NCBI GenBank assembly: GCA_965230295.1
Contig: OZ246001.1
Span: 3,827,502 to 3,891,501 of the forward strand
Reading direction: 5' to 3'
Source of the DNA: Marinicella sp.
Lineage (GTDB): Bacteria; Pseudomonadota; Gammaproteobacteria; Xanthomonadales; Marinicellaceae
Length of the DNA: 64,000 nucleotides
Program-made: the position numbers and the translations under genes
Notes under the pieces: generated by a model
What the model saw: the letters and a program-made list of their open reading frames with translations, nothing else
Told to the model about the DNA's origin: nothing
Databases searched by the model: none
Shown here: positions 1 through 64,000 of the stretch, in pieces
Numbering within the stretch: the stretch's first letter is position 1
Layout of the letters: each line of letters opens with the position of its first letter

Positions 1-753
1 TATGATTTGATTATTGGGGCCTCTGGTGCAGACTGGGATGCAGGCTCAGATTCTGGTAAAAGTTATGTGATCTTTGGTAGTGACGATGAGAATGGTTTAC
101 CAATACCTAATCCTTTAAATCTGTCCACACTCGATGCTAGAAATGGTTTCGTTATCAATGGCGAAAATGCGGGTGATTTCTCGGGCCATTCAGTCAGCTC
201 AGCTGGTGATGTCAATGGGGATGGGATTGATGATTTAATAATAGGAGCACCTTCTGCAGAATCAAGCACGGGTAAAAGTTATGTGGTGTTTGGTAGTAGG
301 GTTTCTTCACACTATCCTTTAAATCTTTCTGATCTCAATGGTGAAAATGCGAATGATCTTTCGGGATTTTCAGTTAGTTCTGCCGGTGATTTAAATAAAG
401 ATGGGTTTAATGATATTATTATTGGAGCTTCTTTTGCAGACCCAGATGCACACTCGGATGCTGGTAAAACTTATGTGATCTTTGGCAAAAGCGGCCTTTT
501 TTCCAGTCCATTGAACTTGACTGATCTCAATACCAACTTTCAAAATGGTGGTGTTGTCATCAATGGAGAGCACACATTTGATGAGTCGGGGTTCTCAGTC
601 AGTTCAGCAGGTGATATCAATGGCGATGGAGTTGATGATTTAATCATTGGGGCTCCTGGTGGAGGTGTGAATGCTCATTCAAGTGCTGGTAAAAGCTATG
701 TCGTCTTTGGAATGGAAAACTCAGATGTTATTTTTGAAACGGGGTTTGAGTGA
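1..753 (+). CDS. FG-GAP (integrin-alpha beta-propeller) repeat protein, 5'-partial at window edge
   Basis: Frame is open from base 1; repeats SVSSAGDVNGDGIDDLIIGAP...GKSYVVFG; ends DVIFETGFE. Confidence 0.9.
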   Translation, partial: YDLIIGASGADWDAGSDSGKSYVIFGSDDENGLPIPNPLNLSTLDARNGFVINGENAGDFSGHSVSSAGDVNGDGIDDLIIGAPSAESSTGKSYVVFGSRVSSHYPLNLSDLNGENANDLSGFSVSSAGDLNKDGFNDIIIGASFADPDAHSDAGKTYVIFGKSGLFSSPLNLTDLNTNFQNGGVVINGEHTFDESGFSVSSAGDINGDGVDDLIIGAPGGGVNAHSSAGKSYVVFGMENSDVIFETGFE

Positions 754-1077
754 GTTTGGACATATGAGCGTAGCGTTGATTAAATGAATTTTAACTGTGA
801 TAGATGTTGTGGATAGCTTGTCGGGAAAATCGATATTTCAAAAGCTTAATTGTTTAATGGTCTTTTTTAAATTACAAAACACATGGTTTAAGCTATTGAT
901 TGTAAGGAAAATTATTCTTATTCTTTTATTCTTTTAATGTTTTATTTTGATAGCCGAATAGGGTCGGCACAGTGTTTTGGTTAAAACAATAAAAGAAATG
1001 ATAATCCAAAGTGTGGCACTGATGTTTTTTGTGGTCGATCTGTAATTTGTTCCCCAAAATATAAACTGGAGATAATA

Positions 1078-2799
1078 ATGAAAAAAATATTCGCTCTATA
1101 TTTTACATTGGTATTCGCTCAAGAATTATTGGCACAGTATTCACTGTTTGATGACTCTTATCTACATGAAATTAGAATCACTTCAACAGATCCGAATTTT
1201 TGGGAAATCTTGGAAAATGACTGGCAGCCAGTTGGTGACATTCCTTACCGATCAGCCACCGTTGAAATAGATGGTTTCAAATTGACAGAAGTGGGGGTGC
1301 GTCAAAAAGGTTTTTCTTCAAACTTCTTTGTAAATACCACCAAAAAACCATTGAAGCTTCATTTCAGCAAATTTGTTGATGATCGTGAATATGATGGAGT
1401 CAGAAAGTTGAATTTAATGAATGGAGTGGGTGATCCGGCTTTGCTCAAAGACAAAATGGCCTATGACATGTTCAGATATCACGGAATACCTGGGCCCAGA
1501 GTTGCTCATACCAAACTTTATATCAATGATGTCTTTTGGGGAGTATATGGCATGATTGAGCAAATTGACAAACGTTATTTAAAACGTAACTTTGCTGACA
1601 ATGACGGTAATTTGTGGAAAAACCAAGGAAATTCTGACCTCAGTTGGCATGGTTCTGACCCAACCAGCTACAGTTTTGAACTGCAGACTAATGTAGAGGG
1701 TAACGATTGGAGTAAATTTATAGAGTTTGTTGACTTCATTAACAATGCCACAGATATTGAATTTGAAAATAATTTTACCGATATTTTTCATTTGGATGAA
1801 TATTTAAGGATTGTGGCGATTGATATTCTAATAAATAACTGGGATTCCTATTTAGATCATGGTCGCAATTGGTACATGTACCATGAGCCTAGATCTGACA
1901 AAATTCACTGGCTCCCTTGGGACTACAACTTTGCATTTGACCGTCTGGTGGATGGTTCCAATGACCTTGATTTAATACAGAATGACTTAGGTAAAATACT
2001 CAATGTCAGAATTTTTAATACTCCTGAGTTTCGCACCCAAATAATGGGCTACATGTGTGAGTTATTGGATCATAATTTCACCAGTGATAGACTGACACCA
2101 ATGATGGATACCCAATTGTCATTAATAGAAAATGACTGGAACTCCAACAATAATTTTTTCTCTATCCAAGACATAGAAGATTATATCAATGGCGCCACAT
2201 GGACAGGCAGTCAAATAGGTGGAACGTTTCAAGGCTTGAAAGAATTTATTTTAGATCGCAGGGGCAGTATTCAAGCTGATTTGAGTAATCAAAACCATGC
2301 TTGTAGCTCATTACCTGCTGCTGTTGGTTTTCAAGATTTGGTCATTAATGAATTTATGGCCGATAACGACGATGACAGCCCATGGATGGACCAAGATGGT
2401 GAGTTTGATGACTGGATTGAAATTTATAACAACACCAACCAAACGGTCAATTTAGACAACTATTTTCTCAGCGATACCAGCACTTTTGAACACAAATGGG
2501 AATTCCCTAACATTGATATTCCGGCCAATGGATACCTTATAGTTTGGGCCGATAAAGACGTCGATCAAACCGGCTTGCACACTCAGTTCAGTTTGGATAA
2601 AGATGGCGGTGAAATAATCTTATCTCATATAGATAATACAGTCGTCGACAGTGTTTCTTACGGTGAGCAATCAGGCAACATAAGTATGTCAAGAGTCCCA
2701 AATGGCATAGGTAATTTTATTAGTACAGAAACAGTTACACATGGGTCTGCCAATGTACCAATTGATGACTTAATCTTTACCAACAGTTTCGAAAGTTGA
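1078..2799 (+). CDS. Secreted CotH-family kinase with lamin-tail-like domain
   Basis: Signal peptide; GVRQKGFSS, NWDSY and WLPWDYNFAF CotH motifs; LVINEFMADN...DWIEIYN lamin-tail motif; ends DLIFTNSFES. Confidence 0.85.
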   Translation: MKKIFALYFTLVFAQELLAQYSLFDDSYLHEIRITSTDPNFWEILENDWQPVGDIPYRSATVEIDGFKLTEVGVRQKGFSSNFFVNTTKKPLKLHFSKFVDDREYDGVRKLNLMNGVGDPALLKDKMAYDMFRYHGIPGPRVAHTKLYINDVFWGVYGMIEQIDKRYLKRNFADNDGNLWKNQGNSDLSWHGSDPTSYSFELQTNVEGNDWSKFIEFVDFINNATDIEFENNFTDIFHLDEYLRIVAIDILINNWDSYLDHGRNWYMYHEPRSDKIHWLPWDYNFAFDRLVDGSNDLDLIQNDLGKILNVRIFNTPEFRTQIMGYMCELLDHNFTSDRLTPMMDTQLSLIENDWNSNNNFFSIQDIEDYINGATWTGSQIGGTFQGLKEFILDRRGSIQADLSNQNHACSSLPAAVGFQDLVINEFMADNDDDSPWMDQDGEFDDWIEIYNNTNQTVNLDNYFLSDTSTFEHKWEFPNIDIPANGYLIVWADKDVDQTGLHTQFSLDKDGGEIILSHIDNTVVDSVSYGEQSGNISMSRVPNGIGNFISTETVTHGSANVPIDDLIFTNSFES

Positions 2800-2827
2800 A
2801 TGAATTGATATTTTCAAAATTCATAAA

Positions 2828-3090
2828 TTGTTACAAGACAATAGTGATTTTATTGATATTGACCAACGATTAGCACGTGAGGAAGAGTATGACGAGCACA
2901 TGCTGAGTACTTAGGAATGCTTTGACAACAATTTTACCAATAGATGCATCAAATTTGATAACTACTTAATAACAACTTTACACAAAGATACGATGCAACA
3001 CTTAATTTCTTGTCTAAATCTTATGACCAGAATTAGTTAACTCAAATATTTTAATAAATTAAACATAATGATTATCAATCATTTGATATG
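2828..3090 (+). repeat. Diverged duplicated module upstream of LRR gene 1 (paralog at about 6330-6590)
   Basis: TTGTTACAAGACAATAGTGATTTTATTGATATTGACCAAC aligns with TTATTGCAAGCCGGTAGTGACTTTGTTGATATTGATCAAC; both continue to ATGCTTTG..CAACAATTTTA. Confidence 0.75.
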
Positions 3091-3168
3091 ACTCAGTTTC
3101 CAAATTCAATAACAGATGGACGACATAAATAAAACTGATTCGCAATTAAATCAACAAGCTGAGGGTTT

Positions 3169-4371
3169 ATGAAAATGAAATTATTAGTCACATTATTAAC
3201 CATATTTATGTTTTTTAACATAGATGTTTGGGCTTTTGATTGTTCGAACCCAGATGTTTCTGTAGCTGAGTGTAATGCGTTAAATGATATGTACGGCCCT
3301 TTAGGCATAGCGAGTTCATCATTAATTGCTGTAGATATAATTAGTTGGGGAGAAGAAACTGACAATACTGTTTGTGACATATCAGTAATTGAATGCGACT
3401 CATCTATCCCTAAACGTGCTGTTCATTTACTTTTATCTCGCAAAGACTTGATAGGCACTATCCCCGACCTGAGTGCTTTGGCCAGTTTGCAACGCCTTGA
3501 CCTGAGTAATAATAATCTCAGTGGTCACATCCCTGACCTGAGTGCCTTGACCAATTTGAAATTCCTTTACCTGAATCAAAATAATCTTAGTGGCCACATC
3601 CCTGAGCTAGATGCCTTGACTAATTTGCAACAACTTTACCTACATATTAACGATCTCAGAGGTCCCATCCCTGACTTGAGCGTCTTAACTAATTTGAAAC
3701 ACCTTCTCCTATATCGTAACAATCTGAGTGGCCCCATTCCTGACTTGAGCGCCTTGACCAGTTTATATAGCCTTATTCTGGAGGATAACAATCTCAATGG
3801 CACCATTCCAGACTTGAGTGCCTTGACTAATTTGCAAAACCTTTACCTAAGTCGTAACGACCTCAATGGTCCCATCCCTAACTTGAGTACCTTGACCAAT
3901 TTACAATACCTTTACCTGAGTGGTAATGATTTCAGTGGCCCCATTCATCGTTTAAGTACCTTAACCAGTTTGAAACACCTAACCTTAAACGATAACAATT
4001 TCAGTGGTACCATCCATAGCTTGCGCACTTTGATCAATTTGCAAGTTCTTTTCCTGAGTGATAACAATCTTAGTGGTCCCATCCCTGACTTGAGCGCCTT
4101 AACCAATTTGCAACTCTTTTATTTGGCTAACAACTATTTCTTTGGACACTTTCCCGATCTCAGGCAAACAGATTTGCCAGAAGGAAATACGTTGAATTTT
4201 CATTCAAACTGCATAGAGCCGAATGTTAATAACTTTGTTAATGACTGGACTAATGCCAGAACTAGTCCTGCTAATGGCTTTGATAATCAACACGCAGATA
4301 TAAATACATGCTTGGACGTGTATGCAGACTTCATCATTACAGATACGGTTTTCATCGATACATTTGAGTAA
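3169..4371 (+). CDS. Secreted leucine-rich repeat protein (about 10 x 23-aa LRR, Cys-containing N-cap)
   Basis: Signal peptide; repeats LSALTNLxxLxLxxNNLSGPIPD; ends TVFIDTFE. Confidence 0.9.
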   Translation: MKMKLLVTLLTIFMFFNIDVWAFDCSNPDVSVAECNALNDMYGPLGIASSSLIAVDIISWGEETDNTVCDISVIECDSSIPKRAVHLLLSRKDLIGTIPDLSALASLQRLDLSNNNLSGHIPDLSALTNLKFLYLNQNNLSGHIPELDALTNLQQLYLHINDLRGPIPDLSVLTNLKHLLLYRNNLSGPIPDLSALTSLYSLILEDNNLNGTIPDLSALTNLQNLYLSRNDLNGPIPNLSTLTNLQYLYLSGNDFSGPIHRLSTLTSLKHLTLNDNNFSGTIHSLRTLINLQVLFLSDNNLSGPIPDLSALTNLQLFYLANNYFFGHFPDLRQTDLPEGNTLNFHSNCIEPNVNNFVNDWTNARTSPANGFDNQHADINTCLDVYADFIITDTVFIDTFE

Positions 4372-4476
4372 GTTCTTTACATCAATATGAAATTCATATT
4401 TCTCAAGTAAGTTTATATCTGCAATACAACCAGTTGTAGTCAATTATCTTTAATATATTTTGAGTACTCAAACATT

Positions 4477-6237
4477 ATGAAACCAATAATAACTTTACTA
4501 TTTATTTTTTCTTTCTCATCTTCTTTTGCTGGTGGTGATATTGATCCATTTGTCATTACCATCACTACCACACCCCGCAACCAAGCAGACACAAACACTT
4601 TATTCAAATACGATTTACCAACTACTGAATATGAATACTCATATGATGTTGATTGGGACTACAATGGAGTCTTTGAAGCAGATGAAGTAGATGTAAATGG
4701 AATTTTAGAACATGATTACGGTAATCCTGGAGAATATACCATTGCTATTAAAGGGATATTTCCTAAATTTGGTTCATCACGCCCTGATCATATAGATCAA
4801 TTAGTAAGCATAGATCAATGGGGAGATATTGTTTGGAAAAGTTTTGAAAGCTCTTTTCGTGGTCAATATGATATCCGACCCGCTAGTTATATTGTAAATG
4901 CAACAGACATTCCTGACTTGTCAATGGTTAACTCTCTATCAGAAATGTTTTTTATTTCAAGCCAAGCTAATCCAGATGTGACTGGGTGGGATACATCCAA
5001 TGTTACTGACATGAGCTTTATGTTTTCTGTTACTGACGCAGCCAACCCAAATGTGAGTGGATGGGATACATCCAACGTTACTGACATGAGCTTTATGTTT
5101 TCTTTTGCTGACGCAGCCAACCCAAATGTAAGTGGGTGGGATACCTCCAATGTTACTGACATGAGCGGTATGTTTTTTGATTCTGCCATAGCCAACCCAG
5201 ATGTGAGCTTATGGGATACATCCAACGTTACTGACATGAGCTTTATGTTTTCTTTTGCTGACGCAGCTAACCCAGATGTGAGTGGGTGGGATACATCCAA
5301 TGTTACTAAAATGGGCGATATGTTTGCAATAGCAAGATTAGCTAACCCAGATGTGAGTGGATGGGATACATCCAATGTTACTGACATGACCCGTATGTTT
5401 TATGGTGCTGATGCAGCAAACCCAGATGTGAGTTTATGGGATACATCCAATGTTACTGACATGACCCGCATGTTTTTTGGTGCTATCTTAGCCACCCCAG
5501 ATGTGAGTTTATGGGATACATCCAATGTTGCTGATATGAATGAATTGTTCGCTTATGCAGGATCTGCTAATCCTGATTTAAGAAACTGGGTTATTGAAAA
5601 TGTTAATAGCATGAATGACATGTTTAACTCTAACAAAATGAAACGCAGTAATTATGAAGCCGCACTGATTTCTTTTGCGACGCAATTTACGAATAATAAT
5701 GTTAATTTTGCTGCTGGTTCTTCTCTGTATTGCTCATCAGCTGCTGAAAATGCAAAAACCTTTCTTACAGGCCCTACCAAGAATTGGACGATAGTCGATG
5801 GATCTGATGGTTTACCAAGTTGCGACATAAATGATGTTTCTGTTTCTATAGAAAGTAATCGTAGCCTACTTGCCCCAGGAGGTATGGTTACTTACCACAT
5901 CAGTATTAAAAATGATGGGGATAGGGATATTGATGATTTGAATGTGATCACCAATACAATGTTATTAACCAACTTGAATTGGGGATGTGAGGCCGTCAGC
6001 GCCACATGTCAAGATTCAGCTGGTAATGGTCCAATTTTGCACAGTAGTACAATAAATTCAGGTGGTGAAATCACTTATATTATCAATGCTACTAATGCAG
6101 GTATGAATGGTGAATATGCTATGATTTCTATTACAGCACAAAGCATCGATACCCCAGATGATTTTCTAAGAGATAATACTGCAACTTTGAATAGCAGAAC
6201 ATCAGATGATATTATTTTTTATAATTCACTCGATTAA
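4477..6237 (+). CDS. BspA-like/DUF285 surface repeat protein with C-terminal DUF11-like domain
   Basis: Signal peptide; eight 25-aa NPDVSxWDTSNVTDMxxMF repeats; YHISIKNDG...DNTA DUF11-like segment; ends DIIFYNSLD. Confidence 0.88.
   Translation: MKPIITLLFIFSFSSSFAGGDIDPFVITITTTPRNQADTNTLFKYDLPTTEYEYSYDVDWDYNGVFEADEVDVNGILEHDYGNPGEYTIAIKGIFPKFGSSRPDHIDQLVSIDQWGDIVWKSFESSFRGQYDIRPASYIVNATDIPDLSMVNSLSEMFFISSQANPDVTGWDTSNVTDMSFMFSVTDAANPNVSGWDTSNVTDMSFMFSFADAANPNVSGWDTSNVTDMSGMFFDSAIANPDVSLWDTSNVTDMSFMFSFADAANPDVSGWDTSNVTKMGDMFAIARLANPDVSGWDTSNVTDMTRMFYGADAANPDVSLWDTSNVTDMTRMFFGAILATPDVSLWDTSNVADMNELFAYAGSANPDLRNWVIENVNSMNDMFNSNKMKRSNYEAALISFATQFTNNNVNFAAGSSLYCSSAAENAKTFLTGPTKNWTIVDGSDGLPSCDINDVSVSIESNRSLLAPGGMVTYHISIKNDGDRDIDDLNVITNTMLLTNLNWGCEAVSATCQDSAGNGPILHSSTINSGGEITYIINATNAGMNGEYAMISITAQSIDTPDDFLRDNTATLNSRTSDDIIFYNSLD
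4966..5565 (+). repeat. Intragenic 75-bp tandem repeats (8 copies)
   Basis: Near-identical GCxAACCCAGATGTGAGT..TGGGATACATCCAATGTTACTGACATG units. Confidence 0.9.
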
Positions 6238-6329
6238 ATAGCTTAATCAGCAGCAAGCCTTTGTTGCCTAACTCATAAACTTAAAGGGAAGTAGGCAACA
6301 ACTTGCAAATGTATTAGTTTCAGTAGATA

Positions 6330-6590
6330 TTATTGCAAGCCGGTAGTGACTTTGTTGATATTGATCAACCATCAGTAAGTCAGAAAAAACATGAAAAACA
6401 CATCCTTAGCTTTTACGTATGCTTTGTGCAACAATTTTATCACTTATTGCAACAGTCTTAATATCGACTTTGGTTTTTCTTCAATAAAATATGTCTCTAA
6501 ATTCTTCATTGTCTTGTAAACCTTTCAATCGAAGTTAATTTAAGTTTTTAAAATGTTTTGAGCATACTGAAAATCAATCATTACGATTTT
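6330..6590 (+). repeat. Diverged duplicated module upstream of LRR gene 2
   Basis: Homologous to 2828-3090 by direct visual alignment. Confidence 0.75.
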
Positions 6591-6606
6591 GTTTGATTTC
6601 ATTGCC

Positions 6607-6696
6607 CAATAGGTTAGATTACAATAGGTTAGATTACAATAGGTTAGATTACAATAGGTTAGATTACAATAGGTTAGATTACAATAGGTTAGATTA
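6607..6696 (+). repeat. Perfect 15-bp tandem repeat x6 (CAATAGGTTAGATTA)
   Basis: Six exact copies ending 1 nt before the ATG at 6698. Confidence 0.97.
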
Positions 6697-6697
6697 T

Positions 6698-7552
6698 ATG
6701 AAAATAAAATTATTAATCATATTTATGTTTTTTTTAAGCATGGATGTTTGGGCATTTGATTGCTCTAGCCCAGATGTATCTGTAGCTGAGTGTAATGCGT
6801 TAAATGATATGTATGGCCCTTTAGGCATAGCGGGCTCATCATTGCCTGCAGCAGACATAAACAGCTGGGGGGAAACTACCGACAATACCGTTTGTGACAT
6901 ATCACGAATTACATGCGATTCATCCACACCAAGACGTGTTACTCGCTTACATCTAGTCGGCGCGGACTTGAGAGGCACTATCCCTGACTTGAGTGCATTT
7001 ACTAATTTGCAAGATCTTTGGTTAGCTAATAACCAGCTCATTGGTCACATCCCTGACTTGAGTGCCTTGGCCAACTTACAATCTCTTGATTTACAGCGTA
7101 ATCAACTCAGTGGTCCCATCCCTGACTTGAGCGCCTTAACCAATTTACAACGCCTTTTCTTGCATGTTAATCAGCTCACAGGCCCTATCACTGAGTTGAG
7201 CGCCGTGACCAGTTTGCAACGCATTTACCTGCAATTTAACAATCTCAGTGGCCCTATCCCTGACTTGAACGCCTTGGACGATTTGCAACAACTTTCTTTG
7301 GATAACAATTATTTTTTCGGAGAATTTCCCGACCTCAGAGAAACAGGACTACAAGAAGGACGTACGTTGGGTTTTCATACAAACTGCATAGAACCGAATG
7401 TAAATAATTTAATTAATGACTGGGTAAATGCCAGAACCAGTCCTAATAACCATTTTAATAATCAACGTGCAGATATAAATACATGCTTGGATGAATTCAT
7501 CATTACTGATATGATTTTCATTGATACATTTGAGTTCGATGCGTTTGAATAA
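6698..7552 (+). CDS. Secreted LRR protein, paralog of 3169-4371 (about 5 LRRs)
   Basis: MKIKLLIIFMFFLSMDVWAFDCSSPDVSVAECNAL is nearly identical to the paralog N-terminus, so the start is placed at 6698 rather than TTG 6593; ends MIFIDTFEFDAFE. Confidence 0.88.
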   Translation: MKIKLLIIFMFFLSMDVWAFDCSSPDVSVAECNALNDMYGPLGIAGSSLPAADINSWGETTDNTVCDISRITCDSSTPRRVTRLHLVGADLRGTIPDLSAFTNLQDLWLANNQLIGHIPDLSALANLQSLDLQRNQLSGPIPDLSALTNLQRLFLHVNQLTGPITELSAVTSLQRIYLQFNNLSGPIPDLNALDDLQQLSLDNNYFFGEFPDLRETGLQEGRTLGFHTNCIEPNVNNLINDWVNARTSPNNHFNNQRADINTCLDEFIITDMIFIDTFEFDAFE

Positions 7553-7834
7553 GTAGCAATTTTACTCGCATTAAATAAAAATTAAGCCATATAGTGTTGG
7601 CACGGATGCCAAACAAACTGTTGTGCCCCTTCCGAATAGGCCATGCGTGGGCTTCAACCAGAAGAAGTTATTCGCTTACTATCTAGGCATAAAAAGCATT
7701 TTTTTATAGCCAAATTTTAAATATACGGCAAGTGTTTAAATAAGTAGCATACTTGACATCATTATTTTTATGACCTCAACTGCTATTTCATAGTCTGGTA
7801 AACTGGAAACATGCTGTAAATCCAACCTCTATTT

Positions 7835-8110
7835 AGCAAGGAACTCTCAAGTTAAGTTCCTGCCTAGACATCTTTAAGGTGCAAAGTTTTCGCACGAAGA
7901 TTTTTCACTTCTTCAGAACTGGCTTCACGATTAAAACCACTAGCCAGGTTTTTCATTCCAGTCTCCATGAATTTTTTCGACAAATTGCCACATTGGCGTA
8001 AGGCAGCGATGCATTCCTTACCACTAAGACCTTCGACCAGGGTACGAATTTTATCCTCAGCTGGATAATTTTTAAGAGTACGAAGATGGATGTCTCGTAC
8101 AGTTTTCTAC
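7835..8110 (-). pseudogene. IS3-family transposase OrfA remnant
   Basis: Minus strand reads VRDIHLRTLKNYPAEDKIRTLVEGLSGKECIA...SKKFMETGMKNLA...SSEEVKNLR..LKDV*, matching the IS3-family OrfA pattern (FSAEEKIRIVLEGLRG...SKEFLEAG...DEVKDLR); contains a deletion and stops. Confidence 0.7.
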
Positions 8111-8507
8111 TTTGTTTACTTCTGTTATTAGAGATAAGAAAGAACCGAAAGCGTCTCTTAGCTAATTAGCCTTAGTAGCCCACATGGTGCTAACAGCATA
8201 TTAACAAAAAATGATTGCAATAAAGCGACTTTTATTCATATCAAAGAATTTTATACGTGGTTCAAGTAATATTAACTCAAACAAATGATCTAATATTCAA
8301 ATTCAATGCATCGATACTACTTGATAAACCTACGTGCAACAAGATTGAAGACCTTTGCATCAAATCATATAACTATTTTCCTTCCAGCCTAATAGACTTT
8401 CACGTACCAATACATCATCGCTGATGTCTTTAAAACACAGGAGTAGTTCAATGATCTCAAAAAATCAAAACGGAGCCGCAATAGGCTTTTATTTTGCTGC
8501 CTTTACC

Positions 8508-8939
8508 TTCAATGGAGACAATGGCTTTCGGCTGGACGGTGGAGTTGGTGTGGATTCCATGTTTGGAAGTGCACTCAGCGAAGCAAAAGATGTGAATCTA
8601 GATGGTATAGATGACATCATAATTGGCTCATCGATTGGTTTTGTGGGCTCAGTTCTAGCTGCGGGTAAAAGTTATGTTGTATTCGGTAACGATGAGGGAG
8701 TGAGCCATCCTTTAAATATTTCTGAATTAAATGGGAGCAACGGCTTTTCCATTTTGGGAGCTGATGTCAATGGATATCTGGGAACCAGCGTCAGCGGAAT
8801 TGGTGATTTCAATGATGATGGAATTGGAGATGTGATGATGAGTGCACCACGAGCGGATGTTGGTGGAGAAAACGAAACAGGTAAAAGCTTTATCATATTC
8901 GGAAATGAACAGGCCATCTTTGTCAATGGTTTTGACTGA
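8508..8939 (+). pseudogene. 5'-truncated FG-GAP protein (last two repeats plus tail)
   Basis: FG-GAP similarity starts abruptly at NGDNGFRLDG; no signal peptide; ends QAIFVNGFD; paralogous to the C-terminus of 20325-21761. Confidence 0.8.
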
Positions 8940-8965
8940 TTATCCACCATAAAAATTTGTGAGTA

Positions 8966-9040
8966 TTGTGCCTGTATTGAACGATTTTCTGTTCCTGCCT
9001 CCTACTATCAGCAGTAAATTCAATAGGTATGGGCACATTT
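8966..9040 (+). repeat. Conserved 3' hairpin element downstream of FG-GAP gene (copy 1)
   Basis: TTGTGCCTGTATTGAACG...CCTCCT...GGGCACATTT. Confidence 0.7.
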
Positions 9041-9531
9041 TAATAAATATGAATTATTTGGTCATAGTTATTTTCAATAACTAGCCTATGCTTATTTGTA
9101 AAACCAGCTGTTGTTTTATTGAGTTTATGCCACCTAGAAAGGCTGTCCAAACAATTTTGGATCCATACTTTGGTTTACTATCATAAACTGATAAAACATT
9201 TTGATACTTGAAAATTAATTCAAAACTCCAAGGGCCTTTATACGTGCCCTTGTGGTAAATGTTGATCAATAAGAGCAGATGTTTATGCTCGTTTTGAAAA
9301 ATAGCCCTGAGTTTTTCAGTTATTGGTTACAGTACAACTAACTCAAAGGCCAGGGCTTAATGCAAATGCGGTAGATGAACAATGCACCCTTGTGAAATCC
9401 GTTGAAATCACTAAAAATTAGTTATTCAAGGGTAATGAGTTTAGAGGTGAGTAATATTTAGGGCAAGGCATCAGCCGAGCTCAGGTACGCTGGAAAACCA
9501 GGTTTTCATCGTCTCCATCCTGATTAATCCA

Positions 9532-10170
9532 TTAGGATTTTTTAATAATTTCATTGTAAATAGTATTTATTTCTTGGCTAATTTTTGAACTTATAAATTC
9601 TTTTGAATAAACTGCATTTAAGTTATATAGAATTATTGGTGTGGTTTTTGACAATCCTAAATTCGTCAATAACTGAATAGGGCTGATCTCAAAGTTTAAT
9701 TAGCTATTCATACCATATGTATGCCGGAGCCATTGAGCAGTTGCTTTTTCACATTTTTTTAATATCTTCTTCAAAGTATTTTTCTAAGACCGTGTTTTTT
9801 ATACAGCGGCTGATTTTGCAGAATCAATTTACTTATATCATCAAAAACTATTATTATATTGGTAATTTGACGTATAGAAACTGTTTTTTGAGATACACGT
9901 TTGGCTACAAAAGAAATATTACCTGAATCTAACTCATTGGAGTTTTGCGCACATTCCCTCTAAATTCACATATTTTTTGCTAAGTGATTGATTGTGAATG
10001 TCATGTATTTGTTAATAGAACAATGGTCAAAAAATGTGATCATCATTGTTTTTTGAAGATTACAACGACACCCATTCTGACCAGTTTTAATCCTAACATT
10101 TATAATGTATCTAATCTAATGTTTACAACTTTAAGTACTGAACCAATAATCATTCAAAGTTATCGGTGGC
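9532..10170 (-). pseudogene. Decayed paralog of the degenerate tyrosine recombinase at 13082-14332
   Basis: Frameshifted minus-strand translation: LGLKL...RQITNIII.FDDISKLILQNQPLY...KYFEEDIKKCEKATAQWLRHTYG...LTNLGLSKTTPIILY...EINTIYNEII*. Compare the intact gene: FGLKI...RQISTIV...DISKIIIQNQSIY...KYFIDDIEKCQMATAQWLRNSFG...LGNYAPLSVILY...DIENIYDQII. Confidence 0.88.
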
Positions 10171-10219
10171 TATTCAATAATTGACCCAAAAAATTAATTT
10201 AATTCTTAAATACAATAAG

Positions 10220-10289
10220 GAGTGCACTTATTTACTGACAAGAGTGGAAAGGGAAAATATAAAGAGTCTAGCTTTCGATAAGTGCACAA
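10220..10289 (-). repeat. Conserved 3' hairpin element (copy 2)
   Basis: Minus strand TTGTGCACTTATCGAAAG...TTCCCTTTCC...CAGTAAATAAGTGCAC; 10-bp inverted repeat. Confidence 0.65.
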
Positions 10290-10305
10290 ACTGGTTGTTT
10301 AATGA

Positions 10306-11886
10306 TTAATCAAATTCAAACCCGTTAGTAAAAATGGCTGATTCTTTGCCAAAGATCACATAGCTTCTACCAGGTGATGTATCAGCCGGACCTGCATCAG
10401 GAGCCCCAATGATCAAATCATCAAACCCATCATCATTGACATCACCAGCTGAACTGACTGAAAAACCAGAGGAGTCAGCTGTATTTTCACCATTGATAAC
10501 AAAGCCATTTTTACCATTTATTGAGGACAGTTCAAACGGATTGGGTAAACCACTAGCACTGCCAAAAATCACATAGCTTTTTCCTGCATCTGTATTACCA
10601 TTTGGATCGGCAAGATTGGCTCCAATAATCAAATCAAAAATTCCATCACCATTGACATCACCCGCTGAACTGACAGAGTGACCTGACTCATCACCTGTAT
10701 TTTCACCATTGATAACAAAGCCATTTTTACCATTTATTGAGGACAGTTCAAACGGATTGGGTAAACCACTGGCACTGCCAAAAATCACATAGCTTTTACC
10801 TGCATTTGTCTTACCATTTGGATCGGCAAGTTTAGCTCCAATTATCAAATCATCAATCCCATCGTCATTGACATCACCTGCTGAACTGACAGAAAAGCCC
10901 AAATAATCATCAATATTTTCACCATTGATAACTAGACCAATCGGGCTAGTTAGACTAGACAGAGTTAACGGATTAGGAAAACCACTATTCCTATTCCTGC
11001 CAAAGATCAAATAGCTTTTACCATCGCTTTCTGCTCCAGGTGCCCCTACAATTAAATCATCAACCCCATCATCATTAATATCACCAGCTGAGCTAACTGA
11101 ACGGCCTGACCAATCATTTTCATTTTCGCCTTCGATAACAAACCCATTTTCATCTTTGAGATTTGATAGGTTTAGCGATCCCGAAAAACCACTTTTACTG
11201 CCAAAAACCACATAGCTTTTACCTGCAGATGATTCGTTATTCGGGCTTGCAGAAAAGGCCCCAATAATTAAATCAACAACCCCATCACCGTTTACGTCAC
11301 CAGCAGAACTGACTGAATAACCCGAATAATCATCTTCATTTTCGCCATTAATCATAAAACCATCCACGCCATAGGGAAATGAAAGATCAATCGGATTAGG
11401 TAAATCATCCTCACTGCCATACACCACATAACTTTTACCAGCTTTTGACTGTGCGCCATAAGCTCCAATGATCAAGTCATCAATCTCATCGCCATTGACA
11501 TCACCTGCTGAACTAACTGAAATACCTGAAAAATAGAACCTATTAACACCATTGGCAACAAAACCATTCTCACCATCAAGAGCTGAAAGGCTCAACAGCT
11601 TGGGAAAATCACCCTCACTGCCATACACTACATAGCTTTTACCAGCATTAAATCTACCACCTAAACCAGCGCTAAAAGCCCCAATGATCAAATCATCAAT
11701 TCCATCACCATTGATATCACCAGCTGAACTGACTGAAAAACCAGAGGAATCACCTTCATTTTCGCCGTTCATAACAAAGCCGTTGCTGCCATCAATATCT
11801 TCTAAGTTAAGACTTGAATAATACTCAGCAAATCCATCAGTAGAAATAAGTATCAAAGTAAAAGTTATATAAATAAATGTTTTCAT
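10306..11886 (-). CDS. Secreted FG-GAP repeat protein (7 repeats)
   Basis: Signal peptide; SVSSAGDVNxDGxDDLIIGA repeats; ends AIFTNGFEFD. Confidence 0.92.
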   Translation of the reverse strand: MKTFIYITFTLILISTDGFAEYYSSLNLEDIDGSNGFVMNGENEGDSSGFSVSSAGDINGDGIDDLIIGAFSAGLGGRFNAGKSYVVYGSEGDFPKLLSLSALDGENGFVANGVNRFYFSGISVSSAGDVNGDEIDDLIIGAYGAQSKAGKSYVVYGSEDDLPNPIDLSFPYGVDGFMINGENEDDYSGYSVSSAGDVNGDGVVDLIIGAFSASPNNESSAGKSYVVFGSKSGFSGSLNLSNLKDENGFVIEGENENDWSGRSVSSAGDINDDGVDDLIVGAPGAESDGKSYLIFGRNRNSGFPNPLTLSSLTSPIGLVINGENIDDYLGFSVSSAGDVNDDGIDDLIIGAKLADPNGKTNAGKSYVIFGSASGLPNPFELSSINGKNGFVINGENTGDESGHSVSSAGDVNGDGIFDLIIGANLADPNGNTDAGKSYVIFGSASGLPNPFELSSINGKNGFVINGENTADSSGFSVSSAGDVNDDGFDDLIIGAPDAGPADTSPGRSYVIFGKESAIFTNGFEFD

Positions 11887-12179
11887 AATATCTCTCTAGT
11901 CTTCAAGGAAATTATATTTCGTCAGTTGACTAGCTTTAAGTCTGTTGAATACAAATTTTATTTTGGATGCTTCAAAAGTGCTGTGGAATATGTTGCAATG
12001 GGTATTGACTTTGTTGTAAACGACCTCTTGGTTTAATTCTGCAATAATTTCTGAAGGCCTTTGATTATGTATTGAGGATCAATGACCCAATAAACAATGA
12101 GACCGCAATTGGCATCAATAATGTGGGTGGGTTTAGGTGCGCAGACCACTGGAGGTGATATTTTATTGGTTGATTTGAA

Positions 12180-12737
12180 TGGCTCATCACCTGGTTTACT
12201 TGTCGCGGGTAACACTGTGATTTATGAAATCATGATTAGCAACGATGGGCCGATGGATGCCACCGATGTGGACGTCAGTGATACAACCTGAATTTAGTCG
12301 CTGTGGCTGGTGACACCTCCTGTGCACCAGCCAGTTTTATATATACCATCGCTTCACTCCCCAGTGTCACCAGTGAAAAATTAACTGTCTTAACCACCAT
12401 TAATGCGGTTGGGGTCTTTGATAATGTATATTCTGTGGGCGCAGATCAACCAGACGGCAATCAGTCAAATAATATCGATGATACAGGTAATGGTGGTGAT
12501 GAAATTATCATGAACAATGGATCTTTTGCATTCATTACATTACTTGACGATGAGTAAAGCTATCAGATAACAATCGATTTGCCACCTATTGATCCGATCC
12601 AACCCTGTACAATCACAAATGACATTGAATTAATTGCTGGTGATGATGTAATTGATGTGGAAGTGGCTTGTGAACGAGGAGATGATTTGATTTTTAGAAA
12701 TGATTTTGAAATGATGCCGCCAATTATTATGAAATAA
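12180..12737 (+). pseudogene. Fragmented DUF11-domain secreted protein
   Basis: YEIMISNDGPMDATDVDVSDT and DGNQSNN fragments in different frames; final fragment QPCTITND...VACERGDDLIFRNDFE. Confidence 0.7.
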
Positions 12738-13081
12738 AGATCAAATCTTTTCTAATTTTAACTCTGAAATTGGATGCTGAAGAAACTATGAGTACAGGAG
12801 GTATTTTGGGTTTCTAAAGGTGATGATATCAATAGTTTTAGAATACCATGTCTTTATGGTTCTGTGGGTATGTTATGTTGTCATTAACAAATTCATTTTA
12901 CCTCAAATAAATATCTCATCCTCGTCACGGTGCTAAAACTGAAGGAAAGGTCAAAAGGGTTTGGGTAAATGTAAATATTGGAAAAACAAGTTATCTAAGG
13001 GTAAATAAAGAAGAATTTAAATATATATTGAATCTACTTAACATTAAGTGAGGCTTACCAAATAAAATCACATTAATTTAA

Positions 13082-14332
13082 TCAGTTTGAAAGTTTGTTG
13101 TTTTCAATAATTTGGTCATATATATTTTCAATATCCAACTTATATTTATCGGTAAATTTGCCTGCATTTTTAGCTGAATTCACGCGATATAAAATAACTG
13201 ACAATGGGGCATAGTTACCAAGAGTTTTCATTGCCTCAATTGGTCTCATCGACTTATTTTCTACCTTTGCACTCCCAAATGAGTTTCTTAACCATTGAGC
13301 AGTAGCCATTTGGCACTTTTCAATATCATCAATGAAATATTTTTTGTATGTGGTATTTTCATAAATAGATTGGTTCTGAATAATTATTTTGCTGATATCC
13401 ATTAAAGTTGATCCAACAATGGTCGAAATCTGCCTAGTTGTTATTTTCTTTAGTTTATAGGTATTTGAAACCAAAGGAATGATGACATCAGAATCAGTTT
13501 CGAAATATTCAGCCATGTAGCTTAGTTGTGAATTAATTACTTTCAACTGCTCAGAGTTCAAACTGATATAACGTTCATTTGAACCCATGATTTTAAGGAA
13601 TAATTCATTTTCTAAAGAAATTACATCTGAATTTTTCATATTGGAAAGTTCTGTTATTTTGAGCCCGAACTCTAACAAAATGTAAATGATCAAAAAAGCG
13701 CGATTGGCTTCAAAACAATCATAAGAAAAGCGATCGTAATCTGTTTCTTGTGCTAATACTGTTAATATGAACCTAGTTAGCTGGGGGTTTAAAGTTTTGC
13801 TGTTATACCGACTTTCCAATTCGCTGAGAGAATCATCTTTCATGAGATAGGCTGGTACAGGGTTCCTATATAAATAACAATTTGATTTCAAAAATCTGTA
13901 AAGAGTGTGTATTTTCCTAAGTGAGGACCTTACTGAAACCTTGGATCGAATTGATTTACGAAAGGGACGCCATTCAGGATTAATGCTATCATCGATTAAG
14001 ATTTTTTTCTGATGAGTCCCCACCCATCTCTTTAAAGGTTTTGGATTGTAAAGAAATTCAGAGTAGGCCATGCAATTATCTGTCGTGAAAGCAGTAAAAG
14101 AAATGTTATTCTGCTCTAACCACAATAAAAATGTTTCAATTTCTTTGTAATAGGCACTTATGGTGTTTTTCACAGATTCCTTCATTGAAAGAAACTTCAT
14201 AATTGCATCAATATCAGTATTCACAGACAAATCGTTTTCTAAGTCTTTGCACAGGTTTTGGCCTGGAGCAAATACATCTGGCACTCTGTGCAGAATAACT
14301 TTTGAGGATTTATATAACAGTATCGGCTCCAT
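13082..14332 (-). CDS. Tyrosine-recombinase-fold protein with degenerate catalytic motifs (candidate TnsF-like target selector)
   Basis: Core-binding domain (T..AYYKEIETFLLW, WRPF, YLYRNP); box I FGLKITEL (R to K); no GKG/K; box II QWLRNS (H to Q); LGN (H to N); Tyr retained; starts 11 nt after the tniQ stop. Confidence 0.85.
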   Translation of the reverse strand: MEPILLYKSSKVILHRVPDVFAPGQNLCKDLENDLSVNTDIDAIMKFLSMKESVKNTISAYYKEIETFLLWLEQNNISFTAFTTDNCMAYSEFLYNPKPLKRWVGTHQKKILIDDSINPEWRPFRKSIRSKVSVRSSLRKIHTLYRFLKSNCYLYRNPVPAYLMKDDSLSELESRYNSKTLNPQLTRFILTVLAQETDYDRFSYDCFEANRAFLIIYILLEFGLKITELSNMKNSDVISLENELFLKIMGSNERYISLNSEQLKVINSQLSYMAEYFETDSDVIIPLVSNTYKLKKITTRQISTIVGSTLMDISKIIIQNQSIYENTTYKKYFIDDIEKCQMATAQWLRNSFGSAKVENKSMRPIEAMKTLGNYAPLSVILYRVNSAKNAGKFTDKYKLDIENIYDQIIENNKLSN

Positions 14333-14343
14333 AATTTACACTC

Positions 14344-15705
14344 TTAGAAATATGAGTTGATTGCTTCGCCACCGAGATTAAAAATACTCAATAATTTTCT
14401 GGATTGTTTATTATCAAATTCAAAAATATCTTCAGGATAATAAACTGATAGTTTTAATTCATCTAATATGAATGTATATGGGCACCTGCATTCAAAGTTA
14501 TTTTGCAAGCCACCAACTATTTTACCATCGTCACTCTTTTTTGTTTGTTCCAAGAAAGATGACACGTACTTGAAAATACTGAGATAAGTGGTCCATAAAT
14601 CTATCTTATAAACCAACATTGATAGCTCCATAGGCATGCGATAGAACTTTAATTCTGATTTATCACAAATTACTTCATGTCTAATGAAAAACTGATGGAC
14701 TTGAGGTAGCTTAAGGCCACGACTAGTCATGTTGTTATATAAATCAGTAAAAACTGAAGCAGACCTATCTTCTGGCACATAATGACCATCATGAAGTAGC
14801 TTAATTAACTCTAGTGTGTTTGTCTTAATGTGGGCACTTGTTAAATCAGCGGTGTTGTTTTTAAGTAAGCATCTAATTTTTGATAATGATTTTTGGGTTA
14901 CTCTAACTTTTTGCTTATCTAGAGCACTCCAATAGTCATTTTCATTCACAAATCTGGACATATTGTCATCAGTTGTAACAGTATATTTTTGCTTGTTAAT
15001 TCGATAAAAAGGAACTTTTAACTCTTGAGCAAGTTGTTTCTCTGATTCAAATAAATCACCTTCCTTTGCCATTACAGATAAATTGAAAATGTGGTTATTA
15101 TTAATAACAGGCTTTGGAGTGAAAAACTGTGTATCTAAATACAGTTCAAATTTTGGCAGATACTTTTTCGAACGTCTTATGATTGAGTTTAAGAAATGGA
15201 CTTGGTCAAATTTTTCGTCACATGGTATTTTATTTGATTTGACTATTTGATTATCTAATTTTGTACCACAGGAACTACAGCCTCTTGATATTAAGTCATG
15301 AGACATAGGCCAGTGAATTCCACATACATGACAGTTTGTTATTAAATCAGCATCATGAATAGGGCACTTTAGTAACCAAGGTTCATCAAATAGTTTTGTA
15401 TGAAACCCAATCTCAGCGCATTCTGGGCAATGCTTTAGTGGTCTATATCCTTTTTGTAATAAAAGATTCAACCTTTGATCTGATGGAATGTTTGATCTTT
15501 CATACATACTAGCAAGCAATGCAGGCTTGTATGCAATCAGTTTAGAATTAATAAATAGCTCACTTCCTTTGATGCCGACGTTCTTGAATTCTTTAATGAC
15601 TTTGCAGATAGAATTTAACCTTTGATTTGCAATAAGAAACCTGCGATAAGCGGAGTAGGGGCTTTCTCCTGGTCTTTTCAGCATTTGGCCAGTATTAATC
15701 ATCAA
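14344..15705 (-). CDS. tniQ: TniQ/TnsD-family protein
   Basis: Zinc-finger motifs CPEC...CPIH...CHVC...CSSCG; ATGA overlap with tnsC. Confidence 0.85.
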   Translation of the reverse strand: MMINTGQMLKRPGESPYSAYRRFLIANQRLNSICKVIKEFKNVGIKGSELFINSKLIAYKPALLASMYERSNIPSDQRLNLLLQKGYRPLKHCPECAEIGFHTKLFDEPWLLKCPIHDADLITNCHVCGIHWPMSHDLISRGCSSCGTKLDNQIVKSNKIPCDEKFDQVHFLNSIIRRSKKYLPKFELYLDTQFFTPKPVINNNHIFNLSVMAKEGDLFESEKQLAQELKVPFYRINKQKYTVTTDDNMSRFVNENDYWSALDKQKVRVTQKSLSKIRCLLKNNTADLTSAHIKTNTLELIKLLHDGHYVPEDRSASVFTDLYNNMTSRGLKLPQVHQFFIRHEVICDKSELKFYRMPMELSMLVYKIDLWTTYLSIFKYVSSFLEQTKKSDDGKIVGGLQNNFECRCPYTFILDELKLSVYYPEDIFEFDNKQSRKLLSIFNLGGEAINSYF

Positions 15706-16664
15706 ACTAACTCAACTTCATCAGGAATCAAGCCAGAAGCATTTATACTGGCTTCTACCATCTGGCTCATTAGAATAGGGTCATTGACTCCGTTGTTGGG
15801 AATAAAATCAAACAACAATATACGAATCATGGATAGAAAGTATTGAATGGGCCATGACTCTATTCCAGCTTCTTTACGAAAGCATTCCTCATAAACTTGC
15901 CAGATGATTTCTGTAATATCAATTAATCTCCAGTCATCAGACACTTCCTGATTCCATAGGTATTCTTTGGTATACGAGTTTTTCTTTGTAAACAAATATT
16001 TTTGATCAATCTCACTTAAACATGCCTTCAGTTCTATTTCCTTTCTGATTCCATAGAAATTATGAAATTTCAATAAAAACCGTCCCCTTATCAATTCATA
16101 CTGTGGGTTTTCTTTCATCTTGTCTAATAACTGTACCGAAGCAGAATGATTCCCAACAAAGAAAATCGAAAGATGAATCCCAAAATTCATCAATCCATCA
16201 TAGAGTTCAGCAAATACTTCAAACTGTTTAGGCCTAAGTCTTTGCATTTCATCAATAAAAAGAATCAGATTATGAGGAGTTTTAGAATTAGTCGCAGACT
16301 CACCAAGAAAATAAATCAAATCATTAGCCATAATGTCTGCGCGAGTATTCTCAGTTATTGATAGTTCAGCTGAATAGCACAGCTGCCTAAGTATTCCTGT
16401 AATGGTTCCTACATCTCTTGGTGCTATAGAAGTGAAATGGCAATTAATTTTTTGATTTCTTCTTGTGTATATTCGATCTTTGACATGCTGTATTGCCGAG
16501 GTTTTTCCAATTCGGTTAGAACCAAGAATGACCCCTCCAGAGAAGCCATTCAAATGCCATTTATGGATGACCTCAGACAGTTCATCAATCATCGGAGTTG
16601 TTATAAAAAACTCCTTTAGATTCATCATCTGATCATAAATATTTGAGGAGCCATCATTACTCAT
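15702..16664 (-). CDS. tnsC: TnsC-like AAA+ ATPase
   Basis: Walker A GSNRIGKT; Walker B LFIDE; AAGGAG RBS and ATGA overlap with the tnsB stop support a start at 16664. Confidence 0.88.
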   Translation of the reverse strand: MSNDGSSNIYDQMMNLKEFFITTPMIDELSEVIHKWHLNGFSGGVILGSNRIGKTSAIQHVKDRIYTRRNQKINCHFTSIAPRDVGTITGILRQLCYSAELSITENTRADIMANDLIYFLGESATNSKTPHNLILFIDEMQRLRPKQFEVFAELYDGLMNFGIHLSIFFVGNHSASVQLLDKMKENPQYELIRGRFLLKFHNFYGIRKEIELKACLSEIDQKYLFTKKNSYTKEYLWNQEVSDDWRLIDITEIIWQVYEECFRKEAGIESWPIQYFLSMIRILLFDFIPNNGVNDPILMSQMVEASINASGLIPDEVELV

Positions 16665-18565
16665 CTTTTTTCTCCTTTGAATAAACCTCTGTTCCATTCG
16701 AAAGGGTTGTGTGATTTCCCGGTTTGAGTAAGATCTACTTCGTGATTGCTGTTGTTATTAAAATCATTTATTTCATCATCAGTTTTAAGGTGGTCAAAGG
16801 TGTTTATGCTTGAATTAAACTCTTTGGCCAGCCTCACTATTTCTAATGCTTCGCTAGGAAGGTGCTTGTCTCTCATGTGAATATCAAACATATTTCTGAG
16901 GGGATCTTTCAGTTTCAGGTTTTCCTTTCTGGTATATTTTGAGATTCTTTTTTTGGTTCTAAGCGAGAATGGGTGAGACTGCCAAGAAAGTGGAGCCATC
17001 AAAGCTCCAAGAGATGTTCCATCTTCCTTAAATGCTTCAACCACTCTCAAGTCCCTTCTGTCAAAACGGATGGTTATTTTCTGATTTTCTAATTCAGACT
17101 CGTTCAATCCTTCTCCAACATACCGAAGCCCATTAAAACTGATTTCTGGTGCTCGATTGTCACTTTTATACCAACATATTTTTCTGGTGTCTTGAGATAC
17201 AAATGGGCCTATGTTGTCTTCCCTCATTGCATAATTAATCCTTAGTGGATGACGTTCGTTTTGATATTTCAGATAATCTAATGGTGAAAGACCTCCCAAG
17301 CGCTCACGAGGCCGAGTGTTCTCAGCTGACACGACTACACTGATAACTTCTTCTAGTGTGCGCAGGGAAAAAGTAGGAACCTTCTTTGTATTAGATTTTG
17401 TTTCTTTAAGAGGATCTAAAACATGGGAGCCAGTTGTTGATGGAAAACGATGAATAATTTCATTTAATAATTTAAATGCGTACTCAATTAATTGTCTACT
17501 CTTAGGATTTGCTGGTAAACCATAATTGAGGGTTGCTCCCAATGTAATTAAAACATAATCTTTTATACTCTTAGCCCTATGGCATTTTGCATTATCAAGT
17601 CCTACAATGCCAATTGATCGAAATTGAAACTCCTCATCCAGAGCACTTGGTAAACATGCACCCAATTGATATTCTAGCCCTGGTGTTTTCAATTCCATTG
17701 GCTCCCATTTTTCGTTTAGAAAACTGAATAAATTCAATAAGTCATCTTGATTAGGTTCTTTGGTGTAGCACAAAAAGTAAGAAAGAATACAATCAGATGC
17801 AACATCTTTCATCATAAATAAAGAAAGTCGCGAGAGCTTTAATGTTTTAATTACTCCATTATCATCAATAGCTATATTTACTTTTATATCTGTTAACTGA
17901 GAATCCAGTTGTATTTTTTGAAATGGCAGGAGGTCAATAATTTGAGTCTGGTTAATTGACCGCTGTTTTTTCTTCTTTGGCATGCGGTATTTATTAACCA
18001 ATTTATGAAAATACCTTCTACAACTTTCTAATGCCTTGTTAGACTGATCGAAAGGATATTGATCATCAGGCCAGTTTAAGTCTTCCAACTCTGCTAGAAA
18101 CGCTTTATGAAAACTTTTTGGGGTCATGTTTTCTGCATTAGGATCCCTTCGCACAAACGCTTTTACTTTGTTCTTGAGTCTTTCGGTCATTTCTATGTTT
18201 TCCTCAAGAATTTTAGTAAATGAACCTCGAGCTCCTGAACATTTATGCTTACTTAAAGATTTTTTTCTTTTTCCATTATTTATTTTTTGACCTGGAATCA
18301 ATGCTTTAGTTAAAGGTTGATCGTCATCCTCATAACCTGCCAATGCTCTACTCATTAAACGGCTTATTGCTGAAACCGAGATATTTTCCTCATCAGCTAT
18401 ATCTTTAAACCTAATACCTAACAGTACTTTTATTACAATCCGTTGATTTCTTAAAAATTTTGTTCTTTTAACCCCCTTAAATTTCTTATGGTTTACTTTC
18501 GGCCAATTTTTATAATCTCTAAGTAGTGGAGAATACTGAAGCCGGAGTAACCATGTTAACCACAT
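16661..18565 (-). CDS. tnsB: TnsB-like DDE transposase
   Basis: QLDSQLTD, GLDNAKCH and LIEYAF give the D-D-E triad; Mu-transposase-like C-terminus. Confidence 0.88.
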   Translation of the reverse strand: MWLTWLLRLQYSPLLRDYKNWPKVNHKKFKGVKRTKFLRNQRIVIKVLLGIRFKDIADEENISVSAISRLMSRALAGYEDDDQPLTKALIPGQKINNGKRKKSLSKHKCSGARGSFTKILEENIEMTERLKNKVKAFVRRDPNAENMTPKSFHKAFLAELEDLNWPDDQYPFDQSNKALESCRRYFHKLVNKYRMPKKKKQRSINQTQIIDLLPFQKIQLDSQLTDIKVNIAIDDNGVIKTLKLSRLSLFMMKDVASDCILSYFLCYTKEPNQDDLLNLFSFLNEKWEPMELKTPGLEYQLGACLPSALDEEFQFRSIGIVGLDNAKCHRAKSIKDYVLITLGATLNYGLPANPKSRQLIEYAFKLLNEIIHRFPSTTGSHVLDPLKETKSNTKKVPTFSLRTLEEVISVVVSAENTRPRERLGGLSPLDYLKYQNERHPLRINYAMREDNIGPFVSQDTRKICWYKSDNRAPEISFNGLRYVGEGLNESELENQKITIRFDRRDLRVVEAFKEDGTSLGALMAPLSWQSHPFSLRTKKRISKYTRKENLKLKDPLRNMFDIHMRDKHLPSEALEIVRLAKEFNSSINTFDHLKTDDEINDFNNNSNHEVDLTQTGKSHNPFEWNRGLFKGEKR

Positions 18566-19221
18566 AATTTCACCTCAGTATCATATGAAAACGGCCTCTC
18601 TTCTAAATTCATGATAACCATCCCTTTATGACATAATCTATAGAAAGCAATCTCATGAGCTTTTTTATTAAACCTATCATGCTGAGAAATGATGTCACCC
18701 AACTGCTGCTCTGGTGTAATGCTTAAGGAATCTAATATCTTATATTCTTGGTTCTGTGTTTCAATGTGACTGTTTATAACAAGAGCTCTGATAATTTCGA
18801 GCCAGTTAACAGCAAATATTTCTCTATCCAACACTTCTTCATTTGAGATAACCAAGAATTCAATATTTTCTCTTTTTAGGTAGGCTTTTAATGGGATTTG
18901 TATTCTCTGACTAAATTTACCCTTAGGTTTGAGTTCAACAATATATTTCTTGCCATTTTTTACATAGTAACAATCAGGGATATATGGCCTGTTTCCTATT
19001 AAGAATTTGTGTGATTGAGGCACAAATCTTGTTACTTCAGGATCACTTTCTAAAATTGCCGCATGAAGAAATTCGCTCTTCGAATGAAATATTCCAACTT
19101 CTGGAAATTTAATGAATATTTGATAAAAACAATTACTGCCTTCTTCTATTTTTTTCGCGTCAGCCATATGCTGGAAAGGGGTTAATGTATCTGTTTTTAC
19201 TTTTAAATTACTAGTTTTCAT
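18556..19221 (-). CDS. tnsA: TnsA-like PD-(D/E)XK endonuclease
   Basis: SKSEF...LESDPEV...Q, YIPD and IVELKP motifs; overlaps the tnsB start. Confidence 0.85.
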   Translation of the reverse strand: MKTSNLKVKTDTLTPFQHMADAKKIEEGSNCFYQIFIKFPEVGIFHSKSEFLHAAILESDPEVTRFVPQSHKFLIGNRPYIPDCYYVKNGKKYIVELKPKGKFSQRIQIPLKAYLKRENIEFLVISNEEVLDREIFAVNWLEIIRALVINSHIETQNQEYKILDSLSITPEQQLGDIISQHDRFNKKAHEIAFYRLCHKGMVIMNLEERPFSYDTEVKLCG

Positions 19222-19259
19222 CTCTCAATAATTAGGAATAAAACATTTTTAATTTATCA

Positions 19260-19317
19260 AACAACAATATTTATTGGAAGTAACAACAATATTTTCTGTT
19301 GTTACAACATTTTATTG
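19260..19317. repeat. About 22-bp-period direct repeats (ACAACAATATTT-like) with near-palindrome TGTTGTTACAACA; candidate TnsB sites, transposon end or regulator operator
   Basis: ACAACAATATTTATTG (19261), ACAACAATATTTTCTG (19283), ACAACATTTTATTG (19304). Confidence 0.6.
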
Positions 19318-19389
19318 AAAAATTTTATAGCCAATGCTATATTGATAGTTGTAATTTTTTAAACGTATTAGTCGGAGCATGAAATCTTC

Positions 19390-19860
19390 ATGGTCGAAAA
19401 ACAAAATAATGTAAAAGGTTACAAACCTGGCCAGGTTTGTGAGCTTATAGGTGAGAGCTATGAAACCCTAAGATATTGGAGAGAATACCTATACCCCAAA
19501 CCTCCCCAAATTCATTTCAGTTTGAATGATATTTTCATTTACCATTTCATAAAATCTTTTATTAAAGGAAAGAGAGTAGATGTCAACGAACTTGAAAAAG
19601 TAGAATGGAGAAAAATTTTACAAAGATGTAGTAGCTTGAGTGCTGAAGAGAAAAAGTCTTGCATTGCTGTATTTGACTTTCAGAGCAGAAAATTTTCTTT
19701 TATAACATCTATCAATCAAATAGATTTAAGCGATGACAGGTACACTTTTGTTTACATGAAAACAATTTTTAATCGATTTAATTTATCATTGCGAAAATTT
19801 GGAAATGCTAGGTCAAATATTGTTCCTATAGAAACCGGCCTTTTTATTGAAGCCTCTTAA
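19390..19860 (+). CDS. MerR-type HTH regulator divergent from tnsA
   Basis: YKPGQVCELIGESYETLRYW resembles a MerR HTH. Confidence 0.65.
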   Translation: MVEKQNNVKGYKPGQVCELIGESYETLRYWREYLYPKPPQIHFSLNDIFIYHFIKSFIKGKRVDVNELEKVEWRKILQRCSSLSAEEKKSCIAVFDFQSRKFSFITSINQIDLSDDRYTFVYMKTIFNRFNLSLRKFGNARSNIVPIETGLFIEAS

Positions 19861-20073
19861 TATTGGTTGGGTTCGGCTAATATTATTTCTTAGTGATTTA
19901 ATCCTGCTGAACTGCCCAATTAAATTTCTACCACATTCCATATTATTTTTTTATTTAAATAATGTGCATCTATGTTTAGTGCTATCTGGTTATCTATGTA
20001 CAATATATTGAGAAAATTTTTTTTAAAGGGAAAAGAGTGCTAGACAAGCTACTCATAAAAATGAGTATTTATT

Positions 20074-20324
20074 TTGAATAAAAAATATCGTTTAACATTG
20101 ATGGTCATATCACTAATTACGATAATAACAATAGGACGTTTATCCACAGGATCATTTGACTTTTGGAGCACTCAATTCTGGTTTGTTTCTGGGGCTTTAT
20201 TACTTATATTACTAGCATTAATTGATCAACCACATTTTTCAAAAGACGCGAACATATTTGTTAACGGTTCGACTGCTCTTATTTCATTATTCGTCGTCCA
20301 ATCCAATGATAGAGATAATTTTTG
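20074..20324 (+). pseudogene. 3'-truncated membrane protein
   Basis: Hydrophobic N-terminus; the sequence switches to FG-GAP coding sequence at about 20325, so the rest of ORF 20074-20463 is off-frame readthrough. Confidence 0.65.
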
Positions 20325-21761
20325 GCCGGGGATTTTAATGGTGATGGCATCGACGACCTCATCATTGGCGCTTGCAGAGCTACCCCTGATGCTGTTAATA
20401 ATGCTGGGCGCAGCTATGTTGTTTTTGGCACACAATCTGGTTTATTTAACCCTTTGGCATTAAGCGATTTGGATGGTTCAAATGGGTTTGTCATAGATGG
20501 TCATATTCCTAATGGTTCATCAGGCAGATCGGTGGCATCCGCTGGAGATGTGAATAACGATGGCATTGATGACATTCTGATTGGTGCACCAGAAGCAACA
20601 AATCAAGTTACACAAGCAGGCATTGTTTATTTGATTTATGGCTCAGATGAAGGTTTCTCTGCACAGCTGAACTTGAACGACCTGAATGGTATCAATGGGG
20701 CGGTCATAAACGGAAACTACATTCAAAGCCGTTTTGGCCATTCAGTGAATGCCGCCGGTGATGTCAATAACGACGGCATTGATGACATCATAATCGGTGC
20801 ACCTGATGTTGATAGCAATGACGTTGTTAGATCTGGTGCTGCGTATATCATTTTTGGTCATGAGCAGGGGTTGATTCATCCTTTGGGTGTATCTGACCTG
20901 AATGGAATCAATGGTTTTGAAATTCGCGGAATAACACAAGAAAATTCAAGAATTGGATATTCAGTGGCTGAGGCTGGCGATGTCAATGCAGATGGCATCT
21001 CAGACATCATCATCGGTAGTGCCTATTTAGTAGGCCATATCGGCGATTTTAATGCCGGTCAGAGTTATGTTGTCTTTGGCAGTGATCAGCGGTTCCCAAA
21101 TCCGTTACAGTTATCTGAGTTAAGTGGAAGTAATGGGATCCAGATTTTAGGTGAACATGCAGATGATCAATCGGGATTTGCGGTGAGTGCTGCGGGAGAT
21201 ATCAACCATGATGGCATTGATGATTTTGCCATCGGTGCTGTCGGTACGGATCATAATGGGTTAGAAAATTCAGGATCTGTGTATGTGATTTATGGGGGTC
21301 ATTCAGAGCTTCCTCACCCTTTTAACCTGAGTTCAATCAATGGCGTTAATGGCTTTCGATTGGATGGAACTGATGCGAGAGCCAATTTTGGGAATGCAAT
21401 CAGTAAAGCACAAGACATTAACCTGGATGGCATGGATGACATCATTATTGGGGCTTTTACTGCACCTGTTCCCTCAGTGACTGATGCGGGCAAAGCATAT
21501 GTCATCTATGGCAGTGATCAACCCATAGGCCACCCCTTCAATCTTTCTGCTTTAAATGGGCTTAATGGATTTGCTGTTTTAGGGTCGGATAATGACAATC
21601 TGGGGAGCAGCGTGAGCGGAATGGGAGATTTCAATAACGACGGAATTAGCGATCTGATTATTGGTGCTTTTAATGCGGCTGTTGAAGATCAAAGCCGTGC
21701 AGGAAAAAGTTATCTGATATTCGGTACCGAGCAGGCCCTTTTTGCCAATGGTTTTGACTGA
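20325..21761 (+). pseudogene. 5'-truncated FG-GAP repeat protein
   Basis: Begins mid-repeat (AGDFNGDG) right after in-frame stops; no signal peptide or RBS; ends ALFANGFD. Confidence 0.8.
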
Positions 21762-21784
21762 CCCTATTAATCTATTTGCGAGCA

Positions 21785-21860
21785 TTGTGCCCGTATTGAA
21801 AGGATTACTGTGTTTCTCTCCCTCCTCTTCACAGTTAATTGACTCGATACGGGCACATTT
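21785..21860 (+). repeat. Conserved 3' hairpin element (copy 3)
   Basis: Perfect 11-bp inverted repeat TGTGCCCGTAT/ATACGGGCACA; inner stem ACTGTG/CACAGT; loop contains CCCTCCTC. Confidence 0.8.
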
Positions 21861-22185
21861 TTATGATGTCTAATCACAGTGCCAAGACACATGTTATAAA
21901 CGATTAAAATATTAAATACCGATGAGCCACAACGAGATAAACGGTTGCTTCCATGCTCCAACATCATCAAAGTCGAAAACTTGCAAATAAAGACTGAGTT
22001 AATTGAGCTGCCCTGACATTACAATTAACTGGTTTGAATCATCCAAGCTCCAAAACAAGCAGTCAAAAGGCGTCCCCCAGTGAGGTCTTTTTGTATTTGC
22101 ATTCAATCAGGTAACAAGTATGTAACAAAATTAATACCCATTGCATCAAGCTTGATAACCGTTTTCCTTGCTTCTGCCTAAACTC

Positions 22186-22216
22186 AAGCCCATCCATCAA
22201 AGTGATGGGCTTTTTT
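22186..22216 (+). terminator. Intrinsic-terminator-like hairpin directly upstream of an RBS
   Basis: AAGCCCATC-loop-GATGGGCTT followed by a T run; AGGAGGAG follows 6 nt later. Confidence 0.6.
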
Positions 22217-22234
22217 ACAAACAGGAGGAGACAA

Positions 22235-23842
22235 ATGAAACCTCAAAAACAACTTTACTGGGCGTTGCTTACGTCTGTATTTTTTAACAACACATCACAC
22301 GCTGGCTTTGATGCCGAATTGAGCTTGAGCGAAATTGAGGGCCTGAACGGCATCGTTGTTCAAGGAGAAAACCCCCATGATATTGCTGGGTTTTCGGTCA
22401 GTCATGCGGGTGACCTCAATGGCGATGAAATTGATGATTTCGTTATTGGTGCTTATGGCGTAGATGAAGGGATTGCCCAGAATGCGGGTCGCAGCTATGT
22501 GGTGTTTGGTTCTGCCTCAGGTTTACCCAGCCCATTGAATCTCTCTACTTTGGATGGCAATAATGGTTTTACCATTCACAGTTCAGCCACCAATGGGGGC
22601 TTTGGTCATTCAGTCAGTCATGCTGGTGATGTGAATCACGATGGATTGGATGATTTAATCATAGGCGCACCTTACTCCAATGTGACCACAATATTCCAAA
22701 CTGGGGCGGCGTACGTGATTTTTGGCCAAGACGAAGGCTTTGACAATGTCATAAATGTTGAAGATTTGAATGGCGATAACGGCTTTGCTATTTTTGGTAA
22801 TCAACAACAGAGTACTTTAGGTTTTTCAGTTTCATCGGCAGGTGACATCAATGATGATGGCATTGATGATGTCATTATCAGTGCACCAAAGACCGATAAC
22901 AATGGTGTCAATGATTCAGGTGCCGCATATGTGATTTTTGGAGATGACTCTGGATTTCCTCACTCTCTTTCCATCTCTGCTTTAAACGGTCTGAACGGAT
23001 TTGAAATTCGTGGTTTTCCATTTCAGTTTAATGGCCCTGAATTAAAAGTAAGTTCGGCAGGAGATGTCAATCACGATAACATCAATGACGTTGTTATTGG
23101 AGGCCCCAGAGTTGGGATAGATGGGCAGGAAGAAGCTGGTGTCGCTGTGGTGGTCTATGGACAATCAACACGCTTTCCTAATCCTGTGCAGATGTCAGAG
23201 ATAGATGGTGATAATGGCGTGCATATTTATGGCATTGCTGCATTTGATCAAACCGGTTACAGCGTCAGTGAAGCCGGTGATGTCAATGCCGATGGCATAG
23301 ATGACCTGATCATTGGGGCCAGAAGAACTGATTTTAATGTCACCAATACTGGATCGGCATACGTGGTTTATGGTCAATCATCAGGGCTTGCGCATCCTCT
23401 GGATTTAAACGACATCAATGGACTCAACGGCTTTCGCATAGATGGAAACTTATTAGGTGCTGAATTAGGCACTTCTGTCCATTCAGCCGGTGATATCAAT
23501 CATGATGGTATAAACGATCTGGTTGTGGGCGCACCAGACGATTTAGTACCAGATACAAATGCAGCAGGTAAAAGTTATGTGATATATGGCTCTGATCAGG
23601 GCATTGGACATCCCATTAATGTGGCGGCTTTGGATGGCAACAATGGCTTTGCCATCGCAGGTTCGGATGACAATGGGAAATCAGGGCAGGCTGTCAGCCA
23701 GGCTGGTGATGTGAACAACGATGGCATCAGCGACTTCATCATAAGTGCCCATTTAGCTGGTGCCAATGGCATAAATGCAGCAGGAAAAACTTATGTGGTT
23801 TATGGCCGTGAAAAGCCTTTGTTTAAAGGTGGTTTTGAATGA
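22235..23842 (+). CDS. Secreted FG-GAP repeat protein (7 repeats)
   Basis: AGGAGGAG RBS, ATG at 22235, signal peptide, FG-GAP repeats; ends PLFKGGFE. Confidence 0.92.
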   Translation: MKPQKQLYWALLTSVFFNNTSHAGFDAELSLSEIEGLNGIVVQGENPHDIAGFSVSHAGDLNGDEIDDFVIGAYGVDEGIAQNAGRSYVVFGSASGLPSPLNLSTLDGNNGFTIHSSATNGGFGHSVSHAGDVNHDGLDDLIIGAPYSNVTTIFQTGAAYVIFGQDEGFDNVINVEDLNGDNGFAIFGNQQQSTLGFSVSSAGDINDDGIDDVIISAPKTDNNGVNDSGAAYVIFGDDSGFPHSLSISALNGLNGFEIRGFPFQFNGPELKVSSAGDVNHDNINDVVIGGPRVGIDGQEEAGVAVVVYGQSTRFPNPVQMSEIDGDNGVHIYGIAAFDQTGYSVSEAGDVNADGIDDLIIGARRTDFNVTNTGSAYVVYGQSSGLAHPLDLNDINGLNGFRIDGNLLGAELGTSVHSAGDINHDGINDLVVGAPDDLVPDTNAAGKSYVIYGSDQGIGHPINVAALDGNNGFAIAGSDDNGKSGQAVSQAGDVNNDGISDFIISAHLAGANGINAAGKTYVVYGREKPLFKGGFE

Positions 23843-23860
23843 TGGTCAAACTTTGAGTCC

Positions 23861-23929
23861 AGTGTTTGTTTTGAACGACTTGCTTTTTCCCACCTCATTT
23901 AGCAAGTTCAGTAGGAATAGGCACATTTT
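23861..23929 (+). repeat. Conserved 3' hairpin element (copy 4)
   Basis: GTGTTTGTTTTGAACGACTTGCT...CCCACCTC...AGCAAGTTCA...GGCACATTTT. Confidence 0.6.
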
Positions 23930-23971
23930 TTAAATCTTTTCTTTTAAAATCAATGCAGATTCAGGGATAAC

Positions 23972-24328
23972 ATGATGAATTCAAAAAATATTAACTATGC
24001 GTTCAGCTTGATGTTGCTGCTGTTGGCTTTCAAGTCACTGGCTGAATCAACCACCATCGAAATTCCTGCCGAATTTCACCCAAACAATGAAGCGCTCATC
24101 TCTGTGGTCAATGTGAATGTGCCCTTAAACGCTACGACAGCCCAGCCTGTCCCTGCTTGTATTATTGTTCATGGCTCTGGCGGGTTGTTTTCTGAAGGTG
24201 AAGTTGGCGAAGCATGTGATACTTCTCCCCATAATATGAGTGGCAATTTCGCTGATTTAATGGCTGTTTTCGAAGAATTAGGCGTGGCAACGATTGCCCC
24301 ATCCAAAGAAAAAAATAGGCTGAATTAA
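23972..24328 (+). pseudogene. 3'-truncated secreted alpha/beta-hydrolase (dienelactone-hydrolase-like)
   Basis: Signal peptide and PACIIVHGSGG motif; runs into AT-rich sequence at about 24305 before any nucleophile motif. Confidence 0.55.
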
Positions 24329-24537
24329 TTTTAGATATCTCTTATGGATAGAAATGCATTTTGATTTACTCTCAATTATTAAATCAGGATTAAATCAGGA
24401 TTTAATAATTTAAATTCTTCATTTGAATGGAATAATACAGCCATAAATAAGTATTTTGGGTTTGAGTAAAAAAGAAATAAGCTGTATAGTTAAACTTGAG
24501 ATCAAGTCTTAACGACAACAATAAACTGAATAATCAA

Positions 24538-25038
24538 ATGAACATGTTAAAAATAATTGTGACAATTACAACTCTTGTTTTATCATCAATAAGTAAGGGA
24601 GATTCCAAAGAAAGTTGTGAAGATTTATATTCAAAAAGTCTTGAAACAGACTTATACCTAACTTACGAATTATTTGATCAAACTCCAGCAAATGGATTTC
24701 GAAAACTTGCGGGTCAATGTCCAGGCGAAGCTGTTAAATTAATAAAAAACTATATTATCATTAACGAAGCAAAAGAAAGCTCCTTGAGATGGCATATTGC
24801 TCAACTGGAAGGAATGATGGGCAATTATCAGGAGGCTATTATCTTTGCAAATACTGTTCTTACTGAACAAAATACTGGACAGTTTAAATGGAATGATTTT
24901 GTTGAGGGTAAAATTGCATATTGGAAACAAGATTTCGAAACCTTAAAAGATAAGATTAAGATTCTTGAAAGTAATTTGGATCATCGGGGGAACAAGATGA
25001 ATGTTGAAATTCTGAAAGGGCATCTTGCTGAAGAGTAA
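24538..25038 (+). CDS. Hypothetical exported helical protein
   Basis: Signal-like N-terminus; no recognised family. Confidence 0.6.
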   Translation: MNMLKIIVTITTLVLSSISKGDSKESCEDLYSKSLETDLYLTYELFDQTPANGFRKLAGQCPGEAVKLIKNYIIINEAKESSLRWHIAQLEGMMGNYQEAIIFANTVLTEQNTGQFKWNDFVEGKIAYWKQDFETLKDKIKILESNLDHRGNKMNVEILKGHLAEE

Positions 25039-25113
25039 ATCAATCTAAATATATAGATTTCGTAATGAAAGTAATCTTTGCATCAATAAAATTCAATATA
25101 ACTGATTGAGTCT

Positions 25114-27645
25114 ATGCACAAAGCTTTCAATGCTCTTTTAGTGCTTTTGTCTCTGTACTTATTATCTGGTGAAACAAAGTCACAGATTCTTGCTGAGTAT
25201 TTAAATAACTTTTCGAAAAACATAATACTTCAGTGTGATTCTGAAAAAAACAAGAATATAGTTCAGGAAAATTCTAACGTTGTTGGTGAATATGTCTTTC
25301 AAGAGTTTAGTTCACCATCACCATATCTTGGCAAAGAAAGCATGGATGTCTCTCATGAACTTGTTTGGACTGAGACAATTCACTCATCTGATGCCTCATA
25401 CATTTCACCTTACTTTAGTCAATACGATATTAAGCCAGAAGACTTCTTTGTTTTAAGATCACCAGATCACACAAGATCTTGGACATATGATTTTGAAGAG
25501 TTAGCTAGTTTTAATGGCAAGGGTTTTTGGGGCATACCAATTCATGGTGATACTGCAATCGTTGAATTATATGCAGGTACAAAACAAGGTTCTGGCGGTA
25601 TAACTATTGGTAAGTTTGCAAAAGGCTTTCCTAAAGATATAGAAAAAACCCAATTCAGATCAATTTGTGGCACAGATGACAGTGAAGAAGCCGTATGTTA
25701 TCAATCAACAGAGCCAACTGTCTATGAAAAATCTCTTGCCGTTGTAAGGCTCAATATTGGTGGTGTCATAGCATGTACAGGTTGGCTCGTAGGCAATGAA
25801 GGACATGTCATTACAAATGAACATTGTATAAGCGTTCAAGCAGCTGCAGAAGTTACTTCAATTGAGTTTTTAGCTGAGGGAGCTGAGTGTTCAGATGACT
25901 GTACATATCCATTTGGCTGTCCAGGAATCATTGAAGCAGCTTCATCACAAGTAGTAAAAATGAATGCTGATTTAGATTATGTTTTGCTCAAACCCAATAA
26001 CCCAATTAACGACCTTCCCTCGACCTATGGCTATTTACAAATGAGGGAAACCGGTGCAGAAATAAATGAACAAATATATATTCCACAACACCCTCGAGCT
26101 TGGGGCAAAAGGATTGCTTATTTTTCAACTGATACAGCTTCAGGCTTAGGAGAAGTTCACAGTTTGAACATGCCACCATGCTCCTTGGTAGGAAGCGATG
26201 TTGGATATCTATTAGATACACAAGGTGGTTCTTCAGGGTCTCCGGTGATTTCATACGACGACCATAAAGTAGTCGCTCTTCATCATTGTGGAATATGCCC
26301 AAATCGAGGGGTTCCTATAGAAAGTATCATTGATGACTTGGGAGACGATTTACCCAATTCTGCTCTATGCGACTCACCAGAACCACCATTAAATCTAGCG
26401 GCTCAACAAAAGAATGACAATGAAATTCAGCTGACTTGGAGTCATGGTGTTGGTGCAGATTCTTACGACATATACAGATCAGTTGGTATGTGTACACATC
26501 AATCTTTGGATTATCAACTTATTGCTTCAAAAGTGGTTGGAACCTCATTTATTGATACAACTGTCTCAGGAAATACCACATATTCTTATAAATTGAAATC
26601 ACACAATCAAACTGTTCAATGTGATTCTTTATTCACTGAATGCTCATATGCAACAGCAACAGGGTTATGTACCATGGCCCCAACTTTTGATGGTTTGGAA
26701 ACGATATCCTCATCACAATCACCAATTTGTAAAACCTCTTTACAGTGGTCACAAGCGGATCAAAATTGTGGAACTAACATCAGTTACAACATTTACAGGG
26801 ATACTGTTGATGATTTCCAACCATCAGTGCAAAATTTAATTTCTGCTTGTGTGGATGGTTTATCATTTAATGACTTTGACCTTCAAAGTGATGCTACATA
26901 TTATTATTCAGTACAAGCAGAAGACAACAGTGGTAATGGATCAGGGTTGTGTGGTTTTGGTAATGAAAACACGAGCCTCACCCAATCAGGTATTAGACCA
27001 ATGGGCCCTAATTCGGTTGTATTTTTTGATGAAGTTCCATCAAGCCAACCCAACGATGCATGGATCGCTGTTAATGGTTCAGGGGATGATGGATCTACCC
27101 ATAATTGGTCAATCACTGATTCCCGCTCATTTTCTCCACCTTATTCTTGGTTCATTCAAGAATATTCAGGTAACAAAGAAAAGTTGTTAATTTACAATAA
27201 TTCGCTAAGTGTAAACAATGAGTTTTATATGCTTGAGTTTAACCAGTTTATGGGGCTTGAAAGACTTAAAAGTGGAGCTGTTTTAGAATACTCAACAGAC
27301 AATGGGGCTACTTGGTATGACATACTTAGAGGGAATGGAGTAACTGTGCCCGACAATTCAAGTCGTATTGAACAAACAGGTTATAATGAAAATCCTTTAA
27401 TTGGTGATGGTGTATTAGCTGGTAGATTAGCATGGACTGGTAACACTTACGACGGCTGGCAAAATGTAAAAGTCTCCTTAGCTGATTTTGATGGAACTGA
27501 CATCAAACTCAGATGGCGATATGGTTCTGATTCGAGTGGCAATAACTATGGGTGGTATGTAGATGATGTCAAAATTTACTCTACATCTTCATGTATAAAC
27601 ATAGCAGATGACTTAATTTTCATTAACGGATTTGGAGAAGTTTAA
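25114..27645 (+). CDS. Secreted trypsin-like serine protease with FN3-like domains
   Basis: Catalytic triad motifs TNEHC, DYVLL and GGSSGSP; PLNL...LTW...SYDIYR FN3 repeats; ends DLIFINGFGEV. Confidence 0.88.
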   Translation: MHKAFNALLVLLSLYLLSGETKSQILAEYLNNFSKNIILQCDSEKNKNIVQENSNVVGEYVFQEFSSPSPYLGKESMDVSHELVWTETIHSSDASYISPYFSQYDIKPEDFFVLRSPDHTRSWTYDFEELASFNGKGFWGIPIHGDTAIVELYAGTKQGSGGITIGKFAKGFPKDIEKTQFRSICGTDDSEEAVCYQSTEPTVYEKSLAVVRLNIGGVIACTGWLVGNEGHVITNEHCISVQAAAEVTSIEFLAEGAECSDDCTYPFGCPGIIEAASSQVVKMNADLDYVLLKPNNPINDLPSTYGYLQMRETGAEINEQIYIPQHPRAWGKRIAYFSTDTASGLGEVHSLNMPPCSLVGSDVGYLLDTQGGSSGSPVISYDDHKVVALHHCGICPNRGVPIESIIDDLGDDLPNSALCDSPEPPLNLAAQQKNDNEIQLTWSHGVGADSYDIYRSVGMCTHQSLDYQLIASKVVGTSFIDTTVSGNTTYSYKLKSHNQTVQCDSLFTECSYATATGLCTMAPTFDGLETISSSQSPICKTSLQWSQADQNCGTNISYNIYRDTVDDFQPSVQNLISACVDGLSFNDFDLQSDATYYYSVQAEDNSGNGSGLCGFGNENTSLTQSGIRPMGPNSVVFFDEVPSSQPNDAWIAVNGSGDDGSTHNWSITDSRSFSPPYSWFIQEYSGNKEKLLIYNNSLSVNNEFYMLEFNQFMGLERLKSGAVLEYSTDNGATWYDILRGNGVTVPDNSSRIEQTGYNENPLIGDGVLAGRLAWTGNTYDGWQNVKVSLADFDGTDIKLRWRYGSDSSGNNYGWYVDDVKIYSTSSCINIADDLIFINGFGEV

Positions 27646-27815
27646 TAAAAGTTGGCGGTTTACGTAGCTATGTGGTCACTGGGCCCTTATGGAGGTTTGA
27701 TACCCAAATTAGCCCGAATTTAGTCAATCACCCAAGAGTTGACTCAGAAAAACAAATTATCTCAATAGCTTACGTGGGTTTCATGTCCATTTTTGGTTAA
27801 ATCTGGCACATCACC

Positions 27816-28412
27816 CTAAATTTGAATTCGAGGTTCCCAACGATGTGATTTATAGTGTCTGTAGCTTTCAAGAAGAGTAAAGTTGTTATTTTCTTTACTT
27901 AATAAGTTTAATGCTTTTAGATATTCATTTTGATTTGAGAAATTGAAGCCAAAGTTTTGAGGTGATTATAATCTTTTGACGACTTCTAAATATGTTAATA
28001 CTTCTTGTTTATTATTTGGATTGAATGAATGAAAATTTGACCATACAAGTAAGCTGATTTTTTCTCTCATTAAATAAAGATTCAAAATACAAGCATCAGC
28101 ATAAAAACTTACTGGTCCATATGTTTGTGAATGTGCTTGACCATCAGTAGTAACTTCTTTATATGCCAACGAGTGTGACTTCATTTTTGTGAAGCCATAA
28201 ACAAGTTGATCTGCCAAATGTTTAATGTCATTTGCCCAATGGAATGTATTGAACTTCCAATGACTGTTTTGATTTTTATAAAATTTAGTTCTTAAAATAT
28301 TAAATTCAATATCTAGCTGATTAATTTCTACATGCTTACACACATCATCAGTAAGAGAGTGATAAATGTTATCCGCATTGTCAAACACGTCTTTATTCGT
28401 TAAGTTTGTCAT
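27816..28412 (-). pseudogene. HEPN-domain (R-x4-H) protein interrupted by a premature stop
   Basis: ORF 27966-28412 continues in frame past TAA to ...ESYRHYKSHRWEPRIQI*; RHYKSH at 27860-27843. Confidence 0.6.
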
Positions 28413-28528
28413 GAAACTACCAAGTTCATAGAAACTATAGATTTTACAATTAAATTATGCTCATGTATTAAAGTTAAAAAAAATCAAATTTGCGTACATT
28501 TCATAATTTAATTTAACTGGTGTTTTAG

Positions 28529-28601
28529 TTTAGTGGGTTAGTTGTAACTTTAGTGGGTTAGTTGTGAAAAGTTTAGTGGTTTAGTTGTGCCTCCAAAAAC
28601 A
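28529..28601 (-). mobile_element. Tn7-like transposon end facing into the island
   Basis: Minus strand TGTTTT-TGGAGGC-ACAACTAAACCACTAAA-N6-ACAACTAACCCACTAAA-N3-ACAACTAACCCACTAAA: three 17-bp repeats at 20-23 bp period; terminal TG at 28595 or TGT at 28601. Confidence 0.75.
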
Positions 28602-28631
28602 TGGAATAGGTTTGTTAAATGATTAATTAAA

Positions 28632-28659
28632 TATACGCATAATATATATTATGTTAAAT
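28632..28659 (+). other. dif: dif site (XerC/XerD chromosome dimer resolution)
   Basis: TATACGCATAA-TATATA-TTATGTTAAAT versus E. coli GGTGCGCATAA-TGTATA-TTATGTTAAAT; XerD arm identical; genes on both sides mostly point toward it. Confidence 0.92.
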
Positions 28660-28835
28660 AATACATTAATATGTAAATACTAGAGTTGAGAAAATAATAT
28701 TATATATATTTATTTATCAATAATTTAACTATACTTTATAAAGTATATACTCATATACTCATTCATATATTGGTAAATAGAAAATCGGGAGTCTACGATA
28801 ATGGTGATTGATCTGTGTAATTCGTAGAATTTTAA

Positions 28836-29273
28836 TTATTTAAGCCTCACCACCAAAGTGTCACAAGGCGCACCATGAATGATGCTGGACGCTGTGGATC
28901 CGAGTAACAAGCCAATACCATGCCTGCCATGGGAACCAGAAATAATCAAATCGCTGTCATTTTCGGCGGCATATTTTCTGATTTCTTTGGCGGGACTGCC
29001 AATAACTATGTGAACATGATCTTCTGAAACGCCATATTTTTCAGCGATGGCCATCATGGCGGCCTCAGCTTCTTCTTTGTCTTTACTGTGGATACCTGGA
29101 AGATCAGGTGAAGGCGGTGCCAATGAAGCACTGGGGAAAATCATCAAAACGTCCATCACATGGATCAAGTGAAATTCAGTATCGGCCTGTTTAAGTGTCA
29201 TGGCTTGATCCATGATTTGGCTGCAATCGATGAACGGGTCCAAAGCCACTGTGATTTTATTATAGTTTGACAT
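28836..29273 (-). CDS. Universal stress protein (UspA family)
   Basis: ITVALD...DLIISGSHGRHG..LLLGSTASSII; start placed at MSNY. Confidence 0.9.
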   Translation of the reverse strand: MSNYNKITVALDPFIDCSQIMDQAMTLKQADTEFHLIHVMDVLMIFPSASLAPPSPDLPGIHSKDKEEAEAAMMAIAEKYGVSEDHVHIVIGSPAKEIRKYAAENDSDLIISGSHGRHGIGLLLGSTASSIIHGAPCDTLVVRLK

Positions 29274-29326
29274 GATAAATACCATCAAATTAATGAATAA
29301 AATATCACAACACAAGCTCACCGTTA

Positions 29327-29340
29327 TTGATAAAAGTCAA
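29327..29340. promoter_or_regulatory. FNR/CRP-family box upstream of usp
   Basis: TTGAT-AAAA-GTCAA versus consensus TTGAT-N4-ATCAA. Confidence 0.55.
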
Positions 29341-29430
29341 GAAGGGCACCAGAATGACCGCCCTATTTCACAACCTTTGTCAGATTGTATATCAGTAACA
29401 AATCACTTAATATGAAATTTTTGACCATCA

Positions 29431-30330
29431 ATGCTTATGAAACATGTCAGAACCCCAGATGACCGATTTGCAAACCTGAAAGATTATCTTTTTAATCCGC
29501 ATTACACTGAAGTGGCTGGTTTAAGGATGCATTATGTTGATGAAGGCGATCAGTCAGCTGATCCTGTTTTGATGTTACATGGTGAGCCCAGTTGGTCCTA
29601 TTTATACCGAAAGATGATACCCGTTTGTGCTGATGCAGGGCATCGTGTACTGGCACCAGATTTAATCGGTTTTGGTAAATCAGACAAACCCACCCGATTC
29701 AAAGATTACAGCTATGCAGCTCACTTGGCATGGTTACAAGCTTTCATGGATCAACTGTCTCTCAACAACATCACTTTGGTGTGTCAGGATTGGGGCTCTT
29801 TGTTGGGTTTGCGACTGGTCACTGCCAATCCAGATCGATTCAAGGCGGTGGTTGTAGGCAATGGCTTTTTACCATCTGGCGATCAACCTATACCCAAAGC
29901 TTTTAAACTGTGGAGAATGTTTGCTAAATACAGCCCCTGGTTTCCAATTGGCAAAATTGTCAGCTATGGCTGTCTCAGTGAACTGAGCGAAGGTGAAGTC
30001 TATGCCTATGATGCACCCTTCCCTGGTCGCAAATACAAAGCAGGTACCCGGGCATTCCCTAAATTAGTACCCACAGAATATGATGCGCCAGAGGCCATCA
30101 ACAACCGCGCTGCCTGGAATATACTTGAACAATGGAACAAACCATTTCTGACCACATTCAGCAACAAAGATCCGATCATGCGTGGTGGAGAAAAATATTT
30201 ACAGGAACGGGTTCCTGGTGCCAAAGATTTACCCCATGTAATTTTAAAAGGTGGTCACTTTTTGCAGGAAGACTCACCCATAGAGTTTGCACAAGCCGTG
30301 AATGAATTACTGTCGGCTATTAAAGACTGA
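29431..30330 (+). CDS. Haloalkane dehalogenase
   Basis: LHGEPSWSYLYR, QDWG nucleophile and GHFLQED motifs. Confidence 0.9.
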   Translation: MLMKHVRTPDDRFANLKDYLFNPHYTEVAGLRMHYVDEGDQSADPVLMLHGEPSWSYLYRKMIPVCADAGHRVLAPDLIGFGKSDKPTRFKDYSYAAHLAWLQAFMDQLSLNNITLVCQDWGSLLGLRLVTANPDRFKAVVVGNGFLPSGDQPIPKAFKLWRMFAKYSPWFPIGKIVSYGCLSELSEGEVYAYDAPFPGRKYKAGTRAFPKLVPTEYDAPEAINNRAAWNILEQWNKPFLTTFSNKDPIMRGGEKYLQERVPGAKDLPHVILKGGHFLQEDSPIEFAQAVNELLSAIKD

Positions 30331-30356
30331 TTCCACCATCACCAAAATTGTAAAAT

Positions 30357-30385
30357 AAAAAAGGCAGGGGTTATTCCCTGCCTTT
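30357..30385. terminator. Intrinsic terminator between convergent genes
   Basis: A run followed by AAGGCAGGG-GTTATT-CCCTGCCTT. Confidence 0.8.
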
Positions 30386-30404
30386 GATTCCAAGCTTTTT
30401 TCGA

Positions 30405-32663
30405 TCACATATCTGAAGTCATCACTTTTACCCAAGCTTTGACAAAATCATTGACAAATTTCTCTTTTGAGTCATCAAACGCATAGAATTCAGCAATGGC
30501 TCTTAATTCTGAATTTGACCCGAACACCAGATCTACCGGAGTGGCTGTCCATTTGTTTTCACCGGTTTTACGATCAAAACCTTGATACAAACCGGCTTGA
30601 TCAGAAGCCTTCCATGTAGTGGACATGTCCAACAAATTCACGAAGAATTGATTGTTCAGGATGCCAGGCGTTGTTGTCAGTACACCATGCTCAGAACCAC
30701 CATGGTTGGCATTCAATGCACGCATTCCACCAACCAAAACAGTCATTTCAGGTACTGTCAGATTCAATTGATCGGCCTTATCTATCAACATTTCGGTGGG
30801 TGAGCGGTAGCTGTTGTCCACATCAAAATAGTTTCTGAAAGCATCAGCTGTAGGCCTTAACAGGTCGAATGAATGCTCGTCGGTTAACGCTTGTGTGGTA
30901 TCAGCACGACCTGCCTTGAATGGGATGTTGACATCATAACCCGCTTTTTCAGCAGCATGCTCAATGGCAGTCGAACCGGCCAATACAATTAAATCTGCCA
31001 AAGAAACCTGGCGCGCCCCTCTGGCCGACTCATTGAACTTGTCTTTGATGTTATTCAGCTTTTCCAAGACCATGGCCAATTCTTTGGGGTCATTGACGGC
31101 CCAGTTCTTTTGAGGCGCCAAGGCAATTCTGGCCCCATTGGCACCACCACGACGATCTGAAGCGCGGTAACTGGAAGCTGCACCCCAAGCCACTCGAATC
31201 AATGCGGCATGAGGCAAGCCTGATTCTATGATGTGTTGTTTCAATTTTTTGAGGTCACGATCATTGATCATTTTATAGTCTGGTTCTGGAATCGGATCTT
31301 GCCACACCAACACATCTTCAGGCACATCTTCACCCAGGTAGCGAGACCTCGGACCCATGTCTCGATGGGTAAGTTTGTACCAAGCCTTGGCGAATGCCAG
31401 TCGATATTCTTCAGGATCATTTAAAAAGCGTTCAGCAATTTTTTTGTAAGCGGGATCAAATTTGATGGCCAGATCAGCCGTGGTCATCACCGGTGGATTG
31501 AACTTGCCTTTGACGTGTGCATCCGGCACTGATTTATGCAGTGATTCATCAGTCGGAATCCATTGTGTCGCACCACCCGGGCTTTTGCTTTGTTGCCATT
31601 CAAAATTCAACAAGTTCTGTAAGTACAAGGTGGTCCATTGGGTCGGGGCCTGTGTCCAGGCACCTTCCAACCCACTGGTTACGGTGTCTTCGGAATGGCC
31701 TTTGCCGCATTTGTTTTTCCAACCCAGCCCCTGTTCTTCGGTACTGGCTGCGCCAGGTTCAGGACCCACACAGTCACCAGGCTTGTGGGCACCATGCATT
31801 TTGCCAAAGGTATGGCCGCCTGCAATCAATGCCACGGTTTCTTCATCATTCATGGCCATGCGACCGAATGACAAACGGATGTTCTTCGCCGATGCGACTG
31901 GATCAGGTACGCCTCTTGGACCTTCTGGATTGACATAAATCAGCCCCATGTGCATGGCACCCAAAGGTCGCTGAAGCTTGCCATCTTTTTCAAATCGATC
32001 GCTGGCCAGCATTTTCACTTCCGGCCCCCAATAAACCACATCAGGTTCCCAGTCATCTTCACGACCACCCGCAAATCCATAGGTTTTAAACCCCATGTTC
32101 TCTAAGGCTACGTTGCCTGCCAAAATCATCAAATCTGACCAGGACAATGCCGCACCGTATTTCTTTTTAATCGGCCACAACAACCGTTTGGCTTTATCTA
32201 AGTTACCGTTATCTGGCCAGCTATTCAAAGGATCAAAGCGCATTTGTCCGCCATCACCACCACCTCGGCCGTCTAACGTCCGGTATGTGCCGGCACTGTG
32301 CCAAGACATCCTGATAAAGAATGGACCATAATGACCCCAGTCTGCCGGCCACCAGTCTTGAGAGTCTGTAAGGACTTGGTCCAGATCTGCCTTAACTTCC
32401 TCCATGTCTAATGTATTGAAAGCATTGGCATAATCAAGTGTTTCATTGAAGTATGGACTGGACCGATCATCATGATCACGCAATGGTGATAGGTCTAACT
32501 GATTTGGCCACCAAAATTGATTACTTTTGGTTTGGACATTTTTCATCTCATGAGTGCCTGGTTTGTTTACTTTCGTGTCATCTTTGGCATGGCTGTGAAA
32601 TGGTGCGGTAAGCATAAGGGTGCCTATATATGTACCCATTTTTATGTATTCGGTTATGTTCAT
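30405..32663 (-). CDS. katG: Catalase-peroxidase with N-terminal signal peptide
   Basis: [18 protein letters not shown] and GGHTFGK motifs; GGAGG RBS before the start at 32663. Confidence 0.95.
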
Positions 32664-32759
32664 AGAATCCTCCGGTTTCAGTAAAAACAACTTTATGACT
32701 AAATATCAGTTGTAATAGATTTGCAGCAATTTGCATAATCTATCGTTATATTTATATCA

Positions 32760-32774
32760 ATAGAATTTATCTAT
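32760..32774. promoter_or_regulatory. OxyR-like half site upstream of katG
   Basis: ATAG-AATTTAT-CTAT (ATAG-N7-CTAT). Confidence 0.4.
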
Positions 32775-32953
32775 GACCAATATTTTAAATAGATCAGATT
32801 GATCTATTTTTACGAAGATGCAGCTAATATGTGTTCAATTTCGAACACTTTTATATTTAATAAATCTGAGTTAAGAGCTGAATATTTATGCTTTCATGAT
32901 TCTGATGACACAAATGGAGAGTACAGTGCCAAAGTAAAACTCATCTTCATTAA

Positions 32954-34177
32954 CTATGGACAGCTGGCAGACCAAGCGCTCGTGTCTCCTGACTCAAATC
33001 CATCAGAGAATACAGCATCTACATTGACATCTCTGACATACAGATCTGTACCTGTGCTCCCTATTCTCGGTCCACCAACCACCAATCTTGTGTTGTTGGT
33101 GTAGTTACCTTTAAGCTGAACCTGGCATGTAGCAACTGGACCGCCTGTGCCATCTAATGGAAATAAGAAATCATTCATAACTGGTGTGGAAGTATCATAA
33201 GGCTTATAAGACCAGTAATCACCCCATATGGTCTTGTTCAAAACAGGCAGACCGTTGAGATCAAGAAAAGAACTGGTTGTCCCACCTTGAAAAGAAAATT
33301 GCGAACCATTGTTAACAATCGTCCCTAAATCTCTTTGAACGGCTGCAGCAGGGTTATTTTCAGGCACTTCAACTGATCTGGCAGTACCTTCAGAGTTATA
33401 TGTGAATGTAATGCCCGTGCCATTGAAGGACCCTGCTCCTTCTTTAACAAAAGTGAAACCACTGGGTGGTGATAAATTCTCAATCGGTGTATGGGTAAAA
33501 GATGCTGAAGAACCAACTGTACTGGTGTGTGTTACCCTGACCTGACCATTGCTCTGTTGATTCAAGCCCATCATATAGCGACCTGAAAAACTGGAGGCCA
33601 AAGGCTCTCTGATACCGCCATCAAACGGACCGGCGGATGTATAACGACCATAAAAAGTGTAATTAGACCCTCCATTGGTTGACCTGAAAATTTCTGTTTC
33701 ACCGTCGGTTAAATCATGGGTAGCCACAAAAACCCCATCTTGGGTTAAAGCACAATCTGCATTGTCAAAATCATTGGTGGTGGTACCTGGCATGGTTGAT
33801 GTACTCCAGGTAGATCCATTGTATCTGGCCACTTCTAAGTTAAAGTTTTTGATGTATGGCACAATGACATTGGATCCATCCGTGCAAATATCTCCCAGCG
33901 CAAACAAAACAGATGAGCTATCCAGGGCTGACCCTGTAATACCAGTGCCATTATAAGGAGGTGGAATTCGAACGGTTTGCAGCCGGTTATTCGATCCATC
34001 GTTCCACAAAACCACAGCCAATAAATCTGGATTGGGTCCAGACGAATATGCACCTAATTTGATTTCCAATGGTTCTTGAAAAAATACTGGGATCGTTTGC
34101 CAGTCCCCCTTAGGATCACCTTTGGCCAGAAATGGTGTAAAAACCCATACCACAAACATCAATTTTAATAATCTCAT
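32954..34177 (-). CDS. Secreted hypothetical protein with tail VFSDGFESGDTSAWS
   Basis: Signal peptide; beta-rich sequence; extended GFE motif. Confidence 0.75.
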   Translation of the reverse strand: MRLLKLMFVVWVFTPFLAKGDPKGDWQTIPVFFQEPLEIKLGAYSSGPNPDLLAVVLWNDGSNNRLQTVRIPPPYNGTGITGSALDSSSVLFALGDICTDGSNVIVPYIKNFNLEVARYNGSTWSTSTMPGTTTNDFDNADCALTQDGVFVATHDLTDGETEIFRSTNGGSNYTFYGRYTSAGPFDGGIREPLASSFSGRYMMGLNQQSNGQVRVTHTSTVGSSASFTHTPIENLSPPSGFTFVKEGAGSFNGTGITFTYNSEGTARSVEVPENNPAAAVQRDLGTIVNNGSQFSFQGGTTSSFLDLNGLPVLNKTIWGDYWSYKPYDTSTPVMNDFLFPLDGTGGPVATCQVQLKGNYTNNTRLVVGGPRIGSTGTDLYVRDVNVDAVFSDGFESGDTSAWSASCP

Positions 34178-34291
34178 TATGCCACCTGATTAAACGCTGA
34201 CTTGTTAATACATGCGAATAATCAAGGCCAATCACGCCATCTATTTGACGCTATGATTAAATATAAATAATTAAGTCTGTTTTATGTACTT

Positions 34292-35188
34292 TCAATAAAC
34301 ACTGTTGGCATATTTCTTTTCGCCCGCGTTGATCTCAACCCGCATGCGATTTTGCAAAGGTGGCAATGTACAGGTCGAATAGGCCGTAAAGGAACAAGGT
34401 GGGTTGTAGGACTTGTTGAAGTCAATCCTGACTGTACCCTGTTCGTTTACTTTGCCATCAGTATATAAAAATCGACCTGGACCATAGGTGGTTTTGCCGT
34501 TGGTTTTATCACCAAATATCATGTAGTAATCTTCACTTGAATCCAAGGCATCCAGACTGTAAGACACACCATCGATGCTGAATTCCAACCTACCTGGTGA
34601 CTCTTGTTCAGTGAGTATGCCTAAGACATTAACAGTGGGTATGATTTTAGCCGGTTTATACGGAATGAATTGGGCGTCAATCCGATACTTTTCATCTTCA
34701 GGAAAGTACTCCAATCCCAGAAAACCGGTGCGGGTCTCGGCCAGTGAATCCTTGATCCTGATGGCCATTTTATCACCACGTTCAATGGCATGAAAAAGAA
34801 ATGAATCAACAGTAAAAATGGTGGTGTCTTCATCACTAGAATCAGCATGCACTGTCATCATTTCTATGACAGGTAACTCATCGGCCATGATCCCTGAGGC
34901 CATATTGGGTGAAAATTTAATACCTTTGTGCTGATCCAACCAAAAGCTCCCCAGGTTTTCCGGACCATGGGTTAACCTGATGTCATTGTCAGCTGCTGAA
35001 CCAATGCTATTTTCACCCACCCTGAGCCACGCTAACCCAACCAAACTTAACCAGCCATGAGGTTGTTTCAGTCTTTCAACCCGGTATTCTTTCCATTTTT
35101 GGTATTCAGATTTTTGTTCTTCTGCGGCCTGAGTGATAAAAATGAAACCTAAAGCCAATAAACAGGCAGTGATTAATTTTCGTTGCAT
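34292..35188 (-). CDS. DUF1684 family protein
   Basis: GWLSLVGL, TYGPGRFL and DFNKSYNPPCSFTAYSTC.LPP motifs. Confidence 0.88.
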   Translation of the reverse strand: MQRKLITACLLALGFIFITQAAEEQKSEYQKWKEYRVERLKQPHGWLSLVGLAWLRVGENSIGSAADNDIRLTHGPENLGSFWLDQHKGIKFSPNMASGIMADELPVIEMMTVHADSSDEDTTIFTVDSFLFHAIERGDKMAIRIKDSLAETRTGFLGLEYFPEDEKYRIDAQFIPYKPAKIIPTVNVLGILTEQESPGRLEFSIDGVSYSLDALDSSEDYYMIFGDKTNGKTTYGPGRFLYTDGKVNEQGTVRIDFNKSYNPPCSFTAYSTCTLPPLQNRMRVEINAGEKKYANSVY

Positions 35189-35264
35189 GGTGTTGTTCTC
35201 TGTGTCATCTGACTTAACATGTTAAATCATGCACATAGAAATTCAAGTTTTAAACGATTGATTG

Positions 35265-37412
35265 TCAGTTTTTGTGATGCAAGGCAAAACAATGGTGAAT
35301 TTTCGAACCTGAAAAATCAGGATCCAAGCTTTTCATGGTGATATTTTCAACTATATATTTATCTTTAATATCAATATTTAACGAAAACTTTCTAAAGTTA
35401 TTCGAGAAGTATAAAACACCTTTGGGTGAAAGCAATTTCATACAGGCATCAATCATTCTGGCATGGTCTTTTTGCACATCCCAATCTTCATCTCTGGAGT
35501 GGGAATTAGAAAAGGTCGGTGGATCAGCAATGATCAAATCAAATGATTCTTGGCAACGATGCAAATAACTCATCACATCTGAGCGAATGAATTGATGTCT
35601 TTGGTTGCGCAAACCATTGAGGGCAAAATTTTCTTCTGCCCACTTTAAATAGGTTTTGGACGTGTCTACGCTGGTTACTGATTTGGCTTGGCCTTGAGCG
35701 GCAGCCACTGATATGGTGCCGGTGTAACTGAATAAATTCAAAACTTTAAGGTTTTTTGATTCAGATTGAACCTGATTTCTCAACCATCGATGATCCAAGA
35801 ACAAACCCGTGTCTAAGTATTGCTCAAGATCTACCAGATATTTCCTGCCATGTTCATTGATCACGAAGCGATCTTCTTGCTCGTTGAGCTTATTGTATTG
35901 TTGTTTGTCTTTCTGAATCTGCCTTGTTTTCAGGTGAATTTTTTCGACTTTAGGCTGAATAACCGACTGTACAGCCAACAGCACATGGTTTAAATGCAAC
36001 AAAGCTTTTTTGGGGTCAATGCTTTTCGGAGCCTGGTATTCCTGGATGTGAACATGATTTTGATAACAATCTATAGCCACAGCGTATTCTGGCAGATCCG
36101 CATCATACAAACGAAAGGCTTCAATGTGCTTGTCCCCAAGCCACTGACTCAATTGGTTTTTTTTCTTCTTAAGCCGATTTGCCAGCATTTGAGCAGAGGC
36201 CGGCAACGCAAACAACTGACCTTCCGGAACCTCTAATTGACTGTTTTTATTAACATCGATCAACAGCAACTGAATAGGAATGTTGCCGTTGAGTAATGCA
36301 TATGAATTCGTTGCCCTGTAACCCAACAACCACCCCTTCCCTTCATCAGGTGTTAGCACCGCTGCTCTGCCATCACTGACTTTATTTTTCAGCCAATCCC
36401 TCAATTGCACCCAGCTGGACAGGTAATTTTTTTGCAACCTCACACCATAAGGCGGGTTACAGACAATCAAGTTATTGCGTGGTGGGATTCTGAATTTATC
36501 TAAAGTTTGGTATTGAAAACTGATGCGCTTGGTATGCGGTAGGTTAGATAAGTTTTTATTGGCCTGGTTGATGGAATCTTTGTGGTGGTCTACTCCAATG
36601 ACCTGACCTTTGTACGTTTCCATACCAACAGCAGCTCTTTGCTCGGCGGCCATGACCATTTGGCTCCACTGGTTGCTGTCGAAACCATGCCATGAAAACA
36701 ACGCATGACTCTTTAATTGACTGTTGGGTGCCATGTCACAGGCCATTTGCCAACCTTCTGTTAACAAGGTGCCAGATCCGCACATAGGATCGATTAAGTT
36801 ATGATTTTCTCTGGCTGCTTCAGGCCAGCCTGCCCTGATCAGTATGGCCGCAGCCAAGTTTTCTTTCAAGGGTGCCAAGGTGTTGGTACCACGGTATCCC
36901 CTTTGGTGTAAGCTGTGTCCGGTGATGTCCTGATATATATCCAGTTGTTTGTATTTTAACCTGGCATAAACACTCAAATGACCATCAGATTTAACGACTT
37001 TGGGCCGATAACCATAAGCCTCATTCATTTGATCACAAATGGCGTCTTTGGTGACTTGGGACGAAAAATGGGTGTTCTTTAATTCTCGGTTGGTACCATT
37101 GAATTTGATTGACAAGGTTTTGGGTATGTCATGGCACAATTTAGCCCATTCAACACCCATCACCGCATTGTATAAGTCTTTCTTGTTGCCACATTGACTG
37201 CTGGAAATTTTGATGTAAATTCGATTGGCCAACCTGGACCACATCACCGCCTGCATCCACACTTGAGCCGTTGCAGTGGCATGAACACCAGCCAAACCTT
37301 CAGCCACCTCTGAAGCACCCAATTCAAGCAACTCATCCTTCAGCAATAACTCAAGGTGTTTGGGGCAGCTGACGAAGGCTTGAAAGTCAGTCATTTCATT
37401 CATCATGGACAT
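35265..37412 (-). CDS. rlmKL: Bifunctional 23S rRNA methyltransferase RlmKL
   Basis: THUMP domain; [22 protein letters not shown] and DPPTFSNS motifs. Confidence 0.93.
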
Positions 37413-38586
37413 GAACTTGAATGATTTCAGCCATGTCTGAAGTTTTCTTTCTGGCAGCGTTCAAAGATCTGGCTGTTGCCAAACAAACGCCCAATCTGCG
37501 TTTGCCATTGATCTCAGGTTTACCAAACAACCTGATTTGAGTGCCCTTTTGAACCAATGCTTGATCAATTTGACTGAATGTGGGGTTAACCCCGTTCCCT
37601 TCACCAATGATCACATGCGAGGCAGAAGGGCCGTTTTGTTGAATGGCCGGAATGGGCAATCCCAGGACCGCACGCACATGTAACGCGAACTGACTCAAGT
37701 CTTGTGAAATCATGGTGACCATGCCTGTGTCATGCGGGCGAGGAGACACTTCGGAAAAAATCACATCATCACCGCGGACAAACAGTTCAACGCCAAAAAT
37801 TCCGTAACCACCCAAAGCATCAGTGACTTTCTTGGCAATTTCTTTGGCTTTGGCCAAAGACACGTCGGTCATGGGCTGTGGCTGCCAAGATTCTTGATAA
37901 TCACCGCCTTCTTGACGGTGGCCTATGGGGTCACAAAACGAAGTACCATCTTTGTGTCTTACAGTGAGCAATGTGATTTCAAAATCGAATTTAACGAACC
38001 CTTCCACAATCACACGACCCGCACCAGTTCGACCACCGCTTTGTGAATACTCCCAGGCAGCATCTACATCTTCTTCGGTCATGATCGTGGATTGGCCTTT
38101 GCCTGATGAACTCATCACCGGTTTAACCACACAGGGAATGCCTACTTGCTTGACTGCTTTGATGAATTGATCATAGTCATCAACGAAATCATACGGGCTG
38201 GTGGTCACTTCAAGTTCTTCGGCTGCCAATCTTCTGATGCCCTCACGGTCCATGGTTAACTGTGCAGCTGTGGCAGTGGGGACCACATTAAATCCTTCTT
38301 GTTCCAACTCAACCAATACATCTGTGGCAATGGCTTCAATTTCTGGCACAATTAAATCAGGCTGATGCTTTTTGATGGCTTTTTTCAACACTTTGGCATC
38401 AGTCATGTCCAGAACGACAAAATCGTCAGCAACTTGCATGGCCGGGGCATGGTCATACCGATCTGCAGCAATGACATGAACGCCCAGTCTTTGTGCTTCG
38501 ATAACCACTTCTTTACCCAGTTCACCGGAGCCTAAAAGCATCATTTTAATGGGGGTGTTGCGGTCGCTGTTGAATATTTGTTCCAT
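37396..38586 (-). CDS. purT: Formate-dependent GAR transformylase
   Basis: [23 protein letters not shown] and [10 protein letters not shown] motifs. Confidence 0.96.
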
Positions 38587-38775
38587 GCTGTTGATTTTGT
38601 AGGTTTAATGAGGCGGCATTATAGCACCAAACAAAATGAATATAGCCTGAAACCTTTGATTGAATGTACGGTCGAATTGAAGAGAAATTTCAACTTGATT
38701 TCGAACAAACTGGCATATTTTTGCACGTCAAGTTATCATGTCGGCTGTTTCCACTTTTTGAATTTTGAGGTTTAG

Positions 38776-39369
38776 ATGAAGAAAACAATATTAGTGCTGT
38801 TAATGACCCTGTTATCCACATCAATCATGGCAGAAAACACCTTGGTTAAAATGCAAACCAGTCAAGGAGATATTTATCTCGAACTCTATAACGACAAAGC
38901 CCCTTTGTCAGTTGAAAACTTTCTGGCCTATGCCAATGAAGGATTTTATGATGGCACCATATTTCATCGAGTGATCAGTACATTCATGATTCAAGGCGGC
39001 GGTTTTACAGAAAATTTAGAACGAAAGCCCACCAAAGACCCAATCAAGAATGAAGCCAACAATGGTTTAAAAAACCTACGTGGCACCATTTCAATGGCAC
39101 GACTGCCAGATCCACATTCCGCAACTTCGCAGTTTTTCATCAATGTTCAAGACAATGCGGCTTTGAATTTCACAGGTGAACAAAACACCAACACATGGGG
39201 CTATGCTGTTTTTGGCCATGTCGTTCAAGGGATGAATGTGGTTGATGACATCAGGTTTACCCCCACTGCTGGCAAAATGCCATTCAGAAAAGATGTGCCT
39301 GTTGAAAACGTGGTGATCAAATCAATTACAGTTATAGAACAGTTGCCTGAAGCCACACCTGCTTCATGA
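38776..39369 (+). CDS. Cyclophilin-type peptidyl-prolyl isomerase (exported)
   Basis: FHRVI..FMIQGGG and SATSQFFIN motifs; signal peptide. Confidence 0.93.
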   Translation: MKKTILVLLMTLLSTSIMAENTLVKMQTSQGDIYLELYNDKAPLSVENFLAYANEGFYDGTIFHRVISTFMIQGGGFTENLERKPTKDPIKNEANNGLKNLRGTISMARLPDPHSATSQFFINVQDNAALNFTGEQNTNTWGYAVFGHVVQGMNVVDDIRFTPTAGKMPFRKDVPVENVVIKSITVIEQLPEATPAS

Positions 39370-40070
39370 CCACTTATTTCATTGCTGACCTACACTTGTG
39401 TGATCAGCAACCTGACATCACCAGGTCATTCCTGAAGTTTTGTAAAGAACAAGCCCGCAATGCGCGGGCTTTGTATATATTGGGTGACTTCTTTGAATAT
39501 TGGTTAGGTGATGATGCCTTGGATAAAACAGCCACAGTGGTTCAACAGACATTGAAAGAGCTGACAGCATCCGGGGTGAATCTTTTTTTCATGGCAGGTA
39601 ACAGAGATTTCTTATTGGGCCAGTCATTCGCAGACTCTTGTGGCATGCAATTGCTAGAAGAACCGACCACCATAGGCTTGTATGGTGAAACCGTATTGTT
39701 GGTTCATGGGGATGCCCAGTGTACCGATGACCTGCCCTACCAGGAAGTCAGGAAAATGTTCAGAAACAAAGCTTGGCAACAACAATTTTTAAGTATGGAC
39801 ATCCAACAACGCATAGAATTTGCCCAACAAGCCAGAGCCAAGAGTCAGGAGCACACCCAAAGCAGTGACCATCAAATCATGGATGTCAATCTTAAGGAAA
39901 TTACAGCTTTGTTTGAATCACATCAAGTCAAAACCATCATTCATGGCCACACACATCGCCCTGCTGTACACCAAGACAAGGGCCGCAAGCGCATAGTCTT
40001 GGGTGATTGGCATCACCAAACCAGCTATCTGGTTGTTGATGAAAGCGGTTACAACTTAATTTCAGGCTAG
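39366..40070 (+). CDS. lpxH: UDP-2,3-diacylglucosamine diphosphatase
   Basis: ADLHL, GNRDFL and HGHTHRP motifs; follows ppi as in many gammaproteobacteria. Confidence 0.93.
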   Translation: MTTYFIADLHLCDQQPDITRSFLKFCKEQARNARALYILGDFFEYWLGDDALDKTATVVQQTLKELTASGVNLFFMAGNRDFLLGQSFADSCGMQLLEEPTTIGLYGETVLLVHGDAQCTDDLPYQEVRKMFRNKAWQQQFLSMDIQQRIEFAQQARAKSQEHTQSSDHQIMDVNLKEITALFESHQVKTIIHGHTHRPAVHQDKGRKRIVLGDWHHQTSYLVVDESGYNLISG

Positions 40071-40134
40071 GGTCTAACCTAGCCACTAAACGCCATCAAA
40101 CTATATCATCTGGGATTGATAGGTATTCAATTCA

Positions 40135-40295
40135 CTCTTAGGAAAGCTGCTGAACAGTTTGACCCGCCAAGCCGGTTGGTGAGCATAGCGAATCAGAGGC
40201 GAAGAGCGCGAGGTAGCAAGTCATGTTCGCCGTGGTCGTTTTCACTTTTGTCTCGAACAAAAGTGAATGAAGCCCCAAGAACATTCCTTAGTTTT
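40135..40295. other. GC-richer structured intergenic element (REP/MITE-like or ncRNA)
   Basis: Perfect 11-bp hairpin TTCACTTTTGT/ACAAAAGTGAA at 40241-40267 within a non-coding gap. Confidence 0.4.
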
Positions 40296-40401
40296 TGTCT
40301 GTTATGGTTGTATAAATGGCTGTTAAAGCCGTCAGCTAGCAATTGGGTTTCCATGGATTTCATGATAAAATTGTCGGCTGATAAAATTACAGAGATTTAG
40401 A

Positions 40402-41901
40402 ATGACAGTATTCAATCAATTGCTTCAACTCAGAAGTGCACAAGGATCGAAATTGACTCATGGTTTGAGTGATGAGATCATTAAAAAATTCATCGCTACG
40501 GATACGGATTTAGTGGCCGCCATTGAATTGGCCACACAAGAATTCAATCAAATCAAAACAGACTACCCTGAATTGATTGATATGGACGAAGAATCACAAT
40601 TGGCTTTCATTCACAATGATTACATCAATTTTTATGCAGCTGATGCAGTCAACCCGTATGTGGCATTGGCTGGCAAAGGCCCTTGGGTTGTGACACTGAA
40701 AGGTTCAGTTTTACACGACAGCGGCGGTTATGGGATGTTGGGTGCCGGTCATGCCGCTGAACATGTGTTGGCCACCATGGCCAAACCACACGTGATGGCC
40801 AATATCATGACGCCCAGTTATTACCAAAGACGACTGTCAGATTTATTGAAAAAAGAAATCGGTCAAGGTCGAGATGCATGCCCTTTTGTTAAATTCATCT
40901 GTATGAACTCTGGCTCTGAAGCAGTGACTGTGGCTTCCAGAATTTCCGACGTGAATGCCAAAAACCAGACCAGCATCGGTGGTGACAATTATGGTAAAAC
41001 CATCAAGATCATGGCCCTGGAAGGTGCTTTTCATGGACGTACAGATCGTCCAGCACAGTACTCTGACTCCTCTTTGAAATCTTATAAAAAGAACCTGGCT
41101 TCATTCCAAGGCCGAAATAACCTCATCACGGTACCCATCAATGATGTAGAAGCATTGAAACAAGCTTTTGATGATGCAGCCAATAACAATGAATTCATTG
41201 AATCATTCTTCATGGAGCCTGTGATGGGTGAAGGCAATCCTGGCATGGGCATCACACCAGAGTTTTATGCCACCGCCAGGGCATTGACTGAAGAAAGTGG
41301 TACCTTGTTTTTGGTCGACTCTATACAAGCTGGCCTGCGTGCACAAGGTTGCTTGTCTATTTGTGACTATCCTGGCTTTGAAAACTTGCCAGCTCCAGAT
41401 ATGGAAACCTATTCAAAAGCACTGAATGCTGGACACTACCCGCTTTCGGTGTTGGCTTTGAATGAGAAAGCAGCACAATTGTACGTGGTTGGTATTTATG
41501 GCAACACCATGACAGCTAACCCCAAAGCCCTGGATGTTGCACACACCGTGTTGACTCATTTATCTGATGAAACCCGCGAAAACATCCGTGAAAAGGGCAA
41601 ATTATTTGTCACCAAACTCAAAGATCTACAAGCCAGAATGAATGGTGAGATCACCAATGTTCAGGGTACAGGCTTGTTGTTTTCTTGTGAATTAGACCCT
41701 CAATATAAAGCTTATGGCAAAAACAGCATCGAAGAATACCTGCGATACAATGGTTTGGGTGTCATTCATGGTGGAGAAAACTCACTGCGTTTCACCCCGC
41801 ATTTCAACATCACAGAAGCTGAAGTTGATTTAATTGTTGAAGGCGTAGAACAAGCGCTTTTACATGGTCCTAAAGCCAATTCTTTGGATAAAGCCAGCTG
41901 A
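40402..41901 (+). CDS. Class III PLP-dependent aminotransferase
   Basis: NSGSEA, AFHGRT, EPVMGEG, DSIQAG and SKALNAG (PLP lysine) motifs. Confidence 0.88.
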   Translation: MTVFNQLLQLRSAQGSKLTHGLSDEIIKKFIATDTDLVAAIELATQEFNQIKTDYPELIDMDEESQLAFIHNDYINFYAADAVNPYVALAGKGPWVVTLKGSVLHDSGGYGMLGAGHAAEHVLATMAKPHVMANIMTPSYYQRRLSDLLKKEIGQGRDACPFVKFICMNSGSEAVTVASRISDVNAKNQTSIGGDNYGKTIKIMALEGAFHGRTDRPAQYSDSSLKSYKKNLASFQGRNNLITVPINDVEALKQAFDDAANNNEFIESFFMEPVMGEGNPGMGITPEFYATARALTEESGTLFLVDSIQAGLRAQGCLSICDYPGFENLPAPDMETYSKALNAGHYPLSVLALNEKAAQLYVVGIYGNTMTANPKALDVAHTVLTHLSDETRENIREKGKLFVTKLKDLQARMNGEITNVQGTGLLFSCELDPQYKAYGKNSIEEYLRYNGLGVIHGGENSLRFTPHFNITEAEVDLIVEGVEQALLHGPKANSLDKAS

Positions 41902-41925
41902 ATTTAATTCTTATATCGAGTAAAT

Positions 41926-41950
41926 AAAGCCACTGTGTGTGGCTTTTTTT
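41926..41950 (+). terminator. Intrinsic terminator
   Basis: AAAGCCAC-TGTGT-GTGGCTTT plus T run. Confidence 0.7.
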
Positions 41951-41963
41951 AAGGAGTATTTTG

Positions 41964-43373
41964 ATGCAAACGCATTCAATCAAAACATTACTCAATGCTG
42001 CAGAAAGCGGTATTGAAACAGGTTCTACCGTACAAATCAAAGGGTGGATCAGAACCACCAGAGACTCAAAAGGTGGATTTTCATTCTTGGTGGTTCATGA
42101 TGGTTCATGTTTCGATGGTATTCAGGTGGTGGCTAACAATGAATTGGCCAACTATGAAAATGAAGTATTGAAGTTGTTCACTGGCTGTTCTGTGATCGTA
42201 AATGGCCAATTGGTCGAATCTGGTGGTAAAGGCCAATCAGTTGAGATTCATGCCAATGTGGTTGAAGTGGTTGGCTGGGTTGAAAACCCAGACACCTACC
42301 CTGTTCAACCCAAACGACACACCATGGAATTTTTACGTGAGGTCGCCCACTTGCGTCCGCGCACCAACACATTCAGTGCCATGCTCAGAGTGAGAAACAC
42401 CATGGCTCAGGCAGTACACCAGTACTTCAACCAACATGGCTATTTTTGGTTACACACACCCATCATCACAGCCAGTGATTGTGAAGGTGCTGGTGATTTG
42501 TTCAGGGTCTCAACTTTAGACATGATGAACTTACCCAAAGACGACAAAGGTCAGGTTGACTATGCCAAAGATTTCTTTGGAAAAGAAGCCTATTTAACTG
42601 TATCTGGCCAGCTCAACGCAGAAACTTATGCCTGTGCTTTGAGCAAGGTCTATACTTTCGGCCCCACGTTCCGTGCTGAAAATTCTCACACCCAGAGACA
42701 TTTGGCTGAGTTCTGGATGATTGAACCTGAAGTGGCCTTTGCTGACTTGAATGATGCAGCTCAACTGGCTGAAGATTTTTTGAAATTTCTGGTCCAGCAA
42801 GTGTTGGAAAATAACATGGATGACATGAAATTTTTCAATAGTTTTGTAGATAAAACGGCCATCAATCGCTTGGAAGCCTTACTCAAAGACAGCTTTGAAC
42901 GAGTGAATTATGCCGATGCTTTGGACATCCTTAAAGATTCTGGTGAATCATTTGAATACCCGGTTGAGTGGGGGCTGGATTTACAAACAGAACATGAGCG
43001 TTATTTGACCGAAAAACACTTTAAAAAGCCCATTGTCGTGATGAACTATCCAGAAGAAATCAAACCTTTCTACATGCGATTGAATGACGATGGTAAAACC
43101 GTCGCTGCCATGGATGTTTTGGTTCCTGGTGTGGGTGAAATCATGGGTGGTTCTCAGCGTGAAGAACGCTTGGATTACTTGCTGAATCGTATGGAACATC
43201 ATCAATTAGATCCTGAGGAATACAAATGGTACACCGATTTGCGTCGATATGGCACAGTACCCCACTCCGGATTTGGTGCTGGATTTGAGAGGTTGGTCAG
43301 CTATGTCACCGGTTTATCCAATGTCAGGGATGTGATTCCATTCCCAAGAACACCTGGAACTGCGAAATTCTGA
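41964..43373 (+). CDS. asnS: Asparagine--tRNA ligase
   Basis: [31 protein letters not shown] and GFGAGFERL motifs; AAGGAG RBS. Confidence 0.96.
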
Positions 43374-43396
43374 TTTTAGACCCATGAATCCTGTCT

Positions 43397-43421
43397 AAGG
43401 GCGAGCTGATCGCCCTTTTTT
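43397..43421 (+). terminator. Intrinsic terminator
   Basis: AAGGGCGA-GCTGA-TCGCCCTT plus T run. Confidence 0.8.
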
Positions 43422-43512
43422 ATGAGGCGTTTTAAACCGATTTATAATTCCTTAGGTTAAATACTCTATTCACTGCATCTATAATGGCGATAAATTAAAT
43501 CACTGCTTAAAC

Positions 43513-44313
43513 ATGCAAACCATTGAAGAATTCTTTGCCAACTTGTGGCAACAATACACAGCCATCAATCCACAGGCACGTGCCATTCATTCTTTATTAG
43601 AAAAACGTGGTGAAAAGGTGGTTAACGATCATGTGGCATTAAGAACATTCAACACGGAAAAGTTGGGTATAGATAGGCTGGCAACGATCTTTGAGGACAT
43701 GGGTTATGAAAATCGTGGCCAATATGATTTCACTGCCAAACAATTAAACGCCTACCATTTTGAACACAAGAACAATCCCAATCATCCAAAAATATTCATC
43801 AGTGAATTGATCACTGAATCATTTTCTGATGATTTACAAGACATCATAAAACGTTTGGATGATGAAGTGGCCCCGGATGAAGTTTTTGAACCCGATTTTT
43901 TGTACACTGGCAGACCCTGGAATTTGAGTTTCACTGAATACATCCAATTGTTGCAAGAAAGTGAGTACGCCGCATGGACAGCAGCTTTCGGATACCGTGC
44001 CAATCATTTCACTGTTTCAATCAATCATTTGAACACTTTTTTTGACATCGAATCTTTGAATCAGTTTATTTTAGATAATGGCTTTGCCATGAATGAATCG
44101 GGCGGATTAATCAAAGGCTCAGCAGAACAGCTATTGGAACAGTCTTCAACCATGGCACCGATGGTGAATCTAGAATTCAGTGATGTCAATCATTTGGTAC
44201 CAAGTTGTTTTTATGAGTTTGCTAAACGTTACCCCACTGAGTCTGGTCAGCTATACCAAGGATTCATTGCGGCATCGGCTGATAAAATTTTCGAAAGCAC
44301 AAACACCCAATAA
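43513..44313 (+). CDS. DUF1338 family protein (2-oxoadipate dioxygenase/decarboxylase-like)
   Basis: NDHVALRTF, ESEYAAW, NHFTVSIN and YEFAKRY motifs. Confidence 0.85.
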   Translation: MQTIEEFFANLWQQYTAINPQARAIHSLLEKRGEKVVNDHVALRTFNTEKLGIDRLATIFEDMGYENRGQYDFTAKQLNAYHFEHKNNPNHPKIFISELITESFSDDLQDIIKRLDDEVAPDEVFEPDFLYTGRPWNLSFTEYIQLLQESEYAAWTAAFGYRANHFTVSINHLNTFFDIESLNQFILDNGFAMNESGGLIKGSAEQLLEQSSTMAPMVNLEFSDVNHLVPSCFYEFAKRYPTESGQLYQGFIAASADKIFESTNTQ

Positions 44314-44322
44314 TTTAAATCA

Positions 44323-45546
44323 TTACCCGGCTTGGCCATCAACCCTCGGCAACCACCAAATCGGTAGATAACGGCTGATGAACAAGCCAAAACCTAAGAC
44401 CCAAAATACCACAGACATGGTTAAGGTCCATTGGTAAGGTATCAGGTTGACCACTGGAACCAAAACCCGAGACAAGGTTGCAAACACCAGTGCCAAGAAA
44501 CTCCAAAACAAGACTTTGGGCGGTTGTTTCAAATCACGGCCCGTGTGCCCAAAACTGACCCGAGCCATCATTCCCACAGTGATCAGAGAAAACCCTCCAA
44601 TGGTTAAAAAATGTAAGGCCAAGTAATGAAAAGATTCATATACAACCGAACAAGCCAGAGACAGGAAACCTAAAACCATGAAGGCATAGCCTACATGCAG
44701 CACCCAAACCAAAGGCTTCTGCCAAATTTGCTTGTCGTACCAACCCAACAATCGCCAACCATGAAGCAATGCATTCACTAGAGCCAACGACAAGATAGGC
44801 CAGAACGACCAATTTTGATGCCTGAAAAAAGTCAGAAAGATAACCAATAATGAGTAAAATATAGGCCAGCTCAGTTCAATCCATGAATAGGTTCTGGCAT
44901 GGTACCTAACTGTCACACCATTTTGACTGAACATGGGAAAAACCCGTCCTGCCATGACACCAATTAATAAAATGATGGTAAATAAGGCCAATTGAGTGGC
45001 TTGTAACGCTTGCAAAGGGTGTTTCAACAACAAAGCCAAATGAGTCAATACATTCAAGCCCGTCAGGATTCCAATCACGCCAATCATTTTGTAATTGCGG
45101 CGGTTGTTATTTTGAATCAAGGGTTTGGCCACGTAGTAAACCAAAAAAAGTCCAAATAAATTGTCAGTTAAGGCCATTAGCCAGGGTGGCACTTCAGGAA
45201 TAAATGAACCCAATCGACCCAATAACCACAAGCCTACCAACAGCTTCAGGTGCCCCATTTGTGCAGTTTGAATGCCAGTCCAGTTCTTGATGGCCGTTAA
45301 CAAAAATCCGGCAACCACAGCCAAACCATAACCAAACACCATTTCATGAACATGCCACAATGTCAGCCCATAATAACTGAGACCTGGCAAATGCCACCCT
45401 TGCCTGATCATCAACCACAGCGGCATCACGATCAATGCATAAATGCAGGCGAAACAAAAAAATGGCCTGAAACCTGTGTGCCAGAAAGATTGATTGGGTC
45501 GCGTTTTTGGGTCAGTGTGTTGCACTTGCTTCAGCTGTATCTTCAT
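44323..45546 (-). CDS. nnrS: NnrS family membrane protein
   Basis: GFRPFF, WHVHEMVFGY, GFLLTA and RVSFGHTGR motifs. Confidence 0.92.
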   Translation of the reverse strand: MKIQLKQVQHTDPKTRPNQSFWHTGFRPFFCFACIYALIVMPLWLMIRQGWHLPGLSYYGLTLWHVHEMVFGYGLAVVAGFLLTAIKNWTGIQTAQMGHLKLLVGLWLLGRLGSFIPEVPPWLMALTDNLFGLFLVYYVAKPLIQNNNRRNYKMIGVIGILTGLNVLTHLALLLKHPLQALQATQLALFTIILLIGVMAGRVFPMFSQNGVTVRYHARTYSWIELSWPIFYSLLVIFLTFFRHQNWSFWPILSLALVNALLHGWRLLGWYDKQIWQKPLVWVLHVGYAFMVLGFLSLACSVVYESFHYLALHFLTIGGFSLITVGMMARVSFGHTGRDLKQPPKVLFWSFLALVFATLSRVLVPVVNLIPYQWTLTMSVVFWVLGFGLFISRYLPIWWLPRVDGQAG

Positions 45547-45580
45547 ACAGCTAATTTATGTTGAATAATTCTCATCAGCA

Positions 45581-45594
45581 TTGATCCAGGTCAA
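45581..45594. promoter_or_regulatory. FNR/DNR/NnrR-type box upstream of nnrS
   Basis: TTGAT-CCAG-GTCAA, 35 bp upstream of the start. Confidence 0.65.
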
Positions 45595-45683
45595 TTACCT
45601 TGTGCCAAACATGAAAAACCCATCACTTTGAATGAAATGACGGGTTTAAATTGACTGCATCAACAAACAATCGGCGATTGCTA

Positions 45684-47354
45684 TTAACTGGCATCTTGTT
45701 CCTGTTTGGCCCAGGAATCACGCATGGTCACCACTTGATTGAACACCGGTTTGTCCAGTTCATGTGTTTTATCTCTTTTAAAATAAGCGTTGCGTTCAAA
45801 CTGATAGACCACATCTTCATCATTCTCCACGATTCCAGGTTCTAGTAAAGCACCTGGGAGAATCTCTAAGGAAGCAGGGTTCACAGCATCCATGAAGTTT
45901 TCCATAGAAGCTGGCTTGGGGTGATTGAACAAGCGGTCATATAGACGCACCTCAATGGGTTCTGCATGAGCTGCTGAAATCCAATGGATGGTGCCTTTGA
46001 CTTTGCGTCCATCGGCGGTGCCACCTCTGCTTTCGGGGTCATAGGTACAGCGCAATTCAACCACATTGCCTGCTTCATCTTTGATGGCTTGTTGGCAGGT
46101 GATGTAATAAGCATGACGAAGACGCACTTCCCTACCCTCAGTGAGTCTGAAGAATTTGCGGTTGGCGTTTTCTTTGTAATCACTTTGCTCAACATAGATT
46201 TCACGGCTGAAAGGTATTTCCCGAGAACCAAAACTTTTATCCTGTGGATGATTGGCACCCGTTAACATTTCTACTTGACCTTCTGGATAATTTTCAATCA
46301 CCACTTTCAATGGTTTCATCACACCCATGACTCGCGGTGCTGATTTATTCAGGTGATTCCTGATCACATCTTCCAACACGGTCATAGATATGACGGACTC
46401 TTTTTTACTGACACCCACCTGTTTGACAAAATCCCTGATCGCAGCGGCAGGATAACCTCGGCGTCTTAAGCCAGAAATGGTCGACATCCTTGGATCATCC
46501 CAGCCATCAACCACGCCATCTTGAACCAATTGATTCAAACGACGCTTTGAGGTCACCGTATAAGAAACATTCAAGCGAGAAAACTCTATTTGCTGTGGGT
46601 GACAGTCAATATCAATGTTATCCAGCACCCAATCATACAAGGGCCTGTGGTCTTCAAATTCAAGTGTACACAACGAGTGGGTGATGCCTTCAATCGCATC
46701 AGAAATGCAATGGGTGAAATCATACATCGGATAGATACACCATTCATCACCCGTGTTGATGTGGTGTAAACGCCTGATGCGGTAAATCACAGGATCACGC
46801 ATGTTGATGTTACCTGATTGCATGTCTATTTTTGCACGCAATACTTTCGCACCGTCAGCAAACTCACCTGACTTCATGGCTCTGAATAAACTCAGGTTTT
46901 CATCAACAGATCGATCTCGGTAAGGGCTGTTCACTCCTGGTCGATTGAAATCGCCCCTGGCTTCACGCATTTCCTCAGCTGTTTGGTCATCAACATAAGC
47001 CAACCCTTTTTCTATCAACTGTTCAGCATAGCCATACAGTTGGCCAAAATAGTCTGAGGCATGGAATTTATTGGTTTTCCAATCGAAACCCAACCACTTG
47101 ATGTCTCGCTGAATGGCTTCGGCATATTCCTTGCTTTCTTTTTCCGGGTTGGTGTCATCAAAACGCAAATGACAAGTACCCTGATAATCGGCAGCCACTC
47201 CAAAATTCAAACAAATTGACTTGGCATGGCCAATGTGTAAGTAACCATTAGGCTCAGGTGGGAAACGGGTGATGACCTTGTCATGTTTTTTGGTTTCCAA
47301 ATCTTCATCAATGATGTTGGTGATGAAGTTTTCAGTTACGTTTCTTTCTGTCAT
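45684..47354 (-). CDS. glnS: Glutamine--tRNA ligase
   Basis: [15 protein letters not shown] and TSKR motifs. Confidence 0.97.
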
Positions 47355-47501
47355 TTAAACTTCTGATTGTGTGATTAATGTAAGCGGTGTATTTTGACAG
47401 CAAAGTGATTAAAAATCGAGTCTGATTTCAAGCTATTCAATGAAACTCGGGCGAACCTGGTTTAAACTAATATGACAATAATTTTAAAAAGAGGAAATTA
47501 C

Positions 47502-50462
47502 ATGAAATCAAGAATAATAGTTTGCTTGTGTAGTGTCTTGATGTTGATGACAGCAGTCGCTGATGATGGTCAAGAACAACCCGCTGTTCAAGTAAACCCA
47601 CTTACCCCACAAATTAAAACGGTCCACAAGTTTGACATCTCATTGCCATTGAGAATGATGACACCAAAACCCATTGTTGCTCAAGATAAACGTGGTGGAT
47701 CAATGGTTGATTTTGGTCCAATCAGTAATGATGGTGATGCACCCTTCGTTCCTGACCAGGCATTGCAAAGTGAATTAGGACAACAACCAGGCCCGGTCTA
47801 TCAAAACGACTTTTTTGCTTTGGATAATATTTCTGGAGTTTCACCACCGGATCCAGCTGGAGATGTTGGCCCTAACCATTATGTGGCCATGACCAATTTA
47901 TCGTTTGTTGTGCTGGATAAGACCGGAGTCGTTCAATTTGGTCCAGCTGCTAATAACACAGTATGGACTGGCTTTGGTGGTGCCTGTGAAACTGAAAATT
48001 CAGGAGACCCCATCGTGTTGTATGATCAAATCTCGGACCGTTGGTTGTTGTCTCAATTTACCTCGGCTGGTCCGCAATACTTTAACTGTGTGGCAGTATC
48101 ACAAACCGCCGACCCCACTGGTGCATATTACAGGTGGGCCATCCTTAACAACAATGGCCCAGGCAATGGTAACCAAGACTTGTTCCCTGACTACCCTAAA
48201 TACGGTGTATGGAGTGATGCTTTTTATATCTCTACTCGGGACTTTGATCGCAACGGTTCCGGTGCCTATGTCGGCGTGGGCGTTTACGCTTTGAATCGTG
48301 ATGATTTAGTCAATGGTGTCCCTAATCCCACCACAATTTACTTCTTCGTTGACCGCTCCAGTGACCCTTGGCAAGTGGGTGATGGCTTGTTACCAGCAGA
48401 TATAGATGGGCCTACTCTACCCCCTCTTGGATCACCACAGTTTTTTGTTGGTACCATGGATGATGGTGGTCCGTATGGTGCCGCCAGTGATGCCATTTCG
48501 TTCTGGGAGTTTGATGCCGATTTTATCACGCCTGCCAACTCGTCATTTACCAGGACTGCAGTCATTCCAATGACGGCATATGATACCCAATTCCCATGTG
48601 GTGGCAGCAGGGCATGTATCGATCAACTGGGCACCAGCAATAAAATCGATATCCAGTCTTATCGCCAACGCCCATTACACCGATTGGCCTATAGAAATTT
48701 TGGCACCCATGAATCGTTGGTTACCAATCAATCAGTGGAAGCTGCTGCCGGTATTGGCGGCATTCGTTGGTGGGAAATTCGAGATCCAGATAATTCACCC
48801 AACATTTTCCAGGAAGGCACTTATGGACCTGGTGCCACCGATGGAATCAGTCGCTGGATGGGTTCAATAGCCCAAGATGCAGAAGGAAATATGGGGTTAG
48901 CCTACAGTGCATCCAGCTCAACCATCAATCCTGCCATCAGATTTACCGGACGCTTGGCTTCTGACAACTTGGGTGAAATGGATCGGACAGAAGGCACCAT
49001 CATAAATGGTACGGGTAGCCAAACCAACAGCCAAAGATGGGGTGACTACACTTCAACCAATATTGACCCAGTTGACGACTGCACATTCTGGCATGTCAAT
49101 GAATACTATGATAATAATGGCGGTGATTGGCAAATCCGTGTGGGCTCATTTAAGTTTGATGAGTGTGGTGTTCCAGGATTTCTCTTAACACCAGTGGATC
49201 CATCAAAAGCCATTTGTGTCGGTGACGATACTTCATATGATATCAATGTCGGTTCAGTTGGCCAATACGATGGTGTTGTCACACTCAGCACGACGGGCGA
49301 GCCAGCTTCATCAACGGCTACATTCACCACCAACCCAGTACCTTCCTTACCTGGCAGTACAACCTTAAATATCACCAACACAGCCGCTGTTTCAAGCGGC
49401 GATTACATCATCAATGTATTGGGCACTTCCCCTACTGTTGATAATCAAAACACTGATTTGATGCTGAAAGTGTTTGCCACAACGCCAACGGCACCGGGAT
49501 TAGTTGCTCCAGCTGATGGCGCCATTAATCAGGACATCCAACCCAGCTTTAACTGGAGTGGCAGTGACACATTGGAATATACAGTGGAAGTGGCCACAGA
49601 CCCAGGATTTTCGAACATTGTCTTTTCAGACACCACAACAGGAACCACCATAGTACCCACCATTGAATTAGAAAATGCTACGGACTATTATTGGCGTGTA
49701 AGAGCTAACAACACTTGTGGTGATAGCACAAATTCTGATGTCTATACCTTTTCAACAATAATTGCACCTGGCGATTGTGCAGTCGATCAAGTAGCTGTTG
49801 AGCAATATGCCTACGGTTTCGAACAAGGCATTCTAGACTGGACTACTGAGAGTCTAGTGGCAGGTCCAGATGTTTGGGCCCCCAGCAGTGTCAATGTGGG
49901 ATCTGGAAACACTTCCATGCTGGCAGTAGACATTTCCACAGTCACTGATCAAGTGCTGATCTCACCGCCCATTCAGTTACCAACGGATGAATTTCCAATT
50001 TCATTGTCATTCTGGAATTTTCAAAATATCGAAGCCAACGATGGGACTGGTAGCCAAGCCTGTTGGGATGGTGGCATCCTCGAAATCAGTACCGATGGCG
50101 GTTCATCATTCAATCAAGTGCTCAGCGATTTGATTCTGACAGACCCATACAACGGTGGTGTGGTTTCTGGTCCCAACCCATTGTCTTCACTCAATGCATG
50201 GTGTGCAGATGACATCGTACCAAGTACAGGCAATCAAGAGGATACGGTCACTGTCGATTTGAATGACTTTGCAGGTGAGACCGTACAATTCAGGTTCCGT
50301 TTAGGCACAGATGCCTTTGTAGGAGATGAAGGTTGGTATATTGATGATGTGCGTGTTCAAAGCTGTGTTCCAGATTTACCACCAGTCTGTGATCAAGCAC
50401 CACCATCCAATGATCCAGATGTAATATGGTTCAATGGGTTTCAGTGTGTAGCCGATAACTGA
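47502..50462 (+). CDS. Large secreted multidomain protein (beta-rich N-domain, FN3-like and lectin-like C-domains)
   Basis: GAGG RBS; signal peptide; PPDPAGDVGPNHYV, DYPKYGVW and RWGDY motifs; ends DVIWFNGFQCVADN. Confidence 0.8.
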   Translation: MKSRIIVCLCSVLMLMTAVADDGQEQPAVQVNPLTPQIKTVHKFDISLPLRMMTPKPIVAQDKRGGSMVDFGPISNDGDAPFVPDQALQSELGQQPGPVYQNDFFALDNISGVSPPDPAGDVGPNHYVAMTNLSFVVLDKTGVVQFGPAANNTVWTGFGGACETENSGDPIVLYDQISDRWLLSQFTSAGPQYFNCVAVSQTADPTGAYYRWAILNNNGPGNGNQDLFPDYPKYGVWSDAFYISTRDFDRNGSGAYVGVGVYALNRDDLVNGVPNPTTIYFFVDRSSDPWQVGDGLLPADIDGPTLPPLGSPQFFVGTMDDGGPYGAASDAISFWEFDADFITPANSSFTRTAVIPMTAYDTQFPCGGSRACIDQLGTSNKIDIQSYRQRPLHRLAYRNFGTHESLVTNQSVEAAAGIGGIRWWEIRDPDNSPNIFQEGTYGPGATDGISRWMGSIAQDAEGNMGLAYSASSSTINPAIRFTGRLASDNLGEMDRTEGTIINGTGSQTNSQRWGDYTSTNIDPVDDCTFWHVNEYYDNNGGDWQIRVGSFKFDECGVPGFLLTPVDPSKAICVGDDTSYDINVGSVGQYDGVVTLSTTGEPASSTATFTTNPVPSLPGSTTLNITNTAAVSSGDYIINVLGTSPTVDNQNTDLMLKVFATTPTAPGLVAPADGAINQDIQPSFNWSGSDTLEYTVEVATDPGFSNIVFSDTTTGTTIVPTIELENATDYYWRVRANNTCGDSTNSDVYTFSTIIAPGDCAVDQVAVEQYAYGFEQGILDWTTESLVAGPDVWAPSSVNVGSGNTSMLAVDISTVTDQVLISPPIQLPTDEFPISLSFWNFQNIEANDGTGSQACWDGGILEISTDGGSSFNQVLSDLILTDPYNGGVVSGPNPLSSLNAWCADDIVPSTGNQEDTVTVDLNDFAGETVQFRFRLGTDAFVGDEGWYIDDVRVQSCVPDLPPVCDQAPPSNDPDVIWFNGFQCVADN

Positions 50463-50484
50463 ATAAATCAGTCATTGTAGAATC

Positions 50485-50516
50485 AAGGCCCTTGACAATA
50501 TCAAGGGCCTTTTTTT
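50485..50516. terminator. Intrinsic terminator
   Basis: AAGGCCCTTGA-CAATA-TCAAGGGCCTT plus T run. Confidence 0.85.
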
Positions 50517-50530
50517 AACATCTAAAAATA

Positions 50531-51313
50531 TTAAATGCTGAATAACTGACGATCCTCTAGTCGCATGGCTGTCAACTGACCACCCCAAACTTTACCCGTA
50601 TCTAAACAGGTAACACGTTGGTCTTGATAGAATCCCAGTGCCGACCAGTGACCAAAAATGATGTGTTGTTTTAATTGTTTTACGGGTGCCATTTCGAACC
50701 AAGGTTTGAGGTATTTCATTTTTGATTGGCGGCGGTTTTGAGTGAAATTCAATGAGCCATCTGCTTTGACAAATCGCATGCGGGTACTGGCATTGATCAC
50801 AAACCTTGATTTGGCTACCTTATCTAAATCTTCAGACCACCTCTTAGGTGTGTTGCCATACATGGTAGCGAAAAACCATTTTGGATTTTCTAATAAATGT
50901 TGTTGGGTTTTATCGGCCAATTCTTTAAACTGTTCAACCGTCCACCACGGGAACAAACCTGCGTGGACGATCATGTCATTGCCACTTTCCAAATACAAGG
51001 GCCTGTTCAACAACCAACTGATTAACAAAGTTACATCTGATGCTTGAAAGATGGCCTTGAATTCAGCATTGGAGACTTTTTTAGCAGTAAAATATTTGCT
51101 CAACATACTTAAGTCATGGTTGCCTAAAACAGCATCGCAACAATGCTGGTATGCATAAATCCAGCGCAAGACATCCAATGATTGTCCACCTCTATTCACC
51201 AAATCACCACAAAAAATAATTTTATCCCTGCTGGGATCAAATGAGATGGTTTTGACCAGTTGCATCAAAGGGTCGAAACAACCCTGTACATCGCCTACGA
51301 CATAAGTCGCCAT
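50531..51313 (-). CDS. apaH: Symmetrical bis(5'-nucleosyl)-tetraphosphatase
   Basis: GDVQGC, GDLVNRG, GNHDL, FGHWSALG and DTGKVWGG motifs. Confidence 0.92.
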   Translation of the reverse strand: MATYVVGDVQGCFDPLMQLVKTISFDPSRDKIIFCGDLVNRGGQSLDVLRWIYAYQHCCDAVLGNHDLSMLSKYFTAKKVSNAEFKAIFQASDVTLLISWLLNRPLYLESGNDMIVHAGLFPWWTVEQFKELADKTQQHLLENPKWFFATMYGNTPKRWSEDLDKVAKSRFVINASTRMRFVKADGSLNFTQNRRQSKMKYLKPWFEMAPVKQLKQHIIFGHWSALGFYQDQRVTCLDTGKVWGGQLTAMRLEDRQLFSI

Positions 51314-51318
51314 GTCAA

Positions 51319-51948
51319 TCAAACCCCATAAGTATTTCTATAAGCAGCCACTTTCGTCAAATTCTCAGTGTCGCCTTTGAGGTATTCAAACAAAGCATTC
51401 AAGTCAGCAATGCTGATTCTTGACAGGCCATGATCTTCTTGTAATTCTTGCATGGCAGACAACTCACCTTGCCCTCTTTCCTGACGATCCAATGCCACTG
51501 CTATGCCCACAGTATGCGCTCCTTCATTATTTATGATGTCGATCGACTCTCGCACGGAGGTACCAGCTGAGACCACATCATCAACGATCAGCACACGTCC
51601 CTGAACAGGCGCACCAATGAGTTGTCCTCCTTCACCATGTGACTTGGCTTCTTTGCGATTGAAAGCAACGGGTAAATTTTCAGCATACAAACGATACCAA
51701 GCTACAGCAATGGTGGTGGCCAATGGGATGCCTTTGTAAGCCGGACCATAGAGCATGTCGAACTGTAAACCTGAAGCTTTGATGGTTTTGGCATAAAACT
51801 CTCCCAGTAATGCCAAAGACTGACCATCGTCGAACAGTCCCGCATTAAAAAAGTAAGGGCTGATGCGGCCAGATTTAAGGGTGAACTCACCAAACTTGAG
51901 TACCTGCTTGTTCACAGCTAAGGCTAAAAATTCTTGTGCAATGCTCAT
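51319..51948 (-). CDS. pyrE: Orotate phosphoribosyltransferase
   Basis: [31 protein letters not shown] and VDDVVSAG motifs. Confidence 0.96.
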
Positions 51949-52049
51949 ATAATTGTCTGCTTTATTGGTGATGTTATCTTGCGAGAACTGCTGATTTTTT
52001 TCAACCCTTGAAGTGGTATAATTTGGTGTTTTTCAGCCACTGAATAACA

Positions 52050-52817
52050 ATGAAAATAATTACTCTGAACGCCAATGGTATTCGAGCTGCCCAGAAAAAA
52101 GGCATGTTTGAATGGTTCAAGAAACAACAAGCAGATATTTTGTGTATCCAGGAAACCAAGGCCCAGTTAGACCAACTTGACCCCAAATTATTCATCCCTC
52201 AGGGTTATCACCATTACCAGGCCGATGCCAGCAAAAAGGGCTACTCTGGCGTTTCCATATACAGTAAGCACCAGCCTCGTTCAGTTCAATATGGTATTGA
52301 TTGGCATGATTTTGATGATGAAGGGCGTTGGGTACAGGTTGATTTAGGACACTTGATTGTGGCTTCATTGTATTTGCCTTCAGGCTCTTCCAAAGAAATT
52401 CGACAAGATTTTAAATACGTCTGCATGGAAAGACTTGAGCCGATTTTGCAACAATTGATTGATGGAGATAAGCCCTTTGTCATTTGTGGTGATTGGAACA
52501 TTGCCCATAAGAAAATTGACATCAAAAACTGGCGTGGTAATCAGAAAAACTCTGGTTTCTTACCTGAAGAACGCGACTGGATGACCAAATTATTTGATGA
52601 CATGGGATTGGTAGATGCCTTTCGGGTCGTCGAACCAGGTGAAGAACAATACTCATGGTGGTCTAACCGTGGACAGGCATGGGCCAACAACACCGGATGG
52701 CGCATCGACTATCAAATCACTTCAAAATGCCTCAAAGACAAAGTTAAATCAGCCCACATATATAAAGAAGAGCGGTTCTCTGACCACGCTCCTGTGGTAG
52801 TTGAATACGAATTGTAA
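52050..52817 (+). CDS. xth: Exodeoxyribonuclease III
   Basis: NANGIRA, QETK, GDWNIAH, WRIDY and SDHAP motifs. Confidence 0.93.
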   Translation: MKIITLNANGIRAAQKKGMFEWFKKQQADILCIQETKAQLDQLDPKLFIPQGYHHYQADASKKGYSGVSIYSKHQPRSVQYGIDWHDFDDEGRWVQVDLGHLIVASLYLPSGSSKEIRQDFKYVCMERLEPILQQLIDGDKPFVICGDWNIAHKKIDIKNWRGNQKNSGFLPEERDWMTKLFDDMGLVDAFRVVEPGEEQYSWWSNRGQAWANNTGWRIDYQITSKCLKDKVKSAHIYKEERFSDHAPVVVEYEL

Positions 52818-52823
52818 ATAATA

Positions 52824-52847
52824 AAAGGGCTCTGGATAGAGCCCTTT
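52824..52847. terminator. Bidirectional terminator
   Basis: AAAGGGCTCT-GGAT-AGAGCCCTTT. Confidence 0.85.
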
Positions 52848-52868
52848 GTGTTGCTTTAAAAAAATACC

Positions 52869-53249
52869 TTACTTTTTAATGGTGTCAATTTCATACCACG
52901 GTGTCGGGTTGATGGGACACCTGAACCTAAACCCGTCAGTGGTAATTTCAACCCGAGAAGTGCGTGACTGATTAGGTTCCAATGGAAACATATCCAATTG
53001 TTCACGGGTTTTGTTGTTTTGTAATTGAAAGCCTACCAGTTTATTGGTCTTATTGGTCACCACAAACTCATAAGTTCCTGGTTTCAAACTGGCCAACGTT
53101 TCTTTGGCATCAAAATAACCACCGTATTGATCCAAATGGATGGTTGTTACCCCATCAACTTGCTTGGCCAATTCTGCTTGACCAGAAGTAGAGGCAGCCA
53201 AAGCCAATAAAAAAATCAATGTGATGAATGTGTTTTTTACATGTGTCAT
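52869..53249 (-). CDS. Small exported cupredoxin-like protein
   Basis: Signal peptide from MTHV; GTYEFVVTN...FRCPINPTP. Confidence 0.6.
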   Translation of the reverse strand: MTHVKNTFITLIFLLALAASTSGQAELAKQVDGVTTIHLDQYGGYFDAKETLASLKPGTYEFVVTNKTNKLVGFQLQNNKTREQLDMFPLEPNQSRTSRVEITTDGFRFRCPINPTPWYEIDTIKK

Positions 53250-53346
53250 GGTTTTATTCCTATTAGTTTTAGTCAGTAAGTGTATTTTAGGCTCCCGTTT
53301 GATACGATACATGTCAATTAATCTTAATAAATAGCTTATTCGTCCA

Positions 53347-54201
53347 ATAAATGTCATAGATGAGATTTTTAAGTCAATTGCCTTCGATGCCAACATATAC
53401 CTGCATTCTGAATTTTGTTCACCTTGGGGTGTATCATCCAGCAATCCCGGCCTGAGCAGCTTTCATGTCATTGCCTATGGCAATTGCCAACTGGTCATTG
53501 AAGGCAAGGAAGCCATTCATTTAAGCGCAGGGGATTTGATATTTTTTGCCAGAAATACCCCCCATCAATTAACCAATCCAGATCAACACAATCAGATATC
53601 CACCACCCTCATCTGCGGTCAGCTGGCATTCAGTAACAATAAAAACCCCATTCTGATGGCCCTGCCCCGCATGCTGCATATCAAAGCCAATGAAATGGAT
53701 CAGGGGCTTAAAACCCTGTTTCAACAAATTGTTGCTGAAGCAGAAAGCAGTCAAGATGGCAGGCAATTGGTGTTAGATAAACTGGCAGAAATTCTGTTTA
53801 TTTACATAGTTCGGTTTTATGTTTGCTCAGATAAACTGAAATACTCCCAAAAAACCGGATTACTCAAAGGATTAACCAACCCCCATATTTCAAAAGCCTT
53901 GATTGCTTTTCACCAAAACATGGATCAACCGTGGAGCCTTGAAACGTTGGCACAACAGGCATTGATTTCCCGTTCAAAATTCGCAGCCGCATTCAATGAG
54001 TTATTGGGAGTTACACCGCTCAAATACATGACTTATTGGCGGATGCAGCAAGCCAGGCAGTTACTGAAAACCACCAAACAATCTATTTATACCATCGCTT
54101 TGGCTTGCGGATATCAGTCTGAAGCTGCCTTCATTAAGGTCTTTAAAAAGCAATTCAATGCCACACCTGGCCAGATGCGAAAGTCTTGGCAAATGATTTA
54201 A
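53347..54201 (+). CDS. AraC-family regulator (cupin plus HTH) with apparent ATA start
   Basis: In-frame NVIDEIF..CSPWG..FHVIAYG cupin upstream of the TTG at 53536; WSLETLA..SRSKF and GYQSEAAF HTH motifs; no in-frame ATG. Confidence 0.8.
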   Translation: MNVIDEIFKSIAFDANIYLHSEFCSPWGVSSSNPGLSSFHVIAYGNCQLVIEGKEAIHLSAGDLIFFARNTPHQLTNPDQHNQISTTLICGQLAFSNNKNPILMALPRMLHIKANEMDQGLKTLFQQIVAEAESSQDGRQLVLDKLAEILFIYIVRFYVCSDKLKYSQKTGLLKGLTNPHISKALIAFHQNMDQPWSLETLAQQALISRSKFAAAFNELLGVTPLKYMTYWRMQQARQLLKTTKQSIYTIALACGYQSEAAFIKVFKKQFNATPGQMRKSWQMI

Positions 54202-54208
54202 TATGTGT

Positions 54209-54222
54209 TTGACTGAAATCAA
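54209..54222. promoter_or_regulatory. FNR/CRP-family box upstream of second usp
   Basis: TTGAC-TGAA-ATCAA. Confidence 0.55.
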
Positions 54223-54289
54223 TCTTTATCCCCATTTGCCCGGTTAAAATATAAGTATTACATTAATATTTTTTGGAGACTTGTTAATC

Positions 54290-55159
54290 ATGAAAATGAT
54301 CTTTATTCCTGTCAGCGACCGGCCAGAATGCGCAGCAGCATTACATCATGGATTCACTTTGGCACAGCAATTAGACGCCAGCATTGAAGGTTGCCATTTC
54401 AGGCCTCACACTGACTCAACAGTGAGCTTACCTGATGATGACGAAGATTCATTATTAATCCCTGACAGTTATGACATGGCCTGGGATGCAGCTTTAAAGG
54501 AAAATGAAGCCAACGATGGCCCAGTCAAAGCCAAGAACCTGTTTGCCAAGATGGCTGAACAGTATCAGTACCACTTAACCAAAAAAACCCAGGACCACGC
54601 AGCGGCCTTGTGGTCTGAAAAGGTTGGGTCTCCAGATCGTTTGTTTGCCATTGCTGGCCCCGTCACTGATTTGATCGTGGTTTCCAGGCCGGCAAAACCG
54701 GGTAAATCAATGGCCAAAACAATCATGATGAATGCCGTGCTCAACGCATCATCACCGGTTTTGGTATTACCACAGAATGATGTGTCAGCAGTCGGCAAGC
54801 GAATCTGTATAGCTTGGGACCAAAGTGCAGAAGCTGCTTTGGCTGTGAAAGCCGCACTGCCCTTATTACAGCAAGCCGAACATGTCTCCGTGGTGACCAG
54901 TGGTTATCCAGATAAACTGGGGCCAAAACCGAGTCACCTGGCTAAATATTTAAGTGCCTGGGGCATAGATGTCGAGTGCCAAGTGGTTAAGAAAGGAAGT
55001 GATGTTGATGCCATTACCTATGGTTTTGAACAAGCCCATGCTGATCTATTGGTTATGGGGGGTTACAGCCACAGTCGTTTGCGACAACGAATTTTCGGTG
55101 GAGTCACAGAATACATGTTGACACAAGCTGACATGCCGGTATTGTTATTGAATACCTGA
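54290..55159 (+). CDS. Tandem-domain universal stress protein
   Basis: IAWDQSAEA and DLLVMGGYSHSRLRQRIFGGVT motifs; GGAG RBS. Confidence 0.88.
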   Translation: MKMIFIPVSDRPECAAALHHGFTLAQQLDASIEGCHFRPHTDSTVSLPDDDEDSLLIPDSYDMAWDAALKENEANDGPVKAKNLFAKMAEQYQYHLTKKTQDHAAALWSEKVGSPDRLFAIAGPVTDLIVVSRPAKPGKSMAKTIMMNAVLNASSPVLVLPQNDVSAVGKRICIAWDQSAEAALAVKAALPLLQQAEHVSVVTSGYPDKLGPKPSHLAKYLSAWGIDVECQVVKKGSDVDAITYGFEQAHADLLVMGGYSHSRLRQRIFGGVTEYMLTQADMPVLLLNT

Positions 55160-55176
55160 ACAGCAAATTGGGAAAA

Positions 55177-57096
55177 TCAGTACTGGTCTTTGTTGCCCAA
55201 ATCTTCAACCAAGGTCGTGTCGTCCCAGCCTGAATCATTATTCATGCTGTATTGTTTGATGTGTTGATCATTGGCCAGTACATTTGCCAAGTTATCCAAC
55301 TGCTGTTGGACTTTCAGGACATGACCTTTCTCATCTTCGCCAAAGAATGAAGCTGCCAACTGCTTGACCAAAGCCTCGTCTTCTTGCTGGTACATCAGTT
55401 TGGCCCGTTTGGCCTGATAGGCACGCAAACCTAAATGTTTCAAGACATCTTCTCCCATAGTGGCAGATGACTCAAAGGTTTCACGATAGATATGATCAAC
55501 ACCCAAATGAGACAACTCATAGGCTGTGGTTCGATCCCTGGCCCTGACAAAGAGCTCAAGATTAGGGTGGTGCTTAAGTAAGTATGCAGCCAAGTCAACC
55601 ACCTTTTGTGGGTCATCCATGGCTATCACCATGGTGGTCGCGTTATCTATTCCGGCAGCATGTAACAAGTCCATGCGAGTCGCATCACCATAGAACACCT
55701 TCCAGCCATATTTCCTTAAGGTATCGATCATGTTAGGGTCATTGTCTAAGGCTGTCACCTTGAATTCATTGTATTGCAATAAACGACCCACTATTTGACC
55801 AAAGCGCCCTACCCCAGCAATGATGACTTTGTTTTCTTCATCAATGTCATCGGCAGCTCGTTCTTCATGTTCCGGCTCCAGCAATCGATTCAACAGAACC
55901 CGCTCATAAAACAGGAACAACAACGGGGTGATGGCCATCGATAAGGCAACCACAATGCGTAAAGTATCAGCAATCGGGGCAGCAATGACACTTTGACCAA
56001 CCGCCAGAGTCAATAACACAAAAGCGAATTCACCACCTTGTGCCAAGGCCAAAAAGAACAAAGCATGTTCTATTTTTTGCAGCTTCAATACCTTACCAAC
56101 CACATACAGCACCAAAGCTTTCAATGCAATCAAACCCACAGTTAGCCCAATGATCATGCCAAATTGCTCAGCAAATAAGGCAAAGTTAAAAGCCGCACCT
56201 ACCGTCATAAAGAACACACCTAACAACAAGCCTTTGAACGGCTCAATGTCGGCTTCTAATTCATGGCGGTATTCACTCTCGCTCAGGATCACACCTGCAA
56301 TGAACACACCCAAAGCAGGTGATAAACCGATCAAGGACATGAATGCCGCTATGGTGGTTACCAAACCCAATGCTGCAGTGGTGAACACTTCACTTTGTCT
56401 GGCACGCGCGATGTAATCAAACAAGGGGTTGATTAAAAATCGCGACAGGATATACACCAACACAATGGCACCTATTACCACAAATGGTTTCAACCAAGTG
56501 GGTAAATGACTGGTGATATCGATGCCATGACCCGCATGTTCAACCGATTCTGGTGACCCCACTGCCAACAAAGGGATCACGGCTATGATTGGAATCACTG
56601 CAATGTCCTGGAACAGCAAAGCTGAAAACGAGGCTTTGCCACCAACTGTGTTTTGCCAGCCTTTTTCATTCAAGGTTGACATGATGATGGCTGTTGATGA
56701 CAGGGCCAAGGTCAAGCCTATGGCCAATCCGACTTGCCAAGTGAGATCGAAACCATACATGGCGGCCAACATGATCAGCAAGGCCGTCAGGCTGACTTGT
56801 AGGCCTCCGGCACTCAGAATGGTGGTTTTCATGCGCCACAAATGACTGGGCTGGATTTCCAAACCAATCACGAATAACATCAACACCACACCGAATTCTG
56901 AGGCATGGTTCAATTGTTCAAGCAGGTGGGCAGAGTCCATGCCCAACAATGGCGCCACCACGGTTAAGATGGCTCCCACAATACCCCCAGCAATGAGATA
57001 ACCCAAAACTGAACCCAGGTTCAAACGGTTGGCCAATGGCACCAACAACACGGCCAAACCGAGGAACAAAGAGGCAATGATAAATGCTTCAGTCAC
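55177..57096 (-). CDS. Glutathione-regulated K+/H+ antiporter KefB/KefC family
   Basis: CPA2 membrane domain (YRHELEADIEPFKGLLLG) plus KTN domain (GVGRFGQ, YGDATR). Confidence 0.92.
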   Translation of the reverse strand: MTEAFIIASLFLGLAVLLVPLANRLNLGSVLGYLIAGGIVGAILTVVAPLLGMDSAHLLEQLNHASEFGVVLMLFVIGLEIQPSHLWRMKTTILSAGGLQVSLTALLIMLAAMYGFDLTWQVGLAIGLTLALSSTAIIMSTLNEKGWQNTVGGKASFSALLFQDIAVIPIIAVIPLLAVGSPESVEHAGHGIDITSHLPTWLKPFVVIGAIVLVYILSRFLINPLFDYIARARQSEVFTTAALGLVTTIAAFMSLIGLSPALGVFIAGVILSESEYRHELEADIEPFKGLLLGVFFMTVGAAFNFALFAEQFGMIIGLTVGLIALKALVLYVVGKVLKLQKIEHALFFLALAQGGEFAFVLLTLAVGQSVIAAPIADTLRIVVALSMAITPLLFLFYERVLLNRLLEPEHEERAADDIDEENKVIIAGVGRFGQIVGRLLQYNEFKVTALDNDPNMIDTLRKYGWKVFYGDATRMDLLHAAGIDNATTMVIAMDDPQKVVDLAAYLLKHHPNLELFVRARDRTTAYELSHLGVDHIYRETFESSATMGEDVLKHLGLRAYQAKRAKLMYQQEDEALVKQLAASFFGEDEKGHVLKVQQQLDNLANVLANDQHIKQYSMNNDSGWDDTTLVEDLGNKDQY

Positions 57097-57707
57097 TTGA
57101 CGGCTCCTGGCAAATGTTCATTCAAAGTTTGGTATTGTTCACAGTACTTGGCATCAATGCGTTCATTGATCAGATCATCCATTAATTGTAGATACACTTC
57201 AGTTTGCTCTGATAAGTAGGTGGCTGATAAGTGTTCATCGTAATTGTGGGCTTTGACCTTCAAACCACCATAGATCACAAAGGGCGGTAAAAATGACATG
57301 TTGCACAACTTGGCTGTAAATTCAAATGGCTTCAATAAACCCCTGATGTTCCTGTCACCTTTGTAATTACATAAATCGCCACCAGAAGTGATGATTGAAA
57401 TGAATTGTTTCCCGGTCAAGGCGGTGGCATCGGTACCATAAGCAAAACCATGGGCCAACACCAAATCCATCCATTCCTTTAAGATGGCTGGTGAAGAATA
57501 CCAATACAGAGGGTGTTGAAAAATGACCACATCATGGGCTTCGAGCAGAGCCTGTTCTTTGGCCACATCAATCATAAAGTTTGGATAGCATTCATACAAA
57601 TCATGTACTGTGACATGATCCGAGTCAGGCAAACTCTCAATCAAAGTTTTGTTCAACAAAGAAGTTTGATAAACAGGGTGGGCAAACAGAACCAGGACTT
57701 TTTTCAT
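57093..57707 (-). CDS. KefF/KefG-type NAD(P)H oxidoreductase
   Basis: AHP, HDLYE.YP and FQHPLYWYSSPAILKEW motifs. Confidence 0.92.
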   Translation of the reverse strand: MKKVLVLFAHPVYQTSLLNKTLIESLPDSDHVTVHDLYECYPNFMIDVAKEQALLEAHDVVIFQHPLYWYSSPAILKEWMDLVLAHGFAYGTDATALTGKQFISIITSGGDLCNYKGDRNIRGLLKPFEFTAKLCNMSFLPPFVIYGGLKVKAHNYDEHLSATYLSEQTEVYLQLMDDLINERIDAKYCEQYQTLNEHLPGAVK

Positions 57708-57749
57708 GCCTGGCTCTGTGATTTGATTTCAATGTAATTGATTAAATAA

Positions 57750-58919
57750 TCAATCAGTTTCATTGTTGATGTCTTTGTATTTGGCCTGTGCCGATAACAA
57801 GGCTTCGCGCAATTGCTCTTCGGTTTTTTGCAATTCAATCACAGCACCTTCGCGTTTGGCTTTGCCTTCCTCTGCAATGCGCAAGCTGTCATCAATGGTT
57901 TCAATCAATTTGGCATTGGCCATCTTCACCACTTCTATATCAAACACACCTCGCTCCATTTGTTCACGAACTTTGCGGTTGGCCATTTGTAGGTTTTCAG
58001 CATTGGCTGCCAACATTTCATTGGTTAAGTCAGTGGCATCCTTGATGGTATCAGCCGCTTGCTCTGAACGCCAAATGGTCACAGTCTGAGCCAGCTGCTG
58101 ACGCCACAAGGGCACCGTATTGGCTATGGTTGAATTGATCTTGTTGATCAAGCCTTTGTCATTTTCCTGTACCAATCTGATACTGGGTAAACTTTGTAGG
58201 GTAACTTGACGGGTCAAACGCAAATCATGCACCCGCCTTTCCAAGTCTGCGGTTGAAGATCTGACATCACGCAATTTCTGTGCCAATAACATGTCATCAC
58301 TGCCTTCAGCCTCTTTTTCCATGGCTGGTATGACTTCTGCATGCAATTGTTTTATTTTTTCCTCTCCGGCTTTGATGTAGTCTTCTAATGTATGAAAGTA
58401 CTCCAAATTCGCAACATACAAGCGGTCCAAACTGGTGATGTCTTTTAACAATGTGGTTTTGTGCGATTCTAACTTGTTGGTGATTTTGTCAATTTGTTTA
58501 CGCACTTCTTCATAACGCTGTAGGAATTTAACCAAAGGTTTCGCTCGACCAAATAAACGGGCAAAGAAGCCAGGTTTTTTGTTGGGGTCCAACTCATCCA
58601 CATCGAAACCACGAATGGTGGCCACCATCTCATTCAAGGCTTCTCCTGAACGGCCCAGGTCTTTGTTCTTAACACCTTCGAGCATCTTATCGGATATTTC
58701 CGTGACTTTCTCTTGGGCCTTGCTGCCAAAAAATATCACGGAGTTGGCATCGGCCATATTGATTTCTTCCATCAAAGCATCAATGCGCTGTCGTTCCTCA
58801 TCATCAACATCTTTATACTCGACCATTTCGTTCATCACGCCTGGTACGATTTCACCTTCAATGGTGCCTGTGATGGCATCTGTTTTCGTGGCTGTTTTAC
58901 TTTTATCTTCTTCGCTCAT
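57750..58919 (-). CDS. telA: Toxic anion resistance protein (TelA family)
   Basis: Coiled-coil; SLPSIRLVQEND..L..KINSTI..T.PLW motif. Confidence 0.9.
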   Translation of the reverse strand: MSEEDKSKTATKTDAITGTIEGEIVPGVMNEMVEYKDVDDEERQRIDALMEEINMADANSVIFFGSKAQEKVTEISDKMLEGVKNKDLGRSGEALNEMVATIRGFDVDELDPNKKPGFFARLFGRAKPLVKFLQRYEEVRKQIDKITNKLESHKTTLLKDITSLDRLYVANLEYFHTLEDYIKAGEEKIKQLHAEVIPAMEKEAEGSDDMLLAQKLRDVRSSTADLERRVHDLRLTRQVTLQSLPSIRLVQENDKGLINKINSTIANTVPLWRQQLAQTVTIWRSEQAADTIKDATDLTNEMLAANAENLQMANRKVREQMERGVFDIEVVKMANAKLIETIDDSLRIAEEGKAKREGAVIELQKTEEQLREALLSAQAKYKDINNETD

Positions 58920-58930
58920 AATTTTCTCTG

Positions 58931-59767
58931 TTAATTAATGCCTTGTTTTTCTAATAGCGTGTTCAACACTTCGATGTCCACATCCAAGTCGAATACTTTG
59001 TTTTCCAAGAGTTTCTGGTTCTGTTCAACGAATACTTGGTCAATGTTTTGTAAAACCTGTTTAAAATTTTGTTCCAATGTTACATCATCAACCAGCTTAT
59101 GGGTTTCAGCATAACGTTTAATGACGTCCTCGGTGGCGCCTAAATAGGAATGCAGAAATCGTCTGGCTTGAGGAATTTTCTCCGGGTGATTAAGTAATGT
59201 GTCAATCACTTCCCGGCTGGTTTTGACTATGCGACTGAGGTACCCTGACAATTCACGATTGGCTATGTGCTTATTCGATTGTTCGATATTGACTATTGAC
59301 TGCTCACTTAAAGCCAAAATCTGCTTTGAATCTTGATCTTGAACTTGTCCAAATGTGGGTGAACTGACCTCATCCATCCCATACCACAGCACTGATCCTA
59401 TGGCGGCACCTAAACCATAGGCCACAGATTCCAGCATGCCCATACCCGCCACAAACCAAGAACCAATGAATGAACAGGCACCCAAGGTCAGTGAAGACAG
59501 CATCATCAGTGGAAAAGGTTTTTGAATCACAAATTTTCGTTGTCTGAAATGAAATTTATTACGCAGTCCTTTACTCATCCAGGTGGCTGCCAACAGGGTG
59601 CCAAAAAACACCCCGCCACTGGTTAAAAACCTAAATAAATTACCCTGGGCCAATTGTGAAAAGGTTGAAGCCAGAAAGAACAGTGAATAGAAATACAACA
59701 ACCAGGCCGTTGATTGAAATTTTACGACGGATAATTGGGCTTTTTCGCGGTATTTAACTGGCATCAA
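58931..59767 (-). CDS. XpaC-like 5-bromo-4-chloroindolyl phosphate hydrolysis family protein
   Basis: N-terminal TM helices; ARRF..SYL and DLDVDIEVL motifs; adjacent to telA as is typical. Confidence 0.8.
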   Translation of the reverse strand: MMPVKYREKAQLSVVKFQSTAWLLYFYSLFFLASTFSQLAQGNLFRFLTSGGVFFGTLLAATWMSKGLRNKFHFRQRKFVIQKPFPLMMLSSLTLGACSFIGSWFVAGMGMLESVAYGLGAAIGSVLWYGMDEVSSPTFGQVQDQDSKQILALSEQSIVNIEQSNKHIANRELSGYLSRIVKTSREVIDTLLNHPEKIPQARRFLHSYLGATEDVIKRYAETHKLVDDVTLEQNFKQVLQNIDQVFVEQNQKLLENKVFDLDVDIEVLNTLLEKQGIN

Positions 59768-59850
59768 AACATCCTGATGGCAACGTACACCATTGACAAT
59801 GTCAACATTCCAAAACCGGCGAGTTTTCTGATAAATTCAAGCATGATCTA

Positions 59851-60756
59851 CTATTTGATGATTTTATATTGTAATAACTGGTCCATGTTAGAAAAGTCCG
59901 GCTCACCAAAAGTGATCAGGCCTTCTCCCTGTAGCAGCATGGAATCACGGTGTATACGAATCGGATCACCATTGTTTTGTTTGATCCAGGTTCCGTTGGT
60001 ACTTTCGTCGCTGTATTTAAAATTACCGCCACCAAACTGAATGTCACCATGTAAACGTGAGGCCATCAACATACTGACTTGAATATCACAATCATCACCG
60101 CGTCCAATGGATTTGGTGGGTGATTGATCAGTCATGACTTGAGTTTTACCGTTCAGCTCAAGCTGTAGTTTTGATTTTGAGGTCGGTACTTTGATGTCTA
60201 GTGCCGATGTAACTCGTGTGACTTGACTGGTGTCTTGTTGCCAAAGCACTTCGATGATTTCAACCGGTAACAACTTACCCTTTACTTTGGTTTTACCCAA
60301 AGATCGGTGGCTAAGAAATGGCGGCAATAAACAAGTCTTAAAAGTGATTGAGTTGGTGATGATTTGTCCTTTTTTGGCATAACCGGTCATTCGGGCAGCC
60401 ACATTGACGGCATCACCAAACACATCGCCATCTTCTTCTATCACATCACCAAAGTGAAACCCGACTCTGATGGATATGGGGTGGTTACCTAAGACAAAAT
60501 TACCACTGACTGTATTTTGCATGTCTACAGATGCCAGTAAAGCATGATTGGCTTTCGGGAAAACACACATGACTTCATCCCCAATGGTTTTAACCAATTC
60601 TCCTTGGTGCTTTTCAGCATCAGCCAACAGGACTTCCAGCACTGAGGCTATGGCATTTCTGGCTGCTTCATCCCCATGCTTTTCAAACAATGAAGTGCTG
60701 TCAGCTATATCAGCAAATAATATACAAAGTTCAGTCAATGATTTCCTCTGAAACAA
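59851..60756 (-). CDS. Class III adenylate cyclase with C-terminal FHA domain
   Basis: FADIADST, KTIGDE and DVFGDAVNVAAR cyclase motifs; FHA IGR..SRLH..STNGT. Confidence 0.9.
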   Translation of the reverse strand: MFQRKSLTELCILFADIADSTSLFEKHGDEAARNAIASVLEVLLADAEKHQGELVKTIGDEVMCVFPKANHALLASVDMQNTVSGNFVLGNHPISIRVGFHFGDVIEEDGDVFGDAVNVAARMTGYAKKGQIITNSITFKTCLLPPFLSHRSLGKTKVKGKLLPVEIIEVLWQQDTSQVTRVTSALDIKVPTSKSKLQLELNGKTQVMTDQSPTKSIGRGDDCDIQVSMLMASRLHGDIQFGGGNFKYSDESTNGTWIKQNNGDPIRIHRDSMLLQGEGLITFGEPDFSNMDQLLQYKIIK

Positions 60757-62974
60757 TCAGTTCTTTTAAAATAATATCCTTACTTGGCAACACCAAATTG
60801 GCGGCATCTGCCAATGGGGTAAAAGTATCAGCGCCAGTGATTAATTTTAGATAGCGGCACTTGATACGCTGTTCTGCCAAAATTGAGATGATGCCTTCTC
60901 CTACACAAGCAGATCGACGACCTTCATCTACAATGATTATTCTATCAAATTTTTCACATTGTTTCTTGATTGCTTTTTCATTCAAAGGTTGTAACCAACG
61001 TAAATCCATCAGTTTGACCCGACTGTTGTATTTTTGTTCAAACTGTTTGATGGCTTGTAAACCCATCAATACGCCATTCCCATATGTGATAATGAGTATA
61101 TCTTCGGCATTATTTTGATAGATTCTGGGAGCTCCCAGGACTGTAAATTCGCCCGGTGCGGGGTAGCTAAAATTCCATAAGCCATCACCTTCTCTGAATA
61201 AGTCTTTTTGCATGTACAAGGCGATGGGCTCTATAAACAGTGAAACACGGCGGTTTACTTTTGACAAAGCCACCAAGGTACGCATCATATTGACGGCATC
61301 ATCGGCACGTGATGGACAAGCGACTACCACACCTGGGATGTCTCGCAAAGCGGCGATTGAATTGTCATTGTGAAAATGGCCACCAAAGCCTTTTTGGTAA
61401 CCCAATCCAGCTATCCTAACCACCATCGGGTTGTTGAATTGCCCATTTGAAAAAAATTGTAAACTTGCGGCTTCACCCCTGATTTGGTCACAAGCATTAT
61501 GAAAATAAGCCAAATATTGAATTTCCGGGATTGGCAATAAACCCAATGTCGCATAGCCTTGGGCCAAACCTAAAATGGTTTGTTCATCCAGTAAAGTGTT
61601 GAAAATCCGCTTAGGCCCAAACTTCTTCAACAATTGTTTGGTGATGGTATAGACGCCACCTTTTTGAGCGACATCCTCACCAAACAACACAGATTCAGGG
61701 TATTTCAACATCAAATCCTGTAACCCTTTATTGATCTGTACAGCCATGTGTTTAGGTGTTTGGTTTTCTGGCAGAGCCTTTTCACTGCCCATGGCTTCAA
61801 TCCGTTGTTTTTGATCAACCACCCTCGCCGCTTCTTCATGCACGGCTTGGCTGTCAAATGGTGCCAAAGGCGCCATGACTTGTTTTAAAGTTGTGAGTTT
61901 GGTGTCTTCATGGGCTTGGTTGGCTTTCTGCATACATTCAGCGAAAATGTTGTTATACATTTCGATGATCTCAGTGGGTTTCATTAGACCATGATTGATG
62001 ACAGAAGCCGCCGAGTTCAGTAACGGGTCTTGTGCCTCACAAGCTTCAAGTTCTGACAATTTACGGTAATCAACTTCGAAGTCTGTACCGGCGTGCCCCA
62101 TTAAGCGAGTGGTTTTGAGGTGTAAAAATACCGGCTTTCGTTCCTGTCGACAGTAGTCAACTGCCCTTCTCACCTGTTGATAGCCTGTTTCCAGATCTAA
62201 GCCATCAGCGTAAAAATACTGAATCCCCGGGCGGTACTTGAAGTTCTCACTGATCCAGTTCTCCGGGGTTTTGACAGAAATGCCAATCCCATTGTCTTCA
62301 CAGACAAATAAGATGGGGGTGTTCAAACCCTGAAAGGCTGACCAACTGGCCGCATTGAAAGCACCTTGAGCGGTGGAATGGTTGGTACTGGCATCACCGA
62401 AGTTGCACAATACTATAGAATCATCCGGTATCGGCATTTCAACAGCAGAACGCTGTGCCAATTCAATCCCCAGGGAACAACCCAACGCTTTTGGCAAGTG
62501 ACTGGCGATGGTGCTGGTTTGTGGTATCACCCACAACGGCTTAGAACCCCAAACCTTGTGCCTGCCGCCTGATGCAGGGTCGTTTTGACTGGCTGCAAAT
62601 GACAAACAAGTATCCCATATGGGATCTATACCTGGCACTTGTCGTGATCGCTCCATCATCAAACCACCACTTCGGTAATGTAAGAATGCAGGATCGGTGT
62701 GACGCACCAAATCACCCAGCATCACATTCCCTTCGTGACCTGAAGAACCAATGGTGTAAAACACTTTATTTTCCAGCTTTAACTTTCTGGCCATCAAGTC
62801 CAACTGCCTGGATCTGACTTGTGACTCAAACAATGTGAGTAATTTTTCAGCGGTTAAGCCATTGGCTGACAAGGGTTGTTTAGGTTCTGCGGCTTGATAA
62901 GAAGCAACAAACTCGACGAAGTTCTCATCAACCACAGCAGCGCGGTTGATGACTTTACTTTGCTTGGTGCTCAT
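60731..62974 (-). CDS. Fused E1 alpha/beta TPP-dependent 2-oxoacid dehydrogenase
   Basis: FGDAST..EDNG TPP motif; GEDV..KGGV and PEIQYLAY beta-subunit motifs. Confidence 0.9.
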   Translation of the reverse strand: MSTKQSKVINRAAVVDENFVEFVASYQAAEPKQPLSANGLTAEKLLTLFESQVRSRQLDLMARKLKLENKVFYTIGSSGHEGNVMLGDLVRHTDPAFLHYRSGGLMMERSRQVPGIDPIWDTCLSFAASQNDPASGGRHKVWGSKPLWVIPQTSTIASHLPKALGCSLGIELAQRSAVEMPIPDDSIVLCNFGDASTNHSTAQGAFNAASWSAFQGLNTPILFVCEDNGIGISVKTPENWISENFKYRPGIQYFYADGLDLETGYQQVRRAVDYCRQERKPVFLHLKTTRLMGHAGTDFEVDYRKLSELEACEAQDPLLNSAASVINHGLMKPTEIIEMYNNIFAECMQKANQAHEDTKLTTLKQVMAPLAPFDSQAVHEEAARVVDQKQRIEAMGSEKALPENQTPKHMAVQINKGLQDLMLKYPESVLFGEDVAQKGGVYTITKQLLKKFGPKRIFNTLLDEQTILGLAQGYATLGLLPIPEIQYLAYFHNACDQIRGEAASLQFFSNGQFNNPMVVRIAGLGYQKGFGGHFHNDNSIAALRDIPGVVVACPSRADDAVNMMRTLVALSKVNRRVSLFIEPIALYMQKDLFREGDGLWNFSYPAPGEFTVLGAPRIYQNNAEDILIITYGNGVLMGLQAIKQFEQKYNSRVKLMDLRWLQPLNEKAIKKQCEKFDRIIIVDEGRRSACVGEGIISILAEQRIKCRYLKLITGADTFTPLADAANLVLPSKDIILKELIVSEEIID

Positions 62975-62976
62975 GT

Positions 62977-64000
62977 TTAAAAGGCGTTTTTACCAGTTAA
63001 TTCTCGCCCAACCACCAATTGGTGAATGGTTTCAGTGCCTTCGTAAGTAATGACACTTTCCAAATTCAGCATGTGACGAATGGCCACATGTTCAGTGGTG
63101 ATTCCAGCGCCACCCAGCATGTCTCGACACTCACGTGCAATGTCCAAGGCCATTCTGACGTTGTTCCATTTAGCCATTGAAATTTGTGTCGGCTGTAGCT
63201 GGTCAGCATCTTTTAATTGACCCAACCTCACTGCCACCAATTGAGCAGTGGTGATGCGGCGAGACATGTCAGCCAGTTTTTGTTGGATGATCTGGTTTGA
63301 ATTCAATGAACGATCAAATAAAATCCTTTCTTCGGTGTAATCCAACACTTCCCGTAAACATGCCTGGGCCGATCCAATGGGCCCCCATGAAATTCCATAA
63401 CGGGCATTTGACAAACAACTCAGTGGTCCCTTAAGGCCTTTCACATGAGGCAAACGATTGGCATCCGGAACCCGCACATCATCGAAGAACAGTGCTGAAG
63501 TTACTGATGCGCGTAAAGACATTTTTCTATGGATCAGTTCAGTATCAAAACCTGGCATGCCTTTTTCAAGTATAAAACCTTGTATGCCATCCTCAGTCTG
63601 GGCCCAAACGATCGCATTATCGGCTATGGAACCGTTGGTGATCCACATTTTCGAACCATTGATGATCCAATCATCACCATCTTTTTTGGCATTAGTTTTC
63701 ATCGATGCCGGATCTGAACCGGCGTGCGGTTCTGTTAAACCAAAACAACCTATGACTTCGCCTTTTGCCATGGCAGGCAACCAGCGTTGCTTTTGTTCTT
63801 CGCTGCCAAAAGCATAAATGGGAAACATACACAATGAGCTTTGTACAGATGCAAAGCTGCGCAAGCCACTGTCACCACGTTCAAGTTCCTGACAAATCAA
63901 ACCATAAGAGGTGTAATTCAGGCCGGCACAATCATAACCATTTATGGTGCTGCCAAACAATCCCAGCTCAGCCATTTCTGGGATCAAATCCATTGGAAAT
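62977..64000 (-). CDS. gcdH: Glutaryl-CoA dehydrogenase, 5'-partial at window edge
   Basis: ELERGDSGLRSF.SVQSSL.M.PI, GCFGLTEP..GSDP and LESVITYEGT motifs. Confidence 0.88.
   Translation of the reverse strand, partial: FPMDLIPEMAELGLFGSTINGYDCAGLNYTSYGLICQELERGDSGLRSFASVQSSLCMFPIYAFGSEEQKQRWLPAMAKGEVIGCFGLTEPHAGSDPASMKTNAKKDGDDWIINGSKMWITNGSIADNAIVWAQTEDGIQGFILEKGMPGFDTELIHRKMSLRASVTSALFFDDVRVPDANRLPHVKGLKGPLSCLSNARYGISWGPIGSAQACLREVLDYTEERILFDRSLNSNQIIQQKLADMSRRITTAQLVAVRLGQLKDADQLQPTQISMAKWNNVRMALDIARECRDMLGGAGITTEHVAIRHMLNLESVITYEGTETIHQLVVGRELTGKNAF

Follow-up and report, generated by a model that had tools for sequence, protein, structure and literature searches.

A nine-residue C-terminal GFE tail on Sec-exported proteins of Marinicella, a candidate surface-sorting tag

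The tripartite sorting signals and their relatives, IPTL-CTERM (TIGR04174) with exosortase H (XrtH, TIGR04177), PEP-CTERM, GlyGly-CTERM, MYXO-CTERM and LPXTG, resemble the C-terminal GFE tail described here in standing after "choice-of-anchor" domains and in having many carriers per genome. The likeness to IPTL-CTERM/XrtH extends further, as GFE tails occur only in XrtH-positive genomes and an IPTL-like tail replaces the GFE tail in one orthologue. However, the GFE tail has neither a hydrophobic helix nor a basic end and is also used N-terminally and in tandem, and genuine XrtH-type signals form a separate small set in the Marinicella genome (about seven tails with PVPV..WGLL, a helix and a basic end, matching the midcut-by-XrtH model). 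A screen for a C-terminal helix with a basic end picked a different, small set of proteins. Lacking helix, basic end and any curated-model match, the tail was rejected as a tripartite signal of the LPXTG, PEP-CTERM, GlyGly-CTERM or IPTL-CTERM type.

The T9SS CTD of Bacteroidota (type A, PF18962/TIGR04183) is likewise a helix-free C-terminal element on many unrelated Sec-exported proteins, but this CTD folds into an Ig-like domain 70-100 residues long that the T9SS recognises and PorU cleaves, whereas the GFE tail has nine residues, is unfolded in the structure model and belongs to Gammaproteobacteria, in which, to our knowledge, a T9SS is not expected. Identity with this CTD was rejected on length, on the absence of a PF18962/TIGR04183 match and on a tail pLDDT of 41-55. 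An outer-membrane protein beta-signal, in which an aromatic residue ends a beta-barrel, was rejected because the tail closes with E or D and sits on soluble proteins of several domains. Dockerin-cohesin, SLH and S-layer-linked anchoring modules fold into domains of 40-70 residues and have known partners; like the GFE tail they are short modules common to many unrelated secreted enzymes and adhesins and occur in tandem copies, and the genomes of GFE carriers all have the S-layer protein NpdA, but the resemblance is one of inferred function only. Pfam and NCBIfam gave no match on the tail residues even at E values up to 10, with matches stopping at the preceding domain, and no NCBIfam family, including the "ultrashort" sorting motifs such as the YLP-box, matched the tail peptides at that threshold. 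The same motif, in the same register and position, is found in a 19-residue long form carried by orthologues, which is itself absent from family catalogues.

The window, the whole 64-kb stretch of Marinicella DNA that was analysed, had been predicted to encode thirteen proteins or fragments of different folds sharing this tail. All thirteen tails were found in the sequence at the predicted positions and are listed here by the window coordinates of the nine-residue motif; residues after a hyphen follow the motif.

724-750, + strand: DVIFETGFE, stop; FG-GAP protein 1-753, cut by the window edge (full ORF at genome C1:3827154-3828254)
2767-2793, + strand: DLIFTNSFE-S, stop; CotH and lamin-tail protein 1078-2799, signal peptide present
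4342-4368, + strand: DTVFIDTFE, stop, degenerate; LRR protein 3169-4371, signal peptide present
6208-6234, + strand: DIIFYNSLD, stop, degenerate; DUF285/PARCEL-repeat protein 4477-6237, signal peptide present
7508-7534 (to 7549 with FDAFE), + strand: DMIFIDTFE, then a partial second copy FDAFE, stop; LRR protein 6593-7552
8910-8936, + strand: QAIFVNGFD, stop; FG-GAP fragment 8424-8939
10315-10341, - strand: SAIFTNGFE-FD, stop; FG-GAP propeller protein 10306-11886, signal peptide present
12678-12710, + strand: GDDLIFRNDFE-MMPPIIMK, stop; C-terminal gene remnant, stop-to-stop 12558-12737
21732-21758, + strand: QALFANGFD, stop; FG-GAP protein 20322-21761, N-terminally truncated ORF
23813-23839, + strand: KPLFKGGFE, stop; FG-GAP protein 22202-23842, signal peptide present
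27610-27636 (to 27642 with EV), + strand: DLIFINGFG-EV, stop; trypsin-like, fn3 and MAM-like protease 25114-27645
32993-33019 (whole 32957-33019), - strand: DAVFSDGFE-SGDTSAWSASCP, stop, 19-residue long form DAVFSDGFESGDTSAWSASCP, stop; protein 32954-34177
50418-50444 (to 50459 with CVADN), + strand: DVIWFNGFQ-CVADN, stop, degenerate; after the MAM-like domain of protein 47472-50462

Four members are fragments or 5'-truncated (1-753 at the window edge, 8424-8939, 12558-12737 and 20322-21761). The predicted diversity of folds was confirmed by Pfam, which assigned FG-GAP propellers, CotH with lamin-tail, LRR, DUF285/PARCEL and trypsin with fn3 and MAM-like domains to the window carriers, and the housekeeping genes of the window were, as claimed, without the tail. 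Protein 32954-34177, which had no Pfam or NCBIfam match, carries the sole long-form tail of this genome. The 5' end of ORF 6593-7552 lies within a 15-bp tandem repeat.

Searching the whole 4.008-Mb Marinicella genome for [ILVM]F.[NDGTSE][GSTDN]F[EDQG] within 15 residues of the ORF end identified 114 ORFs, about 3% of the proteome, with the motif at or no more than 12 residues from the C-terminus, compared with about 1.3 expected by chance. Internal matches numbered 20 in 1.49 million residues, so that the C-terminal density was 87-fold the internal one, and a reversed DNA pattern used as a control gave 0-1 matches per genome. The genome-wide consensus was D-[LV]-I-F-x-[DN]-[GD]-F-[ED], or more broadly D-x-[ILV]-F-x-[DN]-[GD]-F-[ED]. 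In 66 of the 114 carriers the motif is the exact C-terminal end, while the other 48 continue for 1-12 mostly polar residues; the tail end is acidic, with E or D as the last motif residue in 103. The carriers fell into 66 BLAST clusters, 55 of them singletons. A signal-peptide heuristic was passed by 95 of the 114, most of the others show a signal peptide by eye, and only 1-3 are lipoproteins. Across these 114 proteins the original prediction of a tail that is position-specific, restricted to Sec-exported proteins of many folds and devoid of a membrane helix was thus upheld. An identical motif was also present directly after the signal peptide, at the mature N-terminus, in two proteins, and several proteins had tandem copies. 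Twenty of the 114 tail genes lie within a 75-kb stretch (C1:3786422-3861678) that spans the first 34 kb of the window, and the AT-rich left 28 kb of the window falls inside this cluster.

The clustering of many tail genes (20 of 114 in 75 kb) could be read as a DNA-level artefact, namely a repeated element, terminator or recombination site overlapping gene ends. However, identity across the tail codons was 43% at third positions but 71% at positions 1 and 2, each of the three stop codons was used after the tails, and high-GC relatives encoded the same peptide with different codons. A DNA-level origin, to which we assign next to no probability, was therefore rejected because synonymous sites vary freely and all three stop codons occur. 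Selection acts on the tail peptide, not on the DNA.

Protein 25114-27645 allowed the tail to be compared with other C-termini at one position. Four kinds of C-terminus occur there among its orthologues: the short tail, the sequence IFADGFESGDTSAWSxxVP, a T9SS CTD (PF18962, in the Bacteroidota orthologues) and, in one orthologue, an IPTL-like membrane-spanning tail made up of VPTLS, a helix and RRR. In orthologues from Acidobacteriota MAGs, the 19-residue long form stands in place of the short tail; its consensus in these and other MAGs is [ILV]F-x-DGFESGD-x-S-x-WS-xx-P-COOH. An alignment of 69 homologues placed short and long tails in one register after the MAM-like domain, with F840 invariant and F836 at least 90% conserved. 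The short tail matches the long form over its first 7-9 residues, substitutes for it in orthologues and is a truncated form of this 19-residue tail found in other phyla. The choice-of-anchor Q model stops one residue before the tail, and the MAM-like domain preceding it aligns with the one located just before the sorting signal in M36 peptidases that depend on myxosortase or rhombosortase. The tail accordingly takes the place, directly after "choice-of-anchor" domains, that T9SS, IPTL-like or long-form tails hold in orthologues, as had been proposed. In the AlphaFold2 model the body has a pLDDT of 87 and residues 831-843 drop from 55 to 41; the tail is thus predicted to be an exposed, unpacked linear motif that is no part of the preceding fold.

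Tails were limited to part of the order Lysobacterales/Xanthomonadales (Marinicella, Wenzhouxiangellaceae, Dokdonella and others), where the long form is rare (0-1 per genome). Xanthomonadaceae-type genomes had no tails, and 397 other gammaproteobacterial genomes gave matches only at background level. All 52 genomes with at least three tails have XrtH, XrtH_assoc heading an Xps-type T2SS operon, and NpdA, and all 20 genomes without XrtH, XrtH_assoc and NpdA, which are Xanthomonadaceae-type, had 0-1 matches, yet eight genomes with XrtH, NpdA and T2SS also had 0-1 tails. XrtH, the NpdA S-layer and T2SS, all already-described modules, were the only genomic correlates of the tails and behave as necessary but insufficient for them, a relation confounded by phylogeny, since the associations may reflect perhaps one or two ancestral losses (in a Xanthomonadaceae-type family, f2, and part of another, f12) and many genes would give the same pattern.

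The Marinicella genome encodes two T2SSs, system A at C1:857482-867919, preceded by XrtH_assoc, and system B, whose GspC has a PDZ domain. System-B GspC was found in 39 of 39 tail-rich genomes (at least 10 matches); the second system follows tail abundance without being essential for tails. An unannotated 473-aa gene after gspD encodes an NpdA homologue, matching NpdA of Dokdonella and Wenzhouxiangella (supplement of PMC10765051). NpdA with its T2SS is also described from Betaproteobacteria and further Gammaproteobacteria (PMC10765051), although the 397 other gammaproteobacterial genomes searched here had tails only at background level. NpdA copy number correlated with tail count (Spearman 0.45-0.52), the coefficient being 0.29 after genome-size correction. 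Four of 11 NpdA paralogues lie no more than 500 bp from a tail gene, compared with 10% expected, and the sequence of one paralogue terminates in DLIYLDGFEN. In other genomes, by contrast, tail genes were not adjoined by an NpdA paralogue at any of about 100 loci. A fold search with an NpdA-like model gave weak jelly-roll/lectin similarities and no significant match, so that no docking site can be named.

Alternatively, the tail might be a linear signal that selects cargo for type II secretion, read in the periplasm and needed for outer-membrane crossing, not for retention. Every carrier is a soluble, Sec-exported protein in need of a route across the outer membrane, T9SS CTDs, which are export signals, stand at the same place in orthologues, and system-B GspC with its PDZ domain accompanies the tails in all 39 tail-rich genomes; an X-aromatic-D/E C-terminus is a described class of PDZ ligand. 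Candidate readers would be this PDZ domain, an XpsN-like protein with a basic tail, or an XrtH-associated membrane protein encoded beside gspE. However, three genomes (G292, G031 and G304) have genuine tail proteins but neither a T2SSC match nor a system-B secretin orthologue, one genus (g8 of family f7) has both T2SSs with 0-1 tails, and no tails accompany the Xps-type T2SS of Xanthomonadaceae-type genomes. Binding to a PDZ domain through a free carboxylate fits poorly with the 48 of 114 tails that are not terminal and the two that are N-terminal, and a PDZ-binding C-terminal peptide was rejected because only 66 of 114 motifs are terminal and PDZ-GspC is missing from the three genomes named. 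No linear T2SS signal is known in any system, which counts against cargo selection by the tail and is why the choice and placement of type II-route proteins by Gram-negative bacteria is a long-standing open question. On the sequence comparisons, we regard a cargo signal as a serious possibility, though a rather unlikely one.

A third possibility is a processing signal, a minimal relation of IPTL-CTERM/PEP-CTERM that exosortase H, or else some other peptidase or transpeptidase of the envelope, would cleave or ligate. This would agree with the restriction of tails to XrtH-positive genomes (52/52 compared with 0/20 XrtH-negative), with the presence of XrtH substrates in the same genome and with the IPTL-like tail at the same position in one orthologue. 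It is nevertheless very improbable, as no helix or basic anchor would present the tail to a membrane-embedded exosortase, N-terminal and tandem use is unusual for a cleavage signal, tails are few or missing in the XrtH-positive lineages f7 g8 and f8, and in about 100 tail loci no dedicated peptidase or transpeptidase gene recurred beside the tail genes. The tail could also have no sorting role: it might be what remains of the first strand of a LamG/MAM-type jelly-roll, or it might cap C-termini generically, for instance against tail-specific proteases, having spread by domain shuffling. The motif looks like what we take to be the usual first strand of jelly-roll domains, and the long form F-x-DGFESGDxSxWS shares its pattern with the opening residues of the family's own MAM-like domain (consensus FADDxESGxxxW). 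Yet a remnant would decay, whereas nine positions are kept on 114 proteins in 66 clusters and across families with free synonymous change, and the tail follows unrelated folds and is restricted to exported proteins and particular lineages; we consider a tail without a sorting role distinctly improbable.

The reading we prefer, at somewhat less than even confidence, is that the GFE tail would be a surface-sorting tag read non-covalently in trans, an address or docking element instead of a sortase-like cleavage site. A cleaved, sortase-type signal is disfavoured by the lack of a membrane helix and of a basic end, by N-terminal use and by tandem copies. Carriers would cross the inner membrane by Sec and then fold, leaving the tail exposed for recognition, in which it would probably take the form of a short beta-hairpin or an extra strand; the identical motif at two mature N-termini and the tandem copies are the behaviour expected of a binding tag. 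Its most likely job would be to hold proteins leaving by the type II route on the cell surface, by docking to the NpdA S-layer or the outer-membrane surface, which every tail-bearing lineage possesses. In Wenzhouxiangella AB-CW3, the medium was without protease activity and the authors inferred cell-anchored proteases (PMC7691419). That combined T2SS and S-layer display uses the tail as a transferable linear address, read by the NpdA-linked T2SS module whose operon starts with XrtH_assoc and docking more than 100 enzymes and adhesins on the NpdA lattice by beta-strand addition, seems improbable on present comparisons; a tail acting as a free first jelly-roll strand would then make this a natural split-domain surface-display system.

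The nine-residue tag, borne by about 3% of a proteome, lends itself to deletion, mutation and transfer to a reporter. Should it direct export, it would make cargo selection directly accessible to study, and if it directs retention, it would represent a new mode of enzyme display on the S-layer or outer membrane and a very small surface-display tag. In Marinicella, Wenzhouxiangella, Dokdonella and related MAGs, the tag could mark proteins now annotated as "hypothetical", thousands in all, as secreted or surface-located, and the long form would extend this gain in annotation to Acidobacteriota. The long-form tail also occurs in phyla outside the NpdA/XrtH survey.

All thirteen GFE tails named by the original prediction (nine-residue C-terminal peptides of the form D-x-[ILV]-F-x-[DN]-[GD]-F-[ED]) were present in the sequence at the ends of the genes to which they had been assigned. 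Its description of the carriers also held: a clear Sec-type signal peptide was recognized in eight of the twelve ORFs, the others being fragments or cut or, for 6593-7552, beginning in a tandem repeat; the Pfam architectures were unrelated, and the motif was missing from the cytoplasmic and housekeeping genes, about 30 in number, of the window's right half. These architectures comprised FG-GAP propellers, CotH with a lamin-tail domain, LRR, DUF285/PARCEL repeats, and trypsin with fn3 and MAM-like domains, while protein 32954-34177 had no match in the domain search. The incomplete carriers were the following.

1-753: tail-carrying ORF, cut or fragment
8424-8939: tail-carrying ORF, cut or fragment
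20322-21761: tail-carrying ORF, cut or fragment
12558-12737: tail-carrying remnant, no ORF

We then scanned the complete 4.008-Mb chromosome containing the window (C1) for the pattern [ILVM]F.[NDGTSE][GSTDN]F[EDQG] within 15 residues of the C-terminus. The pattern was found in 114 of 5,719 ORFs of at least 90 residues, against about 1.3 terminal matches expected by chance, and only 20 internal matches occurred in 1.49 million residues, giving a terminal-to-internal density ratio of 87. The aligned logo of the 114 tails read D (92/114), [LV], I (98/114), F, x, [DN], [GD], F, [ED], with the motif forming the exact C-terminal end of 66 proteins and the other carriers extending 1-12 residues beyond it. 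Without their tails, the carriers fell into 66 BLAST clusters, 55 of them singletons. A signal-peptide heuristic was passed by 95 of the 114 carriers and most others visibly had a signal peptide, with only 1-3 being lipoprotein-like. A 75-kb stretch (C1:3786422-3861678), which spans the first 34 kb of the window including its AT-rich left 28 kb, held 20 of the 114 tail genes.

Codon identity across the 114 tails was 71% at positions 1 and 2 and only 43% at position 3; every synonymous codon and all three stop codons were in use, and high-GC relatives encoded the same peptide with other codons. This variation excluded a DNA-level artefact, whether repeat or terminator, as the origin of the tail, and selection acts on the tail peptide. 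Taken together, the analyses show that the GFE tail is an exposed terminal tag on exported proteins, conserved as a peptide and matching known sorting signals in its position. The observation of the tail is solid, and its function as a sorting tag is predicted.

The tail was absent from Pfam and NCBIfam 20.0, even when tail peptides were searched alone up to an E value of 10, and we found no description of it in the papers searched on the motif, on Marinicella/Wenzhouxiangella secretion or on XrtH (exosortase H)/IPTL-CTERM; it adds a candidate to the terminal protein-sorting tags. PGAP labelled tail proteins 'hypothetical protein', 'choice-of-anchor Q domain-containing protein' and similar, and the last position of the choice-of-anchor Q model is the residue just before DLIFADGFE. 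In addition, the MAM-like domain preceding the tails of 25114-27645 and 47472-50462 matched the domain upstream of the sorting signals of M36 peptidases that are myxosortase- and rhombosortase-dependent.

Comparison of 120 homologues of 25114-27645 revealed several kinds of ending at this position. Marinicella-type homologues ended in the short tail. About 40 more matched the strict pattern of a 19-residue C-terminal long form (IFADGFESGDTSAWSxxVP), further degenerate copies were visible, and the long-form group included MAGs labelled as Acidobacteriota or Methylomirabilota. The short tail thus corresponds to the opening 7-9 residues of the long one. Bacteroidota homologues carried a T9SS CTD (PF18962), and one protein had a VPTLS-helix-RRR ending. 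The long tail is the more widespread of the two, and both occupy the position of secretion or anchoring signals. The GFE tail accordingly groups with the uncatalogued long GFE tail. Within the order, the long form was rare (0-1 per genome), so that it was rejected as a substitute in tail-free XrtH-positive lineages, and the sole copy in this genome was on window protein 32954-34177. Two other conserved short tails, which may be additional uncatalogued tags, were seen at the same position in ten homologues (P0065, P0066, P0072, P0078, P0080, P0091, P0095, P0103, P0109 and P0111), one of the type LPxWPxxSIxDLxxCLP and the other a dockerin/EF-hand-like DLDLDSDGxxSxxDMxxQxxC.

The GFE tail is lineage-restricted. 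Exact DLIFADGFE-stop matches in one genome per species (185,579 species) gave 54 loci, a result that places the window in a Marinicella. Besides Marinicella itself, the loci fell in Dokdonella, Pseudofulvimonas, Wenzhouxiangellaceae, Rhodanobacteraceae and Lysobacterales MAGs, and the rest came from a single MAG labelled Alcanivoracaceae and a few unclassified Gammaproteobacteria MAGs. With a degenerate stop-anchored DNA pattern, 7-53 matches were obtained in every genome from this genus or its sister genus, and none in the reversed control. Among 80 chosen genomes of the order, a relaxed pattern had 10-85 matches in 39, 3-9 in 13 and 0-1 in 28, with controls giving 0-2; the lowest group included 10 of 10 genomes of family f2, which is Xanthomonadaceae-like going by its size, completeness and genus count, and 10 from seven genera of family f12.

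Gene neighbourhoods at the 54 exact loci, and at 20 loci from genomes with only 1-4 matches to the strict DNA pattern, contained no recurrent peptidase, sortase or transporter beside the tail genes. The sole recurrent neighbours were regulators, which look like a dedicated regulatory theme. In several families, genes for tail proteins repeatedly lay beside one of two such sets. One set combined an ECF sigma factor (PF07638) with a Ser/Thr kinase bearing TPR or FGE-sulfatase domains, and the other combined FHA proteins with FHA/sigma-54 activators.

L003, L011, L013, L042, L052, L059, L064, L070 and others: example loci with flanking regulatory sets

Two T2SSs were encoded in this genome. System A, located at C1:857482-867919, is Xps-type (GspM_XpsM equivalog) and has a lipoprotein as its secretin; an 'exosortase H-associated membrane protein' (XrtH_assoc; NF041730, 163 bits) is encoded ahead of it, between purL and gspE, an arrangement kept across the order. 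The extended layout of this operon (C1:855496-868615, outside the window; loci L085-L097) was likewise conserved across the order and ran from purL, NF041730, gspE to gspN and gspD (lipoprotein secretin) to a 144-aa lipoprotein, an NpdA homologue, two unknown exported proteins and an ABC-2 transporter. System B has a PDZ domain on its GspC.

XrtH (TIGR04177), XrtH_assoc and a secreted protein of about 470 residues after gspD each occurred in the identical 60 of 80 genomes, comprising all 52 tail-bearing genomes (at least three matches) but also eight with 0-1 tails, and all three were missing from 20 tail-free f2 and f12 genomes. Because the XrtH-negative set represents one or two clades, these associations are not independent events. 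The ~470-residue protein has a signal peptide, no known domain and a position after a 12-gene gsp cluster, as does the published S-layer protein NpdA, and it matched the Dokdonella and Wenzhouxiangella NpdA of the supplement (PMC10765051); we therefore assign it, by sequence, as NpdA. The operon layout and the shared distribution of XrtH, XrtH_assoc and NpdA point to a single module made up of the NpdA S-layer, its T2SS and the XrtH/IPTL-CTERM system. NpdA and its T2SS occur beyond the order (PMC10765051), although tails there were at background level (397 genomes from >200 other families of the same class).

NpdA-like paralogues numbered 11-12 in this genome, up to 11 in some relatives and one in others, an unusual expansion of an S-layer protein family.

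C1: 233751, 494636, 495996, 1418106, 2432775-2436986 (three in tandem), 2579249, 2682126, 3720947: NpdA-like paralogues

One paralogue ended in DLIYLDGFEN, and NpdA copy number correlated with tail count (rho 0.45-0.52; 0.29 after genome-size correction). Here, a tail gene lay no further than 500 bp from 4 of 11 paralogues (10% would be expected), yet no paralogue was adjacent at about 100 tail loci of other genomes, and adjacent partnership was rejected. A fold search with an NpdA-like model (pLDDT 91) had no significant PDB match.

Several readings of the tail were weighed, and we infer that it would be recognized non-covalently after Sec export. Our leading, still tentative, reading is a surface retention or docking signal at the S-layer or outer membrane, ranked first because the motif is used at either terminus and also in tandem, its carriers are adhesin-like, it is equivalent to anchoring signals and nested within the NpdA/XrtH clade, and Wenzhouxiangella is reported not to release protease activity into the medium (PMC7691419). 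Two exported proteins (C1:1551084-1558106 and C1:2454379-2454921) bore the full DLIF[AK]TGFE motif not at the C-terminus but immediately behind the signal peptide, and tandem tail copies were seen in this and related genomes; both fit binding better than cleavage. A processing signal for XrtH or another enzyme is very improbable: XrtH accompanied every tail-bearing genome, but the tail, as originally predicted, has no TM helix, and it also lacks the basic end and the model match that together with the helix define tripartite sorting signals. Replacement between IPTL-CTERM and GFE tails showed only a weak trend, with 10-18 IPTL and few GFE tails in some f8 and f7 genomes and few of either in genus g8 of f7. 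That the tail is a functionless jelly-roll remnant or cap is also unlikely.

A T2SS cargo signal, compatible with retention, is possible and ranks behind it. System B was present in all 39 tail-rich genomes (at least ten matches) and tracks tail abundance, but genomes G292, G031 and G304 had genuine tail proteins without GspC or the system-B secretin; it is therefore not required and was rejected as the reader. The extra system-A genes (144-aa lipoprotein, NpdA, two unknown genes and ABC-2 transporter) did not discriminate, being also conserved in tail-free f7 g8. In an AlphaFold2 model of 25114-27645 (69 homologues as input; mean pLDDT 87), tail residues 831-843 fell to 55 and then 41 and were unpacked on the MAM-like domain, and within them F840 was invariant and F836 at least 90% conserved; as modelled, this conserved yet unpacked peptide looks like a motif read in trans. 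Among known systems, the tail would work most like the T9SS CTD, which has a folded domain that the tail lacks, and like dockerin/SLH-type display modules.

About seven proteins of this genome carried a PVPV(N/P)xxWGLL-type motif followed by a hydrophobic helix and basic end, and are likely its true XrtH substrates; two matched the signal region of the 'midcut-by-XrtH' model and none scored with TIGR04174.

C1:3056-3868, 117801-118817, 820214-821107, 982792-983415, 2285626-2286402, 2778439-2783760, 3946541-3948502: PVPV(N/P)xxWGLL-type proteins

Window 1-28000, with a G+C content of 34-37% versus 44% genome-wide, housed 11 of 13 tail genes, of which several are fragmentary, surrounding a minus-strand gene block (13082-19221), and looks like a variable surface-protein island. 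The LRR gene 6593-7552 starts inside a tandem repeat of six perfect copies of the 15-bp unit CAATAGGTTAGATTA (6607-6696), which encodes NRLDY repeats at its 5' end and may represent a phase-variable or recently disrupted start.

Follow-up and report, generated by a model that had tools for sequence, protein, structure and literature searches.

Tn7-like transposons are known to pile up and decay at their attachment sites, as described for the Tn7 and Tn6022 islands by the Peters laboratory (PMC11014353). In such islands, site-specific insertion occurs in one orientation, so that the newest arrivals flank the att site and earlier ones are displaced away from it; repeated rounds of gain and loss of DNA leave incomplete tns genes and composite elements behind, and target immunity restricts the stacking of like elements (PMC11014353). 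Target choice in Tn6022 involves TnsF, an inactivated derivative of a tyrosine recombinase that, together with TniQ, directs the element to comM (PMC10293859, PMC11014353). At ~480-500 aa, TnsF combines zinc fingers at its N-terminus with tandem core-binding domains, and its catalytic domain is only partial, with no active-site pocket (PMC10293859). Some Tn6022 elements also carry a XerC-like recombinase and a dif-like site, the recombinase having all its catalytic residues, recombining with host XerD and being captured cargo (PMC11014353).

The locus described here, in a 64,000-nucleotide stretch of the chromosome of Marinicella sp. (contig OZ246001.1, 3,827,502-3,891,501; hereafter the window, to which coordinates refer unless given as genome positions), resembles the Tn7 and Tn6022 islands in each of the respects outlined above, namely insertion in one orientation with the older elements displaced outward, the traces of insertion and deletion cycles, and a stacking pattern of the kind that target immunity would impose. 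It differs from them in three ways: the landing site is dif rather than glmS or comM; the debris is that of a recombinase-like fifth gene; and the stack extends over more than 120 kb and comprises three distinct sets of TnsB sites.

The element nearest to dif, E1, is 73,713 bp long (73.7 kb). Its right end (28529-28595) comprises three packed TnsB sites of the form TTTAGTGG[G/T]TTAGTTGT (28529-28588), 20-23 bp apart, and closes with the terminus ...GCCTCCA, followed by the pentamer AAAAC at 28596-28600. The same pentamer stands at the left end (genome 3782379-3782383), beside an inverted array of three sites spaced at 60-65 bp (genome 3782384-3782532), 45 kb to the left of the window. Read inward, both arrays finish in the terminus of the family, TGGAGGCACAAC and TAAAGATACAAC, with TG/ANNNNNNCAAC as its conserved form, and inverted multi-site ends of this kind, spaced on the left and packed on the right with a 5-bp target duplication, are those of a Tn7-like element. 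The metagenome contig L003 likewise carries three spaced copies of TTTAGTGG(G/T)TTAGTTGT, beginning 245 bp past its fifth operon gene. The interior of E1 (window 1-28595 and genome 3783000-3827500) is dominated by roughly twenty FG-GAP repeat genes, with LRR, CotH and trypsin-like secreted proteins among the remainder, unlike the cargo of L003 and of a further contig, L022, in which defence or resistance genes are seen. The first gene inside the right end (27813-28412, minus strand) is a pseudogene, with an in-frame stop at 27966 and a truncation after ~200 of 291 residues; the ORF next after a decayed right end in L003 shares 67% identity with it, and a 38%-identical copy lies at genome 2505034-2505504.

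Thirty-six bp from the E1 right terminus begins the chromosomal dif site, TATACGCATAATATATATTATGTTAAAT (28632-28659, plus strand), which agrees with E. coli dif in 24 of its 28 positions, sits at the turn of the GC skew, is conserved in nine relatives and is unique in the genome, the second-best match being elsewhere with 8 mismatches. The distance to the transposon end recurs. Three congeners have right termini of the family type 35 bp from dif (a fourth has none), and in an unrelated gammaproteobacterial metagenome-assembled genome, L030, the terminus TGGACGTCCAAC is found beside the other arm of dif, 36 bp away; among the matches listed in the TnsB-site scan of genome contigs, most of which were chance or simple-repeat hits, this alone was informative. 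On the evidence of these positions, the family inserts with its right end 35-36 bp from chromosomal dif, a landing site for which the literature searched held no report among Tn7-like elements. The L030 terminus is on the XerD-arm side of dif, E1 on the XerC-arm side. Within L030 5118-5900, dif, the 36-bp interval and the family right terminus are followed some 600-700 bp further on by sites of the left-end type, an arrangement that looks like a miniature non-autonomous or deleted element.

Mobile DNA also piles up in tandem at dif in the case of IMEX elements, such as CTX phage and the gonococcal genetic island, which use XerCD recombination within dif and regenerate dif-like sites. The ends found here differ in being arrays of TnsB sites that lie 35-36 bp outside dif and are flanked by a 5-bp duplication, and no second dif-like site, as an IMEX would leave, was found in the island with up to 8 mismatches allowed. 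The 3' end of a usp gene, considered as the attachment site, was dropped in favour of dif, and TTGGACGTCCAAC, considered as a host palindrome bound by the recombinase, proved to be the right terminus of the neighbouring older element. In four congeners (loci L018-L021) the gene on the right side of dif has its homologue at 90739-92139 of this genome, and not among the usp, hydrolase and katG genes that come after dif here; the dif neighbourhood has been rearranged in this genome.

Directly beyond the left end of E1 the sequence reads TGGACGTCCAACCAAAG..., followed by more site-like repeats, and here the right terminus TGGACGTCCAAC of a second element, E2, adjoins E1. That a motif of this type is a genuine family terminus follows from the left terminus of L022, TGGACATCCAAC, together with the right end in L030. 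E2 spans 47,911 bp (47.9 kb; genome 3734469-3782379, window -93032 to -45122), stands in tandem with E1 and encodes its own tnsA, tnsB, tnsC and tniQ (genome 3742755-3747581) in the same orientation, with ~40% identity to those of E1; were E1 taken out, the E2 terminus would be 35-36 bp from dif. A third right end, TGGATGTCCAACTAAAGTGCTGAAC... at genome 3734462, abuts the left end of E2 and marks a third element, E3. All three lie in one orientation on one side of dif, the E1/E2 and E2/E3 junctions are clean, and in L003, too, the left end adjoins a decayed right end. Elements accumulate head-to-tail at dif with the newest adjoining it, and the stacking in a single orientation that had been proposed for this region is visible directly in the E1/E2/E3 tandem. 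Target immunity blocks a second like element and not a heterologous one (PMC11014353). The TnsB sites differ among E1, E2 and E3, which fits an immunity confined to like elements. Besides heavy-metal efflux genes and a ~1000-aa ORF resembling a Tn3-family transposase, E2 encodes (genome 3776396-3777637, plus strand) a tyrosine recombinase of 413 aa from the broad family that also includes the degenerate protein considered below (HMM E 5e-63); with its full canonical set of LRISEL, GKGRKIR, HWLRH, LGH and Tyr it is an active cousin of that protein.

The transposition genes of E1 form an operon on the minus strand, 9.4 kb from the right end: tnsA (18556-19221; Pfam Tn7_TnsA-like_N at E 0.005, below the cutoff), tnsB (16661-18565; Mu-transpos_C, E 1.5e-4), tnsC (15702-16697; AAA_22, E 4e-9) and a tniQ-like gene of 453 aa (14344-15705), which has no Pfam match and is named from its position and size only. 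The presence of these four genes in one operon, in an order kept in three lineages, is the core of a Tn7-like element. The fifth and last gene (13082-14332), which we call rec, is intact and encodes a degenerate tyrosine recombinase of 416 aa; it begins 11 nt past tniQ, and in L022 overlaps it by 4 nt. Divergent from the operon is a helix-turn-helix gene (19390-19860, plus strand), conserved in position in two other lineages and 29% identical to its L003 counterpart. The five-gene order with the divergent gene recurs on L003, where the fifth protein is 86% identical, and on contigs L022-L024, where it is 33% identical. In the gap between tnsA and the divergent gene, 19260-19320 holds GTTGT-containing repeats with a 22-bp period and the palindrome TGTTGTAACAACA; L003 has GTTGT-containing repeats of the same period and the palindrome AAGTGGGTTGTCAACAACCCACTT at 5000-5100. 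For these repeats an operator is a likelier identity than the end of a transposon. The cluster at 19260-19320 is an improbable candidate for the true right end of the element, given that L003 and L022 retain the divergent gene, and no family end was found within 5 kb upstream of tnsA in either contig.

A search of 1.8 billion representative proteins yielded 780 relatives of the 416-aa protein, and the catalytic set was counted in the 152 of them that were retrieved, 122 of which have the canonical R-H-R-H-Y. The resident protein has K225, no GKG lysine, Q346, R349, N373 and Y382, a pattern that is the same in the foreign relatives P0002-P0004; among the 152, the set K, Q/K, R, N/I, Y is restricted to four Tn7-linked proteins, which are also without the GKG lysine. 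The closest canonical relative looked up comes from a small Rep3 plasmid-like contig without tns genes. The original prediction had taken the loss of catalysis for a family trait rather than recent decay, and this distribution supports it: the eroded set is a property of the Tn7-linked clade and no recent accident. The dN/dS of rec between the window and L003 is 0.107, against 0.08-0.10 for tnsA, tnsB and tnsC, and the gene is by this measure under purifying selection. Its AlphaFold model (pLDDT 88) shows a complete two-domain tyrosine-recombinase fold, best matched among solved structures by XerA, XerH bound to difH, Cre and lambda integrase (~360-400 columns for XerA, XerH and Cre), and its best matches among curated families are Xer proteins, at scores far under their cutoffs. 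The product of rec is thus an Xer-like protein with an eroded catalytic set, kept under selection and encoded within the core operon of the transposon.

TnsF is the nearest analogue of such a protein, since in both cases a dead relative of the tyrosine recombinases stands directly after tniQ, is conserved across lineages and is under selection. The 416-aa protein is unlike TnsF in having one core-binding domain and, in the AlphaFold model, a complete catalytic-domain fold; no cysteine clusters are present in its aligned N-terminus, the Tyr and the second Arg are retained, and its element resides at dif. It gave no match to any TnsF-type model and is not a member of the TnsF family; at most it works like TnsF. 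The XerC-like protein of Tn6022 is alike in being a Xer-type tyrosine recombinase tied to a Tn7-like element, from which the resident protein differs as an eroded member of the core operon. By analogy with TnsF, rec is most likely a DNA-binding target selector for dif that works with TniQ, because it combines a Xer-like fold, a place after tniQ, conservation and a dif landing site. The intact protein would bind dif or the adjoining region and present it to TniQ and TnsC, as TnsF does with comM. No rec-like gene occurs in E2 or in those congeners whose ends lie 35 bp from dif, and hence some lineages reach dif without it, perhaps through the C-terminal part of TniQ or through XerCD bound at dif.

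Against this background, the original prediction held that a second, frameshifted copy of rec lay hidden on the minus strand at 9532-10170, where it aligned with the C-terminal half of the gene and was missing from the list of open reading frames. A tblastn search of the window with the 416-aa protein confirms that such a copy exists, and with significance: aa 337-410 align with 9762-9541 (34% identity) and aa 285-331, collinear and in another frame, with 9917-9780 (36% identity), at a joint E of 6e-12, the two pieces being bridged by a short one in the third frame (aa 325-339, 9799-9752). Searched against the whole 4.0-Mb genome, the protein again recovered this remnant (E 3.4e-9; the match contains one TAG and one TAA) and no further copies. 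An HMM built from the foreign relatives P0002-P0004 only matched three collinear stop-to-stop fragments (9774-9959, E 3.6e-6; 9703-9783, E 1.9e-5; 9535-9699, E 5e-7), and at the DNA level the remnant is 60% identical to the intact gene over 314 columns (E 5e-11). With at least two frameshifts, which spread it over three reading frames, an in-frame stop and a truncation to aa ~285-412 relative to its intact relatives, it is a pseudogene, and a 45-aa ORF is all that the list of open reading frames shows of it. A peptide of 125 residues, reconstructed by reading through the two frameshifts, matches the rec proteins of L003 (E 7e-24) and L022 (E 1e-16).

The extent of this fragment, which we call remnant 2, is smaller than had been claimed. 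It occupies 9535-9917 on the minus strand and corresponds to the 3' third of the gene rather than half of it. Between 9900 and 10330 the family HMM gives no fragment a score, even at a database size of one, and frameshift-tolerant alignment of aa ~190-290 of four clade members with 9925-10310 (60 shuffles per query) stays within the shuffled null. An LGLK string, with its GLK at ~10085-10093, is present near 10085-10096, about as far from AQWLR as it ought to be. Because nothing is detectable from 9925 to 10310, the GLK said to be shared by both copies is unsupported: the string is no better than a chance match, and its homology to the gene is not demonstrable. The other non-canonical residues said to be common to the two copies fare better in part. 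ATAQWLR is the same in both, and the remnant does read LGL where canonical enzymes have LGH, with the Tyr 9 residues further on retained, whereas the intact copy has LGN. At the catalytic positions remnant 2 thus reads Q, R, L and Y, and neither it nor the resident copy carries the R-K-H-R-H/W-Y set of an active tyrosine recombinase. It most likely does nothing now and is a broken leftover. That the fragment has instead been kept for a function, for example that the C-terminal helices encoded by the 45-aa ORF (9532-9669) bind TniQ and hinder incoming elements, is hardly credible. [quoted passage not shown]

A second vestige, remnant 3 (9052-9139, minus strand), consists of the last ~30 codons of another copy. 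It is 68.5% identical in DNA to 13106-13194 over 89 bp (E 4e-7), with a bit score of 46.8 against a mean of 26.1 and a maximum of 36.8 for the best matches of 300 shuffled queries, and its translation, KTTAGFTNKHRLVIENNYDQII, shares 13 of 22 aa with the resident KNAGKFTDKYKLDIENIYDQII. The 3' end of the gene is hence present three times in one orientation, as the intact copy, the 383 bp of remnant 2 and the 89 bp of remnant 3, the last of which is nearer to the resident lineage than remnant 2 is. On the operon strand the intact gene is followed after 3.1 kb by remnant 2, after a further ~400 bp by remnant 3, and then by 54 kb of cargo and the left end; both remnants are thus enclosed by the matched ends of E1 and occupy a 1.2-kb gap between two convergent FG-GAP genes.

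Fragments in the orientation and neighbourhood of the resident gene, whose homology stops at the same point of that gene (13101/13106), might be taken for local duplicates of its 3' end that then decayed neutrally. The common end point is, however, the end of the conserved coding sequence, and the homology of L003 stops there as well. Over shared columns of the 125-residue reconstructed peptide, remnant 2 is 37.6% identical to the resident protein, 37.6% to P0002, 37.6% to P0004, 32% to P0003 and 16-22% to canonical relatives, yet the resident protein and P0004 are only 24% identical. Decay could account for distance from a parent gene, but it cannot raise likeness to a third party, and remnant 2 for that reason stems from another lineage. 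P0003, which was recovered from a different sample, resembles the resident gene more closely (46.5%) than remnant 2 does, and remnant 3 has KHR as in P0002 where the resident protein has KYK. In a maximum-likelihood tree, remnant 2 falls inside the degenerate clade (bootstrap 100) and, being excluded from the group of P0001, P0002 and P0003 (bootstrap 98), takes a place between these three and P0004. Local duplication, which would have undone the prediction of an independent element, is accordingly very improbable; the tree and the P0004 identities indicate that remnant 2 comes from another lineage of the same family. No counterpart of it was found in L003 or L022, and a word-based search, for which the query was chimeric and only its remnant portion counted towards the score, returned no living relative closer to it than the known clade.

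Two earlier Tn7-like transposons, of the same family as the resident element, are in our judgement the probable source of remnants 2 and 3, each the dead vestige of a last gene. A newer element would have landed between dif and the older one, and a deletion would then have removed the new left end together with the right end, the tns genes and the 5' portion of rec of the older element. Such a junction deletion would have occurred twice, and a stack with two junction deletions yields exactly the order of remnants observed, in which only 3' ends survive, in operon orientation, between rec and the E1 left end. E1 itself would then be a composite. One of the deletions may have been caused by a Tn3-family transposon adjoining the breakpoint of remnant 2, where a solo Tn3-family-like terminal inverted repeat of 37 bp (9939-9976, plus strand) lies ~20 bp from the 5' breakpoint with its GGAG outer end at 9939. 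It agrees at 23 of 37 positions with the Tn3 inverted repeat, and has other copies in E2 (genome 3767121-3767157, the only other one in the genome) and in a congener locus (two copies in L013). Since Tn3-family elements cause adjacent deletions, the repeat is a plausible candidate for the cause of the truncation, though no inverted partner for it was found.

The surroundings of the remnants are less accommodating to this account. An 11-mer, GTTAGTTGTAC (9334-9344, minus strand), equals the outer part of the terminal TnsB site of the family in left-end orientation and lies ~190 bp beyond the remnant 2 stop, where it is at most suggestive; a 9-mer resembling a right terminus, TGGACAGCC, stands directly before remnant 3 at 9142-9150. 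Pattern scans with up to 5 mismatches found nothing significant near the remnants, and local alignment of 9040-9540 with four known end regions (300 shuffles each) did not rise above shuffled sequence, so that apart from these two short words no statistically supported ends flank either remnant. Nor is there tnsA, tnsB, tnsC or tniQ debris anywhere in the window. The account of stacking and deletion is weakened, too, by the lack of an intact representative of the remnant 2 lineage among the sequences found, and by the position of both remnants inside the ends of E1 with a single target duplication, an arrangement in which E1 may have arrived as a composite.

Fusion of E1 elsewhere, in another genome or replicon, followed by one transposition to this site, is the main competitor. 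The remnants lie between matched ends that share the pentamer AAAAC, the E1/E2 and E2/E3 junctions are clean while the junctions within E1 have gone, and the absence of rec from 40 relatives implies that the element was imported. Any element that inserts at a set distance from dif would use that pentamer again, however, and the duplication does not discriminate between the two histories; moreover, the left terminus of E1 has TA in place of the TG found elsewhere (TAAAGATA against TGGAGGCA and TGAAGGTA), which would be odd for a recently used end and hints that this end is old. We consider a single arrival of a ready-made composite unlikely; under that history the remnants would carry no information on whether this locus was entered more than once. 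The claim that a related element had been here earlier in the same orientation is accordingly sustained as to the independent element and its orientation, and not as to insertion at this very site: both remnants are inside E1 without provable ends beside them, and so they do not tell where E1 was assembled. Earlier elements stacked at dif and trimmed by junction deletions nonetheless remain our preferred source of the remnants. A more ambitious picture, which we regard as possible and hold only tentatively, is that dif is a pile-up site at which Tn7-like elements of different immunity groups arrive in succession and fuse, as their inner junctions are lost, into giant composites, that the remnants record at least three generations of this process within a single 74-kb element, and that the dead Xer-like protein is the reader of dif that belongs to the family itself.

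On its own, a remnant of this kind is ordinary transposon debris, and its value lies in what it says about its family. Remnant 2 is an independent fifth witness that the eroded set, in which Q replaces His, the third His position holds another residue and the Tyr is kept, is ancestral to the clade. Both remnants mark the 74-kb E1 as a composite with a history of replacement and, together with the E1/E2/E3 stack, document that related transposons arrived repeatedly beside dif in the same orientation. The locus and its relatives thereby offer a concrete system for asking how a dead recombinase became a selector, and how target immunity decides which elements stack.

Follow-up and report, generated by a model that had tools for sequence, protein, structure and literature searches.

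Why should the operon of a transposon end in the gene of a tyrosine recombinase (YR) whose catalytic residues have been eroded? The question is raised by a 64,000-nucleotide stretch of a Marinicella chromosome (the window), where tnsA, tnsB, tnsC, tniQ and a gene coding for a 416-aa YR-fold protein form a single minus-strand operon of five co-directional ORFs (13082-19221). One end of the element is exactly 36 bases away from dif, and the dead recombinase therefore probably directs it to its insertion site. Almost all bacterial chromosomes have a dif site, a neutral, single-copy sequence at the replication terminus.

The set tnsA-tnsB-tnsC (an AAA+ gene)-tniQ gathered in one operon is that expected of Tn7-like transposons. 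The Pfam matches of TnsA and TnsB are weak, with sizes and synteny consistent with this assignment, while the product of tniQ had no match in the Pfam search; its CxxC/H cluster is conserved. Relatives are found at 40-89% identity. ORF coordinates bear out the sequence-only reading in placing the start of the fifth gene 11 nt past the tniQ stop. That reading took 13082-19221 as its object, which is correct for the operon; the element itself is far larger, with ends well outside these limits. The MerR-like HTH gene adjoins tnsA in every family member examined, and in sister elements the place equivalent to the cargo houses restriction-modification genes along with further ones for defence (Table 1).

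Table 1. Features of the transposon, its surroundings and its landing site (window coordinates)
Feature	Position	Strand	Description
Second remnant	9049-9117	-	C-terminal helix alone of a further recombinase copy (FTNKHRLVIENNYDQII)
Pseudogene remnant	9541-9917	-	another degenerate recombinase copy; ATAQWLRH, LGL and Tyr retained; internal stops
416-aa YR-fold gene	13082-14332	-	Xer-like, degenerate pocket, clade-specific C-terminal helix (IENIYDQI)
tniQ	14344-15705	-	453 aa; N-terminal TniQ zinc-finger core and ~300-aa unassigned C-terminal region
tnsC	15702-16697	-	AAA+ ATPase, 331 aa, TniB-sized; Pfam AAA_22
tnsB	16661-18565	-	transposase; Pfam Mu-transpos_C match
tnsA	18556-19221	-	TnsA-like endonuclease; weak Pfam Tn7_TnsA-like_N match
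Control region	19255-19309		GTTGT-N-ACAAC palindrome and two more GTTGT half sites, 21-22-bp phasing; begins 86 nt upstream of tnsA
MerR-like HTH gene	19390-19860	+	LRYWR motif; divergent; first gene on the cargo side
Cargo	19861-28528		from the HTH gene to the right end: membrane protein, two FG-GAP proteins, trypsin-like protease, small ORFs
Right end	28529-28595	+	three packed 17-bp sites, copies of TTTAGTGGGTTAGTTGT; tip ...GTTGTGCCTCCA at 28595
5-bp target duplication	28596-28600		AAAAC, perfect; repeated before the left tip (genome 3782384)
Chromosomal dif	28632-28659	+	TATACGCATAA-TATATA-TTATGTTAAAT; sole copy in the 4.0-Mb genome

The fifth protein is Xer-like. Its Phage_integrase and Phage_int_SAM_5 matches are both below threshold; the XerD model matches it with an E-value of 1.4e-9, and the NCBIfam equivalogs give 37.7 bits for XerD (curated cut-off 329.6) and 27.1 bits for XerC (curated cut-off 335), both scores falling below their cut-offs. 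An AlphaFold model (pTM 0.74, mean pLDDT 90) was aligned by Foldseek with XerA, XerH, lambda Int and Cre over ~360-400 columns (E 2e-8 to 1e-5). The protein is thus predicted to be a complete two-domain Xer/Cre fold, with a core-binding and a catalytic domain, as the full YR fold had been read from the letters. The pocket, too, had been read correctly, as comparison with 106 full-length relatives established. Where 93 of these have R-K-H-R-H-Y, the protein has K225, S251, Q346, R349, N373 and Y382, with N350 at a position where the family has H; that is, R became K, the GKG lysine is absent, HxxR became QxxR and LGH became LGN. It therefore lacks the R-K-H-R-H/W-Y set of tyrosine recombinase enzymes, while keeping Arg-II (R349) and the tyrosine nucleophile (Y382). 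There is no zinc-finger array either, again as had been surmised: its five cysteines are all isolated and CxxC is absent. In summary, the gene descends from a family of active Xer-like recombinases, having lost Arg-I, the beta-hairpin lysine and both histidines and kept the fold that clamps DNA.

Catalytic residues have been lost and two pseudogenized fragments of further copies lie nearby, which might suggest a decaying passenger without function, a view that we find hardly credible. The YR gene evolves with a dN/dS of 0.11-0.12, the value of tnsA, tnsB and tnsC, its frame is intact, its model is confident, and the same substitutions recur in three lineages down to 33% identity. Proteins 86% (P0002) and 52% (P0003) identical to it display the pattern K..Q.R.N.Y, and one at 33% identity (P0004) has K..K.R.I.Y, so that across four clade members the pocket reads KSQRNY, KNQRNY or KTKRIY. 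The degenerate pattern is common to three element lineages and one remnant copy. With a dN/dS like that of tnsABC and a pattern kept across lineages, the gene is not decaying. Had close homologs been fully catalytic, this copy would have been a mere relic; close and distant homologs alike retain the degenerate residues, and the suspected purifying selection despite lost catalysis is what the dN/dS values display. Further traits mark the clade. The position of the gene is identical in three element lineages, 11 nt after tniQ in two of them and overlapping it by 4 nt in the third; the extra C-terminal helix (residues 395-415) is specific to the clade, and the TniQ tail LGGEAINSYF is found in YR-bearing elements only. 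Searches with YR and TnsB profiles yielded nothing new in genome contigs and only an already-known contig in metagenome contigs, and a DNA search of relatives for synteny or an empty site returned FG-GAP repeat noise only.

Could the protein still work, or half work, as a recombinase subunit, paired with host XerC/XerD or with the Xer-like protein of its sister at an adjacent site, resolving dimers or cointegrates or exchanging modules? Residual chemistry is conceivable, since the nucleophile and the second arginine are retained, and indeed invariant. Yet four of the six catalytic positions are gone, among them Arg-I, without which Cre, Flp and lambda Int cannot cleave DNA. These losses are conserved across deep divergence. 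No Xer half site was found within or beside the operon, the search for half sites or hybrid dif-like sites covering 11.5-20.6 kb. The presence of TnsA also counts against a resolvase, as cut-and-paste transposition with TnsA needs none. To be sure, the cargo of the sister element contains a normal-sized Xer-like gene (316 aa), and in Tn6022 islands a hybrid dif-like site is acted on jointly by an active XerC-like protein and host XerD (PMC11014353). On balance we consider a recombinase subunit improbable.

The position of the ends speaks for a site reader. At the right end, the 88-bp block 28510-28598 is identical at 86 of 88 positions (~97%) to the right end of the sister element, whose YR is 86% identical. 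The left tip lies 45.1 kb left of the window start. In the sister element, the left end has three spaced inverted copies of the site, 395 nt past the YR stop; its duplication, TAATT/TAATT, is perfect, and the corresponding empty site has been sequenced in another sample. End tips of the form TGGAGG../TGAAGG.., with three packed 17-bp sites at one end and three spaced sites at the other, fit Tn7-like ends. In both genomes diverged, older ends adjoin the duplication, as in repeated use of the site. The 73.7-kb unit of the present genome may be a composite of tandem insertions, because a reused site would give identical duplications. The older end is of the TGGACGTCCA type; a candidate source is a YR-less second element (genome 3742755-3748675). 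For the third lineage (L003), a 14-nt exact inverted repeat at 869 and 18735 of L043, without duplication, provides tentative ends, next to which a 28-bp site was looked for and not found.

Other candidate ends were discarded. A TGTTGT at 12876, combined with the phased TGTTGT array upstream of tnsA (12876/19309, with a 4/5 duplication), was rejected because the true ends recur, conserved, in the sister element. An inverted repeat at 4427/17760 of L003 does not mark ends, since its units face inward. Insertion after genes with a C-terminal IFxNGF(E/D) was likewise abandoned: the 105 bp downstream are paralogous host sequence, and orientation is inconsistent in one locus (L001).

The dif site spotted in the sequence-only reading is genuine, and the cumulative GC skew turns there; its XerC-type arm is on the side toward the transposon. 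The right-end tip is 36 nt from it. In the sister element (L044), 34 nt separate the tip from another 28-bp palindrome of the 11-6-11 type, ATGTCCGATAC-N6-GTATTGGACAT, located upstream of an integrase gene; in a third genome (G018) this distance is 35 nt. Sequences between tip and site are unrelated among these cases, with spacing fixed at 34-36 nt in the three genomes. The recombinase family has a link to dif of its own, in that P0006, one of its active members, is 220 bp away from a canonical copy of that site.

The reading that we favour, by a little over an even chance, is that of a Tn7-like cut-and-paste transposon in which the dead Xer-like YR binds 28-bp Xer-type sites and guides TniQ/TnsC. 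The site-specific pathway of the element would then home to such sites (an 11-bp arm, a 6-bp spacer and an 11-bp arm), here dif. The YR protein would hold the site without cutting it, bend or mark the target DNA and, via TniQ, position TnsC; TnsA and TnsB would then insert the element ~49-50 bp from the centre of the site, with the packed-site end toward it. We infer both the role of the YR as site reader and its contact with TniQ.

A different division of labour deserves attention, although we judge it rather unlikely. The long C-terminal region of TniQ might suffice to recognize the 28-bp site, in the manner of TnsD, leaving the dead YR with another job (stabilizing or bending the target, blocking Xer, or target immunity). 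TniQ could indeed be the reader, as it combines ~300 unassigned C-terminal residues with the fastest evolution of all the proteins, with a dN/dS of 0.25 and 75% identity between the pair of elements whose sites differ. Its AlphaFold model, with a mean pLDDT of 55, is too poor to reveal any DNA-binding domain. YR-less relatives retain a TniQ of similar length (429-473 aa), and dif and the sister palindrome have only ~10 of 22 arm positions in common (an ATA-N8-TAT core) though the YRs are 86% identical, which counts against the YR as reader. Against TniQ acting alone, it would be a remarkable coincidence that the descendant of a binder of dif-type sites belongs to the operon of an element landing beside dif-type sites. 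The YR gene is, moreover, coupled to tniQ and constrained as strongly as tnsABC. Precedent speaks in the same sense: the targeting of Tn6022 depends on TnsF, which partners TniQ and derives from a YR (PMC10293859, PMC11014353).

The phased GTTGT array upstream of tnsA (19255-19309), an internal operator rather than a transposon end, suggests yet another task, that of a regulator or architectural factor bound there instead of a target selector. All three YR-bearing elements have the palindrome and the 22-bp-phased half sites, which four YR-less relatives all lack. This correlation is, however, confounded, because YR-bearing elements also form a subclade of TnsB. Furthermore, the array resembles the TnsB end sites (AGTTGT core), the neighbouring MerR-like HTH gene codes for a more obvious binder, and the arms of the palindrome are 1-2 bp apart, against 6-8 bp in YR core sites. 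We regard a role of the YR on this array as very improbable, slightly more so than a recombinase subunit.

Returning to the YR as a site reader, the idea of an independently domesticated dead Xer-like recombinase is supported by conserved pocket losses, by a dN/dS of 0.11, by its dissimilarity to TnsF and by ends 34-36 nt from Xer-type sites; none of the tests able to overturn it did so. A wider proposal, which to our mind stands evenly balanced, is that a Tn7-like lineage made a Xer-like recombinase into a dead reader guiding TniQ/TnsC to 28-bp Xer-type sites including dif, as a second independent invention in the style of TnsF, retargetable among 11-6-11 sites by few substitutions. If true, a DDE transposon homing beside dif by means of a reader that it encodes itself would be a new natural targeting mode in the Tn7 superfamily; we found no report of such a case in the searchable literature. 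It would also be a candidate tool for insertion at a fixed site over a broad host range. The domestication of a recombinase into a selector would then have happened at least twice, and the path from enzyme to reader would be open to direct study, because the intermediate retains the full fold. Two close YR proteins serving two different 28-bp sites would constitute a natural specificity-swap pair.

Tn7 itself is targeted by TnsD to attTn7 at glmS (summarized in PMC10293859). The present element is like it in keeping a fixed distance and a fixed orientation to a protein-bound site when it inserts, with a 5-bp duplication, in having packed TnsB sites at one end and spaced sites at the other, and in building islands by repeated insertion. 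It differs in that its target is a recombination site, not the end of a gene, and in that its tns operon adjoins the spaced-site end and is transcribed outward, with the cargo between tnsA and the packed-site end. The 'res-site hunters' Tn5053/Tn402 are Tn7 relatives that insert, through their TniQ pathway, next to sites of site-specific recombination. Theirs are the res sites of serine resolvases, the resolvase comes from the target replicon and TnsA is absent, whereas the recombinase-like protein described here is of the tyrosine type, dead and borne by the transposon. IMEX elements, such as the CTX phage or the gonococcal island, also use dif as a universal, safe landing site in the chromosome, integrating at dif itself by Xer catalysis; here a DDE transposase would insert beside dif and leave it intact. 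In Tn6022 islands, a Xer-family protein is similarly tied to a Tn7-like element and dif-type DNA. This XerC-like recombinase has kept all its catalytic residues, resides in captured DNA, not in the tns operon, and has host XerD as its recombination partner (PMC11014353); unlike the role proposed for the 416-aa YR, it is not implicated in target choice.

The closest comparison remains TnsF. Both are inactivated YR-derived proteins whose gene directly follows tniQ in a tns operon, in an element with a fixed chromosomal landing site. TnsF (481-498 aa) has N-terminal zinc fingers (a region of ~180-200 aa), two CB-like domains in tandem (CB1/CB2) and only part of a catalytic domain, the tyrosine chamber being absent; its TniQ partner is short (369 aa), and insertion occurs within the binding site of TnsF in comM (PMC10293859, PMC11014353). 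The 416-aa YR, by contrast, has no zinc fingers and only one CB domain; its catalytic domain is complete and includes Tyr382, it still matches XerD models, and the TniQ encoded with it is 453 aa long. By hhalign, its probability of similarity to two sequences of the TnsF set (Data S1, PMC10293859) was 0.9%, with a thin TnsF profile that did not include the canonical 498-aa TnsF. The protein is not TnsF, having no zinc fingers, a full CAT domain and no profile similarity to the TnsF-set sequences, in agreement with the distinction made from the letters. Closest to it are active Xer-like recombinases, from plasmids and from a dif-adjacent module. Insertion leaves 34-36 nt between the element and a dif-type site, on one side of it, and does not fall inside a binding site, and the flanks of the element are dif or a 28-bp palindrome where those of Tn6022 are the comM attachment site.

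The operon that the sequence-only reading had described as tnsA-tnsB-tnsC-tniQ, closing with a gene for a 416-aa tyrosine-recombinase-like protein (YR, 13082-14332) whose start lies 11 nt past the tniQ stop, is recovered by ORF calls. Pfam matches the N-terminal domain of TnsA weakly, the C-terminal part of Mu transposase in the 634-aa protein and AAA_22 in the 331-aa protein; it finds no match in the 453-aa tniQ product, whose N-terminus carries a TniQ-type Cys/His cluster kept in all relatives. The gene order HTH / tnsA-tnsB-tnsC-tniQ-YR holds in all three lineages with readable context, namely the window, L001/L002 (86%) and L003-L005 (33%), the last with tniQ and YR genes overlapping by 4 nt. 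The divergent MerR-like HTH gene is retained in related elements that have no YR gene (a second copy in the window genome, two in G122, one in G081, and L045). At genome 3742755-3748675, ~80 kb to the left of the window, lies a paralogous second operon of Tn7-like type (tnsA, tnsB, tnsC and tniQ, 453 aa; ~40% identity). It has an HTH gene of 295 aa and lacks a recombinase gene; neither ends nor target were found for it. Starting 86 nt upstream of tnsA, a GTTGT-N(1-2)-ACAAC palindrome precedes GTTGT half sites in exact 22-bp phasing. This arrangement, found only in the three YR-bearing elements, has a core resembling TnsB end sites (AGTTGT). It may serve autoregulation as an internal array, which the family would need because its tns promoter does not lie inside a transposon end.

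The YR family is Xer-like by HMM. The window protein stays far under the cut-offs of the XerD, XerC, XerA and XerS models, which it matches at 1e-9 to 3e-5, and it matches the Pfam Phage_integrase and SAM-like core-binding domains below threshold. Foldseek superposes the entire chain of an AlphaFold model built on the alignment of relatives (pLDDT 90, pTM 0.74) on XerA, XerH, lambda Int and Cre. A full HMMER scan of 1.84 billion representatives returned 780 relatives, just three of them below 1e-30. The set R-K-H-R-H-Y is present in 93 of the 106 full-length relatives aligned, whereas K-S/N/T-Q/K-R-N/I-Y is read in the window protein and the three homologs closest to it. All four have Lys for Arg-I, have lost the hairpin Lys and carry other residues at both His positions, which is the erosion previously read from the window copy; its closest homologs, far from keeping the full catalytic residues, are equally degenerate. 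Arg-II and Tyr are retained throughout the clade, leaving a small chance that YR performs partner-dependent chemistry. These proteins also have in common a C-terminal helix, IENIYDQI, missing from active relatives. The closest active relatives sit outside transposons: P0005 is encoded on a contig resembling a Rep3 plasmid, and P0006 (RKHRHY) stands 220 bp away from the canonical dif sequence GGTGCGCATAA-TATATA-TTATGTTAAAT (L016 1-260, a 3.1-kb contig), which would be consistent with an element that has integrated at dif and encodes an Xer-like recombinase of its own.

Between the window and the metagenomic copy L001 (85% identical), dN/dS is 0.11-0.12 for YR, 0.08-0.11 for tnsA/B/C and 0.25 for tniQ; YR is under purifying selection despite its lost catalytic residues. 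Together with the conserved degenerate residues and the intact fold model, this indicates that YR is functional and that the loss of its catalytic residues is old and conserved.

The right end of the element is marked by a three-copy array of 20-23-bp period at 28527-28589, which recurs nearly letter-for-letter at the far, HTH side of an 86%-identical sister element (L044 17269-17331). The 88-bp right-end blocks of the two are identical at 86 of 88 positions, homology ending at ...CCTCCAAA. The left end of the sister has three inverted copies of this array's 17-mer, spaced by 60-66 bp, 246-395 nt past the YR stop, and the tip is ...GTTGTACCTTCA. This 17,533-bp element is bounded by a perfect TAATT duplication; in its empty site, on L042 from another sample, the flank joins the neighbouring sequence directly, and TTATT is present once. 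In the window genome, inverted spaced sites at 3782391, 3782456 and 3782516 and a left tip at 3782384, 45 kb outside the window, delimit an end-to-end unit of 73,713 bp with AAAAC on both sides. Since every new insertion at a reused site produces this duplication again, and since YR remnants lie within the unit, several tandem insertions may have fused to form it. The candidate ends of the L003 element are tentative. An older diverged end type (tip TGGACGTCCAAC, ending ..GGTTGGACGTCCA; units AACCACTTTGGTTGG) abuts the duplication of the newer element in two genomes; serial insertions have thus struck one and the same point in the window genome and in the sister contig.

Sister-type elements carry their cargo between the HTH gene and the end with packed sites, and it consists mostly of defence genes: MmeI-type RM, helicase, T5orf172 and HNH in one set, type I RM with SLFN/AlbA_2 in another, a methylase with PRTase-CE and ORC/Cdc6-like genes in a third. 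In L044 the cargo also includes an Xer-like gene of normal size (316 aa). A C-terminal motif, (I/L/V)F-x-(N/D/T)-G-F-(E/D), is shared by many proteins that look secreted, FG-GAP and LRR proteins among them (91 ORFs genome-wide), and resembles a signal for sorting or anchoring; ~105 bp past the stop codons of two FG-GAP genes (8940-9044 and 21762-21864) are conserved at ~74% identity and may be a common 3' element.

Coordinates of the operon, remnants, landing sites and associated features (window positions unless a genome or contig is named)
Feature	Position	Detail
Five close-set ORFs	13082-19221	minus strand; ORF calls
YR pseudogene remnant	9541-9917	keeps ATAQWLRH, LGL, Tyr
Second YR pseudogene remnant	9049-9117	further copy
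Window copy	right tip 36 nt from dif	dif only copy in genome, at GC-skew turning point
Sister element (L044)	tip 34 nt from 28-bp ATGTCCGATAC-CCTTTA-GTATTGGACAT (11-6-11)	upstream of 460-aa integrase gene
G018 element	tip 35 nt from same palindrome, other spacer	right end of same type, unrelated intervening sequence
28-bp palindrome	genome 3776321-3776348; L044 17372-17399; L047 1558-1585	
Older diverged end type	genome 3782300-3782379; L041 2569-2640; L050 around 720-750	
Phased GTTGT array	19255-19309; L001 5015-5100; L003 5085-5150	
Sister-element cargo	L044 7335-17200; L043 7881-18526; L045 1-4850	
Genes ending in (I/L/V)F-x-(N/D/T)-G-F-(E/D)	gene ends 753, 2799, 6237, 8939, 10306, 21761	

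The palindrome ATGTCCGATAC-N6-GTATTGGACAT is a conserved locus, present in 10 of 24 congeneric genomes, ~50 bp upstream of the integrase gene, and is a second landing site for the window-type transposon; the copy at 3776321 in the window genome stands empty, at any rate of elements with a window-type end. No dif was found within 14 kb of the sister and L003 elements, so the family is not confined to dif; it lands beside sites of Xer geometry. Just right of dif (28000-30000) the cumulative GC skew peaks and G+C goes from ~0.30-0.36 to 0.42-0.50, transposon tip and dif forming the boundary of a low-G+C island.

Distance and orientation that stay fixed relative to a conserved 28-bp site, while the sequence in between varies, are the mark of a bound selector, as with TnsD at attTn7. 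We lean, with some reserve, towards the operon's own YR as the protein that would read the 28-bp site and select the target, the obvious reader, descended from binders of dif-type sites. However, dif and the palindrome have only an ATA-N8-TAT core in common, and YR-less relatives exist. The main rival, rather improbable to us, has the site read by the long, fast-evolving C-terminal part of TniQ, a protein for which the structure model is poor. TnsF as described combines zinc fingers with two CB-like domains and a catalytic domain that is only partial; it partners a short TniQ and targets comM (PMC10293859). By contrast, the window YR has a single CB domain, a full catalytic domain and no CxxC, the last in line with the absence of an obvious zinc-finger array in the sequence-only reading. 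The YR-family profile has no similarity to two TnsF-set sequences (Data S1, PMC10293859), at a probability of 0.9% and with a thin TnsF profile behind the comparison. Because domain make-up differs and profile similarity is absent, we conclude that the recruitment of YR was probably independent of TnsF.

Follow-up and report, generated by a model that had tools for sequence, protein, structure and literature searches.

Known Tn7-like attachment sites include the ends of essential genes, tRNA or SRP RNA genes, comM, and CRISPR-guided protospacers. In Tn7 itself, TnsD directs the transposon to a fixed distance at glmS, with the right end proximal. Tn5053/Tn402, the "res hunters," are TniQ-dependent transposons that aim at a multimer-resolution site and need the cognate recombinase bound there. 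The dif site is also bound by a recombinase pair; it is short and noncoding, occurs once per circular chromosome, and is conserved across phyla.

In Tn6022, a tyrosine-recombinase-fold protein that has lost its catalytic residues, TnsF, directs the element into comM, inside its own binding site (PMC10293859, PMC11014353), and an element-borne XerC-like protein of Tn6022 islands acts at an internal dif-like site (PMC11014353). The IS1202 family (ISAjo2 type) has a TnsB-related DDE transposase, generates a 5-bp duplication, and inserts specifically beside dif and pdif; contact with bound XerC has been proposed (PMC10132070). A first-pass annotation of the DNA studied here had held that known dif-integrating elements, IMEXs such as CTXphi, use host XerCD recombination and not DDE transposition. 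DDE transposition aimed at dif does have some precedent in the IS1202 family, which achieves it with a TnsB-like transposase alone (PMC10132070). The same annotation knew of no described Tn7-like dif pathway, and here we agree: full-text literature searches and the main surveys of Tn7-like target selection (dif or Xer terms) yielded no Tn7-like element with dif as its attachment site. Closest in kind are the IS1202 family, TnsF at comM, the Tn5053 res hunters, and the XerC-like protein of Tn6022 islands.

We analyzed a stretch of 64,000 nucleotides from a Marinicella genome (G000:C1:3827502-3891501; hereafter, the window) in which three short repeats stand beside dif. These repeats very probably form the right end of a Tn7-like cut-and-paste transposon whose lineage uses dif as its attachment site; we infer dif targeting from positions alone. 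The features around this junction are listed below in window coordinates.

1..28595, minus strand: part of element E1 inside the window; E1 spans genome positions 3782384-3856096 (73,713 bp), with its left end about 45 kb before the window start
28529..28595, minus strand: right (tnsA-side) end of the Tn7-like element, with three 17-bp TnsB-type sites at spacings of 23 and 20 bp
28596..28600, no strand: right copy of the 5-bp target-site duplication AAAAC; the left copy is at genome positions 3782379-83, outside the window
28601..28631, no strand: 31-bp spacer from the duplication to dif, variable in sequence between genomes and not conserved
28632..28659, plus strand: chromosomal dif, TATACGCATAATATATATTATGTTAAAT, with the XerC arm at 28632-42, the central region at 28643-48, and the XerD arm at 28649-59

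The 17-bp repeat, ACAACTAA[C/A]CCACTAAA, occurs exactly three times in the window, always on the minus strand (28529-45, 28549-65, and 28572-88). Comparison with related ends gave the terminus motif 5'-TGG-N5-CAACTAA, and both this motif and the [20, 23] site spacing of the E1 right end recur in those ends. The right terminus is position 28595, from which the inward read is 5'-TGGAGGCACAAC, i.e., 5'-TGGAGGC-ACAACTAAACCACTAAAC (TGGAGGC-ACAAC); it lies 36 bp from dif. The first-pass annotation had left the end at either 28595 or 28601. The family terminus and the AAAAC duplication select the former, and we rejected an end at 28601 (TGTTTTTGG...) because it would break the duplications both in Marinicella sediminis and in the genome under study.

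The position proposed earlier for dif, starting at 28632, is well founded. No other dif-like site is present in the 4.008-Mb genome; cumulative GC skew over the whole genome has its maximum at 3,857,365, 1.2 kb away; and the 28-mer is single copy and conserved in most genomes of the same genus, as well as in others of the order. For these reasons, we regard TATACGCATAATATATATTATGTTAAAT as the real dif. It agrees with the Escherichia coli dif in 24 of its 28 positions, and the XerD arms of the two are identical. The composition of the island also stops at this boundary, as had been noted, with G+C passing from 0.30-0.40 to 0.42-0.50. Genome-wide, the terminus motif has only 11 matches; by chance, one of them would fall 35 to 38 bp from dif, correctly oriented, with a probability of about 1e-5.

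The left end of E1 consists of the 17-mer in inverted orientation at genome positions 3782391, 3782456, and 3782516 (3782391-3782532). The sites of this end are 65 and 60 bp apart and those of the right end 23 and 20 bp apart; such wide-left, tight-right spacing is the asymmetry of Tn7-family ends. The left terminus, at genome position 3782384, is preceded by AAAAC at 3782379-83. The first-pass reading of the three repeats as a Tn7-like transposon end is thus matched by an inverted end 73.7 kb away and by AAAAC on both sides. The left terminus of E1 reads TAAAGAT, compared with TGAAGGT in the metagenome relative L020 and TGGAGGC at the right end; the terminal TG has changed to TA. Given TA in place of the conserved terminal TG, this copy of E1 may be immobile.

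On the XerC side of dif, a head-to-tail stack of at least three Tn7-like elements of this family extends from genome position 3697695 to 3856096 (about 158 kb, 4% of the genome). The left end of E1 abuts the right end of an older element, X; about 85 bp of X show homology with an orphan right end located 35 bp from dif in an uncultured Marinicella. More junctions lie at genome positions 3734462/3734469, and another left end lies at 3697695. The middle stacked element carries a tnsABCQ operon that is 40% identical (genome positions 3743697-3747569) and has no recombinase; the ends of the element with the paralogous operon were located with the terminus motif, after a repeat search around the operon had given none. 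Any insertion at one site makes the same 5-mer again, so the agreement of the two AAAAC copies is no proof that E1 moved as one piece. Within the window, a second, fragmentary copy of the operon recombinase gene is followed, about 200 bp downstream, by a lone left-end-like site, ACAACTAACTCAAAGG, at 9335, a possible left-end remnant. The pseudogene and the lone site suggest that E1 may have arisen from two fused elements, the junction between them having been lost.

The transposition operon of E1, on the minus strand, encodes a TnsA-like protein, a TnsB-like protein, an AAA+ TnsC, a TniQ of 453 amino acids (aa), and a tyrosine recombinase of 416 aa. The assignments in the following list are predictions from sequence comparison, given with the evidence for each.

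9541..9917, minus strand: pseudogene fragment, second copy of the degenerate recombinase (tblastn)
13082..14332, minus strand: 416-aa Xer-like tyrosine recombinase, catalytically degenerate; top NCBIfam family XerD (E 1.4e-9); begins 11 nt past the end of tniQ
14344..15705, minus strand: long TniQ, 453 aa, candidate dif selector; N-terminal zinc-finger region conserved, C-terminal half very divergent
15702..16697, minus strand: TnsC/TniB-like AAA+ ATPase, 331 aa; AAA_22 at 37.3 bits (cut-off 27)
16661..18565, minus strand: TnsB-like DDE transposase, 634 aa; Mu-transpos_C at 22.1 bits (Pfam cut-off 21.7), weak PDB matches to retroviral-integrase cores
18556..19221, minus strand: TnsA-like endonuclease, 221 aa; PD...ExK motif, gene order, Pfam TnsA-like_N below cut-off (E 0.005)
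19390..19860, plus strand: MerR-like regulator, divergent from tnsA; weak Pfam MerR_1 match, homologues upstream of tnsA in L020, M. sediminis, and Wenzhouxiangella limi
27966..28412, minus strand: orf148, first gene inside the right end; a 66%-identical copy holds the same position in the neighboring element of L020

The TnsB family comprises 1143 clusters at 50% identity. Homologues of the TnsA-like protein match TnsA-like_N at E values of 3e-5 to 5e-4 (3e-5 for the W. limi homologue), and the support for the TnsA assignment is weak but consistent. For TniQ, the profile gave a TniQ as its top PDB match (E 0.018) and aligned three further TniQ entries to the same zinc-finger region, while Pfam TniQ gave no match; the W. 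limi homologue is labeled TniQ in UniRef. The operon recombinase matches archaeal XerC-like and XerA structures in the PDB, and its only matches in NCBIfam and Pfam are to Xer and phage-integrase families. Four of its six catalytic residues are lost (R to K, K to N, HxxR to QWLR, and LGH to LGN). The substitutions are identical in all three homologues, at 52 to 86% identity, with the reading frame intact. No family matches were found for orf148, which has a 32%-identical paralogue elsewhere in the genome, at 2505025-2505321.

Metagenome contig L020 carries tns genes 86 to 89% identical to those of E1, with the same three spaced 17-mer sites directly after the recombinase gene. The recurrence of these sites beside a homologous operon ties the TnsB of E1 to them. 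Upstream of tnsA, the cargo of L020 includes an MmeI-type restriction system and a helicase; restriction and other defense-type genes are found in related elements as well. As predicted from these sequences, the family layout is right end, orf148, cargo, MerR-like gene, tnsABCQ (with the recombinase in some), and left end. Cargo placed between the right end and tnsA explains why 9.4 kb separate the two in E1.

Between tnsA and the divergent MerR-like gene, at 19240-19330, there are AT-rich direct repeats (AACAACAATATTT, two copies) and a palindrome (TGTTGTTACAACA). We considered and rejected this cluster as the true right end. It contains no TGG-N5-CAACTAA terminus, site motif, or other end feature of the family; relatives do not keep the region as an end; and the cargo of L020 runs on past it. 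The repeats and palindrome are probably the operator or promoter of the MerR-like gene.

To see how far the arrangement at dif extends, we scanned one genome per species with the pattern TTAGTTG-N(3-12)-CCA-N(38-46)-CATAATNTANATTATG, which allows terminus-to-dif distances of 32 to 40 bp. As the dif core CATAATNTANATTATG is palindromic, ends on both sides of dif are caught. The same end type was found near dif in 21 further species from about ten gammaproteobacterial groups, a count without a denominator since the pattern finds only ends near dif. They include Marinicella (four records and a fifth contig), Arenicella and Arenicellales, Alcanivorax (two), Kangiella, Methylophagaceae, Ketobacteraceae, Oleiphilaceae, Cocleimonas, Lysobacterales, and Poriferihabitaceae, among others. 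The gap from site to terminus is 5 bp in 19 of the 21 species. The terminus lies 35 to 38 bp from dif in all 21 and 35 or 36 bp away in 18; with the E1 genome included (n = 22), the distance is 35 bp in nine, 36 bp in ten, 37 bp in two, and 38 bp in one. Spacers and insertion-point 5-mers are unrelated from genome to genome.

The right end, which is the tightly spaced and tnsA-side end, is always proximal to dif. Elements occupy the XerC side in 9 species and the XerD side in 12 (10 and 12 with the E1 genome), at mean distances of 36.1 and 35.5 bp, respectively. Right ends with the site sequence of E1 (AGTGGGTTAGTTGT) are found on the XerD side in another genome (L070), so the side is not a lineage trait. 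The constancy of the offset across species, together with the chance of about 1e-5 in the E1 genome, leads us to conclude that the family homes to dif. This agrees with the first-pass proposal that the family is directed to dif, to which the 5-bp duplications also speak. Of the regularity it had asked for, the constant offset and the proximal tnsA-side end were found, but a fixed side was not, both the XerC and the XerD sides being used.

A TnsB profile search at the order level detected homologues in 19 of 401 genomes. In six genomes of this sample, TnsB and dif were found on one contig, each time within less than 100 kb of each other, and end-type repeat arrays flank dif in 9 of the 10 TnsB-bearing genomes in which dif was located, a small sample. 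More distant TnsB relatives in the same sample lie 32 to 57 bp from dif, distances for which exact termini are not defined. For distant TnsB relatives carried by plasmids of Bacillus and Paraburkholderia, a simple pattern gave no clear Xer site.

The element ends could be fixed from tandem junctions. In M. sediminis (G023, contig C12), one right-end sequence occurs twice, the first copy being followed by CAAAC and the left end TGGGCGTCCAACTAAAC and the second by CAAAC, 30 bp, and dif (overall, R-CAAAC-L ... R-CAAAC-dif). Such an arrangement marks a second insertion into those 5 bp, and these junctions fix the termini as 5'-TGGRCGTSCAACTAA. The first-pass annotation had suggested defining the duplication from an empty-site relative. 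The 5-mers AAAAC, CAAAC, and AGGGG were found at junctions, but no precise empty site was found among genomes of the same genus, whose flanks are only 68 to 75% identical and in which the region is rearranged; the duplication was thus defined from the tandem junctions.

Other relatives show further states of the element. W. limi (G085) has a 25.7-kb element with tnsABCQ whose tight end is about 32 bp from dif, and Marinicella genomes without tns genes have orphan right ends 35 to 36 bp from dif. Metagenome relative L097 has two near-identical left ends in the same orientation (15257-15409 and 18657-18807), 3.4 kb apart, which suggests a stacked remnant or a mini-element. A complete 16.3-kb relative in M. 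sediminis (G023:C34:35945-52356; L055/L056), with TGGG termini and AGGGG on both sides, is inserted upstream of a GntR-like gene, away from dif; its TniQ has 252 aa and lacks the C-terminal half. The non-dif site of this close relative is a counterpoint to homing.

Could the element have come to lie beside dif without any machinery that aims at it? Terminus regions are known to gather horizontally acquired DNA, so E1 might sit there by accident or because the region tolerates islands, and the relative inserted elsewhere in M. sediminis would fit such a view. However, an accident would have to account for a terminus 35 to 38 bp from dif in 22 genomes with differing spacers and on both sides, for the low chance expectation in the E1 genome, and for stacks built by repeated insertion at the same 5 bp; we consider it very improbable. 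Slightly more improbable still is that the island is an IMEX-type element integrated at dif by XerC/XerD, like CTXphi, TLCphi, or the gonococcal island. Its location and the several Xer-like recombinase genes in the stacked elements would be expected of an IMEX, yet only one dif-like site is present in the genome, the left boundary has none, dif is intact and stands 36 bp off without forming the junction, and the element has Tn7-type multisite ends, a 5-bp duplication, and a TnsABC-TniQ operon. Directly repeated boxes in an array beside dif, at the skew switch, might also suggest that a host terminus protein (a fork-trap protein or an organizer like MatP, for instance) binds there and that they are no transposon end. 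Against this, the 17-mer recurs in inverted orientation 73.7 kb away, where the spacing is wider and the 5-bp duplication matches; it recurs beside a homologous tns operon in an unrelated metagenome contig; and relatives have the same architecture with other box sequences. We give this last explanation hardly any weight.

How, then, might a Tn7-like element homing to dif find its target? The insertion point is about 47 bp from the dyad of dif on either side, and the equal mean distance from both sides makes the dyad the reference point. A reader of one arm would give distances about 17 bp apart on the two sides; thus, we infer a reader with twofold symmetry. Such a reader could be dif occupied by XerC/XerD or a dimer bound to the shared inner core, CATAA-N6-TTATG. 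In the mechanism that we propose, a selector would mark dif in a twofold symmetric way, TnsC would assemble beside the marked site on either side, and TnsA and TnsB would insert the element at a fixed distance with the right end proximal, much as happens with TnsD and Tn7 at glmS. The sequences themselves show that new copies land between dif and the resident element and that stacks build up in this way.

The universal candidate for the adaptor is TniQ, which is long (429 to 473 aa) in all dif-associated operons examined. That the sole relative found off dif has a TniQ of 252 aa is a hint that the C-terminal half is needed for dif homing. The C-terminal halves of elements with the same target and spacing are at most 20% identical and barely alignable. 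Such low identity would be unexpected for a domain that reads an invariant sequence, and the divergence argues somewhat for protein docking over sequence reading. We put the docking of the long TniQ on XerC/XerD-bound dif at a little under an even chance. Direct reading of the palindromic core CATAA-N6-TTATG by a TniQ dimer is a more tentative possibility, and it seems rather unlikely that the contact with dif is supplied by an element-encoded Xer-like protein, such as the degenerate recombinase.

The last of these can be stated more specifically for the sublineage of E1, in which the degenerate recombinase, and not TniQ, would read dif. The recombinase would attach to one arm of dif, perhaps paired with the XerC or XerD of the host, and would present the site to TniQ and TnsC, a role that TnsF plays at comM in Tn6022. 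The TnsF precedent (PMC10293859) favors this idea, as do the place of the gene immediately after tniQ, its best family match to XerD, and the replacement of the same catalytic residues in homologues that retain an intact frame, which fits a retained binding role. There is, moreover, an enrichment of Xer-like genes, of about 40-fold, immediately inside the right ends of relatives. Yet element B of M. sediminis, element E2 of the genome studied here, and the W. limi element have no such protein and nevertheless lie at dif with the same spacing, and the recombinase family has only three members in the 5.8 billion clusters searched. We therefore think this role doubtful even within the sublineage. 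Relatives that do not have the degenerate recombinase keep the same distance in homing to dif, so it cannot serve as the general selector. From its distribution in these sequences, it is best regarded as an accessory of this sublineage, which may sharpen the recognition of dif or give a second pathway.

Xer-like genes are nevertheless a recurrent companion of these elements. They are located 0.15 to 5 kb inside the right ends of relatives (L057:9463-10503, L072, L077, L082, L090, and L062) and also occur near right ends in W. limi, in Marinicella genome G008, and in elements E2 and E3 of the genome studied here, whose own Xer-like genes are at 3779246-3780193, 3776396-3777634, and 3732656-3733309. 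Apparently active Xer-like genes number five in 63 kb of element-side DNA versus one in 88 kb outside. A catalytically intact paralogue of the dead operon recombinase, isl_413 (413 aa), has copies with 86% identity in M. sediminis and in a Lysobacterales metagenome-assembled genome. A broader reading, which we put forward as a conjecture with less than even prospects, is that these elements are "dif hunters" that would recognize the XerC/XerD-dif nucleoprotein complex, and not a DNA sequence, through the variable C-terminal half of a long TniQ, through element-borne Xer-like proteins, or through both, the dead recombinase being a domesticated example. If so, the pseudo-twofold symmetry of the complex would explain insertion at equal distances on either side.

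With dif, Tn7-like elements would have a new kind of attachment site, and homing from both sides would add a target class with twofold symmetric recognition. It would also explain large stacked islands at replication termini such as the one described here; how such stacks are compatible with dimer resolution and with FtsK-directed DNA translocation is a question that follows. A natural insertion system for a site already present in most bacteria is a possible tool. Were the dif-hunter reading true, these elements would be a chromosomal counterpart of the Tn5053 res hunters with a near-universal safe harbor in bacteria with circular chromosomes, where more than 150 kb of cargo could pile up at the terminus with dimer resolution not disabled. 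Dif homing by such elements ties together dead recombinases of the TnsF type, the res hunters, and the dif-hunting IS1202 family.

Compared with these systems, the E1 family resembles Tn7 (TnsABC plus TnsD, attTn7 downstream of glmS) in most of its parts. Both have a heteromeric TnsA/TnsB transposase (predicted in E1), an AAA+ TnsC, and a selector of the TniQ family, for which E1 has a candidate; asymmetric ends with several TnsB sites each and a 5-bp duplication; and insertion at a fixed distance from the recognized sequence, right end proximal, with the target left intact. In contrast to Tn7, the target of the E1 family is a 28-bp noncoding recombination site and not a gene end, insertion occurs on either side of it at equal distance, the E1 proteins are too divergent for the Pfam TnsA and TniQ cut-offs, and the cargo of E1 is between the right end and tnsA. 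Copies of the E1 family also stack often, whereas classical Tn7 target immunity would oppose stacking.

Tn6022 and the AbaR islands with TnsF share with E1 the order tnsA-tnsB-tnsC-tniQ followed by a catalytically dead tyrosine recombinase, a likeness of predicted fold and gene order. However, E1 is at dif, 36 bp off, and not in comM, and its recombinase is dispensable for dif homing in relatives. Like the E1 family with its candidate TniQ, Tn5053/Tn402 is aimed at a multimer-resolution site, but it is without TnsA, transposes replicatively with TniR, and uses plasmid or transposon res sites bound by serine resolvases instead of the XerCD-bound chromosomal dif. The IS1202 family differs in being a 1.5-kb, single-protein insertion sequence that lies 5 bp from the XerC arm in one orientation and is without TnsA, TnsC, and TniQ; E1 measures 74 kb, has five transposition genes, and ends 36 bp from dif, and among its relatives either side of dif is used. 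IMEX elements (CTXphi and TLCphi) likewise reside at dif and exploit the site of the Xer system, but their integration is Xer catalyzed, leaves dif-like junctions, and involves neither a DDE transposase nor a target duplication. Against this background, the working parts of E1 are those already known from Tn7-like elements, and what appears to be new is the homing of such an element to a new, symmetric, and near-universal target.
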